In this document: positions 1 to 64,000 of the stretch, one piece after another
How the letters are laid out: every line of letters starts with the position of its first letter
Position numbering within the stretch: the first letter of the stretch is position 1
From: Lepidodermella squamata
Taxonomy: Eukaryota; Animalia; Gastrotricha
NCBI GenBank assembly: GCA_047495785.1
Contig: JBLDXI010000015.1
Location: forward strand, 310,001 to 374,000
Length of the DNA: 64,000 nucleotides
Reading direction: 5' to 3'
The notes under the pieces: generated by a model
The model's input: only the letters and a program-made list of their open reading frames with translations
The model's database searches: none
Told to the model about the DNA's origin: nothing
Translations under genes and position numbers: made by a program

Positions 1-169
1 AAGTATGAGTATTAGGGTACATTTCTAGAGATTCTTTCACACTTTAAGGTTGTTTATGGCAGAATGAGTCTACAAGTAGTTGAATTGCTCCATACATTGG
101 AAAACAGGTGTTTTCGAGGCAAATGTGGGTTCTCATGTTTAGCAACAGGGGGAGTTCCGAGAGTGTTGC

Positions 170-285
170 ATACTCTAAATCATCAGTAAATCATAGGGGC
201 TAAATCATTTGCAAATCAAATCATCAAATAACGGCCTAAATCAAATCAAAAATCAAATCACAATCAAATCAAATCAAAGTCTCTG
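170..285. repeat. End of an AAATC-rich hAT-like MITE, related to 21137-21552
   Basis: Many AAATC repeats ending in aatcaaatcaaatcaaagtctctg, similar to the terminus aatcaaatcaaatccaaagctctg at 21529-21552. Confidence 0.5.
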
Positions 286-2059
286 CCATAAATGCAAAGG
301 GTCGGTAGACAGGCGTTTGAATTTACGGATGGTTGCTTTCATACTGGGCTGTTAAAGAGCTGGCGATGAATCATAAGTGCGTCGCTTAGTTTTTTCTTAG
401 TTGCTAAGGCGATGATGATTTTACTGGTTAGCCATATTATAAGACAAGCCGGAACGAATTCTGTCAACTTTCATTGGTTTCAATGGGTTGTAGTATTTGT
501 AAAAGCAAAAAACTTGAAAAATCGCGTGCGCACGATATTTTTGATTCGCAATCTCAATGAGCTTGAATAAAAAACAACGCTCTGGTAAAGATCGAGAGGT
601 TGGGTGTTGGGTGAGATAACTGTGCAAGTTAAAAAAGCTAGATATCCGCCCACAGGGCTGAAATTTCGTTGCTTAAAGGTGTCCTCTAGGTGTCAGATGT
701 TCCACTATAGCCTAAGTTTTGGGATAACGACGAATTACGTATTGGCTTAGCTATGTATCGGTCCTAGCTAAGCTACAAAGAGAGAAGAGAGGCAAAAAGA
801 GCTCATGGCTATGAATTTCTCGCTGTCGCGGTTGGAACAGTATTTGAACTAGGGCAAATCAATGAACTTTCTGTGTTTTCTCAAATATTGTTAGGGAAAT
901 GTGCTGCTTGAATGCAATTACGGAGTAACACTAAAAGCTGTTTCATGGTTCACTCAACCGCTAATTCGACTCATCAACATTTTGCACAGACTTTAGTGTA
1001 CAGAATACAGCTGGATACGCCACATCGATGTCTGCCGTCTGCCCTATAAGGAAGCTTTAATAAGCACTAGAATGAGGGGCAGAGCATCCTGCTAGGGGAG
1101 GAAGCTATGCCTGCGCTATCAGCTATAAGCCATACATTATGTATTAGGTGTTGTTGATCTCGCCATTATTATGTCTGGTGTCGTCTGTGGTCTGTGTTTC
1201 AAAAAGCAAACACTTGAAAGGTGCTTGCTAATTTAGCTCATACATGCCCTAATAAAATGATCCTGGAATATTTAGTATAGACTGACGTGTCAAACAGTGA
1301 TGATAGATCATCGATTTACTGTGGACATTGAATCATCAGCATGAAACAAGTTCGAGTTAGCTCTTTAATTGAACAAATTACGGCAAAAATCCCCAAGCCC
1401 TGATAATCCCCCAATCCCCCAACAAAAATGGGTCACTGCCGATATCACGCGAAACGACCTCAACGGAGTTGATTGCGTACCACAAGCAGCCTTACTTTCA
1501 GATTGAATTCAAAGAGGCGAAACTAATAAATACCGTTTCAGTTCAATCGAGTAGGAGCAGTGCGGCTTCAATCACGAAGTACCATCTGCTGTCAAGATTA
1601 GTAAATTCTACCAGCATATATGGCTAGGCTATGTCTGACGAACGGTTCGACCCTTAGGACATTCGAAGGCCCTACTGGGTCCGATTCCCAGCCGGTCGCA
1701 AGCTATTTGAACCCAGCTCTTGTTGCAGTGGCAGTTCGGCTGTATTTGTGTATGACGTCAATATTCAACCCACTGGTAGATTGTAACTATGTGGACGACA
1801 TCATGAGACGTACCAGGACGCAGCGGCTTCGAAGCTCCAGTTTTCCGGGTTTGCGTAAAAAATCACGTGATGTGTTTAGCAGAAGTGTGCATAATAATTA
1901 CTTTCGTTGGCGAATTTTTTATTTATTAAAAAATAAAATTGCCATTGATATAAAAATTAAAATTGAAAACAGTATAACTGATCTTTTCGCGACCCGTTTT
2001 CTTTAAGATCGAGATCTTCAGGCCACTGCAAAAAGCTTATCTTTGCGTAAATACGTGAT

Positions 2060-2660
2060 TTATTCATTTATTTATAAGCTTTAACGCCCAAAAGAGGGCG
2101 GCTTGACAAGAGGTAATTTGAAAGTGAAACATGTAATTGCAGGACAGTTTACGTTTACAGATGAATAGGACATTGGCAAATGATAACAAAAATTGCTTTT
2201 TACGAGTGCAGATAGTGTAGTAGTGATGTAACAACAATTTTTAGGCAACAACAATTCTTGACAAGCTGGATAGCTTTATGAAAATATAAGCAATGCATAC
2301 AAGACAAAATCAAGGCTAATTTTTATTCAATTTCAATTTGCCGGCATTATTGGAATAACAATACTGATAAACAGCTTCACGACATTCCTGCGCTGATTCT
2401 GCTTGATGTCGGAAGCTGGTTCCACCAATCAGGCCCGCGGTAGCCTAAACTGAGTGCACCGCGCTCTTTGCGTTCTGTTCGCTTGATCATTGGCTCAAAG
2501 TGACGAAAGCTGTATCCGCTGGCTTCGTTCAATTGGAATAGTGTTTGTAACATTGATGGCGCTTGTTGATGTAGACAGTTCCAGATGAATGTAGCAATGT
2601 GGATTTTCATGAATGAGATATTTGCTGGTCGCAGAAGAAAAATAGCGATCGCTGCTAATG
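2060..2660 (-). mobile_element. Non-LTR retrotransposon (CR1/L2-like) 3' fragment
   Basis: ORF 2377-2610 (KIHIATFIWNCLHQQAPSML...YRGPDWWNQLP) resembles the post-RT C-terminal region of LINE ORF2 and the element at 41344-42276 (VHLATTMWKC...QWWNQLP). Confidence 0.7.
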
Positions 2661-3699
2661 AGGTAATTTTTAGCTACAACGACCTTCGGACCTGAAATAT
2701 AGTCCTGGTACGTCTCATGGACGACATGGGTGATTATTGAAAGCGGAAGACAGAATTCATTCAATGTGGGGCATATTAAGATTTATAATTCAGGTAAAAC
2801 AGGGTCATGTTAACCATAAAACTTTCAGTTCCGAGTCAGTTTCTGAGTCAGTAGTTCCCGATATTGTCACGGATATTAAGGTGGGCAATCGGTTTCAGTC
2901 CGTTGTGTCATTTTCTCGGTTTCTCCGGATCTCGTTGCCACACAATTGCAACACCGCACTCGTAGATATTGGGACGCTATCTCAGGCCGACGCAATGGTC
3001 AATGCAGTATTTTGATTTGCTATTGCACTTTTACGAATAAGGTGGATGCCCAATGTCCTGAGAAAAGATGGAAGCTGACAGAACACGACGTATTGAGGCA
3101 GGTTGCCTGACCGGCAAGAGCAATTTTGGCTCATTCGAACAATGCCGAACAATTTGATTGACCCTTTGTTCGCCTGTTTTCGAGAAATTTGGAGCCGAAT
3201 AGCTCCAAAACAACTCCTCAAGTGCTCAAAATCAGGTGAACAAAGGGGCCAAATTCAATTGTACGGCGTTGTTCGATGGTAAACGCGCTTTCGCGCTGCC
3301 AGGGGACTCATCATCTGTATTACTCGAGTACTGAAGGTGCTGAATACTCAGATGATTTGAAGTCTATGACGGGATGTCGATTGAGATGCGACGATTCCGA
3401 AGAGAAATCGCTACCTCACATCATAGATCACATAAAACCGCACATCATACCTGGAGAAAATAAAAGCGGCGCACTGTCATTTCAGCCTAGTTTCTTCTGC
3501 CCACTGCATACTTCTACGTCAACGTGCATCACCTGCCATGTTATCGATTACGCTAAAACGCAGCTGTATACCTATTGCATGCAGCGTAGTAATCACCCAC
3601 ATTTCCGACAATGTGAGTTTAGTATTGCTATTGCGCATGCTATTTTATGAGTTTTTTGCGGATGCAAGTTCTAGAATTGAAATCGCTGTATTTCGATAG

Positions 3700-5227
3700 A
3701 TGACATCTTTTAATTCAATCGCAATATGCAAGGTTTGTGGGTGCCTTGTGCCACCTCGCCCCTGTTATCAACCTCGAACCTGTGCGGCTTGTCAGAAATT
3801 TTTCCGCCGCAACTGTGAGAAATGGCAGCGGTTGAGGTGCAACCACGACTTTGATGCAACGGCTTTGGCAAAAGCGAAAAGTCCTCGAGATTGGTGCAAA
3901 TTTGATTGTTCGAAATGCCGATTCGAAGCATGCGTTCGCGCTGGTCTAAAAAGTAAATTATGCATTTCAGATCGATTTACATTTTGGATCCTCAGGCGAG
4001 ATACTCCGAATCTGGGAGCTAGATTAGCATTTGCGAATTTCGGCTGTTCGCCAAGGTTGTAGAAGCTCGCCGTTCTTCCTGGGGCTCAAATTCTTTCTAT
4101 TTAAATGTTACTAGACTTAAAACAACAAAAAGGATGAGAAATTGAACACTAAACATCAAAATGAGATGATTAGGAAATTACTGTTATATCAGTTAATGCT
4201 TCAAAGGTAAATATCTGACGAATGCGGAATTCAAAGTCAAACAAAATCTGGCGGTTGATATGCGCCCATCGCCAAAATATGGTTTTATAGTTGAGCATAC
4301 GCTGGAAAAAGCCATTGACCTTCAACTGCTTCTTCACGGCCTCGAGCAGGTATTTTAAAGCTCATCTTCACTAATGAATGCGTTCTACAGATCATCATTT
4401 CAACAGCTGCCGACGAGGAGCACCTTTGTAGATGCTCACATGTGCGATTTTGAGTTCATTAGAAAGCTTATTTTCGTCAACATGGCAGCATTCCTTCACC
4501 TCGGCCGAAAGTTTGGCTGCCTAATGCTGGGTATGGCATTCGATTTTTTGTAACACTGTTGCTTTTCAAAATTTGCAGTTATTAGAAAATTTCAACTTGA
4601 GCGAATCTGATGTGCAATCGCTGCTAGTTCGAAACTGGAAAAGCGTCACAGTAGCCTACTCGTCTCTACCGAGCACTAGCGGCGGGCTTTTAGCCAATTC
4701 CAGTGTTTTACCCAGTCTTCTGGACAATTTTCCAGAAGTTATGGTAAAATTGACACTTTTCCCACTATTCGCATCAAATATATCTCTTTTACAGCCGGCC
4801 AGAGCTGCTGAGAGCCAAGTTTCGGAAGCCATGAGCGAATTGAACCCAAGCCTCATCGAAATAGCTCTGATCTCGTGCCGCCTGTTTCTGCGAGGTATAA
4901 TACTGCCTTAAACCTTGAATAATCATTTCTATACTCGTTAGTTACGTTGTATTTGAAGGTGCTAGCAATTGTGATGAGTCACTTGCCGTGAAAGCAGCGC
5001 GAAAATGTGTTGACACGGCTTTTGCTTTGATCTGCCACAGGCTGCACGGCCAACGAATGGCGCAAGTGATGAAGAAGGTTTTGGAAGCTGAAAACCTCAT
5101 CGGCTTGACTTCGCGAGTTATTGACGATTGCAGCGTCGCAGTTATGAAGAAACTCGAGGCTTCAGTTAGCCACGACGAAAGGGCACTCGGCATCAAGTTC
5201 ACGCTCGGTGTGATTGACAAGATGTGA
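3700..5227 (+). CDS. Divergent nuclear receptor, paralog 1 (six exons)
   Basis: Exon 1 encodes CKVC..CAACQKFFRR..CNH..CSKCRFEACVRAGLK. Approximate exons 3700-3952, 4207-4349, 4407-4531, 4586-4743, 4795-4894, 4959-5227 with GT-AG introns. LBD signature-like FxLSESDVQSLLVRNW. Confidence 0.88.
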
Positions 5228-5646
5228 AAGACATTACGCATTACTTGTTTTATAATAATAAATGTTTCATTTTCATTTTACAGCAGAAGTTCTCTAACAA
5301 GTTATTATTGCAGAGTGGATTTTTATTATCCCATAAATGCCGAGTAATTATTAATAGATTATGAAGCATTGTCTTTTACCCAGTCATATAAAAGTAGTCC
5401 TAAAGTTGACACTGGGAGAGACCTTTTGGGTCCGACTCAGATGGTATGGTAAAATTTGGATCTACGCACGATCTTCTGAGCTCTATGTATACTTATTTCC
5501 GTGTGGTTTTTTTCGTAGTAACGGCAGCTAATGAGCAGTTCTTTATTAATTCATTTCAAAGGCCGCTCAATGAACGGCTGGTTTCACGGTCCAGGCGATG
5601 AGCTGTACATATTTTAGCATGAATTTTCCAGTCTGCCTTTTCCAGT

Positions 5647-7353
5647 CTACATCAAATCGAGCATTTGCTTGTTGCTAATAGCAATTTCATTCGAGCTGGA
5701 CGAGGCCGCGAGTCGTTTCATAAGCACGGCGCAGCAATCGTAAGCAACTCGACACGTCAGGCTGATGAGAGATTCAAGATTGGTTACGTATCGCATGACT
5801 TTCGGGGCGTTCGAGCCGTGCAATTTGTAGCACATCAATTCGAAAGCTATTCCAACACGCTTTCGCGCTGCTTTAATGCCAGATGACTCGCAATCGCCAG
5901 TACCTATTCACATAAAAATTAAGCCATTTAACTATATCTCTATAGCTAGGTAAATCACAAACGGCGGAGAAACAGGCGGCAAGACAGTAGAGCTATTTCG
6001 ATGAGACTGGGATTCCATTGGCTCATGGCTTCTGCCAATTTCTTTTCAGCATTTTTTGCCGGCTAAAAGAAAATAAACGATAAGCTATTGTCGAAATCGG
6101 ACCTCAAGATTCAAGTGAATCACCTGAGCTTCTGGAAAAGTGGCAAGGAATAATGGCAGGACACTAGGATTAGTCATAAGTCTGCCGGTGTTGTTGGGCA
6201 GAGATGAGTAGGCTACCCCAACGCTCCACCAATTGCTGGCTCTAAGGCTCTGCAATTCACATTCGGACAAGCAAAAATAAGCTGGAAATACACATATGAA
6301 GACATATTTTTCAAGTTCTGAGACCATACCTTGCATTTGATCGCTAAACGTTTGAGCCACCCGAAAAAAGCCAGCCATTGTGCTAGAGAACAGCTTCGAG
6401 ATTTCCTGGGAGTTGCAAGATAACTCCTCAAGAGAAGTGGTCTTCAGTGGTAACTATAAGAGGTAACTGTTTCATTTGTCTCAATAAAACTACAATTAGC
6501 TGTGAAAATACGTTTTCTAGGTCGAGAAGCAACAGTTGAATATCGATAGCTCTTTTCAACGTATCTTCCACTACGAAACCAGTCGATGACGATGGGCATA
6601 CATCAATCGCCAGCTTGGATGCATTTCTGATATCGGGGCGTGTCAGAAATTTACCTTGATTAACAATTAAAATTAATAACAATTTTAGACGGGAGACGGA
6701 TCAATTGAAAATCTAATTTTAACTAGACACAGCTAGATAAAATGTTTTTGTAAGCTTCCAAGTATCTGAAATTTAGAGGAATAAATAATTAGGAATAAGG
6801 AATAATTATTGATCATCTACGAATGAGTCTTTTGTCAAATAGAGAAAGCTTCTCTTGATCGCAATAAAAATACAACATATTTCCAACCTATCGAGATTTC
6901 ACCCGCGTTCATTGCGAATGATTTTCCAACTCAGAGTAGCCGCGTGGCACCAACAGCGGACAAAATGTTCATTTTTTCGCCCGTTCGGATGATACCCCCA
7001 TCACTCTGAAAGTCTCACCTTGCTCTCGGAACACTGATGCTCCTTATAAATGAATGTTGTATAAACTCACTTCTCATGCCAGCTCGGATGCATCTTTCGA
7101 ACCGGCATTTCTTGCACATGCTACGCCGCATATTCGAGTTAGGCGGCGGCTCGCCAGCACTCGCGTAAGTGTGGTTGCATTCCAGTGATTGCCACCGTTC
7201 GACGCTGCGTCTGAAAAACTTTTCGCAAGCAGCACAGGCTCGCGGTTGGTAAGCGGGACGTTTCGTCGCTACGAGACCGCATACTTTGCAAAGGCGCTGA
7301 GGCGGTTGGTTAATTTGAGAAACCAACTTGATGTTGTCCTCAAAAGCTGTCAT
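5647..7353 (-). CDS. Divergent nuclear receptor, paralog 2 (six exons)
   Basis: DBD exon CKVC..CAACEKFFRR..CNH..CKKCRFERCIRAGM at 7353-7071. LBD exons match ORFs 6428-6682, 6085-6378 and 5647-5838. Exon 3 opens in frame from acceptor cttatag (LPLKTTSLEE...). Confidence 0.85.
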
Positions 7354-8199
7354 GATGACTTTTGAGGTTTTTGAATTGAGAAATTCACTAGTGCCTAGAG
7401 AAGGAAACCAGCAAGAATATCAAGGCTTATTTGATTTCGGATGATGGACGAGGGTAATCTAGTGTGTCCAATGCAGCCAATAAATTTAGAGGAGCCGCTA
7501 TTATTGGTCGTTTACTTGCGAACGGCGTGCGAACTACCGGGGTACGGTGGTACGGGGTTTTATCGTACCCCCACCTCGAGAGGTCCAGACAAGAAAACCA
7601 CAAAAATATCACAGATGGGACCCTCTGGTCAGATAAATTCGGGCTGAAAATACCCACACGCGAATTTAGAATAAAAAAGTATGACCCCTCAACCTCAGAA
7701 AACCTCCGAGACCCTTCCCAAAACCGCGGACCCCTGAAACTAAATACACGTGTTAGCTTGGATTTGCGAGATCGGTGGTAGATTTCCTGCTAAATACCAG
7801 TAACTTATTTTTTTCAATTGGCACTATACAAATACTTCTGATAGCTAGGTCTTCATAATGTATCAATTTTGCAATATTATCCACAGCTGCGAATTTCTCG
7901 CTGATGCAGTTGAAACAGACGTATTGTAAATCAAAGAATGCGAATTCTCTGCTCAAAATTTTGTTAGGAAAATATTATGCTTCAATTCATTTTCGTTGTG
8001 CGTAAAAAAATATGGAGTACTGCTAAGCTATTTAACAGTTAACTAACGCATGACACTACGGCTAATTTGACGCACCGTCATTTCACAGACTGCAACGTGC
8101 TCAGTTGGATATGCTGCATCGATTTCTGTCCTGTGAGGAAGCTCTAGGAAGTACTTAAATATGAGTATGATTCAGAGCATTCTATATATCGGATGTGGG

Positions 8200-8960
8200 A
8201 TATATGTCGTAGGCAAACGCGCGCATTCGACACGTTCCCCTAAAATTCGATTATCGACGAGAATTGGGTTCCATTTGCTCATGGCAGCCGCCAAGTTTTC
8301 TCCAGCAGCGTTTACAGGCTGGAACAAATGAACAATATGCGTTGATGGATGCTGCTGAAATTTGATGCGAAACTCACGCGAAGTCAGGGTTCAGGGTACT
8401 GGTGGAGAAACAAGAGCAGGGGGCAGGATATCAGGATTAGCTAGCTGTTGCAGCTGTATACACCGCGCAAATGTTCTTCCAGCCGCGAGCGAAAACAGTT
8501 CCAACTGTTGACTCTTGTAAGTGGAAGCACTCTGCAAATGATGCAGTGAATGCAGATATGTGAAATTGAATGCGAAAAACATGGAAACTCGGAAACAAAG
8601 GGAACTCGTTGAATTGAAAAAGGCGTTGAAGTGATAATTACATATTTTCTTGAATGCGGCAGGCAAAAACCAGACCGAGCAGCAAAATTCCAGAAATATT
8701 ACCAATAAGAAGCTGCGCGGCGAAATCGCTGTTTTAATTTTTCCCTTGCTGCATTGTAACCCCATAGGCAGCTAAAGGCTAAAGAGCATAGAGCCTGAAT
8801 ACATAAATACCAGCTCAAGTTAGGAACAGGACGAACGCGTTCAAGGCCGTGGAGCTGTATCTGCACTCATCAGGCCTTTCTCCCTTCTTACTCCGATGAC
8901 TGCTTCATCCTCGCGCCATCATTTGCCGCTTGTTCTTCGGAGTTCATTATAACAAGCTAA
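8200..8960 (-). pseudogene. Degenerate nuclear-receptor LBD remnant (exons 2-5, no DBD seen)
   Basis: Decayed copies of paralog-6/9/10 exons, e.g. gggttccatttgctcatggcagccgccaagttttc at ~8265 and aatgttcttccagccgcgagc at ~8470, with indels and no zinc-finger exon. Confidence 0.7.
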
Positions 8961-9894
8961 AATGAGAACAATTGTGGAGAATGTAATATTCTGGAAAATT
9001 TTAGAATCGTTTTCAGGTTTAAGCATTAGCTGATGCACTTGTACTCAACGGCAGCACGGTTTTTTGCTCGCCAAGCGACAGGTAATTTGCGTCGAATCTC
9101 ATTTTCTCTGCGTGCGTCAATTATCGGCTTCAGACATTCGAGCTCGAGAATTAGGCATGTATCTAAACTTTTCTAAATAAAAAAGCATCATGTACCTAGT
9201 CTAAACATGCTAAACTCTGGACTCGGCTGCTGAAGGGAAGTCGATCAATTTTTATCAATTGAAATTGCGCGGCACATGGAAAGGAATGGAATTTTAAGTA
9301 CTTTTAATTCACAGAAAACCAGTAAGATCGATAAATAACGCCCTGCAAAATGTATAGGATTTGTTTATCTACGAAACAAGATCACTGCGAGGTACGTTTG
9401 AGTATTTTCAGCGTCGAAGCTTTTTGATTAAAAGGTCGCCCTGAGATTTTTTGAGTTTCTTTGCATAGACCTCTCAGGTGGGGGTACTTTAGGTAATTCG
9501 CAAACTTCGCAAATACGTTTTAAGATATCAACCGTGCCCAAAACCGACGATTTCTATAACTGAAAAACCTATAACACCTTCCAGGTTAAAAGCTATCAAG
9601 CAAGACCTGCGTCATGCATGAACAGCATGTTTTCAAACGAACAAGAGGCGATTTCAATCTGGCGATCGATACTGCTCACTTATTCGTCACTTATTCTTCC
9701 TGAATCAGTACTGAATATGAGCTCTCTCTGTGAGAAGGTGCCAGCAGCTTTTTGAAATTCAAATCAAGTTTGCTAGGCAATTAATCTGAGCATCTGTCTT
9801 TTCGAGTATATACAAAAAGGATATTCGATACTTTGTTGTTCTTACGAACTTTTCCACTCGTCTCTTCTTATATTCCAAAAACCAGGCGTTACAA

Positions 9895-11177
9895 ATGACT
9901 GAAGTTGCACCGGCACTTCCGAAATGCAGGGTATGTGGCCTGGCCGTGTCTAGAAGGGGGCGTTTTCAGCCCCGCGTTTGCCACGCTTGCCAGAAGTTCT
10001 TCCGACGGAACGCAGATCATTACCTGCAGTTGCAGTGCAACCACAAGAAAGGGAAATCTGGCGAGTCGCAAAACAGCGCAATTCATCGGCGAGGCATGTG
10101 CACGAAATGCCGTTTCGACCGGTGCGTCAAGGCTGGGATGAAATGTGAGTATTTCTGAAAAGGTAATTATAACCGAAAAAAATGCGTCCCTCTCCCCATG
10201 CAAATATCCAGGTAAATATCTAGAACAGATGCTAGGAGCTGAAAGGGAAAATATCGAGCGAAGTCCTCAGTTGACGGATGGCCTTGATCTCGAAGAAGCT
10301 CTCAGGCTAGCTCTCGACACACAATTGCAGCTTCACGACCTTGAACAGGTTTTTAACGATTCATTATCGACAACTCTGACGACTTTGTTTTCGCAGCTTC
10401 CGCTAAGGAAAGCTCCCGAATCATCGGATTTGAGCGATGGCAGAGTCATGGCCGCACTTATGTTTTCTAATGTCATTGCGTTGATGCGACTGAACATCTC
10501 GTTCTCAAAGTTCATGTCGGGTAAAATTCTATGATTTCGGATCTACCTCCAATCTTTTTGATCTCATTACAGAGGCGTTTAGATTAAATGAGAGCGAAGT
10601 ACGAGTACTGATGGCTCGCAATTGGAAAGACATCACGGTTTCGTTTTCTGCTCTGCCGGGGGCTTCGGGTCGCTTTCTCGTGCATCAAGACGTTCTCCCA
10701 GCATTTCTTGATGTGAACCCTGAATTCCTAGTGAGTTTGCGCTTGATTTCATCCATTGCAATTCGTATTCCTTGTATAGCCAGCGAAAGATGCGGAAACG
10801 AAACTTTCTGTGACATTGAGCAACTGGGATCCTACTCTCGTTGAAGTTGCTCTCTTTACCTGTCGGCTGTTTTTCAGAGGTTAGCTATTGATGTTTATTT
10901 TTTCATTTTTCCGAATTCTATTAAAGGTGATGGGGAATCTTCGGCGTTTCTCAGAGCTCAGAAAAGAATTGAAACAGCGTTCATGATGATCTGCTCGAAG
11001 CTTCATGATTCCGAAATGGCACGGACTTTGCATGAAATAGCCATCGCTGAAAACTTGATAGCCATGACTTCGAGCGTTATCGACGAGTGCGGAGCTGCTG
11101 TTCTCCGGCGGCGAGAAAGGACGATGTCCGGCGGGGAGGTCAAGATAACAAAGTGCATCTTCAACGTCAAAAAATGA
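9895..11177 (+). CDS. Divergent nuclear receptor, paralog 3 (six exons)
   Basis: DBD CRVC..CHACQKFFRR..CNH..CTKCRFDRCVKAGMK with donor gtgagt at ~10145. LBD exons lie in ORFs 10145-10534, 10611-10844 and 10983-11177. Confidence 0.88.
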
Positions 11178-11751
11178 TAAAATGACTGGCAATTGTAATT
11201 ATCCTCTATTGCAAAAATGCAATCAGACTAACTATATCACGCACTGCGGGAATATTCTAATATGGAAACTTGGAAAATTCTGGTTAAATAATATTTGCGT
11301 CTTGCAGAGCGTACTTTTATTCATAGATCTATAGAGCCGGATTCCAAGAGGATGGAAATTGAGCGAGTTTGCATTATAGTTTCAGAAGAGCTTTTATGCA
11401 AATTCGGGGCACACTCGAGAGGTTCTAAATTTTTCAACTTTGGCTCACAGCGACTCGTTAATTAACGGTGAGGAAAGCTGAAATTGTTTAGCGGACTGTT
11501 TACCGTCAAAAAAACCGCCGAAGGTTAGTTCTCCGGCGTCCACAAGACCATGAATCACAAGACGTCCAGGTGAGGCCGCTTTTCGACCTGTCCTAAATTA
11601 AATGTGCTAAATCTACTCGGCAGCAGTAGACACTGATTGGTCACGATATTATTGGAAGACTGTTTGATCCTGTTAAATAAAAATTCGAGGACTCTGGAGA
11701 CGGACGCGACTGCCGCTCACGAGGGACTGAAAACTGAAAAGCTTATGTAGT

Positions 11752-11860
11752 CGAAAAAAATAGCACCTACACCGTGCCGCACGCCGTAGTGCGACCGTAG
11801 CAACACCGTACTTTTGAAATAGCACTTATAAGCGCAGATAGCACTTTCAGATAGCACTTT
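11752..11860. repeat. Left terminal motif array of the YR element
   Basis: CCGT(A/G) motifs at 11772, 11784, 11795 and 11806; ATAGCAC at 11760, 11819, 11838 and 11851. Confidence 0.75.
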
Positions 11861-12082
11861 TAGATTGCATTAGGATGAAATTTCTAGAAAAGCATGACAA
11901 ATACTCCTTTCTCCTCGAAAAAGATTTATTCTTTCATATCTTTTAAAACAATTCACCATTTAAAACACAGAATAACTCTTCAGCACAATGCAACAAATAA
12001 CAAATAAATTTCTCAAATCAATAAAGCTCTGAATAAAGTACAAGTTCTCAATTGGTTCGCTTGGAGCGAACGATATGGAATA

Positions 12083-14400
12083 TCACTTTTTCGGAGGTCT
12101 TCCGCGCCGTGTGCCAGTAGAACCACTGGACAATGAAATCAGTGAATTAGCAGAAGCGCTCCTGGAATCGCGACTGGAACTTCTTGAACTAGAAATCCCC
12201 CTCTCAGATTCCTCCGTCGACACAGAACCGGCCAAATTTTTCCGCGGTCTACCTCGCTTTGCGGCAGTTTTGACTTTCGGAATCGATTTTTCGTCACTCA
12301 ACTCAGCATCTTCACTCTCATCAGCAGACTTTGCTGACCGAGTTCTGCGACGTGGATAATTCATTGCTTCGCTAATCAGTCCTTCGTCAGAGGTATTTCG
12401 GCAGTTCGGTTTCGCGATTTTCTTCGTTCGCGACGATGTTTGACTAGAAACTGAGTCCTTCTCAGCCTCGGACTCGGCGTCAGTTTCATCGAAGTGATAA
12501 CGCGTTGTCATAAATGAAAGCTCACGAGTTGCCATCGTTTCTTCGATGAAATGGCCCATCTCGGCGTGAGTATCAGGTGCCATAGCAAGTTCGTAAAACT
12601 TACGACCAACGCCAGCGCTAATAAGAAAAATACTTTATAAGCAAGATAACACAAGCGGAAAGATTCACCTGTGGACCATGACTTTGTTAAACCACTTTAA
12701 CTGCATCTCATCTTTGCAGGTGTGGGCAAATATAGTCTGGCAGTGTTGGCGAAATTCGGTGAAGCCGAAGTGCTTGTCCCTGTATGTCTTCTGAAACACG
12801 TCATTGCATATGATTCCAAGTTCTTCGGACGTCAAAGCCGATCCATTAGGTTTTAGAAAAAGGCGTTCCTTGTCGCTCAAGCGCTGAGGTCGGTAGCCTT
12901 CAAGATAAGTCCTCAAATGCGAGTGCAATTTGTCAGATATATTGACAAATCCGTCGTTGTATGTCGCCGCTTTTTGATCAGCAACATGAACCAAAAAAGT
13001 CTCGTTATCAACCTTTCGCGCCTTCAGAAATTCACCAACTTGCATCAGCGTCAGAGCACCAGGTCTAATCATGCACCTAAGTGCTAGACCGAAGGCAACG
13101 TAGGCCACAAAAGTCTTGAAGTCTTCGAAGTTTAATGCCCTCTTGGACATAAGTTTTCCGGCTTTATCGCACAGCGAGTCAAAAACAGTTGATACCTCTG
13201 AGTAAAGAGGAAACTTGCCACTATGCATTAATTCGCTCAGCTTCACTCTACGGTGTGCGTCGTCTAGCTTGCAGCCCCGCGAGAAGGCAGTATAAGCATT
13301 CTTCAAATAAGCAATGAGCTTCAGGCGTTTACGATCTTCATACGGCAGATTATCGCCCAGTTCAATAAACTGCAGGAATTCGATGAAGGCGCCACACATG
13401 CCTTTCTTTGTGCTGTAAGTGACCTTTTTATCAAAAGCTTTCTCTAGAGCCCTCCAACCTTGCTCGGAGTAAATCGACTCGAGATAGTCAAAGCCACATG
13501 CTTTGATGATGTTTCGAACGTATGAAACAATTTTCTGCACAGTTGAACTGGCACTGTTCGCACGGCTGGACAGCTGGTTGTTATGCGAGTCATCAAACCT
13601 ATCGCATATAAGGTCAACTTCGCTCTTAACACTCTTCTCCGTCAGAGGATGAACGCGAGATACCGACGCGATATTTTGCCCGTGATTGTTGTTGACTGTG
13701 ACGGACACAGCTGGCGTTGGAATTGCAGGCGTAGACTTCCCAGCTGACCCCGGCTGATTTGCTCCGTAATGCTTAAGGCGGGCTTTTCTTGTTGCCTCAG
13801 ATAATGCCACCTTAATCTCAGCATCGGTTCGATCAACGTGAGCGAAGCAGGCCCGAGGAGATGACAAATGTTTGCGCAAAACAGTAGTATTGCTCAACTG
13901 TTTGTGGCAATCCGGGCAGTTCCGACGAAGACCGACGTGACGTTTCCTAGTGCCGTTAGTTTTCTCGCGCAAGAATCGCCCAAATTGTCTCTTTTGCAGA
14001 CTGCAGTGATGACCAGTTTTGTTAGACTCAGCCCTGGATTGAAGCGGTGGAATGGCATTTAAACTCGCTTGATGGGGAATAACAGGGTTAGTAACAAGCT
14101 GCCCTTCCCGACGATTCGAAATATTGATAACAAGAACCGTTGAGGGGTGGATGAGCTTTGCAGCTATTTCTAGATCTGCATCTGACTCCAAGGAGATTAA
14201 ATCACCATCAGAATCTGTTTAACGAATTAGTTTTCCTAGAACTAGCTCATTGCGAAAGTTGAATACTCACCCCAAGTAAGCTTAAAAGAATCAATATCGA
14301 AAGTAGTTCTCACGGCGTTCTTTAGATGCTCGAATGATGCGCTTTCAAGGGAGGTTATTCGTGTATTTCCGTTGTGTTTCAACTTTGTGTATAAAAACAT
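12083..14400 (-). CDS. PB1 + zinc finger + tyrosine recombinase + AT-hook protein (~736 aa, 3 exons)
   Basis: Exons 14400-14271, 14214-12669 and 12617-12083 (GT-AG introns of 56 and 51 nt) give 2211 nt in one frame. YR catalytic motifs: IRPG (R), VADQK (K), TEFR (R), MVH|SAGVGRKFY (H, Y). N-terminal PB1 OPCA motif FKLTWDSDGDLISLESDADLE; CPDC..H finger; C-terminal KRGRPRK and RRGRPPKK. Confidence 0.88.
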
Positions 14401-14499
14401 TCTATAATGTAGTAGATCAAAGATATTTATCAAAGAAAATCACATTTATATTCGCTTTTGCCAAGCCTTCGCGCCTCAAACTCTCGCGGCGCCTCTTGC

Positions 14500-15785
14500 T
14501 TAGATGGTTTTCATTTTGGCCAAGCAACTTTGCAGAGTTAGATCTCCAAAATAGTCTTCGTACTTATACCGCAACTTCGCACATGCGTTGATGAAATTCC
14601 CTTCAGTTAGATGCAATTTTTGTCTGACCAGCAAGTTAGCAATTCGTTGAAGACGACGAAGTTGCCCACTCGTAAACTTACCAGGGTGTTCCACCTTATC
14701 TCCTAGAAGTAGCACGGGCTTCGACCGGGTGCGACGTGTCAGGTAGCTAAAGCAATTGAAGTCATTTAGGTAACCTGCGAAACTGATGAATCTTACCTGC
14801 ACGGTGTCAGAGCAGTTTGATCTTGCTGCCTAGAAGTTGAAGGAGTTTCAAACGATACTCTTCTTTTCGACGAACTTCGGGGCGTCTTCCGCCTTTCTTC
14901 ACGGTCTGGAGACAACGAAGGCGATGCCGTAGAAGAAACATCCGATTGCGCAGAAGAAGTATCCATGGAGGAATACGATGATGTTGAGAGAGACCGAGAT
15001 CGTGATCTAGATCTCACTCGCGACCGCTTTGAAATGATAGGCGACGGTGAACGCGCAGCCGATTTGGATCGTTGTTTTCTCTTTCGTTCATTTGAAACAT
15101 GTTCGTGACTTCTGGCACGGTGTCGGGGAGCAGCCGGAGTAGTATGTTTTCGTGAACAGTAGCCACCATCAGCACCAGGTGGCGGATGAATTGGCTGCTG
15201 AGCTAGTTGAACCAAATGCTGTGGTGCAAGTTGCTGCGCTGGCTGTTGAACAAACTGCAGTACTGGTTGCTGCTGGGCCGGTTGCTGAAGTTGCTGCAGG
15301 GATGCAAGTTGCTGAGCAGGCTGTTGAACAAACTGCAGTACTGGTTGCTGCTGGGCCGGTTGAATTTGTTGCGGAGCTGTTTGCTGCTGAGCAGGTTGCT
15401 GAACTGGTGGAACAGGAGGTGGATCGACAGGGATAGCACCACCTAAAGCTGCGACCATGGTGGCTAAATTAGCATTTTCAGTCGCCGGGGTTGATTGAGC
15501 ACCTGCGATTGGAAGCCCGCGAGGAGCAGGACTATCCTCGACTACAATGATAATTTCCACATCTCTAACTTCACAGATGTAGCGAATCATGAGCTCTATG
15601 TCGCCGTCCGACATTAGCTCTACTCGATGATGATTGAACTGCGCATAAAACTTCAAGGGAGTGCCCTGATCTAGAGAGTGGAGGATCCGAAGAGATTCCT
15701 CAAAATTTACGAAATCAGTTTCCGTAATTGGGAAGAAACGCAGTTTCTGCTTGTAAGCAGAAAAACCCAGATAGTTGAACTCCAT
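14500..15785 (-). CDS. PB1-like + Q/P-rich + RS-rich + putative Myb/SANT-like protein (~411 aa, 2 exons)
   Basis: Exons 15785-14797 and 14746-14500 (50-nt GT-AG intron) give 1236 nt in frame. N-terminal LKFYAQFNHHRVELMSDGDIELMIRY..VEIIIVVE resembles PB1; C-terminal FTSGQLRRL...LTLQSCLAKMKTI resembles a three-helix DNA-binding domain. Confidence 0.75.
15200..15400 (-). repeat. 78-bp coding tandem repeat (QPAQQQPVLQFVQQPAQQLA)
   Basis: ggctgttgaacaaactgcagtactggttgctgctgggccggttg occurs at 15241 and 15319. Confidence 0.85.
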
Positions 15786-16130
15786 AATCGCAAAATCGCC
15801 TAAAATGGATACAGGTTAAGCAAATGATTATGAAAGAATGGTTTCATTGTGATAAGATACTGGTTTCACCATTTACACCTCACACCTGACGAAAAGCTAT
15901 TGACTTCCGGTAGGAACATGTAACAGTTGTGCTAGTTGAACTCCGAAGGTTGAAGCCGGCGCGCGGAATTTAGTCACGCGGGCGGATGAAGGCCACAATT
16001 AATTTTTTTACTTTTTATTACTATTATCATTTCCAATTTATTATAATATGTTTTTATCAATACCAGAGCCGATTGCCCCGCTTTTAACGCGCATGAATTT
16101 AATATTGGGGTATGCTTGCGCGCTGTTAGG

Positions 16131-16244
16131 ACTCACCGTAGCACCGTAGCACGAGCTTGCGCACCGTACTGCTACCTAATAGCACTCACCGTAGCGCTGC
16201 CGTAGCAAAACCGTAGAACTGTTATCTGGGTGCTATCTTATTCG
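16131..16244. repeat. Right terminal motif array of the YR element
   Basis: CCGTA(G/C) at 16136, 16144, 16164, 16189, 16200 and 16211; ATAGCAC at 16179 and its inverse GTGCTAT at 16230. Confidence 0.75.
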
Positions 16245-16988
16245 TATAATGACATGCCGACACGCGAGATAGTGAACATTAGTCCATTTTCTGGCCGAAC
16301 GCTGAACAAATCTTTCTTCAGATTGTTTGATTCTTTTATTTCAAATTAAAAAAACGCGGAAATTATGATGAAACGAAACGACGAATTCATGGAATGCACG
16401 ATTTTTATTAGCCCATATTGGACCCTTTAATCCTGAAAGCCGGTATCAGGCATTCAATCACTATTGTGACTAGAATCATGGCGAAAGATGCGCGTGTTAG
16501 GACACGAAATCTTCGGCCGAATTATTCTCACGCAGTGCTTCTTGCTACCTTTATGGTGCGCTATTTTCCACTTCGACGCGCAGAGATATATTTCATATTA
16601 TTCAAATCAGAAAAATTGATGGTGTTTTGTACGGTTCGCTGTTAGTTGTTTCAATGTTTTATTGCTAGATAAAAGTCGTTTAAACAGCCACGAAATATTT
16701 ATTACGGACAATGAATGAATTCTCTGTATTTAGTACAAATAGATTGATTCCATTTCACTTTGTTAATTGTTAATTGTAATGATTACCATTGTTTCTTACC
16801 GTGAGATAAAAAATCGCATTGATATCTGTTCACGATCATCATGGTGATTTTCAATTTTGAAACGTTAAACACCGGCGTTTTACCATTAGTTGTTTAGCCC
16901 TAAACATCGGTGTTCAGCTATTAGATTCAGAAATTTACCATGGCGATCCCGAACGGACTTATATCGAATTGATTCCATTTTCTTGACG

Positions 16989-18806
16989 TTATTCACCTTC
17001 GAGCGTGAGCCTGATGCCTAGAGCTAAGTCTGCAGAGCCGGACGTCGATGTGAGTCGCTTCAAAATCGCAGCGCCGCTATTCGCCAGAGCTCGCGATGCC
17101 ACGTCGACGAGTTGTTCAACAGTGGAAACATCCCGCATGACCTTTTCCACTCCAGCGCCGTGCAGCTTGTAGCAAATCATGGCGAATGCAATGTCGACAC
17201 GCCTACGCGCTGTTTGTATACCATCCGAATCCCCACAATTGCCTGTATAGGTTCGAATAACGGTAAAAAGTCATAAACAAACTTATGCGACAACTATTAC
17301 TGCGGAGGAACAGTCGGCACGTGAGAAGAGCAAGTTCGATGAAGCTTGGATTCCATGCGCTCATGGCGTCTGATAATTTGTTTTCCGCAGCCGTGGCCGG
17401 CTGAAAAAGGGAGAGGGCCCAGTCATTAGGTGGAAGAGTTTAACGTAGTCGTTCCTACGGGCTACTAAAATTTAAACCACGACTTGACCTCTCAACCTTG
17501 GGCTACTATGTATTAGCATGAGACTTACAGTAGGTCTCATGACTATTAGTGGATGGGCTACTATCGGAAAAATTACGGTAACAATATTTTGAAATCATTG
17601 TAATGAGAAAAGTAAAATCTCGACTGAAGGAAAAAATTGCGCCGTATTTTAGCTTTGATAAAGTTGATGTATAATAATTGTTATCGTTACCAAAACCTCT
17701 GGGAAGTTGTGTACGAAACTGGGTAGAAGACTGGAATTAGCTGTGAGGCAGCCACTGACGCTCGGCAGAGAGGAGTAAGCCAGAACAACACTCTTCCAAC
17801 GAACTTCCAGGCGCTTCACGTCAGATTCGTTCATTTTGAAACACTCTGGTAAATTCATGTTTAAAAATTATTCTTCACTGGTTTTAAAACATACCCTGAA
17901 TTTTGTCGCAAAACATTCGGCTGAGTCGTAGATAATCAACAATATGATCGCAAAAGAGCTTTTTAATGACCTCAGAGTTGCAATAGTTGTCATCTACATA
18001 GGTTTTCCTCATCGGCATCTAAAACATAAAACTGGCAATTCAAAACGCATAACTAGATTGTTCAAACTACGTGATCGAGACCGTGGAGCAGCAGTTGAAC
18101 ATCGACAGCTTTTTCCAGCGTATCTTCTACAATCGTACCAGCCAAAGACGTTGGGCCCGAGTGAATGGCTACGCCTTTTCTCGTATGCTGCATCATGAAT
18201 TTACCTGGAGCATGAACAATTATGAAGGTGGTTAGTGGCTAGAAGTCAAATGTTTTTTATTTCCACTTTGACCTTGCGAACCGGGGCTGCGATACCTACT
18301 CTAACGCGTCGCTTCATCCGATGTACCCAGACTTTCAAACAAGGAAGGGGTAAGGGTAAGTATTTCGACAAATACTTATACATATAAAGATAGATGCACG
18401 ATAGCATTTGAAAAATTCAAAAAAGCCACCGTAGACTGGACTTGAACGGGACCATCGCTACTAGTTTGAACAGCTACAGTACTAGTTTTGAGATTCTGAT
18501 AGCAATGCATGTTGGGAACTTACTTCTCATGCCGGCTCGGATGCATCGTTCGAATCGGCACTTCTTGCACATGCTACGCCGCATGTCCCTCGTGGTTATA
18601 GGCTCGTCAGCACTTACGTGTTTGTGGTTGCATTCCAGTGTTTGCCACTGTTCGACACAACGCCTGAAGAACTTTTCACACGCGGCACAAGCTCGCGGCT
18701 GGTAGTTGGGGCGTTTCGTCGCTACAAGACCGCAAACTTTGCACAAGCGCCGAGGAGGTTCGATTACCTCAGAGAAAAAAGAAGTATCAGCTTCAAACGT
18801 TGTCAT
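16989..18806 (-). CDS. Divergent nuclear receptor, paralog 4 (six exons)
   Basis: DBD CKVC..CAACEKFFRR..CNH..CKKCRFERCIRAGM. Exons ~18806-18524, 18205-18073, 18017-17895, 17847-17691, 17400-17300 and 17243-16989 are all open in frame. Closest to paralog 2. Confidence 0.87.
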
Positions 18807-19947
18807 TCCCACTTATAATGCTACTGAATTCAGTTAAGCCTAGAAAAGTTAAAAAGCAATAAATAATTGATCTTCGATTTGGGCTCACGTAAGCTTTTAA
18901 CGACGGCTATTAGGTTCCATATAAGGTTGAAGGTTGTATTCAATTACTGGCTCTTAGAAATCCCTAAAAACGTCAACATTTGAGGTAGCCATTATCATTC
19001 CATTGAATTGATGCATTGCCCTGCCGAAAAGATCTAGGGCTTGGACACAGTATCGGACAAGGCGCTTGGCTGCAAAATGCTCTGAAAGAGCACCGCTCGA
19101 ATTATCGGACAGACACACGCTGAATTTATCAAAAGCTGCGGCACATTAGAAGAAGGAAGTCTGATGTTATTCTTGAGGGAAGACATACAAAAGGATAGAG
19201 ACTTAAGGAGACTGGACAGGGGCTGGACAGAGTAAGCCGGAAATAGATGAAGAAACAGAGGAAAGGAAGCGGCAAGCAAGCGTTGAGCAGGCAGTGTTCC
19301 GAGTAGGAGGAAGGGGAGGGCCACATGCCTTTCCAAAGCTTTCGAATTATGCGCGCAAACAATTGTAAGCGATTGAAAAAGTTCAGGTGAAAGAATGCTA
19401 GGAGCAAATCGAGGCGGCGGGACTGAGTCATAATCGCAGGAAAGAAAACAGAACCAAACAGGGTGCGAAGTACAGGGGTGCTGGGGTGTCGCGACACCCC
19501 AGCTCCAGGACTCCAACCAGAGGAAGGCTGAAAAAAACCACAGGGGGGACCCTTTGGTTTCTTCGGCGGGGTCCTAGAAAACAGGTAGAAAACACCTCAG
19601 CTCCCGGATCCTACTTCGCACACTGGAACCAAAGGTTACGACGGAATGAATGAGTGTCGGGTAATCACACAAAATATGTGAAGATAAAATCGATGATGGC
19701 GACACGTAAACCAAACACATAAAGCATGAATGCTGAATTTAGAAATAAAAAATCCGCAGAGATGCAGAGGGAGAATTCAGAAATGATCGGCGGTGGATTT
19801 ACAAACAGTCAGTTCGAGACAAAAAGCCCCAGGGAGATCTTTGGGTCCAATAAATTATGGGCTCAGAGAGCGAAGTAGGACAGCCGAATTGGTTGGGATA
19901 AGGGCAGATCGATTTATGGGTCCTCCTTTGGTCTTTGACTGAATTTA

Positions 19948-20468
19948 CCGTATATGCCGAATTAATATCCTGAGTATCTTATTGTTTCAAAGCAACCAAA
20001 AAATGGGGGCTTATTCAGGCTGGGGTCCAAAAATGAGCTGGGGCGCTATTTATTGCAGTGTAAGTTTGAAGGTTCTTAGCACAAATAGAATCAAAAGAAA
20101 TTGAAAGTTCATGAAATCAAAACCCAAATTTCATCGAACCTTTCATCGAAATTTCGTTTTTTTTCATCTTCTTCCGCGTTTTCTTCGATGATCAGGAAGA
20201 TTTTCTTAATTTTCCCCGCCTTCAGAGCAAAGTTTTCAAGTTTTAGATGAATTATTTCTCGCAATTCATAGTCGCAAACGATCTTTTGGCCAGTTACGGG
20301 GTTCGTAATTGAAAATTAATGCAAAATATTATTGCGCGGCGTTTCAATTTGTGTCGCGGGCTGCAATTGTAGGCGTGGGTTCTTATTGTTTCAAACGACC
20401 TGAAAACTGGGGGCTTAAACAGGCTGGGGAAGTAAATTGAGCATGGGATAATAATTCGGCATATACGT
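19948..20468. mobile_element. TA-flanked MITE (Tc1/mariner/pogo-type)
   Basis: TIRs ccgtatatgccgaatta / taattcggcatatacgt flanked by TA; internal ~65-bp direct repeat (cttattgtttcaaa...gggggctta..caggctgggg). Confidence 0.75.
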
Positions 20469-21136
20469 TACCTTGCGGACCGATTGAACTGGTAGCTGGT
20501 AGAGATGATTCCTACCATCCCTAGTGGTACTTCGCTCTAAGTCGGGGCTGAAAATACCCGAAATGACCCTCCAGCTCGAGGATCGAGGATCCTACTTCTT
20601 ACACTGGCCAGTTTCTTTTGCGATCGTTGCTGTAATTATGAAGCTCATTGACAAATACTCTCGATCATCTACCTATGCTAATGGATTTCTCCGGGATCTG
20701 TTTATGATTTTTTTTAGGAAAATGTCGTTCTCGATAAAATGAGCATGAAAAATGATGATGTAGTAAGCTTGTGATGCAAAGCTGTTTAAACCTACACATG
20801 ACGCCGCGACTAATTCCAGTCATCATATTGCATAGACTTCCGTGCGCTAGACACAGCTATACGTAGCACGTCGTTTTTAGTCCTATGAGAAAGTTGAAAA
20901 TAGTAACTTGAATATCACATGCAGACGGAGAAAGCTGTCGCTTATACCTATACCTATAGTGTTGTTTTGTGATGTTTGTAATGTTTGTAATATTACTACA
21001 ATCCCGTGTTCCTTTTCATTAATCACCAGACAACTGAAAAGAGATTGTCATCCTACTCGCAGGCATGGGCATAGTTATTTACCTTCTTTCTTGAAGCGAG
21101 ATTCAACGGTTGACTATAGTAATGGGACGATCAGCT

Positions 21137-21552
21137 CAGTGCTTTGGATTTGATTTGATTTAGACCCTACTTTCACTGATTTAGATTTAAAATGATTGAT
21201 TTACGCGGGAAAGCATTTTGATTTGATTGATTTTGATTTAGCCGTGGTGATGCAATCGAAAAACTTAATACCACGAAACCAAGATCTCTCCTCCTTTTTG
21301 ATGAAATTTTGCTTTGGAAAGGGACAGTTACTTGTTACTTCAAATTCGCGTTATTTTAATCATTTCTTGAAACTTCCAAGCCCCCAGCTTCTTGAAAATC
21401 CCGATGTTTCGCGATTTATTGTGATTTATGGTTGTCGATGATTTGATTTGATTGATTTAGTCCTGGAAAAAGTGACAATGATTGATTTTGATTGATTGAA
21501 GAAGGTCCGTGATTTAAGCCGTAAATCCAATCAAATCAAATCCAAAGCTCTG
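21137..21552. mobile_element. hAT-type MITE with 8-bp target-site duplication
   Basis: TIR cagtgctttggatttgatttgatt / aatcaaatcaaatccaaagctctg (1 mismatch); exact TSD GATCAGCT at 21129-21136 and 21553-21560. Confidence 0.9.
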
Positions 21553-21837
21553 GATCAGCTATGACCAACTAGGTTTGGAGATCATGAACAGCTTCACAGT
21601 CAAAAGATTTTTCATAGAGTCTCGTTTCTACAATAAGTCTTAAACGAGTGAACGAAACTATTTTTATTTTTCCTTCATACTTTACTTGAACAACGTTTTT
21701 TATCAATAATTTAGAGGCAATGTAAGTAAACAACAATCTAATAGCCAGAGCGAAATAGTATGAAAAGATAAAGGCTCAGGCATAGGGTGAACTGGCGTTT
21801 GTCCTAGGCGTTTGTTACTTCCAAAAAAGTTTCTTTG

Positions 21838-21996
21838 AGTAAATGTTGTTTATGAAACGTAACGCATTTATTCGAATTCCAACGAGTTCCAACCATCTTC
21901 AGGAATTAGTTAGGAAATCCCTGAAGATGGTTATCGAGTGTAACCGAAACGTTGGAATTCGAATAAATGCGTTACGTTTCATAAACAACATTTACT
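21838..21996. repeat. Foldback/MITE with perfect 47-bp inverted repeats
   Basis: agtaaatgttgtttatgaaacgtaacgcatttattcgaattccaacg (21838-21884) is exactly inverted at 21950-21996; there is also an inner IR aaccatcttcagg/cctgaagatggtt. Confidence 0.85.
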
Positions 21997-22711
21997 TCCA
22001 AAAAGATGTCCGAAAGTCGCGGACGTTTTTCTTTGTTTATTAAAGCTTCTTCAGGGCAATCAGTTTGATATTAGGCCCATAGATCACTACGTTCTCTATG
22101 ATTAGGCCTGAGTAACAGTTTCATAAACAATGCAAAGTTTGGCAGACCGTCAAAACAGCGTAGTCACGAAACAGCGAACGCGACAAAACATCGAAATTAC
22201 CACTTGCGACGTAACTCATAAAAAAAGCATAGGCTAGAAAACACCGCGCTTTATTGCTCAATAAATTAATTAGTTAATAATCTATACTAATCTATTGTCT
22301 CTGTATATTATCTATTGGAGCTCGGTGGTCGGTGGGTAGCTCGATAGATCCAGTATCAAAATCTTTTACCGTATTTCACCGCAGTCATTAATTGGCCATT
22401 TCGTTCTGTAGAGGTGGATCAGATGAAATAAATCAGAATAAATCCCGAAAAAACTCGTATTTCGACGCCGTCGCTATATGGTGACGCTAAATGATTATTT
22501 TATTTGACTTACAGGGTCAATGAATCGTAATCCAATGGAATTAAAAACAATTTTTCGTCCGTGGAATCTACTCGATTGATCGATCAGCCGTTGAAAAAAT
22601 GAACAAAATTTGAAATCCGATCTGTTGATTAGCCACCGATAATCTATTATCGGTTACAGATACAAAAGATTTGATGTCGCCATCTTGTTCAGCGGCATTT
22701 TTTACCGTAAT

Positions 22712-22790
22712 CCAGTGTGCGACTTTCAGGGGGACTTCCAGCTCGGCCGGGCCAGACAACAAAATGAGAATTTATCCCACTGTTTTATAC
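22712..22790 (+). repeat. Dispersed repeat, with an inverted copy at ~32325-32410
   Basis: cagctcggccgggccagacaacaaaatgagaatttatcccactgtttt is present reverse-complemented at ~32325-32370; both copies translate as SSAGPDNKMRIYPTVL. Confidence 0.8.
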
Positions 22791-23112
22791 AATAAGTCCG
22801 ATCGAGATTGTTTCGAAGTGCCGATCGCAGATCTATTTTTTACATTTTTAATTTGAGGCACGTAGGACACTTGAAAGTTGGCGCGAATGTCCCATCCTTG
22901 CATCGCGCCAACTTGCGCTAAGTTTTTTGGGAAACGCTAATGACTAGTTTGATATTCTTTATCGACAATCGACAAGCTTCTCTCATTTTCTTTTTCTGCA
23001 CTATTTTATTTATATATCATCTAATACATCCTTTTTAGGAATATCTTTGCGCATTGCGCAGATATTATTATATACCCGAATGTTTGATTGTTCAATTTTT
23101 CTGGTATAGCTC

Positions 23113-24740
23113 TCACGAACAAGGAATTCCCAAAGTGAATTCGACGGCTAAGGCGAGTTCCGCGCGGCTAGATTCTGCTCCCCGCCGTTTTATAACAGCC
23201 GTGGCGCACTCGTCAACAACTCGCGCCGTAATCCCGATAAGATTTTCGACAATGGAACTTTGCATCCTCACACGACCGGAATTGGATCCATGTAGTTTCC
23301 AACAGGTCATTTCAAATGCCTTATCGACACAATCCCGTGCAGCTCGTAAATTCGCAGATGTTTCGACTTCATCTGGATCTAGGAATGTTTTTGAATCGGA
23401 AATCCAAATGAGTCACGTAATCATTTAATTTACTTTGCAAAAACAGTCGACATGGGAAGAGAGCTGCTTCGATGAGCGACGGGTTCCATTCTCCCATGGA
23501 ATCAGCAACTTTACTGCAAGAGGCATTAGCTGGCTATATAAATTGTAAACATTATGACGGACAACAAAATGAAATAACTTACTAAAAGTTCGGGGTTGCT
23601 TTCAAGAAAAAACGGAAGAATATCGTAATTCGCCAGTAAGCATCCGCCGGTGCCTGGAACAGCCGAGTAAGCGACCGTGATAAGTTTCCAGTTGCGAGCA
23701 AGCAGGGTATTAACTTCAGTCTGGCTCAAGTTGAAAGATTCTTGTGAAATGATTTGTATAGTTTTCATTATTGATTATGCCTAAACCTTCAAACCTTGAA
23801 TGTAATTCGAAAAATTCAAGCCGAGACGCCGTGGTTGCACTTCATTGGCAGCTAAAGAAAAATTGTAGTATTCGGGCTATTTCGTTATTTTGAGTCTCAC
23901 ATGTTCGAAGCCATGAAGCTGTAGCTGCACATCAATTGATTTTCTCACAGTTCCCTCAACTAGCGAATACTCCATAGCTGACGGGAATTTTTCTATTTCC
24001 ACTTCAGAGCCAACAAAAAATCTACCTATTATAGAAACCAGGCTTCAAAAAATACAGTGGGTTGCCATAATGTTTCGTACACCCCACAAAAACCGTGTTT
24101 TTCATCCCCAATGAAATCTCTTCAGCCTATATCAATGGGGCCCATAAATTATTACTAACAATTTTGTTCGGAGCAGTTTGAGCTCAAGAACTCGACAATC
24201 GGAGCAAAGGATAGGTCAGGGCATTATCGATTCGTCAACCGATTGATGCTGATTTCACATATATTGATTGATGGAATATTAGCGAATATTAGGATGATCC
24301 TAAATTTCCAGAGCAGCAAAGCTCGTGTCTTCTAATTAAATAGGCATTGCTGATTACTAATCCGAAAGCAGAACTCGAATACGAATTTCGACTGCAAAGT
24401 CGTATTCGAGTTCTGCTCTATCCGAACTGTTGCTCCACGTTCATAACTTACTTCGCATGCCTGCCTGCAGGCATCTATCAAAACGGCATTTCGTGCACAT
24501 AGACCGCCGCTTAGCCCGATCGTCCTGCAGTTCTGCAGCAGCCCTTGGTTCGTATTTATGATTGCATTCAAGTGACCGCCAAATCTCAGCATTTCGTCTG
24601 AAGAACTTGTGACAGGCCGAGCAAACTCGGGGTTGATGCGACTGCCGCCTCGGCACCGGAACGTCGCATGCTTTGCAGTTGAGGTAATTTTTCGTCGCTT
24701 TAGTGGCATTTGAAGATCCTGGTAAAATCCCCGTCGACAT
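23113..24740 (-). pseudogene. Nuclear receptor paralog 5, probably frameshifted in exon 3
   Basis: DBD (CSACHK..CNH) and exons 2, 4, 5 and 6 look intact. Exon 3 (~23851-23795) is 57 nt versus ~124 nt in paralogs and reads LPMKCNHGVSA-stop. Confidence 0.7.
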
Positions 24741-26214
24741 AGTGTGCTCTGATTCGAGATTTCAGGTAGAAGCCAGGGTACACAGGGTAGCTTATTGTTA
24801 AAGCTATTTAAAAAATGAAATCCGGATGTAAATCTTCGATTGCTTTGTATGACATTTTCGAGTAAAAAGACCTAAACTGTAAGAAGATGAATTGAGTTAG
24901 CAAGCATTTCTAAGGAATATCTATATCCGCGCGAGGCAAAATTCGACCGTAATCATAGAATAACTGAAACCCGGCCGTAACGTCTAATGGACCTATATAT
25001 GCTTCGCCGCAAACGTGATGCGAAATCAAGCCAGCTCGAATTCATTCTTGCCGTGTATGATGAAAGCTGACGGGACCAAGACTAAACTTCTGCATGGTAA
25101 TTTCGCGCGGTTGCGAAGTGCATGTTATCCATCGCGGCAACTCACGTGTGCCACTTATGGGATCGGAGGCGGGAAGTATTTTACTCATCAAGTACGCAGA
25201 CAAATTCTTTCGTACTCAGGCTCAAAGTGAACACATTGTTCGAACTCGAATAATTTTGGCGAGTTTCAGATCTGTGCCTGCTCACCTCAGTTCTAAGGAT
25301 CTATTCCGAGTTTCAATGAATATTTCAAGTTTTCGCGTTCCAGGCAGGAAAGTAGTATTCTCAAATTCAGAAATCCTTTCGCAATGTATTTCTCAACGAA
25401 ATATTAACCTAGGTATTTCGGAAAATAAACTTTGACACGACAACTTTGACGGACAGACTGACTTTGACTGGCCCGTCACGAAATAATGTGTTTTTCGTTT
25501 GCAAAGTGCTCGACTGTGATTTTAATCTTCAATATGCAGACAGCGATTCAAAATTCAAAAGTCTGAAGGCTAATTTAACGAAGCATATGCTGTGATTTCC
25601 TGTAATTAACACCTGCTTTTAAATGTAAAGTGCGTATGCTTGAAAAAATGCAATATAGCGATTTCTCGCGAAATTGATACGCGTTTTTCTGGCGGCTAAC
25701 TCTCACGTGTATACTTTTTTCAGACATTGTCGGGGCTTATATTTTGTATCGGTCAATAGTAAAATTTGAAACTTTTCCGGGGTAAAAAGGAGGATAATGA
25801 TGTACCAACTCATTACTACTAAGCCTATGATTTCCGCATCGATCTCCGCGACTAAACAACGCGCGATTCTTCACCATAATAAGTACAAATCGGACGGTGA
25901 CAAGCGAGACAAGTGAAAATCAACACTCTAACCGTTTTTATGTCAAAAAAGCGAGCAATTTGGTGCGCTCTTCACGTGGAGCAAGATTTTATTTCAGATT
26001 TGCCTCCGACGTGCAACGAGAGACCACGCCAGTAGCAAAACCAGCAGAACGCGACATATAACATGAGCTGGGGAAAAGTTAACATAATAAATTGAATTGA
26101 CTAACTTAGAAAGCTGATGGAATAGTAATAACAGTTTATGAGCTTAGAGGAAGCTCTGCCTAACGAACTGTATGAATGATTTGGTCATCGAGGTCTTGCT
26201 AGCGTTTCGTTAAA

Positions 26215-28564
26215 TCAAATAGCAATAATGCCAAGTGTGAATTTGACGCCGAGGGACAGCTCAGCTCGTCCGCTGGATTTGGCCCGACTCCTCAGCATTG
26301 ACGATGAACATTCGTCGAGCACGTGAGTGCTTATGCCGATGAGGTTCTCGACCACGTGAGCCTGGTGAATGACCTGTTGCGATTTCGAGCCATGAAGCTT
26401 GTGGCATATTGCAACGAAAGCTTTCTCAACGGATTCTCGTGCTGCGAGTAATTCAGGTGAATCATCCATTGCATTGGCGCCTTGAAACGAAAGATACAAA
26501 ATCTGAGGTATTTCGAACACAAAATTGACTGACTTCGTGCAATTTTTTAGTTACTCCCGACAATTCTTATGATGAATCCTTCAAAGAATCAGGATCATTG
26601 AAAAAAAACTGGATGAATCCTTCAAAGAATCAGGATTCAACCAGTTTTTTTTCAAGGACAGCTTTGGTGCGTAAATTATGTAAACTTGGGTACTATTTGT
26701 GGGTAGTGCTTGGAAATCTGTGATAGGAAATCTGGAAATAGGAAATCTTCGAAATTCTGGTGTGTGAATTTGTCCGCATTAGTACAGACCAAAGCTTACT
26801 TACACATCTTCAGTGTGAGACTTTCAGGGGAAAGAGGGGCTAATCCAAGAAAATCCACAGAAAATCCAAGCCCTGTATAGCTCTACTTCGTTTAGCGAAT
26901 TTTTCATTTGGGTTATTGCGGCGTGATATTTTTTTCCAATTGCTTGAGCATTCGTAGCATGAATTTACCTCGGAAAAGCAGCCGACAAGTGAACAGCGCG
27001 GCCTCGACGAGCTTTGGGTTCCATTTGCTCATTGCAGCCGCCAAGTTTTCTGCCGCAGCGCTTACTGGCTAGAAATAATTCTTGATACTGCCCATAGAAT
27101 GATATCTTAATCGAATGAACTTACGCGAAGGTCGGGGTAGTGATCGAGAAACATAGGTAAAATATCAGGATTCGCTAGCATGATGCAGTTATTTCCGGGC
27201 AGGACCGAGTAAGCCGCACAAATGTTCTTCCAGCCGCGAGCTAGAAGAGTTCGAACTGTAGATTCTTTCAAATGAAAGCAATCTGCGAACAAAACAGAGC
27301 ATAAATATGATGCATTACAATAAGTGATAAGAAACTGAAAACAAAACTGTTGACGGTGGGTAGGCTGAACATGTATCTTCCTAAGATGCTATCATGCAGC
27401 TTGTGAATTACGGGTTTACGAGAGGTCTAGCCAAAGAAAAAAATAAAAAAAGTTACCATTTTATTCTCATAAACCCGAGACTGAAAATACACAAACGTAA
27501 CCCCCTCGCCCTTCTTCCCAAAACCCCTTCGACCTTCGGCATCGCGGATCCCACTTCTTCCACTTGTAAGATATAGAACTACTCAGAATGCTTTGATTAT
27601 AATTATATTAGATGCTTTGAAATTGAAATCTACATCGTTTGCTGAGGTGAAATCTACTCCATCTACGGTTAGGTACATGTTTTAGTCCAGTTGGAACTTA
27701 CCTTGAATGCGGCTGGCAAAAACCCAACCCAGCTGCAAAATTCCCGAGATATTGCCGATCAGAAGCTGCGCAGTGAAGTCACTATTGCTCATTTGCTTCT
27801 TGCTGTACTGAAATCTCATCGGCAGCTAAAGAACATGGGTTTGAATAAATCATAGCTCATATCAAGCGCAGAACTAACATGTTCTAGACCGTGCAGCTGT
27901 AACTGCATCTCGATTGCTTTCCGCAGCGTGCCTTCTATTAGCGGAGAATCAGTTGTTGCAACTTCCAGGTTGATGTTCGCCGTTTCGGCATTGCGCTTTG
28001 TCGCCATAAATTTACCTGTAAAAATTGCTATTTTCAATACTTATTTGATAAAGCATTGACGCTAACGCATTCAATCTGCCGTAAAAATTGTTTTAAAAAA
28101 TGAGAATTAATCTGATCGGTTATTAGCAACGCAAATAAATCGAATGGCCAGGAATGTTTAAAAAAATGCATTTTTAGAACTTGGAAGTGAGCGCAACGTC
28201 GAAATTATTCCAGCAACAGTTCATTATAGCCCAAGCCAGCATTGCGATGATGTGAAGAATTGAACTTACTCCTCATTCCGGAGTTGATGCATCTCTCGAA
28301 GCGGCACTTCGTGCACATGCTGCGCCGCATGGCCGAGTTGGTCTGCAAGCCGCTGGCGTTGTCGTGCCGGTGGAGGCATCGTAGCGACTGCCAGTGCTCG
28401 GCGTTTCGCCTGAAAAACTTGTGACACGCGGAGCAAACTCGCGGCTGGTAATCGCGGCGCTTTGCCACTGGAAGGCCGCAGACGTTGCATCGGTGAGGCT
28501 TCTTTTCTTCAGCAGATTTTGATGCTACCATTTTGTCCCTATATTTCTGACTATTCTCCGGCAT
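26215..28564 (-). CDS. Divergent nuclear receptor, paralog 6 (six exons)
   Basis: DBD CNVC..CSACHKFFRR..CLH..CTKCRFERCINSGM. LBD exons ~28016-27880, 27824-27702, 27282-27125, 27068-26969 and 26481-26215. Confidence 0.87.
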
Positions 28565-29677
28565 TTTTCGACATCAATTTCTAAAACTCTGACAACTTTT
28601 TTATTTAGTTTTCCCGGCTTTTTGCCGAAAATTGCGCGGCTGCACACATGAACTTTGACACGATTGAAAAGACAGAATCAATGTCCTACTTATTTTCCTT
28701 GCTAATGATTCAAAGTTGTTGTGCTAGCAAAATTGGCTAATGCGAATCAAACCACGCAGCGCTTGGATTCCTTTTACATGTGCTTCAAATTTTATAAGTT
28801 GTCTCCTGCGCACACAGTACAAGTACTTGGGGACATAATTCAGTAGTGTATTGAATCCGACATGCACTTTCAGGAACGCCTGCTTTTAGCAGCTATTATT
28901 AAAACTTCGCTAGACAGTAAGCTGTGTTTTTTGCTCTTGTCCGTTCAGAGACACGTGGTAATTTTGTCCTCGCCAAGGACAACATGCGACATCTCACCTG
29001 ATTGACCTGAAAAATTGTGGGTTTTTTTAAATTTCACGCAGAAAAGGGATAAATAAAAGATTGAAAATGGAGTGAACATGTTCCTTCTTAATTTTCCGAG
29101 GTTTCTCGACTCACAGTTTCTGTTTAGGGCTATGCTGGTAGCTATAGTAGGTTGAAATCCGCCTTATTGTCCGGATTCAGGATTTAGGATTGTAGCCCTG
29201 ATGAGTGCAAGGATCTCTGGTTTCCCAAATGATTTCTCCATCGATAAAAGGCAAAATCTACTCGCCTACTCTATATCTTCTCTGCTTGAAGATTGAACGA
29301 CATTTCCTGTTGAAAAATGCATAGCGACGGGAATTGGAGTTTGAAAAACAAAAATTGCACGAGGCGGCTAGGCTTAACTTCGCAACCGATTATACTGACA
29401 TTTGTTGCTACTGGTGGACCTTTAATTTTCAAGAGAATTACGGACCTATTCAACCACTTTCGCCGACTTACATAGCAAACTTTTCGATCAACTTTTCGCC
29501 AGCATCAAGTGCGCGAGTAGGATCCTCGAACTTTTTTATTTTTGGGCCCTAATTTTGTGACCAAAGGATTTTCTCGGGGATTTTCTACTCCGGCCTGCCG
29601 AACTGGGGGGTACGACACCCTCATTCATCTCATGGGTTTTAAGAACAACAGTCAGATGCGCTTTGTCCTTTGTCCAC

Positions 29678-32600
29678 CTAACACATGGGTGCTTGAAATG
29701 AAGGAAAATGGGATGCGATCAGTGAGTAAATTTCCATTTCCTTGTCCCTTGTCCGGTCATGCCGGCCGATGGCGGAGGATTCTGGCATTATATCTATAAT
29801 TCTCACACCGCGTCTCGTTCTCCTTTTATTTTCCCGTTTAGCTTTGACAAACAGCAGTGATTCCGAGAATAAAGCGCCAAGGGTTATTTCTTCACTGGTG
29901 CAATTTTCTGCTTGCCGCCTCACAATCGCAGCCCCGCACTCATCGTTGATACGAGTAGCGATGCCGATCAGATGCTCTACGATCGACACTTGCTGCAACA
30001 CGCGCGGCGATTCACAACCTCGCATCTTCCAACGTATTGCAGTAAAGGCCCTTTCGATATTTGATTGAGTTGATAGCAAACCGGGAGATGATGAATTGAA
30101 TTCATTACACCCTATTGGTTAACAGCGTGTGAGATCTCGATCGATTATAGAGCACTAGCCAATGAATGCCTACCTTGGAAAAACAAACGACACGTGAACA
30201 ACGCCGTTTCGATGAACGATGGATTCCATTGGCTCATAGCGTTAGATACATGGATTTCTGATGCGTTTGCGGGCTGAAAAACGCAAAATTAAGAAATGAG
30301 AACTCTGCCTATGTTCGAACAGGAAGGGTTTGATAACTCACGTAATATCAAAATTTGAACATGAAAGCGTACCAGAAGCTCTGGGCTATGCTCCAGTAAA
30401 CTCGGCAAAATGCTGGCATTAGCTAGCAAGCTGCCGCCTGTGCCCGGCAGCGCCGAGTAGGCGACAGTAATGCCCTTCCAGTTACGAGATATTAGATGCT
30501 GGACCTCCATTTCGCACAAGTTGAAGGATTCTGATAAAGAATAAAGAGAGTGGATTTTTATCGTTCAGTTTCTCTATTTGGCAGCTCACTCACCCTTGAC
30601 GTGAATCGCAAACAAGCCACCGATATTCATGATGCCCACAACGTTGCCAATCATAAGTTTCTTAAGAAATTCATCAATTCGATAATCGCTTAACCTATCG
30701 GTGCATTTCATCGGCAGCTATAGCATATGTATATTAGCTCATCAAGCCACCTGCAACCAATTATCAAGACATACGTGTTCTAGACCGTGAAGTTGCAGCT
30801 GCGCGTCGATCGCTTGCTTCAATGTCGTCTCGATCGCTGAAGTGTTGCGATCGCTTGGAAACTGGCCGATCGGAATTATCGTTGAATCAGGGTTTTCATC
30901 TGCTAGAAATTTGCCTGAAAATGGAAAAATTTAGGTTTGTAGCTCTTGTACTCTCATGAATGTCCCTAAAATTCTTCCTCACTTATATCACTGAAAACAT
31001 TAAATTTGAAAAGTTTCAAAGGCTCAGCATTCAGATCTAAATTCAGTATTCCCAGTTTTACCTCGCGACATTTTCTGTCAGCATCAGGAAGATGGTTTTC
31101 TTCTCCTTTTCTTTCATCGTTAAATTGGCTGATGGGCTATTATTAAGCCTTAAGCTCCAAGCTCGATACTCGAAAAAATGCTTGCGCAGTGAGCCTTCTA
31201 ATTTACATATGCATAGTCGAAAAAATAACAAATCGCATCAAATTGAGTATAACAATTATTTTAATCCGCCTAGTCACTGGAGCCCAAATTTCAAGTTTTA
31301 AGTTTCAAGTCAACAGCGGTGAAAGCATTTGACTAGGGTGCCGAGGTCACAAGACTCTCCTCAGCCTAGCGGCATTTGTTTGTTCTGTCAACAGGTGGTA
31401 TCAGCTTTGTGCTCCGTTCGCTCTTGACGCTCTTGAGGACTCAAGCCTTAATCCTGTGTTGTGGGTACAGTTAAAATTATTTATGCTTTATAAGACGCGA
31501 AACTAGAGAAATCACAGCAATAAATAAGACATTTAGTTTCAGTTAGCTTTTAAAATAATTGATTGCTGGTTGCTGGCTTTTGCAGTATAAATGTTCAAAA
31601 TAGAAGAAATAGCGAAAAATCAACAATGAAGTCATGCGTAATTGAAATTATCGGTCTATGGCCTTCGGTCTTGAACGAAATACCTACTTGTGATTTTGGT
31701 CTTGGTTTTGGTCTCAGTTTCAAGCAGAAAGTATGGCCTTGGGCTAGGCATAGGACCGAAAAGTCTGCCCCGTAGCTAACAGCGAAAAGCAATACTCCTC
31801 AAAAGGGCGATCAAGAATTTATCAAATTCAATTTTCTGCAAATTTTCAAAGTTAAAATTCCGAAATCGTCCGTCCCGCCCGCTAGCGTTTAGGCATAACC
31901 CTCCATTTGACGGTAACTCCATCTCGCCGTTGTTCTGAAGTTGCGGTAAATATTTACTGTAAACGGCACTACACTGCGACACTAAAGACTAAAGCATGCC
32001 AATACTGCATGCGGTAAAATTAATTTCTCAAGAGTAAGTTCAGCTCATATTATGGAGGAACAGAAACGGGGTTGGAATTGCGCGCCGCTACAAATGATTA
32101 TCTGATGGGGCACACGCGCAGCCGCTCGCGTACTTGTAATATTGCGTGTTACGCAACCGCTGTAGTCAGGGTGCGATCTTCGATCCCGGAGCTGCCGGGG
32201 ATGGACATTTTTTGTTGCTGTATTTGCCAAAATGACAAGTCATTTATACTAAAAACCGAGCGAAGCGAGAACATTTTGAAAATTTCTCACTAAAACATGC
32301 TCCACAACCTCTCAAAATTAACAAAACAGTGGGATAAATTCTCATTTTGTTGTCTGGCCCGGCCGAGCTGGGAGGGATGATCCCCCCCATCCCCCCTGAA
32401 AGTCGCACACAGGCTGTAGTGCATGTCTTCCAATGCAAGTTGAGAATTTGACGCGTTACCATGATTTGCGAGGAGACTCTCATCTTTGGTGTTCTAATTC
32501 AAAACTGAAGAACAAAAATGATGGTAACAGACCAACTTCAAAATGAATGATTAGTTTTGATTCGGAATTTCTGATTCGATACAGATACAAAGCTGAGAGT

Positions 32601-32934
32601 AGTAATCTGCACGGTTCCCATTTCACTTACTTCTCATGCCAGCCCGAATGCATCTTTCAAATCGGCATTTTGCGCACATGAACCGTCGCATGGCTCTGCT
32701 GTCTTGAAGTCCATCAGCATGCGTTAGCTCGTGGTTGCAGTTCAGCGATTGCCAACTTTCAGCATGGCGCCTGAAAAACTTGCGGCAGGCGGAGCACACC
32801 CGCGGCTGATATCCGCGACGTTTCCGAACTGCGAGACCACAAACTTGGCAGCGAGCCTTCTCTTCAGGCCTTTCTGACCCTGAAGACCGCTTCATCTTTG
32901 CGCCATCGTATGCTGCTTGTTCTTCAAATGCCAT
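29678..32934 (-). CDS. Divergent nuclear receptor, paralog 7 (long first intron, extended C-terminus)
   Basis: DBD exon 32934-32631 (CSACRK..CNH..CAKC). LBD exons ~30914-30775, 30717-30594, 30529-30372, 30273-30174 and 30111-29678. Confidence 0.8.
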
Positions 32935-33788
32935 TCGATCAGGCGAAAACGAGCAATAAATTGACTGTCGCTGAGCAAATATTTCAATCTTTTTCAGGTT
33001 TAAATATTGTAGCTGATCACTTATCCTCGACATTTTGCTTTTCTTCTGGGACATGTAATTTGCGTCGAATCAAATCATATCTGTTTGCCAGTTATCCGCT
33101 CTGTTCGTCCTATTAGGATTAGATTAACACAGCAGATGTGGCGGATCAATCATCTTCGGAAAGCGGACGGCTGCTGGCATTTGTTCTGGTTTTTCGACGA
33201 AGCGGCGCAAAAACGACCAATTCGATATATAATTGTCAGACATTTAAGCTTGAAAATATTTCGCATGTTTTTTTAAGCCCCGACAAGCAGAGTACCGGAG
33301 GAAAGCATGTCGGAGGAATTGATGTTTAAAACTACTAGCAACAGAATGGAGACTGGAAAAATACTGTATTTAATCAAAATTAATCTAATTTAATCTAATC
33401 AAAATTTAGGTCTGAAAGTTTTGGATAACCGCCGTGAATGACATTCGCACAGGCGGTGCTAACGTGCTAGTGGAAGACTATCAGGTCAGGCCAGGTCATG
33501 GAGCTAGTTTTATGATAGAGGTCCTAATCCTGACAAAGCCTGTCAACGTTAGCCATAAATAGCAAAAATAAGGGAAAAACTTTCACAGCAAATTTCTAAC
33601 TTCTTCGAATTGACAAAGTACAAAACACTAATACGGAACGCGATATGCTCCTTTATTCCAGTTTTTCAGTTTTTTACCTCGAGTCTCGAGTCGCAATCAA
33701 TTGATAACAACATAGGGCTTATCCGTAGCCACATACTCATAGAATCAGCATCATTATTAGTAGCTACACAAAACAAATTTAAGTCAAG

Positions 33789-35766
33789 TCAAGTCGATGA
33801 AATTCCAAGCGGAAGCTCTTTGCGGTCGAATGATTTTTCGTTTCGGCGCAACACAGCGATCAAGCACTCTTCAAGAAGGCTTGACCCGACAGCGATGAGG
33901 TTTTCAACCACCGAAACGCGGTGAAGGACCGGCGATGTTTCAGAGCCGTGGAGCTTTTGAGAAACAATATGAAAAGCTGAATCGACACATTTCCGCGCTG
34001 CCCGCACGCCCGGCGACTCGTCAGTTGCGGAGGAGCCTGGAACCATACATTGATGGTTGAAAACAAAAGTAAACCAAGTTCTATTGATTCACTGAGAAAT
34101 CCCGAACAAACCATGGAAGAAAAGCCGGCAGGTAAACAAAGCAGCTTCGATAAGGGTTGGATTCCACAACCTGATAGCATTCGCTGTGTTTGCTGCAGGA
34201 GTGCTTAAAGCCTGCAAAATGCAAGAAAATTAGAGATGTACAAAAACCAAAAACTTGACGAAATTGATTGGCGAAGTTTGGATTTCCGACTTAATTTCTG
34301 TAACTCGCCTGAAATTCTGGGTTTGCCGCAAGAAAAATTGGTAGCAGTTGAGGACTAGTTAACATGCATCCGTCTGTGCCAGGTAAAGCTGAATATGCGG
34401 ATACAACGTGTTTCCAGTTTCGCAAAATCAGTCTCTCAACTTCGGGCTGGCTTAATCTGAAAGATTCTTCAAGAATATGCTGCTGTTATACAAGTAGCAA
34501 ATTTTAGTTGCATCACTCACCTCTTATGTGGTTCGCGAAAGGGATGCTAAGTTTCATGGTCTCGGCAATGTTACCGAACATCAATTTCATAATGTCTATC
34601 CTCGGCAGTTCCTCTTTGCTGTACTGGCGTTTCAAGGGCAGCTAACAAATAACAAAGATCATAGAGTAAGCATTGAACAGTTTTAGGGTACGAATTCACA
34701 TGTTCGAGGCCATGAAGCTGCAGCTGAATGTCGATCGACTTCTTCAAAGTTTCCTCGACGAGAGACATTTCATCAGTTTTCAAACCGGTGTCAACTTTTG
34801 GCGCAAGTATCAAAGAATCACTCACCAGATATTTACCTAAAAAGTATACAAAATTGAAAGTATCTTGATTTTCTTAGCTATGGATGACTATATTAAAAAA
34901 CCACACTGGTGGCATAGTGCTTTAGCTCCACTATTATGCATGGTGCCGTGAGTGCTGTGCCTTGCGGCCGCATTTCTTTTTTTGACCGTTATCGCGCACA
35001 TTTGCAAAATAATACTTGCCAACTATAGATAGCTTCTTGAATTATGAAAGTTACTTGTGATCGGGGTTCTTTTATTGTTCATTATTCAAGCGAGGCAGCA
35101 AAGAATCTCGCGCATCATTCGTGTGGAAAACCCGGTTTGTAGCCAAAATTCAAGGTATGAAGTTAGAAGTTTTTTGATCATTTTGAGGAGGATCTGGGAC
35201 TATTTTCATAATGTAAAAATGGGGAAATTTTACATTTTAGTTTTTGGTTTCATATTTTATATGAAAATAAAAGCATTTAAAAGCATTAGGCTACTAGCAT
35301 ACTTCAGGCTATAATCAATCAAGCTTCAAGTTTTGAAATGCTCAACATTTCTTGAATAATTATTGGAATACTAAAATACTGAATGGACATCGTTGATGAT
35401 TTTCTGGGTGCTTAGTGCGTTTTTCAATGCTTAGCGTGGGAAATTGGGACAGCAATGATACATTTTGAACTTACTTCTCATTCCTGCTTGGATGCACCTC
35501 TCAAAACGGCATTTCGCGCACATGCTACGCCGCATGGCACGGCTGATTTGCCGCTCGCCAGAAAAAGCGCCGTGCTTGTGGTAGCATTGCAGCGACTGCC
35601 AATGCTCGACATTGCGCCGGAAGAATTTGTGACATGCAGAGCAGACTTTGGCCCGATAAGCGCCATGTTTCGCCACTTCAAGGCCGCAAACGTTACAGTT
35701 CTTTGGATCAGGTACTCGTTCTGCCTTTTCGAGCGAATCTAGCGTTGAAGTGACTTCGCATGACAT
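33789..35766 (-). CDS. Divergent nuclear receptor, paralog 8 (six exons, one GC-AG intron)
   Basis: DBD CNVC..CSACHK..CYH..CAKC. Exons ~35766-35474, 34836-34700, 34640-34521, 34466-34309, 34211-34112 and ~34038-33789. Confidence 0.85.
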
Positions 35767-36444
35767 TTCAATTACCTCTAAGAAGCACTAATTTAAGAGA
35801 TCAAATGTATGCAATTACATGCAGCATTATAATGTGATGTTTCCAGCGATAAATGACGCACAAATCAATGTAAATTTGAGGCCAATCCGGCCAAATTTTT
35901 CGATTGCGGCACGTGTCTCGGAAAAAAATCATGAATGAATACTCAAGCCTTTCGAAAATACGTGAATACCGTGCTATTTCATGAACGAATCACTATGATA
36001 ACCCGTTATATACACGAGAAAAAAATGGTCCGAAATCAGGGGATGCTCCATCTGAATTCAGAAGTATTCCTTTAAGTTACTACTATAACCATCTCGGTGA
36101 TAGTAATACTGGCTGCCGGGCTGTCCAGGGTGGAGAATCTCTGACCACGGTTACTCTGATAGGGTCACGGAACCTCGGAGGGTCCTGAAGCAGTTAGCTT
36201 GCTGCCTGGATCAACCAGGTTCTTGAATTTTCAAAATACAAATATATGAAAACTGCGAGATCATTGATTACCGACAAATAAATAGAATAACTCACTTCTT
36301 TTTGTACATCACTACGTCCGCCAGCAAGGTCATCACATCGTAGAAGTAGGCGAAGCGGACGGTCCTCTCAGCTGCCGAGCCGCTCGACATGTACTGCTCG
36401 TGGCATTTGGTGAAGCGTGAAGCGATCGCATGTCCCACTTTCAC

Positions 36445-36572
36445 GAACCAAATCAATCAAATCAAATCACTGACAACGATAAATCACACATCAGGATTTT
36501 CGCCAATCTGGGAGGTTTGAAAATTCAAAAATAGCGCGTCTTTGAAACTGCTTTCCATTTCCAAAGCAAATA
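36445..36572 (-). repeat. Internal fragment of the hAT MITE family
   Basis: Reverse-complement similarity to 21305-21450 (aaatcaatcaaatcaaatca...tttccaaagcaaa). Confidence 0.6.
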
Positions 36573-36828
36573 TACCGTAGTACTGCCCGAAGTGTTGGGC
36601 TTGACCTTCAATTTTTTCAAAACAAGTCGAAACTCCAAATCATATTTGAGTCCGCCCGTTATTTGAGGCCTGACCCTTATTATTTCGAATCATTCTCAAC
36701 TCACCACGTGCCACTATACAACGCTTTCCAAATAGATTGCCATATGCTCGGTTTTTCAACCCGAGGAAAGTTTTAGGAGGATTTGGGAAATCTTCAAAAT
36801 GTTCTCGTTTCGCTAAATGCTGATTTAA

Positions 36829-36980
36829 TTAAAGCAGAGACTGCCAGTGCTCAGCGTGGCGTCTGAAGAACTTGTGACACGCCGAGCAAACTCGCGGCTG
36901 GCAATTTCGCTGCTTTGCCACTGGAAGTCCACAGACGTTGCATCTGTGAGGCTTCACTTTATCCCCAGATTTCGACATTC
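36829..36980 (-). pseudogene. Truncated NR DBD (first zinc finger only)
   Basis: KPHRCNVCGLPVAKQRNCQPRVCSACHKFFRRHAEHWQSLL-stop; similarity ends just before finger 2 and no LBD exons follow. Confidence 0.8.
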
Positions 36981-37681
36981 CCAGGTTCACTGACCTCTTT
37001 CCTCTATACTGATAGAGGATATATTTGAGAATGCGCATTGTTTTCAATTTATTTTCCCCGCACCTTTACGAGCTGTGATGTGCTGCAGGTAATCTGATCC
37101 ATTTTGGACTTGTCTTCGCTCTACATGAAAGGAAACTCAATAGCCTGTTTCTCACCGACAGCTAGCTCTTAGGCACAGTTTTTTCCTGTCAATTTTCAGG
37201 CAATGTCGGGGCTTATTTTTTTCCCGGTCATTTGAAAAATGAGGATTATGATGTATCATCTTACTCATTAGATCACTCAGTCTATGATTTCCGCTTCATT
37301 AATCTCCGCGACTAGACAACGCACCACAATTCACTATGTTAAGTACAATCGGACACAGTGACTCGCGAGAGGAACAAAAATCAATACTGTTACCCGAGTA
37401 GTCATTTCCGTGTTCAAAAGCGTATGTTCAAAATCGTGCGTTTTAAACACGAAGCAAAATTTTATTCCAGCACATTCAGAGTTGCTTTCACCGTCTGACG
37501 AGAGAAAACACCAGTATCATGCGACATAAACATGAACAGGCAAAAATGAAAATAACAATAATATGTGATAAACAAAATTTGAGCCTTAACTGGAATAGTC
37601 ATAACAGTTTAGAAGGAAAACACAGCCTAACTCGTGACATTCAATTTTTTGTTCAAGTCATCCTTATAGCATTGCGGTTAC

Positions 37682-40296
37682 TCAGGCTATAATGCCAAGT
37701 GTGAATTTGACGCCGAGGGACAGCTCAGCTCGTCCGCAAAATTTAGCCCGACGCCTCAGAATCGAAGATGTACATTCGTCGAGCACGTGAGTGGTTATGC
37801 CGATGAGGTTCTCGACCACGTGAGCCTGGTGAATGACCTGTTGCGATTTCGAGCCATGAAGCTTGTGGCATATTGCAACGAAAGCTTTCTCAACGGATTC
37901 TCGTGCTGCGAGTAATTCAGGTGAATCATCCATTGCATTGGCGCCTTGAAACGAAACATACAAAAGCTTAGTTATATCGATCGAATACAGGCTGGGACAG
38001 TTTTGAAATTCATGCCCCAGGAGATTAAAACTTGACAAGCGCCAAGCTGCTTGATTTTACTTTATCTAATGACAAATTCTCCGATTCGGGTTTCAACAAA
38101 GCCACTTGCCTCAGTCCTATCAGGGTTTCTTCTAGTTTCTGGCACTGAGCGTTGCCCAGTGACGAAAATTCCAGAACCTATAGCTCTCTACTGTGCTTTA
38201 TTGATTTAATCAAACAACACAAACAGCCTGAGAATTCGTAGCATGAATTTACCTTGGAAAAGCAGCCGGCAAGTGAACAGAGCGGCCTCGACGAGATTCG
38301 GGTTCCATTTGCTCATAGCAGCCGCCAAGTTTTCTCCAGCAGCCCTTACTGGCTAGAAGTAATTCTTGATAATGCCCATCGAATTATATCAATAATAAAC
38401 TCACGCGAAGGTCGGGGTAGTGATCAAGAAACATAGGTAAAATATCAGGATTCGTTAGCATGATGCAGTTATTTCCGGGCAAGACTGAGTAAGCCGCACA
38501 AATATTCTTCCAGCCGCGAGACAGAAGATTTCGAACCGTGGATTCTTTTAAATGAAAGCAATCTGCACAGAACAGAAGTGTAATACTATACAATAAGAGA
38601 TAAGGAACTGAAAACAAAGCCGTTGATGGCTGGAAGGCTGAAAATTTATCTACTTATGATGCTATGATTCAGCTTGCGAATTACGGGGATACGAGAGGTC
38701 TAGACGAAAGAAAAATAAAAAAAAAATAAAAAATTTCGTCTCATAAACTCGGGAGCGAAAACAAAAACCTCATCCACCCCATCACATCGTGCATTCCACC
38801 TCTGCGATAAAAACCTAAAGTAAGGGAAGTCCCATTAAGGCTGTCAATCATTCCAAAAGAGCATGACCGGATTACAAGAGAGGGGCCGAATCACGTGAAT
38901 TTCTCAGGTGGCACCCCACTGCCTGTTAGAGGTTTGAAACTCGCATATATCGCGCAGTTTGACAGTTTAATCTACTTACTACATCGGGGATTTCTAGTAC
39001 TTTGCTTAAAAGCGGTTCTATACAATAGTTCGAGGTTAATTTCAATATAGAGCAGAAGTAAGGGAACGGCCCCGCCATAAGGCAAGTGTTGCGTTTTGAT
39101 TGATAAAATTGCAACGCAGCCATTTAAGCCAACATATAAGAGAACATGCCTTGAATCAGAACCTCCCATCACATCATGTAATCTGAGTGGAATCCACTTC
39201 ATTTACGGTTACCGGTTATATGTTTTGTCCATATAGGGTAATTTTTACTTACCTTGAACGCGGCTGGCAAAAACTGAACCCAGCTGCAAAACTCCTGAAA
39301 TATTGCCCATCAGAAGCTGCGCATTGAAGTCTCTGTCCCTCATTTGCTCCTTGCAGTATTGAAATCTCATCGGCAGCTAAAGAACATGGGTTTGAATAAA
39401 TCATATCGAATATTAGGCACAGTACTAACATGCTCCAGACTGTGAAGCTGTAACTGCATCTCGATTGCTTTCCGCAGAGTACCTTCCACTAGCGGGGAAT
39501 CAATTGTTGCAACTTCCAAGTTGATATTTAACACTACAGCATTGTGTTTCATCGCCATAAATTTACCTGCGGAAAAATGTAGGTTTTTCAAATCAAACTC
39601 ATGTAGTTTTTAAAGTATGGCCTACAAAGCCAAAACAAAAGCCTACAAAAGCAAATGTCGATTTGCTAATAATGTGTTCACAAACAGGGCGCGAAGTACG
39701 GGGGGAATGAGAAATATCGTTCCCCGCCCCCTCATCGATATCTGCAGGCCTAAGTTGAAAACCCCGGAGGAGCTCTTTGGCCATAAAATTGGGTACCGAA
39801 AATACCCCCTAGTCAGGGATGAGATATAACCATGCATGCCTCGAAGTGCACCTGTTGTCGAAATTATTCCTCCAACGCTTCTTCTTAGACCGGCTTTGCG
39901 ATGCGATGCGCGCAGGCCCGCCTAACTTAAGCGCGTGAAGGAAACCTAGGCGGGCCTGAAAATGAGCGAGCGATGCTTGAGAAAAGTAAAAGTGGAAGAA
40001 TTGAACCTACTCCTCATTCCGGTGTTGATGCATCTCTCGAAGCGGCATTTCGTGCACATGCTGCGCCGCATGGCCGAGTTGGTTTGCAAGCCGCTGGCGT
40101 TGTCGTGCCGGTGGAGGCATCGCAGCGACTGCCAGTGCTCGGCGTTTCGCCTGAAAAACTTGTGACACGCCGAGCAAACTCGCGGCTGGTAATCGCGTCG
40201 CTTTGCCACTGGAAGGCCGCAGACGTTGCATCGGTGAGGCTTCTGTTCTACTGCAGATTTTGCGACCGCCATCTGATATTCTGAATCCTTGTGCAT
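37682..40296 (-). CDS. Divergent nuclear receptor, paralog 9 (six exons)
   Basis: DBD nearly identical to paralog 6. LBD exons ~39566-39430, 39375-39253, 38562-38405, 38351-38252 and 37945-37682. Confidence 0.87.
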
Positions 40297-41299
40297 TCGT
40301 CGAGTTCAATGTTTTGAAAGATCTGATTTTATTTATTCATCTATTTATCAGATTTTACTTTTTACTGATATATAGAATGGCGGGAAAAGTGAACTTGACA
40401 CGATTGAAAAGACAGAATCGATGTCCTACTTATCTGCCTTTTAAATGATTCAAGATTGCTGTGAAATTGGCTAATGCGAATTTACCCACGCACCACACAG
40501 ATTCCTATTACCTAGGTCTAAAACTATAGAAGTTGTCCCCTGCGCTAGACGTCGTGCCATGCACTAAGCACTAAGACATATGACAAGTACTGAGTGACAT
40601 AATTAAGTAAATTTGGATCCGACATGCATTTCCAGAAACGCCTGCTTTCAGTGCTCAAGTTTTTCCGCTCTTGTCCGTTTAAAGACAAATATAAAGACAA
40701 GTAGTTTTGTCCCAGCCCAGGACAACACCCGACATTCTCGATTGACCCGAAAAATACAAATGCAGATAGCTGATTAAAGGGGAATTATCATGTAATATGG
40801 ATAGTGAAAGGTGAAAATTCGAAATTGACATTCGATTCACTGTAACGCTTTAAGAGCTATACTGGCAGAGGCGAATAAAGGGGATGAAAGCGAAATCAAA
40901 GCGAAAACACTTTTAAATACTTAATCAAAAATGTGTTCAATATTCACTAACATTCGTGCAAATCTACAATACTAAAATGAGAGCGTTTTCTCAAAAGTAG
41001 GTTTTTTGTCCGCCATTTCGTAACGGAAGGTGATAAGTGGAAAATAAAAACATGGTTGGATAGAGAATCAAATTGTTGGCATGCGAAAACTGTCAGAACA
41101 CTCGATCGCCGTCATTCGGGTCAACTTTTTAGCAAAAAACGCATATTTTGGGCTAGAGCCCCGGACGGCCCCAAGAAAACCGAGGGAAAATTTGAATTTT
41201 AGAAAATTGCAATTATCAGAATAAATATTAAATAAACAATATAACATGTTACCAAATTATTTTATTATCTTAAGTGAAAACGTAATAGCGCGATATTTA

Positions 41300-42720
41300 C
41301 GAATGTCGGCTACACCGACCTGTTCGCCGACGACACAACGATCGTGGCCCGTGGGAAGACGCCTGAAGAAGTCAAGGCGAAGCTAGAGGCGGACCTTCGC
41401 AGTATCGGCGATTGGTTACACGCCAACTGTCTCAAAGTGAATCGGGACAAATCTAATTATATGTTTTTGTCTAACCAACAGGCTTCTGCTCCAGAAATTC
41501 GATTCGGTGAAGTCGATCTGCCGCCACTTGACCACGTGAAAATCCTGGGAGTCTATCTGGACTCAAAGCTCACCATGGAAAAGCACGTCGATCATCTGAT
41601 CAAAGCCGCAAGAAGTGGTACCTACGCACTACGTAAAGCGGCTCGGCACACCGACCTGAAGACTCGAACAATGATGTACGACGGCATCATCGGGTCGAAG
41701 TTCAACTACTGCGACGCAGTCATCGATCAGGGCTGCAAGACCCAGCTGGATCGACTTCAACACGCGCAAAACAAAGCCGTTCGTGCCGTTCTCGACGTCA
41801 GTCCTGACGTGCCCGCCGATGAAGTTCTCGTGCGATTGCGATGGGTGAATCTGCAAGGCAAACGACTGGTCCACCTGGCTACAACCATGTGGAAGTGCAG
41901 CAGGGATCCTGAGACCCCCGAGGCACTCTCGTCGCTAGTCAAGCCGATGAACCAACAGCATGACCACAACACTCGAGGCGCCGCCACCGGGAAGTACGTC
42001 AAGCCATCGTGCAAGCTCGCCACAGGCCAGCGCTCGTTCCCAACCAAGGCCATCCAGTGGTGGAACCAGCTGCCAGCGAAGATCAGGCTGTCTGCTACCA
42101 CAAAGGCGTGCCGGCAAGCCACGCTCGAATTCCTACGCGAACAGGCCAAACACGACGCCATCATCAAGGCGAATAGCGAGCGAAAGAAGAAGGAACTCAA
42201 CGCCTCTCTGCAGCCGCAGGTCGCGTTCAATCCGTACTCCAAAGCCGCTTTCGTCTACAACTACGTGCCGAACTAAATGAGTTTTCCAAATTTCTATTTA
42301 TATTTTTCAAAGCCTATACTCAACCAAATGTAATATACTTTATTTTCTTTATAGCTCCGTCATTAAATTATCTTATATTTTGGCTCCGTGAATTACCTCT
42401 TGTAAATTATCTCTACTCTTGTAAATATTCCTCCAAACTAGTCTTTTGGTAGCTTTCTTGCTACGACGGCGTTTGTAGGCTTCGCTGAGTGAGTGGAAAA
42501 GCCACCTGGGCACTAATGCCTGGGCCCTGGAGAAACAGTCAGCAATAACTGGAGTACCAGGGGTAGGGATTTCAATTATGTAGTTATTAAACCAGTTTTC
42601 AAACTTTCCTAGAGCGTAAGCTCGCGATTTTCTCACAAGCTCCGCCTTAAGGTGAAAGCTTGAGTCCGTCAGGGCGAGGAGAAATCGTAAATCCTGATCC
42701 TGATCCTGATCCTGATCCTG
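41300..42720 (+). mobile_element. 5'-truncated CR1/L2-like LINE with intact ORF2 C-terminus and (ATCCTG)5 tail
   Basis: LFADDTT RT motif at ~41320, open frame to 42276 (WLHANCLKVNRDKS, KILGVYLDSKL, WWNQLP), then a 3' UTR and tandem ATCCTG x5 at 42691-42720. Confidence 0.92.
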
Positions 42721-43685
42721 ATATATTCCGATTTCGCGCCCGCGCGGTTAGTAAAACCCGGTTCCCAGCTCCCCACGAACTTTCACCCCGCACCTAAGAT
42801 TTGAGAATGATTCATTGCCTGATTCTTAGTAGTTAGTAGTTAGTAGATTACCGTTTATAGCGACAGTAGGGCATTCATGCTTACCAGTTCCAGGTTTCGC
42901 TAAGAATTCTACGATGTTATAAGTATATTGTATCTTACTAAGAATCTTTCGGAGATCAAACGGAGATCTAAGTATCTTGAGGGATCACTTACAAAGTATG
43001 TCAGGCTTAGCGCATACCTCAATATAGATCTATGTCAAATCAAACAGTTACATCGGGATGATTGAGGTTAGTAAGTTATCTTACCTATAGGCACATCCTC
43101 TTCGAGATCGAGGTGAAGATTTTAGAAATGCATGTCTCAATTGTACTCTTACAAGTCTCAGATCAATTGAAATTGTTCCTAACTGGGAAATGAGATCAAT
43201 AATGTTAAATCTTGGCGCTACCAAGATTGAACATTATAAGCTTACTTTCTTAACACAAACTCAATACTCAGTACTCGATAATGATAAGATTCTCAAAAAT
43301 GCTTAGACCTCTCATGATCAAAATCGTGAAATATACAGCTGGTAAATGTATCTGAGGGACATCTTTAGCTCACAATCTATACTGATCTTCAGTGACATGG
43401 ATGCCTAATTTTAATACAGGAGACGTCTTAACAATCCCTGAAAAGTGAGAGATGCAAGTTAGTCTGAACAGACTCAACTTGACAGACCCACGAGGTTAGG
43501 CATTGATTTGCAGCGTTTACCTTCATAGCGATACATGTTTATGTTTAGATCTAATGATATATACTAAAGTTGATTGCTGATTAGTTGCTGAAGTCCGTGT
43601 CCACTCAGATAAGTTGATTTCACTCCAAGAAATATGTATTCTTTGTGGTTCCTTTATTTTTCCAAAGGTGGACTAAATAGGATGG

Positions 43686-43717
43686 CCGGGCCGAAGGCTC
43701 GGCCCCAGAATTGCTAG
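43686..43717 (+). mobile_element. Helitron-like 3' terminus
   Basis: GC hairpin gggccga-aggc-tcggccc followed 8 nt later by CTAG|T; no 5' end identified. Confidence 0.55.
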
Positions 43718-43734
43718 TTTATGCTAAAGTTTCG

Positions 43735-44130
43735 TTGTTAGTTTTTCGTCGTTTCGTCGTTTCGCCACTTCGTCATCTTATACAAAAAACTGACTGAAAG
43801 AAAAAAATTGGGTAAAAGTGGATTCGAACCCGGGACCACTGGGTTTTGACGCACAAGGCGAAACCACTGAGCAATAGTGCTGGGTCATGGTAGTCGTTCG
43901 GCATTTTTGTATACTAAACGAACGCTACACTTTTGTTTTTTGCTTTTTGCAAATCGTTTTTTGCCGATTGCAGATAGAAAGCCTCCTATTATTGTATAGT
44001 GGCTCAAATCCATGGTTCTTATCCTTACTGTTCCGGGATCAAATCCTCCTTTTACTCCCTTTTTTCGTTTCGTAAGTTTTTTTGTAAAAGATGACGAAGT
44101 GACGAAACGACGAAGCAACGAAAAAAATAA
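43735..44130. repeat. Palindromic element with outward-facing tRNA-like (Pol III A/B box) arms
   Basis: Imperfect ~150-bp inverted arms. The left arm on the minus strand has tgctcagtgg and ggttcgaatcc followed by a T-run; the right arm has tgtatagtgg and gggatcaaatcc followed by a T-run. Confidence 0.65.
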
Positions 44131-44663
44131 CGCCTCAGGACTAGCAACTAGCTATTTATACCACGTGACCACGCGGACTTTGATCCTGCATCCTGCAATA
44201 CGGAAACGTGATGCATTAGGTCCAAGTTACCTAAGTCTTTACCTATATAATAAAATATAACAAAATCGATCTTAAAAGACTCGATCCATATATATTTTAA
44301 TCATAAAAAACAAAAAACAAGCAAAAAAATTTTCCCATCCCCGGCAGCTCCGGGATCGAAGATCGCTCCCTGCTCCGAGCCCAGTTATAGTTTTCAACTT
44401 ATATTAGACTTTTTTATGGTGCAGAAAAAAATGGAGCCGAGACGCTCTCTCTATGATACTGTTAAGGGCGGGCCACAAACGCGTTTCAAATCACCAAATC
44501 AATCGTTAACATTAAAATCGCCGTGCTTGCTAGCATTTTTTGCAAACAATCATGATTTGACGATATTTATGCTTATTTGAATTTGACGGGACCCATGCCA
44601 CAAACGAATATTCAAATAAGCTTATTCATATAAGGTTTTTTTTGCTATCACACGACGACGAAG

Positions 44664-44953
44664 AAAAAAAGAAACGGAGCCTTGTGAAATCGACCTTGCG
44701 TTCTTTGGTAATTGAGGCTAGTGCTCAAACCAATGCGAGCAAACATGAAGGGTTGTAAGACACGCGACCTATTTGCATACTCACGACAATTTTTTTGCTC
44801 GATAAAAACTTGGACGAGGTCGTTGTTCCTAGACAGAAAAAATAAAAAAAAGTTGGTATTCACAATTGTGGCGTAATTGCTCATTGGTTTGAGGACTAGC
44901 CTCGATTACCAAAGAACGCAAGTTCGATTCCGCAAGGCTCCGTTTCTTTTTTT
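44664..44953. repeat. Second palindromic element with outward-facing tRNA-like arms
   Basis: 44877-44953 (tgctcattggtttgaggactagcctcgattaccaaagaacgcaagttcgattccgcaaggctccgtttctttttt) is inverted at 44664-44743. Confidence 0.7.
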
Positions 44954-45454
44954 CCAGTCTCCAGTGTCTGCATTTATGCAATTCATAATTTGGGATAAAT
45001 GAATGAAAATCCTCTTGAAGATTGAGTACCAACTTACTTCATAGATTACCTGTAAGTTCCAGGCGATTTCCGCTTCATCGATCTCCGCGACTAAACAACG
45101 CGAGACGTCTCGAGACTATGATATTATGTACAAACCGGACGGAGACTAGCAATCAGCTGGGCAAGTGACAAAAAATTCCTTGTTTTCATTTCACATAAAA
45201 AACGAGCGTTATAAACACGATGAAAATTGTATTTTGGAACATCCAAAGTTGTTAACGACGAGAAACCATACCAGTAGCAATCAGCTAGCAGAACGCGGAA
45301 TAAAACAGTGAAAACTAATAACGAATATGAATGAACACCATTCGAGGGGTTCTGGAATAGACATGCCTCATAACAGCTGATGAGATTATAACAAGCGCAG
45401 CTTAATGTTTCACAACTCGTTGCATTCAGTTTGCTGTCGAAGTCTCTCGGTTGA

Positions 45455-47416
45455 TCAAATAGTTGTGATGCCAAGTGTGAATCTCGCGCTGAGCGGCATT
45501 TCAGCTCGACCGCTGAATTTGGCCCGACGCATCAAAATTGACGAAGCACATTCGTTGAGCACGTGCGTGGTTATGCCGATAAGATTCTCAACCACGTGAG
45601 CCTGATGAATGACCTGCTGCAATTGCGACCCATGCAGCTTGTGGCTTATTGCTACGAAAGCTTTCTCAACGGATTCCTGCGCCGTTAGCAAATCGGGTGA
45701 ATCATTAATTGCATTGGCGCCTTGAAATAAAATATTATACAAAAGCTTAGTTATATCGAACGTAAATTGACTGGCATTGTCAAATAGTATAAATCTTTCC
45801 TCTGAAAATGTTACTTCCGTCTATTCTCTATGTTCTCTATTCTACTATGTTGAATTGAAACAGACACGAAAATCTTGAGAATTCGTAGCATGAATTTACC
45901 TTGGAAAAGCAGCCGGCAAGTGAAAAGTGCGGCCTCGACGAGATTTGGGTTCCACTTGCTCATAGCAGCCGCCAAGTTTTCTCCCGCAGCGGTTACTGGC
46001 TAGAAACAATTTTATTATATAACCTGTCAAATGATGTCTATAAGAACTCACACGAAATTCAGTATCCTGATCGAGAAACGTTGGTAGGATTTCAGGATTT
46101 ATTTGCATGAAGCAGTTGTTTCCGGGCAGGATTGAGTATGCCAAACAAATGCTCTTCCAGCCGCGAGCCAGAAGAGTTCGAACTGTAGATTCTTTTAAAT
46201 GAAAGCAATCTGTGAAAAGAGCAGAACAGAAGTATAGTATGTACAATGCAAGTTGCGAATAGTTTGCCAAACGCCGTATACTCTAATAAGAGTAGGTTTT
46301 TTTCAGCCAGTACGTAATAAGGATGAGCTATAGAACAATCGAGACGGATGATCTTAGAATTCAAAGACCTAGAAGAAAATATAGTAATATAGGGGTTGAA
46401 CCTCGGCATTCGGCATCACATGTACGGTATACGTTAAAATCCACGGCGCTTAAAACGTTAAGCTGAACCGCTGAACACCCATCACAACATTTGATCTCAG
46501 GTGAAATCTACTTCCTTTACGGTTATATGTATGTTTAGCCTTGCGGCTCTGGTTTGCTTACCTTGAATGTGTCTGGCAAAAACCCAACCTAGCCGCAACA
46601 TTCCAGAAATATTGCCAATCAGAAGCTGCGCAGTGAAGTCACCGTCGCGAATTTGCTCCCTGCAGTATTGAAATCTCATCGGCAGCTAAAGAACATGGGT
46701 TCGAATAAATCATATCGAATATCAAGCACAGTACTAACATGATCCAGACCGTGTAGTTGTAACTGCATCTCGATTGCTTTCCTCAGCGTACCTTCTAATA
46801 GCGTACCTTCAATTGTTGCAACTTCCAAGTCGATATTCAGCTCTGCAGCATTCCGTTTCTTAGCCATAAATTTACCTGAAAATAACCGTAATTTTCAAAT
46901 ATATTTGATGAGGTATTGATTCCAGAGCATTCAATTAGCAAAGAAATGCGTTATTAGCAAGCCAAATAAACAAAAATTCAGGTTAAATAACGGGGAACTA
47001 GAAAATAAATTGTGGATTATTCTAGCAACGCTTCTTCCGGAGCCAGCTTTGCGATGCTTGAGGAAAGTAAAAGTGGAAGAATATAACTCACTCCTCATTC
47101 CGGAGTTGATGCATCTCTCGAAGCGGCATTTCGTGCACATGCTGCGCCGCATGGCCGAGTTGGTTTGCAAGCCGCTGGCGTTGTCGTGCCGGTGGAGGCA
47201 TCGCAGCGACTGCCAGTGCTCGGCGTTTCGCCTGAAAAACTTGTGACACGCGGAGCAAACTCGCGGCTGGTAATCGCGTCGCTTTGCCACTGGAAGGCCG
47301 CAGACATTGCATCGGTGAGGCTTCCCATCTACAGCAGATTTTGCGATCGCCGGGTTGTCTTTAAAATCCTTACTATCCTCTGTCATTTCTTGAGTTCTGA
47401 TAGGTACAAATTTCAT
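45455..47416 (-). CDS. Divergent nuclear receptor, paralog 10 (six exons)
   Basis: DBD nearly identical to paralogs 6 and 9. LBD exons lie in ORFs 46676-46867, 46497-46679, 45896-46270 and 45455-45742. Confidence 0.87.
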
Positions 47417-47754
47417 TTGGCTTTTACCAAAAATTGCGCGGCTGGAAACGTGAAATTTGACACGATTAAAAAGACAGAATCAAAGTTGTTGTGAAAGCAG
47501 ATTTGCCCACTTAGCGCATGGATTCCTTTTACCTGAGATTCAAATTTTCTAGTAGTATTCTCCTGCGCTAGACGTCATGCACTGCACTATGACAAGTACG
47601 TGAGGACACAATCAAGTTTATCGAATCCGACGTGCACTTCCCTGTTTTCAGCAACTAATAAAAATTCGCTAGAAAGTTAGGTGCGTTTTTCCTGTCCGTT
47701 CAAAGACATGTAGTATTTTAGTCCCCCGCAAGACAAAACCTGGAAAGGCTGGGT

Positions 47755-48530
47755 TCATGGCGGAATTATTCATCTGCGGGAGAAAAAATATTTGACGGCG
47801 GTTCTGGGGGTTTTAGAGGGCCCTGATCACGATTTTGAAACCCGCTTATCTCTATCTATCACCGTTAATGCTGTACAAAAACTGGCCGAAATCGTCCTAT
47901 CCGCCCAGCTGATTTCAGCAGATTTTTCGAACACCCTAATTTCTGTGTCAGGTGCCTTCAGCTTTGGAATTTTAGATTATAACTTACTCCCATGAATGTC
48001 CCCAAGATTCTTCCTCACTTAAATCGCCGGAAACATTCAGTTTAAAAAAGTTTCAGAGGCTCAGCATTCAGATCTGAATTCAGCTTTTCCAGTTTTTGCC
48101 CGCGACAGTTTTTGCGGCACAAAAACCACGCACTCCGCCTGTATGAGTCCTGGCGGATAGGACGATTTCGGCCGGTTTGATTAAATCTTAATAGCTTCGT
48201 CATTTTTAATTTCCAACTCGAGAAAATTCACACAGAGGTCAATGAGACTATGGCGGACACGGTGGTATTTTTTGTTGGATCAAAAAATGATCAGAACCGT
48301 ATGAAATTTCAAGTTGAAAAAAATTGAAATTTCAATCTCAGGTTGACTATTTTCAAATTGCTTGTATGTCCTGACCATGCAAGATAACGGCGCCCTAGTC
48401 TTAAAACCTTGTAGCCAACATCGAAAAGTAATATTCCTGAAAAGGGCGATCAAAAATTCATCGAATTCAATTTTCTGTGAATTTTAAAAGTCGAAATTCC
48501 GAAATCGTCCTTCCCGCCGTGAAAGGGTTA
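47755..48530 (+). repeat. Dispersed non-coding repeat family (other copies at ~51850-52310, 30950-31085, 31790-31880)
   Basis: Shared blocks ggcggaattatt..gcgggagaaaaaatatttga, cgtcctatccgcccagctgatttca, gctcagcattcagatct and aaaagggcgatcaa. Confidence 0.7.
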
Positions 48531-50449
48531 ATACAGGCTGGCGCTGAAAGGGGTGACGATGCCAACGGGGATAATTTCATATTCTTCTGAAGTTTCCGAA
48601 GATTCGCCCTTCGCAGTTTCTCGTTTCGGGCTACGGTGCTTGCCAGCAAGTTGAGAAAATAATTTATTAGTGGATTGCACGACTAAATTGTTTCATCCCG
48701 GAGTCATAGCAACAATAAATTGACCAATCAGCGCGCGGGTCAAAGTGCTACTTACTACTTGAAGCACAATGTTTGAGATATCGACTTCTTCGATTGAAAA
48801 GAAATAAAAAAACACCACTCGGTTTGAAATGTCAAAGGGCTTGGAAGTTTTACGCGCACTCCAATTCCGCATTACCACGTGCTATAATTATGCATATGAT
48901 GCTAGCACGGCAATAAAGTGCCTTTTAAGTGTTCAAGTTCATTGCGTCGTTCAGTCATTATCACGAACGTTTGCGTTACAGTGCTCCCTCCATAAATGCA
49001 ATCTGTGTTAATGGAAAACCTCCATATTAGCAAGCGATTCTGATTTTGATGAATCAGCACACCATCTGGCGCCCATGACGTACACCCTTTTTCACGCGAG
49101 TGGGCGATCTCCACTGAATTATGTCAATGGCCCTCTCTAACTACAACTCCAACAAATGCAAACGCGTGTCTCCCGACCCTTTGCACATGGATGGCACATT
49201 GTAATTTGCGCTGTAACTATTTACGCGGAATCCAGATATCCAATTCAGTTTTAGAACTTCTCCATCAATAAAGACGTCGATACCCCGATACTTAATGAAG
49301 CCAATGTCTTTTAGACCAGTCAGTCACGGGAAAGACACGAAAAATAATCTGAAAAACCTCGCACAAACAGAACCCACGCACGATTTGAAAGAACCTTTAA
49401 CGAATTAAATAAAGGTTTCTTACCGTAAAATGTGAATCATTACGTCGCATGCTGAGGACTGTTAAATATGCTGTTAAATGATGGATTCGGGTATGTATTG
49501 ACACGCTTCGCGCCTGCCACGCATGGGTACATAACTGAAGCTTATAGGCACGCGAGATGTTAAGGGTCCGCGATATCAGTCCGTTTTCTGGCAGCACCCT
49601 ACGCAGGTTTATCGCCTATCGTTGCTGATGATGGTTTTCTCTGTTGTTACGGTAACTATTTTGCTCATTCTAGCAGCGATAGAAGCTGCCCCTCTCCCCG
49701 CTGGAGGAAGCGAGCTCAACACTGCTGAGCAAATAGAATTACTGGGTAATGCACTATAACACTTCTCTTCGGACTGAACTTAATTAAGAATATTTATATT
49801 CGCAGAATCGCGCGTGAAGATGTTGGTTGAGCGGAAAGACTTCAGAGGTTTAGTAGCGATGGTTCGAGAAGCTCGAGAGCGCCAGCGGCAAATGCGCATG
49901 GCCAAATGCGTTGCTGAACTACGATCCAGGTCGATTTGCAACCAAACGGCCGGCTTTTACGTTTGGGCTCAAATGCGAGCAAAGGAAATTCTCTCTGGCA
50001 ACTAGCACAGCAGTGAAAGCAATTCTAGACCAGCATCGACATCCTGCAAGGATTCACGCTATGATGTCGTATATAGACTTATATTTTACCCGACGTAACT
50101 TAGTATTCGCAACAATTTTTCGCTTTACCTATCACTATTTACGAAGCTGATAAAATTACTAACATCATCTTAGCGTTACACTATATTTTCCCCTCAAGAA
50201 TAAATCAATAAATTAACAATGATTAATGGACTATCAGAAATCGCCTGCAGCAGCACTTGTTCACGATTTCGTCAAAGAACATCGCGTAAAACTGTAAAAA
50301 CACCAAGAAACCCATGATACCGATTGTTATCCTCCGTTATTTCATCGGATTTCTTAAAGATTTGTAGAAAAATGCTTGTGTTTCTAAGGCAGTCAAAATG
50401 ACTCCGACCAAGGACTGCGGTATCGAAAATTGTTGTTTTCGTTACTTTC

Positions 50450-50803
50450 GTTACTTTCGTTACTTTAATCGCGTTCTTCCCATTTGGAACGAATTACCGT
50501 CTCATATTTTTCCTTCTTCTGACAATTTTGATACTAATCTGACATATTTTAAATCAAACATACGTAAACTTGATTTTTCTAAACACTGCACTCTTACTAA
50601 CTAATTTTACTACTTCATGCTCTTCAAAACTACATTCTCCCTCTTCACTCTTCAGAACTGTTTTATATCATTACAATACCCGCTATACGGTTCAGAGTTA
50701 GTGGCCTGCGTGCCCTTCTGTTTCCCCGAATTTTGTACCGTCATATATTTTTTTTTCATGAATATATTTTTCGAAAAAAAAAATAATAATAATAATAATA
50801 ATA
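50450..50803 (+). mobile_element. LINE extreme 3' fragment with (AAT)n tail
   Basis: YFNRVLPIWNELP..FKSNI motif typical of a LINE ORF2 end, followed by UTR-like sequence and an (aat)7 tail at ~50782-50803. Confidence 0.65.
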
Positions 50804-52352
50804 ACTTTCTGCCGCATACTACCGTTGTCCGTAGCTCGTAGCTCATAATTCGCTTGCAAGCTCTATCAGCTGGATACGGCTAGCTTGTGATCTTCTTGAT
50901 TATCACCCGCCTAATACGATTATCCCAATTTATACACAATTTGCGTAAAAATGGGAAACTTCAAATTAGCGTGGGGACGTCCCGCTCAAACAAATCAAAT
51001 AGCCTTCACGGGTGATGAGTTATCTGAGACGAACTAGATTTTGCCTCACTTTCAGTTACTCGCCTCTTCTGAAGTAAAATTCATGCCAGTAAATGCCAGT
51101 TTTACTGAGAAATCGACATTCTAATTATCACAGGCGACATCGTGCTAACTAACAGCCGACGTCTGAAATGGGTTATTATGATTTTCAGTAATCATCAGAC
51201 GCGGCATTAAATGATTGAAATGTCGGGGAATCTCATCTGTTGAATATTGCCTGGACTGCGTAATTCCTATTCAAGCAGCATTGATTGCACGAAATTTTCG
51301 GGCATGACGTCGTTTTATCATGTTAGATACGAATATTGCAATGAGTTTCATTTCAAAGAGCAGATTAAAAACGGACATTACATTTTCCCTGGAATCAATA
51401 TCAAAATTATTCATTCTCGATTTTTCAAATCTCGATTCTCCGCATAGTCTTGATCAATCAGATCGGAATTTATACGAGATCTGTTCCGAGGTGTTCGAAA
51501 GCAGTCAGATACGCGACCTCACAGAAGAGCAGCGAGGGTGGAGCACGGCAAGAAATGGCGATCGAGGGATAATGAGCATAGTGACGGCAATGGTGATTGT
51601 CAAATCAAGAGGCTCGCCAGTGTGATTGAAAACTACCCGAGACATTTTTTTCGGTTTTACCTATTAGCAATAACATACCTACATGCAGAGAATTCTGCGA
51701 CGAAATTTCAGTAAAAAAGACGCATATCATGCATGTCCCGTATTGAGTTTTGGCTTTTTAAAAGGGTTTATTAGCAAGAGCATTCGGAGGGTTTTGAGTT
51801 TTGAGCTAATAAACCCGATTTTTCTTTCTAGTGTAGCATACTTCACCTTTTATGGCGGAATTATTTATGGCGGGAGAAAAAATATTTGATGGCAGTTCTA
51901 GCGGTTCTCGGCCCAGATCACGATTAGGAAATCCGCTTATCCCTCTTTATCCATCACCGTTGAGGCTCTACATAAACTGGCCGCAATCGTCCTATCCGCC
52001 CAGCTGATTTCAGGCGATTTTTCGAGCACCCTAACTTCTGTGTCAGATGAATTCAGCCTTGGAATTTTAGATTCTAAATTACGCCATTGAATGCCCCCGA
52101 TATTCTCCCACACCGTAAGTCATATCCCAGAACCGAGTCGTTGATGTTTTTTTTTGTTGGATCAAAAAATATCGTGATAACGGTGTCCTGGTCTCAAACC
52201 CTTGTCTTCAAAGCCATCGAAAAGCAATATTCCTCGAAAGGGCGGTCTAGAATTCATCAAATTCAATTTGATGTAAATTTTCAATGTCGAATTTCCGAAC
52301 TAATTCTTTACAGTGTTTTTGTCACTTCCACTTATTTTCTTCAGCGTTGCCA

Positions 52353-54345
52353 TCATAGATAAGGGATGCCTAAGGTGAATTCAACGGCTAGGGCGAGTTC
52401 CTCGCGGCTGGACGCTGCTGCTCGCCGCCTCAAAACAGCTGCGGCGCACTCGTCAACAACTTGCGCCGTTATTCCGATGAGGTTCTCGACTACACAACGT
52501 TGCGCCATCACTTGACTAGATTTAGGGCCGTGAAGCTTCCGACAAGTCATTTCGAATGCCTTATCGACACTCTCCCGTGCAGCTCGTAAATTTGCGCTGG
52601 ATGGTTCCTCGGCATTCAGGTCTAAGAATGACCAGCATTAGTTATTGTAAAATATTTCATGGAATTATGGCACTAGAATTTACCTTGAAAAAACAGTCGA
52701 CACGTGAAAAGAGCTGTTTCGATCAGCGATGGGCTCCACTCCGCCATGGAATCAGCAACTTTTTTGCATGGAAACGCAAACACATCATTACTTATCTCGG
52801 TCAGGAAATCGTACACCCCACCAAGAGTTCGGGATTGCTTTGTAGAAACAACGGAAGAACATCGGCACTCGCCAGCAAGCATCCACTAGTGCCTGGCAAA
52901 GCTGAGTAAGCGACCGTGATAAGCTTCCAGTTACGCGTTAACAGGCTATTAACTTCCGACTGGCTCAATTTGAAAGATTCTGATAGCATAGCTGAGAGTG
53001 AAACTTCAATTTCTCAATATTAGAACTGCTTAAACCTTCAATATAAGCTGCGAACAACAAGCCGAGGCGCATGATGCCAGTAACGTTTCCGGTCATAAGG
53101 CTTCGCAAGAACATTTCGTCCCTCAGGGCACTGGGGTTGTGATGGCACATCATTGGCAGCTGAAATGAAAGGTTTAGTACTTCGGCCTTTCGGAATATTA
53201 GAAATCTCACGTGTTCAAAGCCATGAAGCTGTAGTTGTGCGTCAATCGCTTTTCTCAGAGTTCCCTCGACATGTGAGTACTCGAATGTTGGTGGGCATTG
53301 GTCAATTTGCAACGTTGCTCCAGACCAGAATTTACCTGTTAGCAATCAAGCTGGACTAAGATGAGTTCGATATTCACTGAGTAAAGCTGAGTAAGCGACC
53401 GTGACAAGTTTCCAGTTACGAGCAGCTAAAAGTTGAGCTTCATATCGGCTCAACTGGAAGGATTCTAAACAATCGTCCAAGAATTTTCACTTCACATCTT
53501 TCAGTAAATCAGTCCAACCTTGAACTTTTACCGCAAAATCCGAGCTGAGGCGCACTAGGCCGGCAACGTTACCCGCCATCAGTTTTCGCAGAAAATTGAA
53601 GTCCATCATGTCCTTGTTGTAGTAGTATTTCATGGGCAGCTGAAATTAAATAGGCTAATTAATTGCTGACCTAAATTCCTGATACTCACGTGTTCCAGTC
53701 CGTGGAGCTGAAGTTGCGCATCGATCGCCTTGTTGAAGGTCACCTCCGCAAGGGAGAGATCGACCAGTGTTGGGAAGTGGTCTATCATCCCGTAACTCGT
53801 CAAAAACTTACCTAAATGTGATTAAAATAAATCGTTAATAGGGTGCTGAAACAAGTTGGAAAGCCGGGACTCATTCGTCAGAGGAGCGCTGCAGTAGTAA
53901 TCCGGGAAAGTTCGGGAAAAGTATTGGAATTTGGGGAAAATGAAAGTTGTTCTCTGGGAATTTTAAAAAATAATTAAAAATGGAAAAATTGCATGGGCAG
54001 AAGAGTGAATAAGAATTGAGGTCGCGTGCCCAATTTTAAAGAAGATCGTTATTTTTCGATCTATATAGAGTATTGATTTGTCTATGCATCGAACTTACTC
54101 TTAATGCCAGCACGAAGGCATCTGTCGAATCGGCATTTCGTGCACATGGTGCGCCTGAGAGTTCGGTTGCTATTAGCTTGATCAGCAGTTGCGCTATTGT
54201 GGTTGCATTGCAGTGATTGCCAATTCGCGGCATTTCGCCTGAAAAACTTGTGACACGCCGAGCAGATTCGAGGTTGATAAGAGAGGCGTTTCGGCACCGG
54301 AATGCCACAAGCTTTGCAGTTGTAGCTATTACTCATCGCTTTCAT
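52353..54345 (-). pseudogene. Nuclear receptor locus 11/12: one DBD exon with two sets of LBD exons (probable deletion chimera)
   Basis: DBD at 54345-54099; exons 2a (~53811-53690), 3a (~53640-53518) and a truncated 4a (~53465-53385); then 2b, 3b, 4b, 5b and 6b (53335-52353). No clear acceptor for 5b. Confidence 0.7.
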
Positions 54346-54718
54346 ACAATCTGAAGATGCTTGAGCCAAGCCCGCAGATGAATTGTCCAATCAAATATCC
54401 CACAAAATTTCTAAAAATTGAACACGATTTAAATCGATATAGGAACTCTAAGGTCAAATTTATGTCGCGCACTTGATAATAATTCTCATTGCAAGATCGT
54501 TGATATGATATCTTCATACAAAATAATTGATGGTAATGCGGGCGATTATAGAGCTGCTCGCGCCGACTTCTGTCGATAACTGCTGCCGTTAAATTGGATA
54601 GTCTGATGTTTTCAAGCTAGCAGATGGGGAACTGTGTTTGTTGGGCAGAAAGCGAGGCGTAATTGACACCTTCCCCGCATAGATCGGCAATCAACATTGA
54701 ACAATTAATATTCGTGAC

Positions 54719-55195
54719 GTGATCGCCTGCTCGCAAAATCTGAACATAACGGTTCATACGATTCGAAGCGCTCCAGCGAACGCCGACCCGAAACCGCTGC
54801 GACAAAGTCTGCGTTGGCTTGATTTAGACGGAAAACGCAAGGTTCACTTGGCCGCTTTGATATGGCGATGGTTGAATGGGGAAACTTCGGATGCCCTAAC
54901 TGCCTTCTTCAATGTACGAGAGCCAACGGCTCCAACTCGAAAGCAATCAGCCTTAAATGGCTTGACAAACATCCTGCAACAACCCAAAACAAAATCGACA
55001 ACAATGGAACGTTGCCTACCGTCTACCGTACTATAGGGCAGTCTTCTGGAACAGCCTTCCAGACGAGAGCCGAGCAGCATCCAACGCCGACCAGTGCAGA
55101 CAGTTGGTCTACGAACATCTAATCCAACAACAAAGCGAAACCACTGCCGAGCCTGCTACCGATCTCACCACTAAACCTGCTATCGAAAACTGAAA
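54719..55195 (+). mobile_element. Degenerate LINE ORF2 C-terminal fragment
   Basis: LRWLDLDGKRKVHLAALIWRW...FWNSLP aligns with LRWVNLQGKRLVHLATTMWK...WWNQLP of the 41.3-kb LINE; frameshifted. Confidence 0.75.
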
Positions 55196-55768
55196 TTTCC
55201 TTTTTTATATATTTTTATAACTATTGATGAAACCGTCTCATGTTGTTGCTGTGATTTTTTTCGTGCATGCTTTTGTCCTATTTGTTTTCTACCTTTCCTA
55301 AAAAACGCCTTCTTGTTGTATAGTTTTGCAATTCACCTAATCACTGCTTTCTTGATTAGGTTTTCAGATGGCGTCATGAGAGTTAAATTCAGATCCTCTC
55401 TATTACAATCCAGGTCCTGCCTTCAACTAAACTTTAAATGCCTTGCAAACCACTCTTCTTGATAGGTCCTCCCTTCATATAAGATCCTCAATTATATTCG
55501 GGTATATTTACGGTCGGCGCTAATTATGGCCGTATACAGAGAGAGAAGCGACCAACCGTCCAAAATTAAAGTGTGCTTGAATTTTCACTGTCGTAACAAG
55601 ATGAAATGTGCACGGTGCAAGCTTTAGAATTGTTGAAGCAAATCGGCCTCGAATTTTCTCGTGTTAGCTATATTGAAAACTTGCTGATATGAAACCGTTT
55701 TAGACAACGTCTTTATTCACTGGGTACTGATTGATTGATATCATTTGAATTGAAACATTTTACAAAAA

Positions 55769-56491
55769 TCATATTATAGGTGCCAGCAAATATGTGAACA
55801 TTTCGCATGGTAAGAGATGTGAAAGGCTTGAATGCTTTATGGAGGATGATCTTGTGAAGAATCCAGGGGGAATGCAATTGAGAATAACTTGTCTTACTAA
55901 AACTTGCAAGCTCTCGACTTGCCACGGGAATCGCTTGAAATTGACACCGGAGAATCGTAAGATTTCCCTGAGCTGATCCTTCTCTTCCTTTCGAAGCTTA
56001 CAGCCATTCAAGGTAACACATGGGTTTACGCCGTAGCAGAAAATCATCTCTGACTCAGGATCAGTCAAAAGTTGCTTTGCAAGTTGGAAATTCCCAGCAT
56101 CAATCGCGTGATTCAGAGCGCTCCGGCCGCTGCTTGACACCATTTTAAGCAATGAAGATCCAAACTCAAGTTTGATCAAATGGGCAACTAGTTCCTTGCG
56201 TTCATTTTTGCAAGCGTAATGGAGAATCGTCATTCCACTGCCGGCCTCCGCTTCCAATACATCCGAACCATTTCGAATAAGATTCATGATGAAATCGTCG
56301 TCGAAATAGTTGATAAAAGCCGTTATCACGCTCCCTTTCACTCCAATATTGACAAGAGTATTGGCGAGGGTTTTATCGTAGTAAAGGGCAACCAACATCT
56401 TATCCTCAAGTTGATTTCCCATGGAAACGCGTCTGCCAGTGGTTTTTGATAAATATGAGCAGGTTTGGATTTCGTGGCACTTATTGGCCAT
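55769..56491 (-). CDS. Intronless ankyrin-repeat + SOCS-box protein (ASB-like), 240 aa
   Basis: Ankyrin motifs GMTILHYACKNERKELVAHLI and GRSALNHAIDAGNFQLAKQLL; C-terminal SOCS box VESLQVLVRQVI...LSHLLPCEMFTYLL. Confidence 0.8.
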   Translation of the reverse strand: MANKCHEIQTCSYLSKTTGRRVSMGNQLEDKMLVALYYDKTLANTLVNIGVKGSVITAFINYFDDDFIMNLIRNGSDVLEAEAGSGMTILHYACKNERKELVAHLIKLEFGSSLLKMVSSSGRSALNHAIDAGNFQLAKQLLTDPESEMIFCYGVNPCVTLNGCKLRKEEKDQLREILRFSGVNFKRFPWQVESLQVLVRQVILNCIPPGFFTRSSSIKHSSLSHLLPCEMFTYLLAPII

Positions 56492-56735
56492 TTCATGAAT
56501 GCTGTTCGAAAGCGAGTGCAGCTTTTATGCGCTATAATCGCTGCGGGAATAAAAAGCTGCTTTGTGATCAGCCCGGATGTATTCATGCGTGTGCGTACAT
56601 ACATGTCAGTAGTATATGAAGGCAATACAGATCGATAAATTACAGGCTTATTTCTATGCACGAGCAATCAAATTACGGCAACAACGCGCTGCAAATATAA
56701 CCGCAATGAAGGTGTATGCTCGTGCGAAGCTGTTA
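56483..56735. repeat. Segment duplicated at 60868-61130 together with the adjacent NR gene
   Basis: attggccatt.atgaat.ctgtt..gcgctataat.gctgcgggaataaaaagct..gtattcatgcgtgtgcgtaca..gatcgataaattacaggctta occurs in both places. Confidence 0.85.
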
Positions 56736-57666
56736 CATTAATCAAGGTGACACGGACACCGAATAATAACATAATTAAATAAACCCATTCCTATCAAATT
56801 TTTAAATCATTCCACCTTTAGGTTCCTATTCCGGAGTCTACAAATTTGTTAAAAATATTGGGATAAAAATAATGAACAGGAGAGGTCAGAAGCCGCTGAA
56901 TGTCAGAAGGCGCAAACAAATTGACAGCACGTGCCAACCATTTTATCAATGGGCGTATGGCAAAGTCCTTTTTGGGGTTTTTTCGTTAAATTTATTCGAA
57001 TTGTTATCCTGGCTGTTGCAATTAACTTAGCTGGCTTCGCAGGCTACATTTTCGTACCTATTTTTGCCAATGTCTCATAATAAATAATTGCTTGCAAAAA
57101 GCAAAAAAAGCTATGTAACCTATTCTCAATTATGAAGGTTACGAAGGGGTATGAATCGTCATCATCCAATGCGGAAATGCTTTCTTGATCCCTTGCTTTT
57201 GTGAACATCCTACATTTTCATTCTATGCGCACCATGCGAATGAGAAGAATTGCTTCGAACGTCGCCTTCTTCATTTAGCCAGTTCCTATCGATTTACAAA
57301 ACACATAACTTCTACTTAACCTGCCACGACAGAGCATAGCCCCTTTCTTGCTCATTGAAAAGTGAGCACGCTAAGCTATCTCTTCATTTCAGTTTAGACA
57401 TAAAAGTACTTAGAAATTCATACAAACATAATTCATATATATTTGTGCTCGCTTTCTTGAGAAACTTCAAAGTGCTTCAGTGCTTTACTATTTGTAGAAC
57501 TTACTTTCCAATTCTTCTCTTTCTTGCTTTCGGGCGCAAAATCTCCCGGTTTAAGGAATTATACAAATTATTAAAAATCCCTTATCAGAATGCTAAATAT
57601 CGCTATTTAGCATACTTCAGAAGTTGAATTAGCTAAAGAGGTTTTTATAGTCGTTATTTTTTTGAA

Positions 57667-59178
57667 ATGATGGACGATCATGTGTCCCAAACGTTTTTAC
57701 AAGAGGCTATCAAATGCAGGGTATGTGGCCTCGCAGTTTTAAAGCGGCACCGTTACCAGCCTCGAGTCTGCCACGCTTGTCAGAAGTTTTTTCGGCGAAA
57801 TGCAGAAAATTGGCGATCCTTGAAATGCCGGCATAAATACGAGAATTCTGGTGAGCTTCAAACAAGCCGTGCTCATCGCCGATCTATGTGTACCAAATGC
57901 CGATTTCAGCGATGCCTAGATGCTGGAATGAAATGTTAGTCTTACCTATAGTGGCTTCGATTATATCGCTAGAAAGCCGTAGTCAAAGAGCCATTTTATT
58001 TGCATAACTCTCCATTTATAATTTTATCATTTTAGGCAAGTTCCTCGCTAATGAACTTTTCGAGATAGTCGAGATAATCGATCATAGTCTTCAAACAATA
58101 GACAGCTCAAACCTAGAAATGACATTGAAGCTAGCTATTGATACACAACTTCAGCTTCATGATCTTAAACACGTGAGTTATGCTGAAGAAATTTCTATAG
58201 ATTAAATAAGTAAGTTCTTTTTATTTTTTCAGGTGCCCTTGCGAACAAACACGGCTTTGGAGGTACTACGCGATCCAAGCACTTTAAGTGACCTAATGTA
58301 CGGCAACATCATTGCATTGATGCGGAAAAGGCAGATTTTTTCGACCTTCTTGCAACGTGAGCTTTGTTTTATTCGAATTTCAGAGAGAATTTTCACTAAG
58401 CATGCTCATTATTAGATACTTATTAATTGCGTTTCAGAGTCTTTCCAGTCTCTTTCATTCAAGTTTCAGATTTTAGAGATAATGTTCACTTTAATTATTC
58501 CCAAACGATGATGCCCAATGTTATGTTTACATTTAAATTGTGTATGCTCCAGAGTCTTTCCAGTTGAATAAGTCTGAAGTTGGAGATTTGCTGTCGCGAA
58601 ACTGGAAATTGATAACAATCGCATTCTCAGCTATGCCCGGGACATCAGGGCGGTTTTTCGTGCACCCTGATTGTCTGCAACTGTTTCTCGATATGAATCC
58701 TGAATTTGTGGTACTAGTAGATTTCTTGAAAATTTATTTCCAAACTTGTTGCAATTGATTTCAGCCGGCTGTACAATCGGAGGAGGAGACCTCTGAAGCA
58801 CTTGCAACATGGAGCCCCCCCCACGCTTCTCGAGGCAGCTCTATTCACTTGCAAGTTACTCTTTCGCGGTATGTAAATTCGCTGGAATGACATAACAAGT
58901 TGACTGGGGGAATTGTTTTAGGCTGCAATGATGCCAAAAAATCTTCGAAAGCAACAGAAGCTCAAAAATGCATTGACACTGCTTTCTCGGTGATGTGCTC
59001 AAAGCTTCATGGTCCTAACTCGGCTGAAGTCATGCGGCTAACGTCTGCTATCGAACAGTTGTGTTCCGTGACGGCATCTGTCATTGATGAATGCGGCGCA
59101 GCGGTTGTTCAGCGACGGGCTGTTACGGCAAGCAGAGAAGAACGAGAGCTAGCTAAATTGACATTCAACGTCAAATAA
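57667..59178 (+). CDS. Divergent nuclear receptor, paralog 13 (apparent 1-nt frameshift in a C8 run in exon 5)
   Basis: DBD CRVC..CHACQK..CRH..CTKC. Exons ~57667-57934, 58036-58173, 58233-58356, 58553-58710, 58764-58868 and ~58922-59178. The C8 run at 58815-58822 breaks the frame relative to paralog 14. Confidence 0.75.
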
Positions 59179-59429
59179 TGTCACCTATCAAAGATGAATA
59201 ATTTTTTCAATAAATTGTGTGTTACGGTGTGTTATTATTTTATTACTTTGCTTCCATCTCAAAATTTCTGTCGCACTTTTTCGCCTTTTTCCAAGATTCT
59301 ATTCAGTCTTAAAGTAGGATCCTCGAGCAAAGGGGTACGATATCCCTATTCCCCCCGTATTATGGATTGGACTATTTTCCCATCTATTTTTCGAATTTTG
59401 TCTAAAATAATAATAGAGGTAGAGTAGAG

Positions 59430-60830
59430 CCGGGGATAGTACCTAGCATCGAAATTCATTATTTATGGTACATAGCATTGTCTCGAGGCATCTGTCAGCA
59501 AAAATTGATAACTTTTCGAGCATACACGACGACACGAAGCGACTGCGCCATCTTCGCCTCGATGGCGTGCCACGCAGGCGCCGCGCAGTTACGATGCTGC
59601 AACGCGAGTGCCCGGCAAATGTTCGTGCTTCGATCTGCAAAAATTGTCAGGTCCTTGTCAGAAAACTGGAACCGAGCCACAATCACCCCCTGCATAAAGA
59701 CTGGTTTTTCCATTACAATTCCAGCAGAAAACTGAAAATGATAGAAAAGGCTAAAGGTACTTGTTTGCATGCGATCGCCAAGGTCTTGCGCTGCAAAACG
59801 GGAAAACTCGTCAAGCCGAAGGCGATACACAACATAAGACAAGTAAGTCGTTACTGTATTTTGAGTCACAAGTCACATTTGACTCCGAATGCATTCTATC
59901 CATTTCTTGAAATTATCTTTGTAAAATTTCACTCATTTCCTTTTTGAACAGTCAAATCGAAGAAGCTGCCATCGGAAGATTTTCGAGTGCACGGCAATAT
60001 TGGCGGAGCTGATATCAAACAACACCGGCGATTTGTTCGACCACTATTACAGAGCGATCGACAATCATTGCGATTCTGTTCGACCGGATCGGCAACTGCC
60101 TTTCAACTCTTCGACCGGAGCTGCAATCTCTGCGACGGAATGCTGTGATGAAGCATCTCTGGTCGCGCCTACGCCAGTGCCACGGGTCGAGTTTGTTGAT
60201 ACAACCCAAAACCCAAAACAACTAAAGTTCTATCGATTCTGAATCGGAAAATGAAGTTGATCTTCCCGAATGGTGCTCAGCGCTCAACCGGAAGACGAGG
60301 CGATATTGCCTTCGGGTTGGTTTAACGATCGGCATATCGATGCTGCTCAAAAGCTTCTTCGATTTGAGCACCCGTTTAAGGACCCGGAATCTCTGTCATG
60401 TCACAGCGGAAAATCAGCTCGCGTTGCAAAGCCATCATGATGGCAATAATTGGCTTCTGTCATGGCTGTTGGACAGAACATTTTTCATAATTGACAGCCT
60501 CAACCGGCAACTTCTCCAAAACTCGCCGCAGTCGAGAATGGAAAGTTGGAAGTCGAAATTCTTTGCTCTGTTAATTTGCAAAACAATTATTCACATGGCG
60601 GCGTCTTCGCCATCGTTCTAAATAGTGACCCGACAGGAGTTACGTTTGATGCGTCTGTCAGGCGGAAACACCTGCTTGACTGTTTTGTCAACCGAAAAAT
60701 CATGCGCTTTCCTTCCACAGTCAGACGCGGGCGCCGTAAGGCGAACGTTGAGATGACGATACTCGCTGATTGTTTGCCCTCGGCCGAGGAAGATGAGAGG
60801 TAAAAACGTTTTACCGAAAAGTGACAACTT
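59430..60830 (+). mobile_element. Degenerate Mutator-like (FAR1/WRKY finger + Ulp1-like protease) relic
   Basis: ECPANVR..LVRKLEPSHNH resembles the FAR1/MULE N-terminal finger. WFNDRHIDAAQKLL, HHDGNNW, IIDSL and QNNYSHGGVFAI..DP..FD..RKHLLDCF..FP resemble a C48 protease split over three frames. Confidence 0.6.
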
Positions 60831-61957
60831 CAATTTTTTCGCGCATCTTAATTCACAAGTTCAACGCATTGGCCATTTTATGAATACTGTTTGAAAGTAG
60901 CTTTGAAAATACAGCTTTTGCGCTATAATTGCTGCGGGAATAAAAAGCTACTTTGTGCCGAGCCTAGGTGTATTCATGCGTGTGCGTACACAACGTCAGT
61001 ATACATTATAGCCAATACGGATCGATAAATTACAGGCTTACTTCTATGCATGAGCAATTAAATTACGGCAACACCGAGCTGCATATAAAACCGCAATGAA
61101 GCAGCGTCGTTTCTGCGAAGCAGTTACAGGTATCACTGTGCCAAATATTATGAAACTCGTCATACCTTTGTGATTTTCATCACATTCTACCTAATAGATT
61201 AATCTTCAATATGTTCTCGGAATTCGTGAGAGTTATTTGAAAGTTCTGTGAGAAATAATGAAGGCGTGAGGTTAAAGCCAGATTCCTGCCAAATAAAATG
61301 TAAAGCACGTGCGCACCAATTTATCAATGAATCGTCATTTTATAGTAGAACACTGTAATTCTGTGATTTTTTTCTGTGAAATTAATCTAAATTTGTATCT
61401 AGTCGTTGCCAGATCTCTCTTTTTTATTAATCTGTGTTGCTCTTCGATGCTCTTCGTAGCCTGTGCAGGATGTAGAATTTTGATTCATTGCCTTTTGAAT
61501 TAGTGTTATGAGACTGCGTGTGCAAGAAATATGGGAAGGAAATTAGCGTAATGGTGAGATGAGTCACAATCGGTATTGTATTCGGGAAGTTTAAGACAAA
61601 CTATGAAATATTATTTGTACCTTTTTTACGGACAGTCTCATAAAAATGATTGTATTTCTTCTAAAACTGAAATACAATCATATCCTTATCCTTTTCTAGC
61701 TTGTTCCATGCATCCTCTCTCTCTCTTCATGCATGCTTCGTTTTAGTGAACAACATGTTCATCTATATTAGGAACACATTAAGAATAAGGGGTTGTGATG
61801 TCGCCTACTGAGTGGCTTGCTAATATCGATTTACATAAAAACACGTACGACACAACAGAGCAAAGCCATCGGCTTGCTTTTTGAATTGTGAGAGCGCTAT
61901 GCTATTCTATAGCTTTAGTTTTAGAAGATTCAAGTACTTCATTTATACACGTATGTA

Positions 61958-62213
61958 TACTTTGTGAAGGTCACTATATGGATCGATTGCTGTGATCAAG
62001 AGCTATCGATTGATATCAGATTGAATTCCGCGCGGAACTTCTGGAATTATGGTTTTTTGCCTCCTAAGCTAGCAAAACTTGAAAAACTTCGCGCTTTTGG
62101 CCAAAAAGTTACCCTGACTGTTTCGCGTGGTCCTCGATCGGACTGCAATCGATAGCTCTTTATTACAGCAATTGATTACGGCAGTTGTAGATCCACAGTA
62201 ACCCTTCAAGTAT
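61958..62213. mobile_element. Palindromic MITE
   Basis: Imperfect terminal IR (gaaggtcactatatggatc / gatccacagtaacccttc) and inner IR (aagagctatcgattg / caatcgatagctctt). Confidence 0.6.
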
Positions 62214-62399
62214 CGCCCATTAAAGCAAATAAAAAATATCGCTTATCCGGTGTAGAAAGCTGAAACCTAGAATCGCAGAATCGCCCGATTTAAGGAATTA
62301 GTACTTAAATTAAAAAATACCTCATACAAATGCTCCCTATTTAACATACTCGAATTTAGACCGTTAGAATCATCGTTAATCATCGTTCATTTATATTTA

Positions 62400-63872
62400 A
62401 TGATGGACGGCTTGGATGATGAAGTGTACCAAACCTCTCCACCAGATGCTACCAAGTGCAAGGTATGTGGTCTCTCGGTTAGGAAGCGGCACCGTTACCA
62501 GCCTCGAATCTGCCACGCTTGCCATAAGTTTTTCCGGCGAAATGCGGAAAATTGGCGATCATTGAAATGCCGGCATAAATACGAGAATTCTGGTGAGCTT
62601 CAAACAAACCGCGCTTTACGCCGATCTATGTGCACCAAATGCCGATTTCAGCGATGCCTAGATGCCGGAATGAAAAGTGAGTCCTAATACGTAATGGGTG
62701 TGATTTTATTGATGGAAGACCGTAGTTGATGAACTAATATAGCCCTTAATTTAATTAATTTCTCTCCGCTCCCGAAACATTTGATTTCCCAACAATTATT
62801 AGACAATATTATTCATTTTAGGCAAATTCCTCGCTGATGAATCCTTGGACATTTCCGCACAGATCGATAACAGTCCTCAAACAAAGGACGGCTCAAACTT
62901 CGAAACGACGTTGAAACTAGCTATTGATACACAACTTCAGCTTCATGATCTTGAACACGTGAGTAATACTAGAGAAACCTCTGGGTTCTAGGTTATGTAA
63001 GTCCTTTCTCGTTCAGCTGCCGTTGCGGACGAACTCGGCTTTGGAGGCTGTTCTTCGCGATCGAACTAATTTGACCGATTTAATGTTCGACAACCTGCGT
63101 GCATTGATGCGGAAAGCACTGATGTTTTCAACCTTCATGCAACGTAAGCTCTCTTTCATTCAAGTTTCAGATTTTAGAGATAATGTTCACTTTAATTATT
63201 CCCAAACGATGATGCCCAATGTTATGTTTACATTTTAATTGTGTATGCTCCAGAGTCTTTCCAGTTAGATAAGTCTGAAGCCGCGGAATTGGTGTCTCGA
63301 AACTGGAAATTGATAACAATCGCATTCTCAGCTATGCCTGGGATATCAGGACGGTTTTTCGTGCACCCTGATTGCCTGCCACTGTTTCTCGATATGAATC
63401 CTGAATTTGTGGTAGAAGGCTTTTTAGAAATTCCTATCCAAACCTATTGCAATTCATTTCAGCCGGCTGCCCAAGCCGAGGAAGAGACCTCGAAAGCTTT
63501 TGCATCATGGAGCCCTACACTAATCGAGGCGGCTCTATTCACTTGTAAGCTATTCTTTCGCGGTTTGTGAATTCGCTTCAATAATATTCCATTTTAACCG
63601 AGAAAATCATTTTAGATTACAACGATGCTACAAAATCTTCGAAAGTAACAGAAGCTCAACAATATATTGACACTGCTTTCTCGGTGATGTGCTCAAAGCT
63701 GCATGGTCCTAACTCGGTTGAAGTCATGAAGCTAACGGCTGCTATCGAACAGTTGTGTTCTGTGACGGCATCTGTCACTGACCAATCCGGCGCGGCTGTT
63801 TGTAAGCGGCGAGGTGCTACAGCAACTAGAGAACAGCGAGAGCTCGCTAAATTGACATTCAACATTAAATAG
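62400..63872 (+). CDS. Divergent nuclear receptor, paralog 14 (six exons)
   Basis: DBD CKVC..CHACHKFFRR..CRH..CTKCRFQRCLDAGMK. Exons ~62400-62676, 62822-62958, 63017-63143, 63254-63411, 63463-63562 and 63617-63872 are open. Sister of paralog 13. Confidence 0.88.
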
Positions 63873-64000
63873 TGTCGCCTATCAACAAATGAAGACTATA
63901 ATTCAATAAATTTGTGTGTTATGTATTATTTTATTGTCATGATTCCATCTCAAAATTGCTTTCAAAATTGCTTGCCTTTTCCAAGATTTGATTGCTTTCA

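Follow-up and report, generated by a model that had tools for sequence, protein, structure and literature searches.

The DNA-binding domain (DBD) of nuclear receptors is among the most conserved DNA-binding modules of animals. Its eight zinc-binding cysteines, arranged as C-X2-C-X13-C-X2-C in finger 1 and C-X5-C-X9-C-X2-C in finger 2, are usually taken as fixed, as is its five-residue D-box. A cluster of genes in the gastrotrich Lepidodermella squamata raises the question of how far this module can be rebuilt: is a second finger with a histidine in place of one of its cysteines a working zinc site, a finger that does without this ligand, or the remnant of decaying gene copies? The genes lie in a stretch of 64,000 nucleotides (assembly GCA_047495785.1, contig JBLDXI010000015.1, positions 310,001 to 374,000), which we analysed as a whole and refer to as the window.

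The window holds 13 complete six-exon receptor genes of ~330-460 codons each (Table 1). Every one of them opens with a nuclear-receptor DBD encoded by one exon, and each gene model contains a single DBD. A six-frame pattern scan returned exactly 13 uninterrupted DBDs, four on the forward and nine on the reverse strand, from 3727 to 62642. The preliminary description had placed the limits of the array at 3700 and 63872, coordinates that correspond to the start ATG of g1 and the stop codon of g13, and its reading of the locus as a tandem array of nuclear receptors from a lineage-specific expansion is supported. Introns in the six-exon models run from GT or GC to AG and measure about 50-60 nt. 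Intron 1 of g7 is 1.7 kb long and contains a high-copy repeat, and the last exon of this gene (30111-29678) was detected on a second look. The model of g5 is approximate because its exons 2 and 3, as modelled, are shorter than those of the paralogues. Within g11 lies a surplus exon-4-like piece (53382-53462).

Table 1. Receptor genes and DBD fragment in the window (positions are those of the window).
Feature	Position	Strand	Gene model	Finger 2	P-box	Remarks
g1	3700..5227	+	six exons, 348 aa	CNH-X20-C	CAACQK	
g2	5647..7353	-	six exons, 354 aa	CNH	CAACEK	Pfam zf-C4 36.8 bits
g3	9895..11177	+	six exons, 339 aa	CNH	CHACQK	
g4	16989..18806	-	six exons, 347 aa	CNH	CAACEK	
g5	23113..24740	-	receptor gene	CNH-X20		model approximate
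g6	26215..28564	-	six exons, 359 aa	CLH	CSACHK	DBD used for folding
g7	29678..33054	-	receptor gene	CNH	CSACRK	start ATG uncertain
g8	33789..35766	-	six exons, 351 aa	CYH-X19		
dead DBD fragment	36817..36966	-				finger 1 and P-box, followed by a TAA stop in the column of Cys5
g9	37682..40296	-	six exons, 355 aa	CLH		
g10	45455..47416	-	six exons, 369 aa	CLH		
g11	52353..54345	-	receptor gene	CNH		exon 4 model approximate
g12	57667..59178	+	receptor gene, 336 aa	CRH	CHACQK	exon 5 model approximate
g13	62400..63872	+	six exons, 350 aa	CRH	CHACHK	

All 13 DBDs depart from the eight-cysteine canonical spacing in the same way, having seven cysteines and one histidine: finger 1 reads C-X2-C-X14-C-X2-C and finger 2 reads C-X-H-X18-20-C-X2-C. 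The invariant alignment columns comprise C9, C12, C27 and C30 in finger 1, C46, H48, C67 and C70 in finger 2, and further K32 F33 F34 R35 R36 and C75. The residue between Cys5 and the His varies, giving the triplets CNH (six genes), CLH (three), CRH (three) and CYH (one), and ten genes have 18 residues between the His and Cys7, whereas g8 has 19, and g1 and g5 have 20. The His is encoded by CAC in ten genes and by CAT in three; since both codons are in use, the residue has been retained through synonymous change. Alignment to solved DBDs places E, L, Q or P in the column of the canonical Cys6. The preliminary account that Cys6 has been lost, that the His is invariant and that the loop behind it is free to vary is thus borne out (loop dN/dS 0.55 versus 0.14 for the DBD core), and the five-residue D-box as such is no longer present; from its loss that account derived a possible monomeric or altered dimeric mode of DNA binding. 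The 14-residue finger 1, also put forward there as a feature of the array, does occur in 13/13 DBDs but is not specific to the array, being found throughout the genome-wide family and in the first DBDs of 2DBD-type matches.

These domains are recognisable as receptor DBDs. The Pfam zf-C4 profile (PF00105) matches 8/8 DBDs tested, six of them at 25-37 bits, above the 21.1-bit cut-off, and two just below it at 17.8 and 19.4. With a profile built from the 13 DBDs, 87 sequences of solved receptor DBDs are retrieved at E <= 0.01, the best being NR5A2 (6e-8). For the DBD of g6, AlphaFold2 gives a model (mean pLDDT 81.5) with helices at 28-43 and 68-77; this predicted fold agrees with that of receptor DBDs, which made up 50/50 of the Foldseek matches listed (probability 1.00, TM ~0.6). 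Residues 41-50 of this model, with C46 and H48, have a mean pLDDT of 83; only residues 51-57 fall below 50, and the stretch following the His is predicted to be disordered.

The genes are also real, with purifying selection acting on them and splicing of g8 supported by RNA-like contigs. Among the 13 paralogues the median dN/dS is 0.135 in the DBD core, 0.30 in the C-terminal domain and 0.55 in the finger-2 loop, the fastest-evolving part. Median dS exceeds 1, so these are old duplicates that have been retained under selection. RNA support concerns g8 alone of the 13 genes and comes from the RNA-like contigs of one run, whose identity as RNA is a guess. It covers four of the five introns: introns 1, 2 and 3 are cleanly supported, intron 4 (GC..AG) is supported with one mismatch, and the intron-5 joint falls in a chimeric contig. 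Joints in the contigs include 34466/34521 and 34641/34700, and a loose contig end at 34836 contains the last part of the DBD exon. The array does contain dead pieces (the stop-bearing DBD fragment of Table 1 and orphan exon-4 pieces), and the zf-C4 scores are weak, as would be expected if the locus consisted of decaying duplicates whose odd finger is mere degeneration. This explanation is nevertheless close to refuted by the six-exon frames that stay open in 13/13 genes, the low dN/dS at dS > 1, the splicing of g8 and the invariance of seven cysteines and one His over 13 old copies. Readings of the genes as pseudogenes or as zinc fingers of a non-receptor type were dropped in view of the dN/dS values, the intact frames and the fold matches.

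Across the 121-Mb genome, in whose assembly no COX1 was found, the family of which the array forms part gives at least 150 DBD matches. From a sample of 58 family DBDs, all of which have the 14-residue finger 1 and the CxACxKFFRR box, three were set aside to leave 55 distinct DBDs for counting His against Cys6. Of these, 41 have no Cys in the usual interval of 8-11 residues ahead of Cys7, and 40 of the 41 carry a His at +2 from Cys5; among the 14 with a Cys in that interval, one does. An independent-pairs test of this association found four pairs on supported branches, too few transitions for the sign test to be significant. An AU test did not reject one common origin for the C-X-H members (p = 0.21). 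Both the His and a loop Cys are missing from one member, L026; provided that this copy is not a dead one, a finger with three ligands or with no zinc has been tolerated at least once. Six members, g1 included, combine the His with an extra loop Cys.

We propose that the canonical Cys6 was lost from the first half of finger 2, that the D-box segment became a longer, fast-evolving and probably disordered loop, and that the His two residues past Cys5 would complete a Cys3His zinc site with Cys5, Cys7 and Cys8. The His is most likely the fourth zinc ligand because its presence at +2 near-exclusively accompanies the loss of Cys6; its conservation, the confident modelling of C46-H48 and a precedent in RING fingers point the same way. 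In RING structures, the zinc bound by the last Cys-X2-Cys pair is also bound by metal ligands 3 and 4, which would give the ligand set proposed for finger 2 of the array. In the RING-finger consensus these adjacent ligands are Cys-X(1-3)-His (PMC6969932); fold and function are unrelated, and the analogy is one of chemistry only. An unrelated public receptor, P0001, has a C-N-H at canonical spacing and a Leu in the column of Cys6, an independent instance of the same swap.

The His might instead have been kept for some other role, for example to contact the DNA backbone or, where the D-box used to be, to form a protein interface, leaving zinc to three cysteines and a water or loop carboxylate, or leaving the finger without zinc. 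The position +2 after Cys5 does fall in the canonical D-box, an interface region (textbook knowledge; D-box definition in PMC10497141), the loop past the His is predicted to be disordered, and L026 lacks both candidate ligands. We nonetheless regard this as rather unlikely: the His at +2 is almost confined to Cys6-less members (40/41 versus 1/14), no other residue between Cys5 and Cys7 is both invariant and able to act as a ligand, the swap arose independently in P0001, and the invariance of Cys5, Cys7 and Cys8 suggests that a metal site is still needed. Less probable again is that in some members, such as the clade of g1, an extra loop Cys takes the place of the His as fourth ligand, in layouts such as C-X-H-X-C or with a Cys three residues ahead of Cys7. 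Suitable residues exist, since g1 has W-C-K-F-D-C-S-K-C, with its additional Cys three residues ahead of Cys7, L010 and L013 have C-(I/T)-H-N-C, and L010_878 has a Cys ten residues ahead of Cys7, near the canonical place. Such cysteines are not kept even inside their small clades, however, and the His is. Taken together, the Cys3His site remains our preferred reading, and we consider it reasonably probable that the 13 genes are functional and belong to a large branch of the nuclear receptors, specific to one lineage, with a second finger rebuilt in this way.

The recognition helix and helix 3 would be retained, and on this basis the proteins are most likely still DNA-binding transcription factors of the receptor type. 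Canonical P-boxes read C-E/G-x-C-K-x and precede FF(R/K)R. In the array KFFRR is invariant, the canonical Lys column of the P-box holds E, Q, H or R with an invariant Lys one position further on, and the first P-box residue is A, H or S depending on the paralogue. The replaced Lys and the variable first residue together make different and diversified target sequences likely.

The C-terminal domain of the array genes is homologous to that of P0033, a metagenome protein (E 4e-16). Language-model features relate the C-terminal part of P0033 to ligand-binding-domain clusters (score 0.93, 172-175 shared), and receptor ligand-binding domains made up 50/50 of the Foldseek matches listed for a model of this part folded with three homologues, a match that is suggestive only, the model being poor (pLDDT 39.8). 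Pfam did not detect the Hormone_recep domain (PF00104) in P0033 or in two window exons tested, a profile search found no solved-structure relative of the C-terminal domain, an iterative search among the retrieved proteins turned up no canonical ligand-binding domain for comparison, and an hhalign comparison with one nematode receptor gave an alignment confined to the DBD. Single window exons aligned to P0033 produced fragments smeared along the alignment and were set aside. On our reading the domain would be of the ligand-binding type, though very divergent.

In an exhaustive search of representative sequences no public protein matched the array family at E < 1e-30, so the family itself is absent from the representative protein library; a word-index search for proteins resembling the DBD exon of g6 gave no candidate, and among JGI metagenome contigs the DBD profile gave 111 pattern matches but no confirmed relative. 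The nearest relatives are metagenome proteins from ENA assemblies that retain Cys6 (P0009-P0013, P0015, P0020, P0023, P0024, P0033 and P0164). Like the genome family they have a 14-residue finger 1, the box CEACQKFFRR and the homologous C-terminal domain, and with it they form one clade (SH-aLRT 82 in a wide tree; 99/93 in another); two of their genes adjoin on one contig. Unlike the array, they carry a Cys at or near the Cys6 place (C-X5/6-C-X7-9-C), and His at +2 occurs in 0/10 public CEACQK relatives.

The preliminary description held a His in a receptor finger 2 to be rare and its spacing perhaps undescribed. A precedent does exist in the receptor HR96b (Vitellogenic factor 1) of parasitic flatworms, whose CHC2 second finger has a His for one canonical cysteine (PMC8363021); a literature search found no other published His-bearing receptor finger. 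The two cases agree in that one of four finger-2 cysteines has given way to a His that is conserved, across orthologues in HR96b. They differ in layout, and to that extent the claim stands: HR96b is reported to have its His at a canonical cysteine place, belongs to a single-copy orthologue group and has an HR96 P-box, whereas in the array the His is at +2 from Cys5 with E, L, Q or P at the Cys6 column, and the loop exceeds the canonical length by 5-7 residues; the array also has a 14-residue finger 1 and a CxACxK P-box, and its family is large. The 2DBD-NR receptors (NR7) have two DBDs per protein and a CEACKK P-box in the first (PMC10497141). That first DBD resembles the array family in its C-E-A-C-x-K-F-F box and, in 2DBD-type matches, in the 14-residue finger 1, but the array genes have one DBD and a replaced canonical Lys (CEACQK versus CEACKK), and 2DBD fingers retain C-X5-C-X9-C. 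A wide DBD tree (58 columns) does not join the two as sisters. As a tandem, lineage-specific receptor expansion the array recalls the supplementary receptors of nematodes, which number hundreds of fast-evolving tandem genes whose P-boxes are unusual and whose ligand-binding domains can hardly be recognised; no specific sequence relationship to them was found, nematode proteins appearing as weak matches only.

Although hitherto undescribed, the C-X-H second finger is a moderate departure within a protein family that is very well known, and its practical consequence is small. A bolder formulation, which we offer tentatively and consider possible rather than probable, is that of a new receptor subfamily of well over 100 genes in a single, poorly sampled lineage of invertebrates, with a Cys3His finger on a C-X-H knuckle, D-box dimerisation given up for a variable loop, and a P-box without the canonical Lys. 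If true, this would constitute a new mode of DNA recognition and assembly that keeps the receptor fold and has diversified through tandem duplications. With the fold retained while one zinc ligand would have moved and changed to His and the D-box been freed, the family may indicate how much rebuilding the module can bear. Its naturally occurring variants lend themselves to the question of what the D-box and Cys6 are really required for, and since the P-box varies among the paralogues, they also form an existing series in which to follow the diversification of DNA specificity in receptors.

Thirteen uninterrupted receptor-type DNA-binding domains (DBDs), four on the forward strand and nine on the reverse, were found by a six-frame pattern scan of the window (g1 to g13, numbered left to right). 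Each is a single exon that begins a few codons past an ATG and ends one base past a GM(R/K) codon, where a GT donor follows, in most cases GTAAGT or GTGAGT. All eight DBDs tested match Pfam zf-C4, and for six the score passes the curated cut-off. Residues C9, C12, C27, C30, K32-F-F-R-R36, C46, H48, C67, C70 and C75 are invariant across the 13 genes in our alignment A1. The finger-1 loop has 14 residues throughout, and finger 2 consists of C-X-H, then 18 residues (ten genes), 19 (g8) or 20 (g1 and g5), then C-X2-C; the canonical spacing of both fingers is given in PMC10497141. Scan, alignment and Pfam show that the preliminary description, which reported 13 DBDs with these layouts, was accurate, and its end points fall on the start codon of g1 (3700) and the stop codon of g13 (63872). 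The array is a real and well-supported observation.

With a profile of the 13 DBDs, 87 sequences of solved receptor DBDs were retrieved (E <= 0.01), the best being NR5A2 (6e-8). In this alignment Cys5 pairs with Cys5, and the position of canonical Cys6 falls on an E/L/Q/P column about ten residues before Cys7, which indicates that Cys6 is truly absent from the window DBDs. The segment between Cys5 and Cys7 spans 20-22 residues, against 15 in canonical receptors. When the g6 DBD was folded with an alignment of 60 family DBDs, the model (mean pLDDT 81.5) contained a recognition helix at 28-43 and a second helix at 68-77. The average over residues 41-50, where C46 and H48 lie, was 83, and values below 50 were confined to 51-57, the start of the variable loop. 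The 50 Foldseek matches listed were all solved receptor DBDs (probability 1.00, TM ~0.6).

Using g8 (351 aa) as template, a splice-aware search over the window gave six-exon models for all 13 genes, with most introns 47-65 nt long; the final exon of g7 turned up on closer inspection, and in g5, g11 and g12 one or two exons are modelled only approximately. In contigs from a run whose RNA nature is a guess, g8 introns 34467-34520 and 34642-34699 are spliced out, and a loose contig end at 34836 carries the final bases of the g8 DBD exon, which is therefore spliced to exon 2. Support is weaker for g8 intron 4 (34212-34308, reverse strand; GC..AG), seen in probable-RNA contigs with one mismatch, and for intron 5, seen in a chimeric contig. 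The 1.7-kb first intron of g7 contains a high-copy repeat (31670-32445), over which DNA-run depth is 50-300 times that of its flanks. Dead remnants in the window are two orphan exon-4 pieces and, at 36817-36966, a partial DBD in which a stop codon falls on the Cys5 column.

The family extends well beyond the window (G000:C15:310001-374000). The DBD profile matched the 121-Mb assembly at least 150 times (150 of 379 candidates scored). Among the matches are more copies on C15 to either side of the window, at 282-310 kb and at 377-388 kb; contig C105 carries a near-duplicate of the window array. The C105 and C15 arrays repeat hit for hit with equal E-values, as do C25:2.25-2.33 Mb and C26:0.54-0.62 Mb; these are probably an uncollapsed second haplotype, and family counts are therefore inflated. 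From 40 fetched genome stretches we read 45 further DBDs, and all 58, window genes included, have the 14-residue finger 1 followed by C-x-A-C-x-K-F-F-x-R, mostly CEACQKFFRR. Finger 2 takes three forms: C-X-H lacking Cys6, where the loop has 10 to 26 residues; a Cys 9-10 residues before Cys7, the D-box being stretched to 6-15 residues (9-15 in the sister subfamilies L005-L009); and neither His at +2 nor a Cys6-type Cys, in the single copy L026. One copy, L007:7236, carries C-E-H plus Cys6.

Other open reading frames (ORFs) in the window, and family members elsewhere in the assembly (G000)
Feature	Position	Strand	Description
508-aa ORF	12665-14191 (within 11752-16244)	-	between g3 and g4; no Pfam match at E <= 0.01
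330-aa ORF	14793-15785 (within 11752-16244)	-	between g3 and g4; no Pfam match at E <= 0.01
310-aa ORF	41344-42276	+	between g9 and g10; without Pfam match
240-aa ORF	55772-56491	-	between g11 and g12, inside the array; ankyrin repeats (Ank_2, E 8.6e-10)
L026	G000:C28:1166615-1166833	-	finger 2 C-X27-C-X2-C, without loop Cys; sister copy C-K-H
L005-L009	G000:C25:2314501-2333500 and C3:466001-548000		sister subfamilies; Cys6 kept, C-X9..15-C-X10-C

When 1.84 billion representative proteins were searched exhaustively with a profile, 805 matched at E <= 0.001, of which 22 reached 1e-10 and none 1e-30; genome paralogues score down to 1e-40. Neither a word-index protein search with one DBD exon nor a metagenome contig scan with the DBD profile found a relative. 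The nearest public proteins are ENA metagenome products (P0009-13, P0015, P0020, P0023, P0024 and P0033), which share the finger-1 layout and CEACQKFFRR with the genome family but, unlike the window genes, retain Cys6. Together with the genome family they form one clade (99/93 in the loop-less DBD tree; SH-aLRT 82 in a wide DBD tree). A 22.8-kb metagenome contig of ~40% GC (L041; ENA ERZ23486787 scaffold_2286) carries two adjacent CEACQKFFRR receptor genes. The pair adjoins a 1,355-aa doublecortin-domain gene, and the contig's source is an intron-poor eukaryote, probably related to the window's animal and so far unsampled. The first DBDs of 2DBD-type receptors have the CEAC-K box and 14-residue loop in common with the genome family; the wide tree does not join the two, a result that counts neither for nor against their kinship.

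The C-terminal domains of the window genes and of P0033 are homologous (E 4e-16). Pfam Hormone_recep matched neither P0033 nor the two window exons tested, and a profile of the P0033 group found no solved relative of this domain. Compared by language-model features, P0033 is similar to ligand-binding-domain clusters over residues 165-435 (score 0.93), and 85 of 100 matches carry PF00104. The AlphaFold2 model of the P0033 C-terminus is poor (pLDDT 39.8), and the 50 Foldseek matches listed for it were receptor ligand-binding domains without exception (E 0.005-0.02, with low TM). We therefore regard the domain, with moderate confidence, as a very divergent ligand-binding domain.

By count, His at +2 goes with a missing Cys6. 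Among 55 distinct genome members (58 minus one duplicate and two with an H-start finger 1), it occurs in 40 of the 41 without a Cys at the usual distance and in one of the 14 with one; none of ten public CEACQK relatives has it. The association is strong in raw counts, but there are few independent changes behind them: supported branches carry just four pairs, and a sign test was not significant. In the DBD tree, built without the variable loop, the window's genes fall within a starred clade of 19 (99/95), all C-X-H, and the remaining C-X-H clusters form starred clades of their own within an unresolved comb; a single group of all C-X-H members was not rejected (AU test, p = 0.21). No potential ligand other than His is invariant between Cys5 and Cys7. 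This His is maintained through synonymous codon change (CAC in ten window genes, CAT in three) and occurs where there is no Cys6; the site's three remaining ligands are invariant too.

RING structures bind one common zinc through a Cys-X(1-3)-His pair and the final Cys-X2-Cys pair, a ligand set that would equal the one proposed here. In the RING-finger consensus, Cys-X(1-3)-His supplies adjacent metal ligands 3 and 4 (PMC6969932). Because the invariant His stands where Cys6 is missing, the three other ligands are kept and the RING arrangement is analogous, a Cys3His second site, His joining Cys5, Cys7 and Cys8, is the most likely reading, and one we lean towards. Its main rival, which we consider rather improbable, is a three-ligand or zinc-free half-finger in which His is kept for a different contact; this is favoured by L026, which could be either a dead copy or a three-ligand site. 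HR96b of parasitic flatworms has a His-bearing finger 2 (CHC2), termed unique among animal receptors (PMC8363021), like the window genes in its His but different in layout. The unrelated public protein P0001 (UniParc UPI00074D98E5, 876 aa), which could be a gene model fused across a tandem array, has five zf-C4 domains in a row; two of the five have C-(N/C)-H and lack Cys6. In one of these two the spacing is canonical and the Cys6 column is Leu. The protein is an independent example of the His-for-Cys6 swap. Our literature searches on rotifer nuclear receptors and zinc fingers found no description of this family, and full-text searches found no receptor paper with CEACQK, EACQK or ACQKFFRR.

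Median pairwise dN/dS (Nei-Gojobori) was 0.135 in the DBD core, 0.30 in the C-terminal domain and 0.55 in the finger-2 loop, and median dS among the window genes exceeded 1. The freely varying loop and invariant His of the preliminary description are borne out, as is its loss of the D-box, the canonical five residues being replaced by this fast-evolving loop of low model confidence. The sequences gave no sign that would favour monomeric binding over a new kind of dimer, or the reverse. Given the core and C-terminal ratios and the high dS, we rejected a reading as decaying copies; the rates indicate old duplicates kept by purifying selection. The P-box, which the preliminary description did not stress, has also changed: E, Q, H or R takes the place of the canonical Lys (CEGCK-), the next position being an invariant Lys, and paralogues differ in their first P-box residue, which is A, H or S in the window and E elsewhere. 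These replacements suggest that the DNA specificity of the family has been altered and has diversified among its members.

Follow-up and report, generated by a model that had tools for sequence, protein, structure and literature searches.

The 64-kb window examined here (the whole stretch of DNA analyzed, 64,000 nucleotides of the gastrotrich Lepidodermella squamata) carries an inserted element of about 4.5 kb on the minus strand (11748..16250) that we interpret, with a probability of roughly 80%, as an autonomous, Crypton-like DNA transposon of an undescribed family, one that uses a tyrosine recombinase to move and has done so recently. As originally predicted, the stretch between the mapped ends holds only two genes, a partner gene (gene 1) and the recombinase gene (gene 2); apart from the recombinase, we found no reverse transcriptase, RNase H, DDE, or other enzyme within the mapped element.

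Ends, copies, and mobility of the element

The two halves of a 16-nt inverted repeat mark the ends on the minus strand: a 5′ core arm at 16229..16244 and a 3′ core arm at 11752..11767. Immediately outside the 5′ arm lies the 6-mer ATTATA (16245-16250), while on the gene strand the 3′ arm is followed by AC and then by TACATA (11744-11751); the two junction 6-mers are identical at only four of six positions. Inside the arms, also on the minus strand, are two accessory arrays. The 5′ array (16136..16216) comprises five CTACGG copies in uniform direction, the first three spaced 11 nt apart, and additionally one TACGG core. The 3′ accessory region (11768..11870) contains TACGG-core motifs, namely, two exact CTACGG copies at 11784-11800 and two looser ones, and then three extra copies of GTGCTAT, every motif pointing the same way as those of the 5′ array.

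Both the arms and the CTACGG clusters exceed chance expectation. The arms had 3 matches against 0.21 expected by chance, a count reached by none of 100 shuffles, and 7 of the 21 CTACGG matches within the window fall in the two terminal stretches of the element. A further arm-like match, the third, lies at 44119; as it contains two mismatches and lacks a partner, it was set aside as a chance occurrence. Arms and same-direction CTACGG/GTGCTAT arrays are both kept in distant family members: at the 5′ end, L002 is identical to the element at 20 of 22 bases, though the proteins are 44% identical, and the composite ACGGTG-3 nt-GTGCTA also occurs at the terminus of the L006 element.

In a public DNA run (X1), one contig joins position 11747 to position 16251, with 4503 nt absent and “AA” in between, and the insertion is therefore polymorphic. 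This single contig has a shorter side of just 30 nt and represents a diverged haplotype, with 10 differences in about 420 nt of flank. The original prediction had placed the ends at 11752 and 16244; these positions hold as the outer edges of the inverted repeat, but the empty-site contig maps the insertion itself to approximately 11748-16250, with a boundary precision of 2 to 4 nt. The same run also contains internally deleted and diverged copies of the element. Read depth was about 60 inside the element and 55 at the empty joint; the depth inside the element thus equals single-allele depth. No circle junction was present in the assembled contigs of this one run. Together, the empty-site contig and the internally deleted copies support the conclusion, already suggested by the original prediction, that the element was recently mobile.

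The recombinase gene and its PB1 domain

Gene 2 is read from the minus strand in three exons. Exon 1 (14271..14400) encodes the first half of a PB1 domain (amino acids 1 to 43 plus one base) and is separated by intron 1 (14215..14270; 56 nt, phase 1, GT..AG) from exon 2 (12669..14214), which encodes the second half of PB1 with an acidic OPCA motif, a basic stretch, a C2HC finger (13847-13918; CxxC...H...C at amino acids 143 to 166), and, at 12671-13639, the core-binding domain together with the larger part of the catalytic domain. Following intron 2 (12618..12668; 51 nt, phase 2, GT..AG), exon 3 (12083..12617) encodes the catalytic Tyr567 (12593-12595), an acidic/Ser-rich tail, two RGRP AT-hook cores at amino acids 680 and 730 (12245-12256 and 12095-12106; the Pfam AT_hook match is weak, E of 0.98), and the stop codon. 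Joining 14400-14271, 14214-12669, and 12617-12083 yields 2211 nt and a 736-amino-acid protein with a single terminal stop. The junction peptides of the original prediction match this spliced translation exactly, and its proposed domain order (PB1, CxxC..H finger, core-binding region, tyrosine recombinase catalytic domain, two AT-hooks) holds.

Pfam returned no recombinase family match for the 508-amino-acid exon and only weak matches for 2 of 40 family members (best E of 0.005), and a PDB sequence search with the family profile recovered weak zinc-finger matches and no recombinase. For the structure model of the recombinase (pLDDT 92.8), a Foldseek search of the PDB identified Cre with an E of 5e-5, and the best 50 rows were all Cre, Xer, integrases, or close relatives of these; comparison with Xer-type clusters gave TM values of 0.59 to 0.70. 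VIA-align superimposed the model (residues 5 to 323, spanning both domains) on Cre, Xer, IntI, and lambda integrase with Z scores of 12 to 13.9 over 250 to 274 residues, and Tn1549 Int matched with a Z score of about 12. The recombinase accordingly has a Cre/Xer-type two-domain fold, with a helical core-binding domain and a catalytic domain, which is the integrase fold that had been anticipated.

Four catalytic codons lie in exon 2 on the minus strand: R427 (13064-13066), K458 (12971-12973), R532 (12749-12751), and H558 (12671-12673). K458 is located in a beta-hairpin between the strands at model residues 214 to 219 and 230 to 235. H558, the last residue of the model, aligns to Cre residue 315 and lambda Int residue 333, which we take to be the third catalytic position. 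Cre and lambda integrase have their tyrosine nine residues beyond this position, and Tyr567, supplied by the second splice as foreseen, is H558 plus nine. The whole family conserves R, K, R, H, and Y. Three residues before R532, at the position of the second catalytic histidine of Cre and lambda Int, gene 2 encodes Thr529; the motif first reported for this protein (R, K, xxxR, H, Y) was accurate in writing xxxR, since Thr529 replaces the usual histidine. All relatives carry Thr, Ser, or Asn here, and recombinase activity is therefore an assumption.

The missing histidine could mean that we are looking at a recently dead copy, that is, a recent insertion whose recombinase is inactive or whose family relies on the enzyme of another element. 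It would fit such a copy that no RNA run matched the element in a search of public runs, the single matching run consisting of DNA contigs. However, the Thr/Ser/Asn substitution is family-wide, and relatives keep the other catalytic residues and long open frames at 33 to 70% identity, a pattern that indicates purifying selection on a working enzyme; the empty-site polymorphism, moreover, argues for recent movement. We consider a dead copy unlikely.

The structural neighbors of the gene 2 product also include recombinases of Preplasmiviricota viruses, and joining the ends of the element is predicted to create a lox/FRT-like site. Both points would suit a mainly extrachromosomal episome or small virus-like circle that integrates only occasionally and is seen here in its integrated form, with the yeast 2-micron plasmid and Flp as a parallel. 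Against such an origin, which we judge very unlikely, the element lacks genes for replication, capsid, or partition and has no relative in IMG/VR, the contigs of its relatives show unrelated flanks and no terminal overlap, and its depth is that of a single allele (about 60 versus 55 at the empty joint).

At the N terminus of gene 2, the spliced sequence (82 amino acids) matches Pfam PB1 (PF00564) with 36.2 bits (E of 6e-9), the curated cutoff being 23.6 bits, compared with 12.6 bits for exon 1 alone; the first splice thus builds the PB1 domain, as had been proposed. The N terminus of the closest relative, L005, likewise scores 36.2 bits, over the cutoff. An acidic OPCA-type motif (D-S-D-G-D-L-I-S-L-E-S-D-A-D-L-E) runs across the splice, and K6/K8 are located in the first strand. 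PB1 domains that combine such a motif with a first-strand lysine are of the type able to pair head to tail, and the same Pfam match, motif, and lysine are shared with the PB1 domains of p62, aPKC, Par6, and plant ARF/Aux-IAA proteins. Known PB1 proteins are signaling scaffolds, kinases, and transcription regulators, whereas the gene 2 product carries its PB1 on a recombinase. In full-text searches, we found no report of PB1 on a recombinase or transposase, nor any paper that connects PB1 with Crypton, DIRS, Starship, or another recombinase transposon, which agrees with the initial impression that this fusion is not known from described families. In the more distant relatives L002 and L003, recognizable PB1 features are lost and the acidic motif has decayed; the acidic motif is therefore not essential to the family.

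Comparison with relatives supports the predicted splicing of both introns, and the stop-free 736-amino-acid frame originally assembled from three open reading frame pieces across introns 14270-14215 and 12668-12618 stands. All six relatives fetched share the position, phase, and GT..AG boundaries of intron 2 (44 to 60 nt), and its removal restores H-[ST]-x-x-V-G-[RK]-K-[FY]-Y in each. The position and phase of intron 1 are common to L002 (47 nt), L003 (52 nt), and L005, with lengths from 47 to about 60 nt, and P0007 and P0018 read through at apparently the same position. If instead the 5′ end of gene 2 were misannotated, so that the PB1 exon stood apart as a pseudo-exon or a small gene of its own and the recombinase started inside exon 2, this would agree with the want of a matching RNA run and with the distant relatives L002 and L003 having no Pfam-recognizable PB1. 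The recurrence of the identical split and phase in three relatives and the read-through in P0007 and P0018 speak against misannotation, as does the splice itself, which raises the PB1 score threefold and assembles a domain of which each exon encodes only a part; we regard it as highly improbable.

The partner gene and the wider family

Gene 1 is likewise encoded on the minus strand. Its exon 1 (14797..15785) begins with an N-terminal domain that may be beta-grasp or PB1-like (15525-15785) and also encodes a Q/P-rich stretch with 39-nt tandem repeats (15178-15398) and an Arg/Ser-rich stretch. Removal of a 50-nt GT..AG intron (14747..14796) gives a 411-amino-acid frame with no internal stops, and exon 2 (14500..14746) runs to the stop codon and specifies a small, helical C-terminal domain marked by a conserved FGD..T..S...K signature. 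Exon 2 can be aligned with the open reading frames that immediately precede the recombinase gene in L002 and L003, and L009 has a similar open reading frame upstream of its recombinase. The partner gene is conserved in this upstream position in at least three other lineages (L002, L003/L004, and L009). The PB1-like reading of the N terminus is weak: a model built from four sequences only had a pLDDT of 58, with PB1 chains recurring among the top Foldseek rows at an E of about 1, and a language-model lookup pointed to PB1-like clusters at 0.85, which we treat as a lead only. The same lookup gave no match for the C-terminal domain, nor did a wider protein search with an 87-amino-acid gene 1 query return any match.

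The family comprises 43 representatives among 1.84 billion protein clusters. Word-indexed protein searches returned the same five proteins whether a single sequence or a profile was used, and neither JGI metagenome contigs nor IMG/VR viral contigs contained a relative of the element. Since the family is missing from Pfam and has few representatives, standard annotation would overlook it. DUF3504, the Crypton-derived Pfam family, matched none of 40 family members, and DUF3435 matched neither the element nor family members in Pfam. The contigs of three relatives, about 4.5 kb each, were considered as possible circles and rejected, as they show no terminal overlap and have other transposons and unrelated flanks on board.

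Animals have repeatedly domesticated Crypton recombinases, the source of the DUF3504 genes (PMC3212892), and in the element both frames are intact and Thr stands in place of the second catalytic histidine. It is hardly credible, however, that genes 1 and 2 are a domesticated host pair, co-opted for a cellular role and fixed and immobile at this locus, given the empty-site contig, the diverged and internally deleted copies that its run also contains, the arms and arrays conserved in relatives amid unrelated flanks and beside other transposons, and the retention of R, K, R, H, and Y.

Relation to known systems and a proposed mechanism

A close comparison is with the Crypton DNA transposons (CryptonF, S, A, and I; Goodwin 2003; Kojima and Jurka 2011, PMC3212892). 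Like Cryptons, the element is eukaryotic, measures a few kilobases, has a tyrosine recombinase as its sole enzyme, contains an intron-bearing gene, and lacks a reverse transcriptase; a circle-and-reintegrate mechanism is proposed for both, and both have nonautonomous deleted derivatives. It differs in its 16-nt inverted arms, accessory-motif arrays, PB1 domain, C2HC finger, AT-hooks, and conserved second gene. Cryptons generally have 4- to 6-bp direct repeats and no inverted repeats, and published animal Cryptons have neither terminal repeats nor an extra C-terminal domain. The inverted ends and the partner gene depart from published Crypton descriptions, and we classify the element as a Crypton-like transposon of a probably undescribed family.

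With Cre-loxP, Flp-FRT, and Xer-dif, the element shares the two-domain fold (Z scores of 12 to 14) and the R, K, R, H, and Y residues. Both loxP and FRT consist of inverted arms around an 8-nt spacer, and the joined ends of the element are predicted to have the same layout. Unlike Cre, Flp, and Xer, the element resides in an animal host, has PB1, finger, and AT-hook additions and Thr for the second histidine, and has nonidentical target sites. Lambda integrase and the Tn916/Tn1549 integrases with Xis resemble it in the extra DNA-binding parts of the recombinase, in accessory-site arrays inside the ends, and in a second small element-encoded protein, and the nonidentical junction 6-mers recall the coupling sequences of Tn916, in which crossing over takes place in a nonidentical overlap and strands then segregate. 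There is, however, no detectable sequence relationship to these systems, the PB1, C2HC finger, and AT-hook modules are of eukaryotic types, and the roles of the partner gene and the arrays are ones that we infer. DIRS, Ngaro, PAT, VIPER, and Starship also have a tyrosine recombinase in a eukaryotic mobile element. In contrast to the first four, the element has no reverse transcriptase, RNase H, split direct repeats, or inverted long repeats, and whereas Starships are fungal, carry a DUF3435 “captain,” and span tens to hundreds of kilobases, the element is 4.5 kb long, lies in an animal genome, and does not match DUF3435.

We propose that the recombinase would unite both ends and free a circle whose junction is predicted to read arm, 8-nt spacer, arm, as in loxP or FRT. 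The circle would then reenter at sites similar to the spacer. The 5′ junction 6-mer (ATTATA) would be the element's own and the 3′ 6-mer that of the target with one change (TACATA versus TTCATA), the residue expected if strands segregate following crossover in a nonidentical overlap, as in Tn916. The CTACGG arrays may be counterparts of lambda arm-type sites, to which either the recombinase, through its finger or AT-hook parts, or the gene 1 protein, through its helical C-terminal domain, would bind. PB1, through its beta-1 lysine and acidic motif, may drive head-to-tail pairing, either with other recombinase subunits in the synapse or with the putative beta-grasp N terminus of the gene 1 protein, in which case that protein would aid or steer the reaction.

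A broader reading, which we offer tentatively and would not bet on, is that the element is a eukaryotic counterpart of bacterial integrase-plus-directionality-factor systems, assembled from modules of eukaryotic type, in which a PB1-PB1 contact between recombinase and partner would assemble or steer the synapse on arm-type CTACGG arrays and the lox-like core. If true, it would be a self-contained system for site-specific recombination, native to animal cells and switchable by a protein.

To our knowledge, no class of eukaryotic transposons is less well understood than the DNA transposons that use a tyrosine recombinase, and we know of no animal member whose ends or recombination site are defined or whose mechanism has been demonstrated. 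The family described here would make the mechanism testable: its ends and a target site are mapped, its two-protein machinery is intact, a lox-like circle junction is predicted, and there are candidate accessory sites. PB1 on a recombinase would be a new way of building or regulating a recombination synapse, and an animal-native recombinase with a compact site may become a tool for genome engineering.

Gene structure and intron positions

The two longest open frames in the 64-kb window are neighbors on the minus strand and belong to a partner gene (gene 1) and a recombinase gene (gene 2), with 100 nt between the end of gene 1 and the start of gene 2. Joining the gene 2 exons (14400-14271, 14214-12669, and 12617-12083) across introns of 56 nt and 51 nt, both with GT..AG ends, gives a 736-aa product with a single terminal stop; the gene coordinates and junction peptides of the original prediction were exact. 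In gene 1, removal of a 50-nt GT..AG intron on the same strand (14796-14747) yields 411 aa.

Intron 2 of gene 2 is placed after the His558 codon plus two bases. Its position, phase, and GT..AG ends are shared by all six related loci that we retrieved from metagenome and Logan contigs, where it measures 44 to 60 nt; in each of them splicing restores the motif H-[ST]-x-x-V-G-[RK]-K-[FY]-Y, out of frame in the unspliced sequence. In a diverged copy from X1, the only public sequencing run found to contain this stretch, the differences, including a 9-nt deletion, are clustered within intron 2. Intron 1 (phase 1) divides the N-terminal domain, a split also present in the related loci L002 (47 nt), L003 (52 nt), and L005; the related proteins P0007 and P0018 read through its apparent position. 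No RNA run was found to contain the stretch; comparison with these relatives supports both introns of gene 2, whose splicing is predicted.

Protein domains of the two genes

Pfam returned no match for the 508-aa exon of gene 2. Among 40 family members, Phage_integrase matched just two, weakly, and DUF3504 and DUF3435 matched none, while a search of the PDB with the family profile found no recombinase. The structure model resolves what these sequence methods missed, identifying the gene 2 product as a tyrosine recombinase. The AlphaFold2 model of residues 236 to 558 has a pLDDT of 92.8, and the best 50 Foldseek rows from the PDB were all Cre, XerA/D/H, lambda Int, Tn1549 Int, IntI, or close relatives. 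Alignment with VIA-align gave Z scores of 12 to 13.9 over 250 to 274 residues, covering both domains, and the neighbors of the model in the ESM Atlas were Xer-type clusters (TM, 0.59 to 0.70). The original prediction of a catalytic domain with an integrase fold was borne out, as were the five catalytic residues it had listed. Four of these lie in motifs kept across the family: R427 (IRPGA), K458 (QK..NDG, in a hairpin between two modeled strands), R532 (F-x-F-x-x-x-R), and H558 (W-x-N-x-x-M-x-H). H558, the last residue of the model, aligns with residue 315 of Cre and residue 333 of lambda Int; in both enzymes this is the third catalytic position, nine residues ahead of the tyrosine, and Y567 likewise lies nine residues after H558. 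The sole departure concerns the position occupied by histidine in Cre and lambda Int, which is Thr529 here and varies among Thr, Ser, and Asn within the family. Apart from Thr529, the catalytic residues fit a tyrosine recombinase, and activity is predicted.

The recombinase domains are preceded by a basic stretch, which is conserved, and by a C-x2-C-x12-H-x6-C finger that weakly matches the finger of pogo-derived POGZ, and the tail carries two RGRP AT-hook cores; the finger and the AT-hooks had been anticipated. The N terminus scored as a PB1 domain once the first intron was removed, as had also been proposed: exon 1 by itself reached 12.6 bits and the spliced 82-aa N terminus 36.2 bits (E value, 6e-9), above the curated Pfam cutoff of 23.6 bits. 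This domain carries an acidic OPCA-type motif and first-strand lysines. The spliced N terminus of the closest relative, L005, also scored 36.2 bits, and P0007 gave a weak PB1 match. L002 and L003 have a homologous domain with the same intron, eroded below Pfam detection.

In the gene 1 product, an N-terminal domain of about 85 aa is followed by a Q/P-rich repeat, then an Arg/Ser-rich stretch, and finally a small helical domain at the C terminus. L002 and L003/L004 have the same arrangement ahead of their recombinase genes (19 to 26% identity), and in L009, possibly also in L007, an open frame resembling the C-terminal domain lies before the recombinase gene. The N-terminal model is poor (pLDDT, 58), with a helix-strand-strand-helix-strand order, as in beta-grasp folds. 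PB1 chains made up 9 of its top 34 Foldseek rows (E value of about 1), and in a language-model Atlas lookup the top-ranked cluster, at 0.85, was PB1, a result that we treat as a lead only. On these models, the two proteins could plausibly make a PB1-PB1 contact. The Q/P-rich repeat is encoded by five tandem 39-nt units (15178-15398); one X1 contig skips 77 nt within it (15235 to 15313), so repeat number varies among copies or alleles.

Element ends, insertion site, and mobility

In the orientation of the genes, flank at the 5' end is followed by ATTATA, a 16-nt arm (16229-16244), and six TACGG-core motifs, five of them exact CTACGG. The 3' end has three GTGCTAT copies and four TACGG-core motifs (two exact CTACGG), followed by the inverted 16-nt arm (11752-11767), AC, TACATA, and flank. 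Three arm matches were observed versus 0.21 expected, a count reached in none of 100 shuffles, and the two terminal stretches account for 7 of the 21 CTACGG matches in the window, these 7 sharing one strand. In L002, whose recombinase is 44% identical, 20 of 22 bases of the 5' terminus are kept, followed by TACGG motifs, and this terminus sits in unrelated flank. L006 shares with the window element a composite terminus in which ACGGTG is followed by three bases, GTGCTA, and TTTCG. Because they are so well conserved beside such diverged proteins, the end motifs are predicted to be functional cis sites.

Evidence for mobility comes from the assembled DNA contigs of the single run X1. One contig (depth, 55) passes directly from 11747 to 16251, skipping 4,503 nt with AA between, and is an empty allele. 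A single contig (depth of about 60) spans the element interior, and these depths fit a hemizygous, low-copy insertion. Other contigs skip 12870-14155 and 12104-12869, indicating that internally deleted copies exist, and 13 contigs less than 95% alike indicate diverged copies. Taken together, the empty allele, the deleted copies, and the diverged copies rule out a fixed domesticated gene and uphold the earlier suggestion of recent activity. Summed X1 contig depth peaks at 287 over 16201-16400, versus about 60 to 100 elsewhere; the peak spans the 5' element end and sequence just outside it, and the genome has repeats of either the flank or the terminal array.

The sequence is GTC-TTCATA-AGC at the empty site, GTC-ATTATA-arm at the 5' junction, and arm-AC-TACATA-AGC at the 3' junction. 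At the 5' junction the six-mer is identical in L002 and probably belongs to the element; the six-mer at the 3' junction appears to come from the target, with one change. We propose that the recombinase would cross over within a nonidentical overlap of 6 to 8 nt and that replication would then separate the heteroduplex, giving the observed pattern of junction six-mers. In Tn916, coupling sequences form a heteroduplex overlap that is likewise separated by replication. After excision, the circle would contain arm-ACATTATA-arm, in which an 8-nt spacer separates the arms, resembling a lox or FRT site. This proposal draws on a single insertion and a single contig, and the empty haplotype is diverged.

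Relatives and comparison with known systems

The family has 43 unnamed representatives in 1.84 billion protein clusters. In a distant branch (the 607-aa proteins P0023, found on the 7-kb contig L008, and P0031; 20 to 27% identity), the N-terminal region is longer and different, and the neighboring genes are others. In L002 (4080-4400), the recombinase tail apparently comprises a series of repeated exons, each about 120 nt long and encoding a similar Ser/Arg-rich peptide; the short introns between them are nearly identical, a pattern suggestive of exon duplication. At the start of contig L001, an open frame (55-396) ends in GVGRPRKY, an AT-hook-like peptide similar to the recombinase C terminus; this frame may represent the tail end of another element copy lying upstream. 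The 5' sides of L001 and L006 are interrupted by other transposons (a Tc1/mariner-like transposase at L001:1003-1957, minus strand, and a MULE-like fragment at L006:98-391), placing the family in transposon-rich eukaryotic DNA of metagenome samples.

The element resembles Cryptons in its mode of action: it is a eukaryotic DNA transposon whose only enzyme is a recombinase. However, Kojima and Jurka described animal Cryptons as lacking terminal repeats and a C-terminal domain (PMC3212892), and wrote that Cryptons in general carry direct repeats of 4 to 6 bp but not inverted ones (PMC3212892; restated in PMC13465315); the element departs from this description on both the termini and the C-terminal domain, and none of the 40 family members matches the Crypton-derived DUF3504. 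Full-text literature searches found no paper tying PB1 to any recombinase or transposon, in keeping with the original remark that no such fusion was known from described Crypton, DIRS, or Starship families. An accessory protein and arm-type sites recall lambda Int and Tn916, but here the modules are eukaryotic and their roles predicted. The original observation of a two-gene tyrosine-recombinase element is confirmed and its interpretation supported: an element similar to Cryptons has moved recently, its recombinase is fused to PB1, its partner gene is conserved, and its ends are predicted to be lox-like.

Follow-up and report, generated by a model that had tools for sequence, protein, structure and literature searches.

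The two genes of a mobile element in the window, the 64,000-nucleotide stretch of Lepidodermella squamata DNA analysed here, raise the question of whether their products meet through domains of the same fold. One gene encodes a tyrosine-recombinase-like protein headed by a PB1 domain, while the gene upstream of it (hereafter gene 2) begins with about 85 residues that a first-pass annotation had likened to PB1 and had proposed to dock on the recombinase. PB1 domains are ubiquitin-like beta-grasp folds of about 80 residues that bind one another front-to-back, through an acidic OPCA motif (type I/A) and a strand-1 lysine or basic face (type II/B). To our knowledge, eukaryotic tyrosine-recombinase transposons (Cryptons and their kin) are poorly understood, and apart from an occasional peptidase no accessory or assembly factor is on record for them. 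A helper gene that shares its docking fold with the enzyme would offer a concrete hypothesis, testable by mutation, for how a recombination complex is assembled on repeat-rich ends.

A compact two-gene element with a precise empty site

The boundaries of the element are given by a precise empty site: a contig from the public run X1 joins position 11747 to position 16251, skipping 4,503 nt and leaving 2 nt (AA) in between. The skipped sequence contains two genes only and no reverse transcriptase, and it is laid out as follows.

11748..16250, minus strand: whole element of 4,503 bp, comprising the 5' terminus, gene 2, the recombinase gene and the 3' subterminal repeats
16120..16250, minus strand: conserved 5' terminus (ATTATACGAAnAAnATAGCA) followed by CTACGG(T) repeats, from an alignment of the window with the related elements L001 (position 960) and L004 (position 1251)
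11748..11870, minus strand: 3' subterminal repeats (GTGCTAT four times, then CTACGG/CACGG four times) and 3' end, from the sequence and the joint at 11747

The motif at the 5' end, at position 16250, is kept in both L001 and L004. The sequence CTACGGTG occurs six times in the window against 0.49 occurrences expected, and three of the six fall within 16120..16250. No further copy of the element was found within the 64-kb window.

Gene 2 accompanies the recombinase in divergent elements

Gene 2 lies on the minus strand (15785..14500), where two predicted exons encode 411 aa from an ATG at 15785, and it ends 99 nt upstream of the gene for the 736-aa, PB1-headed recombinase-like protein. The predicted gene model and the parts of its product are listed below.

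14797..15785, minus strand: exon 1 (aa 1-329 plus 2 nt of codon 330), from the ORF and a GTAAGA donor
14747..14796, minus strand: predicted intron of 50 nt, GT..AG, phase 2, from the sequence; the joined frame gives 411 aa
14500..14746, minus strand: exon 2 (aa 330-411 and stop), from an alignment with L001, L004 and L003; conserved basic C-terminal domain at about 14503-14685
15531..15785, minus strand: N-terminal domain (aa 1-85), candidate PB1-like beta-grasp, from conservation in L001 and L004, structure matches and hhalign
15162..15428, minus strand: Q- and P-rich tract of low complexity (aa 120-208), built on a 39-nt tandem repeat family
14868..15161, minus strand: basic, Ser-rich RS tract (aa 209-306), from its composition (K+R 26 and S 32 of 116 residues)
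14832..14867, minus strand: short conserved motif KRRVSFETPSTS directly before the last intron, reading KRLSY..TPSTS in the translations of L001 and L004
14401..14499, minus strand: spacer of 99 nt from the gene 2 stop to the recombinase ATG, from the sequence

Every sequence feature that the first-pass annotation had listed for gene 2 is present where it had been placed: the KQKLR strand (residues 11-16, YKQKLR), the LKFY..RVELMSDGDIELM stretch (residues 44-66), the Q/P and RS tracts, and a small C-terminal domain, which is basic and about 60 aa long. The Q/P tract differs in length between copies in run X1 (a 77-nt skip) and is absent from the L001 and L004 homologues, in neither of which the RS tract was found; both tracts are lineage-specific filler.

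Gene 2 lies inside the boundaries defined by the empty site, and homologues of it stand upstream of the PB1-recombinase gene in L001 and L004, while the related element L003 holds the gene's tail. Gene 2 is thus not absent from other copies but a genuine, conserved part of the element, and the relatives that keep it in the same place have recombinases 44-70% identical (45% for L001, 70% for L003). It is the first gene after the conserved 5' terminus in the window, L001 and L004, and the spacer that separates it from the recombinase gene is short in the relatives as well (73 nt in L001 and L004, about 35 nt in L003). The ORFs in the relatives are intact, with a matching start and a common last-intron region, and encode about 240 aa versus 411 aa in the window. 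Between L001 and L004, pN and pS are 0.30 and 0.74 for the N-terminal domain and 0.25 and 0.71 for the C-terminal domain, a pattern that indicates purifying selection on both.

These comparisons bear on the possibility that gene 2 is non-functional, being either host sequence picked up by the element or a chance ORF lengthened by low-complexity repeats. Q/P and RS low complexity makes up two thirds of the window protein, and homologues are scarce: word-index protein searches with the N-terminal region and with exon 2 gave no match, although a length filter may hide short ORF fragments there, and an exhaustive profile search of 1.84 billion representatives yielded two homologues only, the L001 and L004 fragments. 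Such an origin is nonetheless nearly refuted by intact ORFs with the same start and last-intron region in elements whose recombinases are only 45% identical, by dN far below dS, and by the location of the gene inside the mobile unit. Three repeat proteins from the exhaustive search were judged spurious, their scores being summed over many stretches. Separately, run X1 includes one diverged copy that ceases to follow the window at 14393, just upstream of the recombinase start, and some copies may therefore lack or replace gene 2.

The acidic face of the recombinase PB1 domain

The recombinase gene follows gene 2 on the same strand and contains the features below.

14117..14400, minus strand: recombinase PB1 domain (aa 1-76), starting at 14400, with Pfam PB1 on both halves
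14215-14270, minus strand: predicted first intron of 56 nt, phase 1, which splits the PB1 domain at a position common to all four elements
13847..13984, minus strand: FGRF...C-x2-C...H...C zinc-finger leader, from a regex match and weak zf-C2H2 matches; kept in P0002, L001 and L004
12083..14214, minus strand: exons 2 and 3, with the catalytic core and an AT-hook-like tail; predicted intron at 12618-12668; homologues P0001-P0003

When each exon is scanned alone, Pfam PB1 matches exon 1 (aa 6-43 on profile positions 5-46, 12.6 bits) and exon 2 (aa 2-23 on profile positions 50-71, 15.5 bits), and the first half of the domain from L003 is matched by itself with an E value of 0.0023 (18.3 bits). 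The annotation had credited this domain with both an N-terminal lysine and a full OPCA motif, and both are found, as YTKLK and W-DSDGDLISLESDADLE. With KLK and DSDGD..SDADLE present, the recombinase N-terminus reads as a near-canonical PB1 domain.

From these two faces it had also been suggested that the recombinase could self-oligomerise, which fails as a family-wide property. In L001 and L004, the strand-1 lysines are replaced by G, V or L and the OPCA motif is half-degenerate (DFGGKP..D-x-DE), half of its acidic residues being lost, so that two-faced polymerisation is not conserved in the family, although gene 2 is. Judging from the sequences of the four elements, the acidic face is the best-kept part of the recombinase PB1.

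Beyond the PB1 domain, inspection identifies the recombinase blocks IRPGAL (R), QKAATY (K; within QKAATYNDG), FRQH (R and H; within FRQHCQT) and VHS-x6-FY (H, and Y at +9), all of which are conserved in the homologue alignment and exon 3. The core has no match to Phage_integrase, DUF3504 or any other Pfam family at E<=10, and a PDB sequence search returned chance-level rows only.

The N-terminal domain of gene 2 is probably PB1-like

When compared to PB1 domains (PF00564; types I/A, II/B and I/II, as in p62, aPKC-Par6, MEKK2/3-MEK5 and Cdc24p-Bem1p), the N-terminal domain of gene 2 is alike in size (about 80-85 aa), in its beta-beta-alpha-beta-beta-alpha-beta pattern, in an SD-x-D/E-L stretch at the start of helix 2, and in having conserved basic residues near the N-terminus. 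It differs in that neither the PB1 (PF00564) nor the PB1-like (PF26130) HMM matches it at E<=10, in a Pfam scan that covered aa 1-95 of the window protein and exon 1 of L001 and L004, and in that the first acidic OPCA cluster is missing (QFNHHR in the window, LYNGRK in L001 and L004). A further difference concerns K12 and K14, which together with D60 are invariant across the three sequences: in the joint alignment these lysines fall at the turn between strands 1 and 2 and not at K6/K8 of the recombinase, and they are thus not demonstrably the canonical strand-1 lysine. D60 is the only invariant residue of the second acidic cluster, and the window domain is net acidic. The earlier description of gene 2 as keeping its basic residues while lacking the first acidic cluster is accordingly borne out.

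Sequence and profile searches of the PDB with this domain returned no PB1 chain and chance-level rows only, whereas comparisons of predicted structure repeatedly list PB1. Two AF2 models were obtained (pLDDT 54, pTM 0.41-0.43), both with the first hairpin unmodelled, and adding the exon-1 rows of L001 and L004 to the alignment did not raise their confidence. With a low-confidence model of the domain, Foldseek finds the PB1 domain of Cdc24p as its best match (E 0.37) and four further PB1 entries in the top 50. Against 48,161 PDB representative chains, VIA-align places PB1 domains at ranks 1, 4, 5, 9, 10 and 45 for model 1 (pLDDT 54; Z 5.9-3.6), while for model 2 they take nine of the first 11 places and 15 of the first 50 (best Z 5.2), ahead of ubiquitin, UBX, RA and SUMO folds; all of these Z scores are below 6, in the range that VIA-align itself calls common. 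The lists for model 1 and from the Atlas also have ATP-grasp-like and other alpha/beta folds in between. PB1 and PB1-like clusters are among the matches of the Atlas fold search and of its language-model feature search, the latter pointing to such clusters from plants.

The most direct comparison is between the two proteins of the element. In hhalign, the gene 2 N-terminal profile, a thin one built from the three homologous sequences that exist (window, L001 and L004), aligns collinearly with the recombinase PB1 profile (four sequences), scoring 21.8 in local mode (P 0.0016) and 16.0 in global mode. None of 120 column shuffles reaches the real pair (maxima of 19.3 local and 8.2 global), nor does any of 31 slices of the recombinase core: under the same settings the real pair scores 22.3 and 19.1, and the slices at most 14.4 and 11.8. 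Taken with the structural rankings, this argues that the domain, which the annotation had called PB1-patterned, is probably a PB1-type beta-grasp resembling that of the recombinase.

A less probable alternative, though one of some weight, is that gene 2 is a real element gene whose product makes no contact with the recombinase, its N-terminal domain being a small alpha/beta domain of a generic kind, ubiquitin-like or otherwise. The protein might then self-associate or bind a host factor (a chromatin, nuclear-import or phosphatase partner) and regulate transcription or target choice of the element by itself. The missing HMM match, the weak models with Z scores below 6, the interleaved ATP-grasp-like and other alpha/beta folds, and the absence of an OPCA motif are all compatible with this reading, and the conserved KRRVSF/KRLSY motif could be a docking site for a host factor. 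On the other hand, the collinear similarity to the recombinase PB1 profile exceeds both shuffled and natural-sequence controls, both structural rankings are led by PB1 and not by other beta-grasp families, and it would have to be a coincidence that gene 2 is strictly paired with a PB1-headed recombinase in divergent elements.

A possible recruiting role for gene 2

The second conserved part of gene 2 is its C-terminal domain, in which Y, FG and KM are invariant in an alignment with L001, L004 and L003, and which is net basic (K+R 11 versus D+E 4 of 62 residues). The domain from the window, L001 and L004 matches no Pfam family at E<=10, including Myb, SANT and any DNA-binding family; a profile search of the PDB gave chance-level MreB and Fur rows only, and the Atlas feature search gave no usable match. 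A Myb/SANT assignment was considered from the residue pattern and is supported by none of these tools.

We consider docking between the two PB1-type heads plausible. The basic patch of gene 2 would bind front-to-back to the recombinase PB1 at its acidic OPCA face. Through this contact the recombination complex would gain the basic C-terminal domain, which probably binds DNA or chromatin at the subterminal CTACGG/GTGCTAT repeats. Because docking would deliver the C-terminal domain in this way, gene 2 would have a role in recruitment or assembly comparable to that of ORF1 alongside PIF/Harbinger transposases, and would not be an Xis-like directionality switch. Taken as a whole, the reading of gene 2 as a helper gene belonging to the element, with a PB1-like head that docks on the recombinase for this purpose, is one to which we give an even chance.

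An Xis-like directionality factor or repressor is what the annotation had in mind for gene 2: the recombinase PB1, with both a lysine and an OPCA face, would polymerise head-to-tail, and the one-faced gene 2 protein would cap the polymer. The recombinase PB1 domains of the window and L003, which combine strand-1 KLK with a full OPCA motif, and the lack of the first acidic cluster in gene 2 agree with such an arrangement, but the L001 and L004 recombinases, without strand-1 lysines and with a half-degenerate OPCA, do not. Xis proteins and other recombination directionality factors are small basic HTH or winged-helix proteins. Gene 2 resembles those of phages and conjugative transposons in being next to the gene for a tyrosine recombinase and in that the element has repeated sites comparable to arm-type sites. 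It differs in being eukaryotic, much larger (240-411 aa) and composed of two domains, with a separate conserved C-terminal domain. At E<=10, no piece of gene 2 matches a Pfam family, those of directionality factors and repressors included, and nothing points to a control of directionality. The capping arrangement is in our view quite improbable, and by its anatomy gene 2 fits a recruiting helper of the Harbinger ORF1 kind better than an Xis.

Comparison with known transposon systems

Mobilisation of PIF/Harbinger elements needs two proteins, the transposase and the Myb-like ORF1 (PMC2836001; see also PMC9710019, PMC9392472). Here, too, an element with subterminal repeats encodes, next to its enzyme, a conserved non-catalytic protein, that of gene 2, whose C-terminal domain is small and basic. 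The enzymes are different, a DDE transposase there and a tyrosine-recombinase-like protein here, and the Myb/SANT domain of ORF1 has no matching counterpart in the C-terminal domain of gene 2. We know of no PB1-PB1 contact in Harbinger.

A precedent for PB1 in transposon proteins, as in the recombinase here, is provided by the PB1-MULEs and MUSTANG-B of plants, whose proteins carry a PB1 domain (PMC4948706). These are, however, Mutator-like DDE elements with a single PB1, neither a pairing of two PB1-bearing genes nor a tyrosine recombinase being involved. Closer in enzyme type are the Cryptons, which share with this element an intron-containing tyrosine-recombinase-like gene, the absence of reverse transcriptase, short length and a precise empty site. 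A survey (PMC3212892) reports one further protein in some CryptonS elements and describes neither a PB1 domain nor a PB1-like partner; the extra protein known from Cryptons is a C48 peptidase, and the extra domain known from them is GCR1_C. The recombinase here also departs from Cryptons in matching neither the DUF3504 nor the Phage_integrase HMMs.

A more general idea is that PB1 serves as a portable docking system for transposition, in which enzyme and helper assemble through PB1-type heads, and that the helper design, such a head joined to a small basic tail, has been passed among unrelated superfamilies of transposons in this genome as a modular, exchangeable accessory system. We put this forward tentatively and consider it unlikely as it stands; were PB1-headed helpers to recur there in unrelated superfamilies, mobile elements would be exchanging accessory modules independently of their catalytic cores.

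A scan of metagenomes with the recombinase alignment gave no match. A second scan, for the conserved terminus of 20 nt, found 27 loci; neither protein is encoded at any of them (0/27), and we therefore regard them as chance matches. Within its own genome the element looks young, because both genes are intact and the empty site is present in the population, and it could therefore serve as an experimental system.

Organization and boundaries of the element

The window is eukaryotic (G+C of about 42%, introns of about 50 nt), and the 4,503-bp element is flanked on both sides by nuclear-receptor paralogues. It sits between two members of a paralogous cluster (window 9895-11200, 16989-18812 and 23113-23768), which has exons for zinc-finger DNA-binding domains and similar exons for ligand domains, on both strands. 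The element contains two genes, arranged head-to-tail on the minus strand within 16250-11748:

15785 to 14797 (exon 1) and 14746..14500 (exon 2), minus strand: gene 2, with a 50-nt GT..AG intron; product of 411 aa
14400..14271, 14214..12669 and 12617..12083, minus strand: recombinase gene, starting 99 nt downstream of gene 2; product of 736 aa

The two-exon model bears out the 411-aa product length of the first-pass annotation. Joined exon models were used only for translation, pairwise profile comparison and dN/dS, while homology, family, fold and structure searches were queried with single exons. In the 14401-14499 spacer, which separates the gene 2 stop codon from the start of the recombinase, a TATAAAT lies about 45 nt ahead of the ATG. 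The two genes could be co-transcribed in an operon-like manner, or an internal promoter could serve the recombinase.

A single contig from X1, the sole public sequencing run with window DNA, fuses 11747 to 16251, skipping 4,503 nt. The flanks are separated by two other letters (AA) at this joint, versus AT...TA at the filled site. We read the joint, seen in one contig whose shorter side is just 30 nt, as the empty site of the element, which sets its boundaries at 11748-16250. The depth of this contig (55, versus about 60 for the filled site) suggests that the insertion is heterozygous or polymorphic, or that the joint is an excision footprint. X1 holds further copies with 80-99% identity, some having other Q/P tract lengths and one an internal deletion. 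This diverged copy (about 90% identical) lacks 1,284 nt (window 12870-14155), has 38 other letters instead, and diverges from the window at 14393, shortly upstream of the recombinase start codon. This family member may be non-autonomous or have a different organisation. Short-repeat arrays are found at both ends of the element, and the 5' end, ATTATACGAAnAAnATAGCA followed by CTACGG repeats, is kept in two distant relatives (contig L001, position 960; contig L004, position 1251). The element is real and mobile.

Conservation of gene 2

Three recombinase homologues were found among 5.8 billion proteins, and the contigs of all three were retrieved. In L001 (recombinase 45% identical), a three-exon homologue of gene 2 follows the conserved terminus and precedes the PB1-recombinase, and the same arrangement is observed in L004, which was reached by an exhaustive profile search. 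The earlier observation of a second element gene with a PB1-like start is confirmed, and these homologues upstream of the recombinase establish that gene 2 is a conserved helper belonging to the element. A third contig, L003 (70% identical), opens with the last 20 residues of a gene 2 homologue. The spacer between the genes is 99 nt in the window, 73 nt in both L001 and L004, and about 35 nt in L003. In the remaining contig, L002, another transposon cuts off the 5' side, which leaves the contig uninformative on gene 2; its recombinase copy, with neither PB1 nor gene 2, looks 5'-truncated or nested. A MULE/FAR1-type transposase ORF fragment (L002 1-391) lies directly upstream of it.

Between L001 and L004, pN is well under pS in both the N domain (residues 1-85; 0.30 versus 0.74) and the C domain (the C-terminal ~60 residues; 0.25 versus 0.71), and thus both are under purifying selection. 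The Q/P and RS tracts, in the window built on a 39-nt tandem repeat and variable among copies, are absent from the relatives. A short motif is also conserved (KRRVSFETPSTS in the window, KRLSY..TPSTS in the relatives):

window 14832-14867; L001 ~1690-1745; L004 ~1970-2025: gene 2 motif KRRVSF..TPSTS (window form), immediately before the last intron

In the window, KRRVSF matches RVxF, the docking pattern for protein-phosphatase-1, and is a candidate site of this kind.

Two further features of these contigs were observed. Past the zinc-finger leader of L004, the recombinase frame is unrecognisable and an Arf/Ras-family GTPase gene follows (3289-3861), reflecting either gene capture or a shortened element that lies beside a host gene. 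In L001, a 155-aa ORF (448-915) lies immediately beyond the conserved 5' terminus; it probably belongs to flanking sequence, of the host or otherwise, rather than to the element.

Fold of the N domain

Pfam PB1 and PB1-like gave no match at E<=10 for the N domains of the window, L001 and L004, and PDB sequence and profile searches returned no PB1 chains for it. AlphaFold modelled the domain at a pLDDT of only 54, with or without a tiny alignment, as helix-strand-strand-helix-strand with the first hairpin unmodelled. In a Foldseek search of the PDB, the best match to this model is the Cdc24p PB1 (E 0.37), with MEKK2, NBR1, MEK5 and aPKC/Par6 within the top 50. With a Foldseek-independent aligner and 48,161 representative chains, PB1 entries occupy ranks 1, 4, 5, 9, 10 and 45 for model 1 (Z 5.9-3.6) and ranks 1, 2, 4-8, 10, 11, 20, 23, 27, 28, 32 and 33 for model 2, for which ubiquitin, SUMO, UBX and RA domains rank below the leading PB1 entries. 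These Z values are within the range that the aligner calls common; as evidence, what counts is how specific the ranking is, not how strong. Atlas feature and shape searches list PB1 clusters amid other alpha/beta folds.

The N-domain profile (3 sequences) aligns collinearly with that of the recombinase PB1 (4 sequences), with a local score of 21.8 (P 0.0016) and a global score of 16.0; the local match spans strand 3 to helix 2, with the acidic OPCA region in register. None of 120 column shuffles reached the real scores (maxima of 19.3 local and 8.2 global), nor did any of 31 segments cut from the recombinase core (maxima of 14.4 and 11.8 versus 22.3 and 19.1 for the real pair under identical settings). 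Overall, the domain most likely folds as a PB1-type beta-grasp, which we consider probable. The proposed PB1-like N-terminus is favoured by fold rankings and profile alignment, and its sequence is too divergent to match the Pfam PB1 HMM.

Proposed docking faces and the recombinase

The recombinase PB1 (residues 1-76) is interrupted by a phase-1 intron and is matched by Pfam PB1 in both exons (exon 1 residues 6-43 on profile 5-46; exon 2 residues 2-23 on 50-71); in the L003 homologue, the first half alone gives E 0.0023. The window and L003 recombinases have a strand-1 KLK and a full OPCA (W-D/I-SDGD..S-D-x-DLE), while in those of L001 and L004 the strand-1 lysines are gone and the OPCA is reduced to D..D-x-DE. 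The two-faced, self-polymerising PB1 proposed previously is therefore not conserved in the family. All three gene 2 sequences (window, L001, L004) lack the first acidic cluster, as had been noted for the window; K12 and K14 are invariant, and D60 is the sole invariant acid of the second cluster. K12 and K14 sit in the strand 1-strand 2 turn of the joint alignment, which makes them only a putative canonical basic face. Judged from sequence, the features that persist are a putative acidic face in the enzyme and, in the helper, a patch of basic residues; this favours a heterotypic contact between the two proteins over the polymer-capping model. The predicted PB1-PB1 docking of the two proteins is plausible. 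Self-polymerisation of the recombinase lacks support, and nothing supports the suggested Xis-like directionality role.

The C domain is net basic and conserved, with no family match in Pfam, PDB profile or Atlas feature searches. By eye, its aromatic/hydrophobic spacing is similar to that of Myb/SANT, a lead that no tool backed.

The repeat arrays at both ends give the element an anatomy resembling PIF/Harbinger, in which a second, non-catalytic protein is required together with the transposase (PMC2836001). PB1 domains are known in plant Mutator-like elements and MUSTANG-B (PMC4948706). A survey of Cryptons records GCR1_C domains and, occasionally, a gene for a C48 peptidase, but neither PB1 nor such a partner (PMC3212892); unlike Cryptons as surveyed, this element has a PB1-headed recombinase and a gene 2 partner. 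We class it as a combination of three known types: tyrosine-recombinase transposons, transposons encoding two proteins, and transposon proteins bearing a PB1 domain.

The recombinase PB1 is followed, ahead of the catalytic core, by a strongly conserved zinc-finger leader (FGRF..RHPGLGR-C-x2-C..H..C, window 13847-13984), also found in L001-L004. The conserved core blocks IRPGAL, QKAATYNDG, FRQHCQT and VHS-x6-FY match the R-K-R-H-H-Y signature, and by inspection only, they point to a tyrosine recombinase; Pfam and PDB sequence searches gave no integrase or DUF3504 match. The C-terminal tail (window 12086-12340) is rich in Ser and acidic residues and contains two AT-hook-like RGRP(R/P)KK motifs, with a weak Pfam AT_hook match (E ~1).
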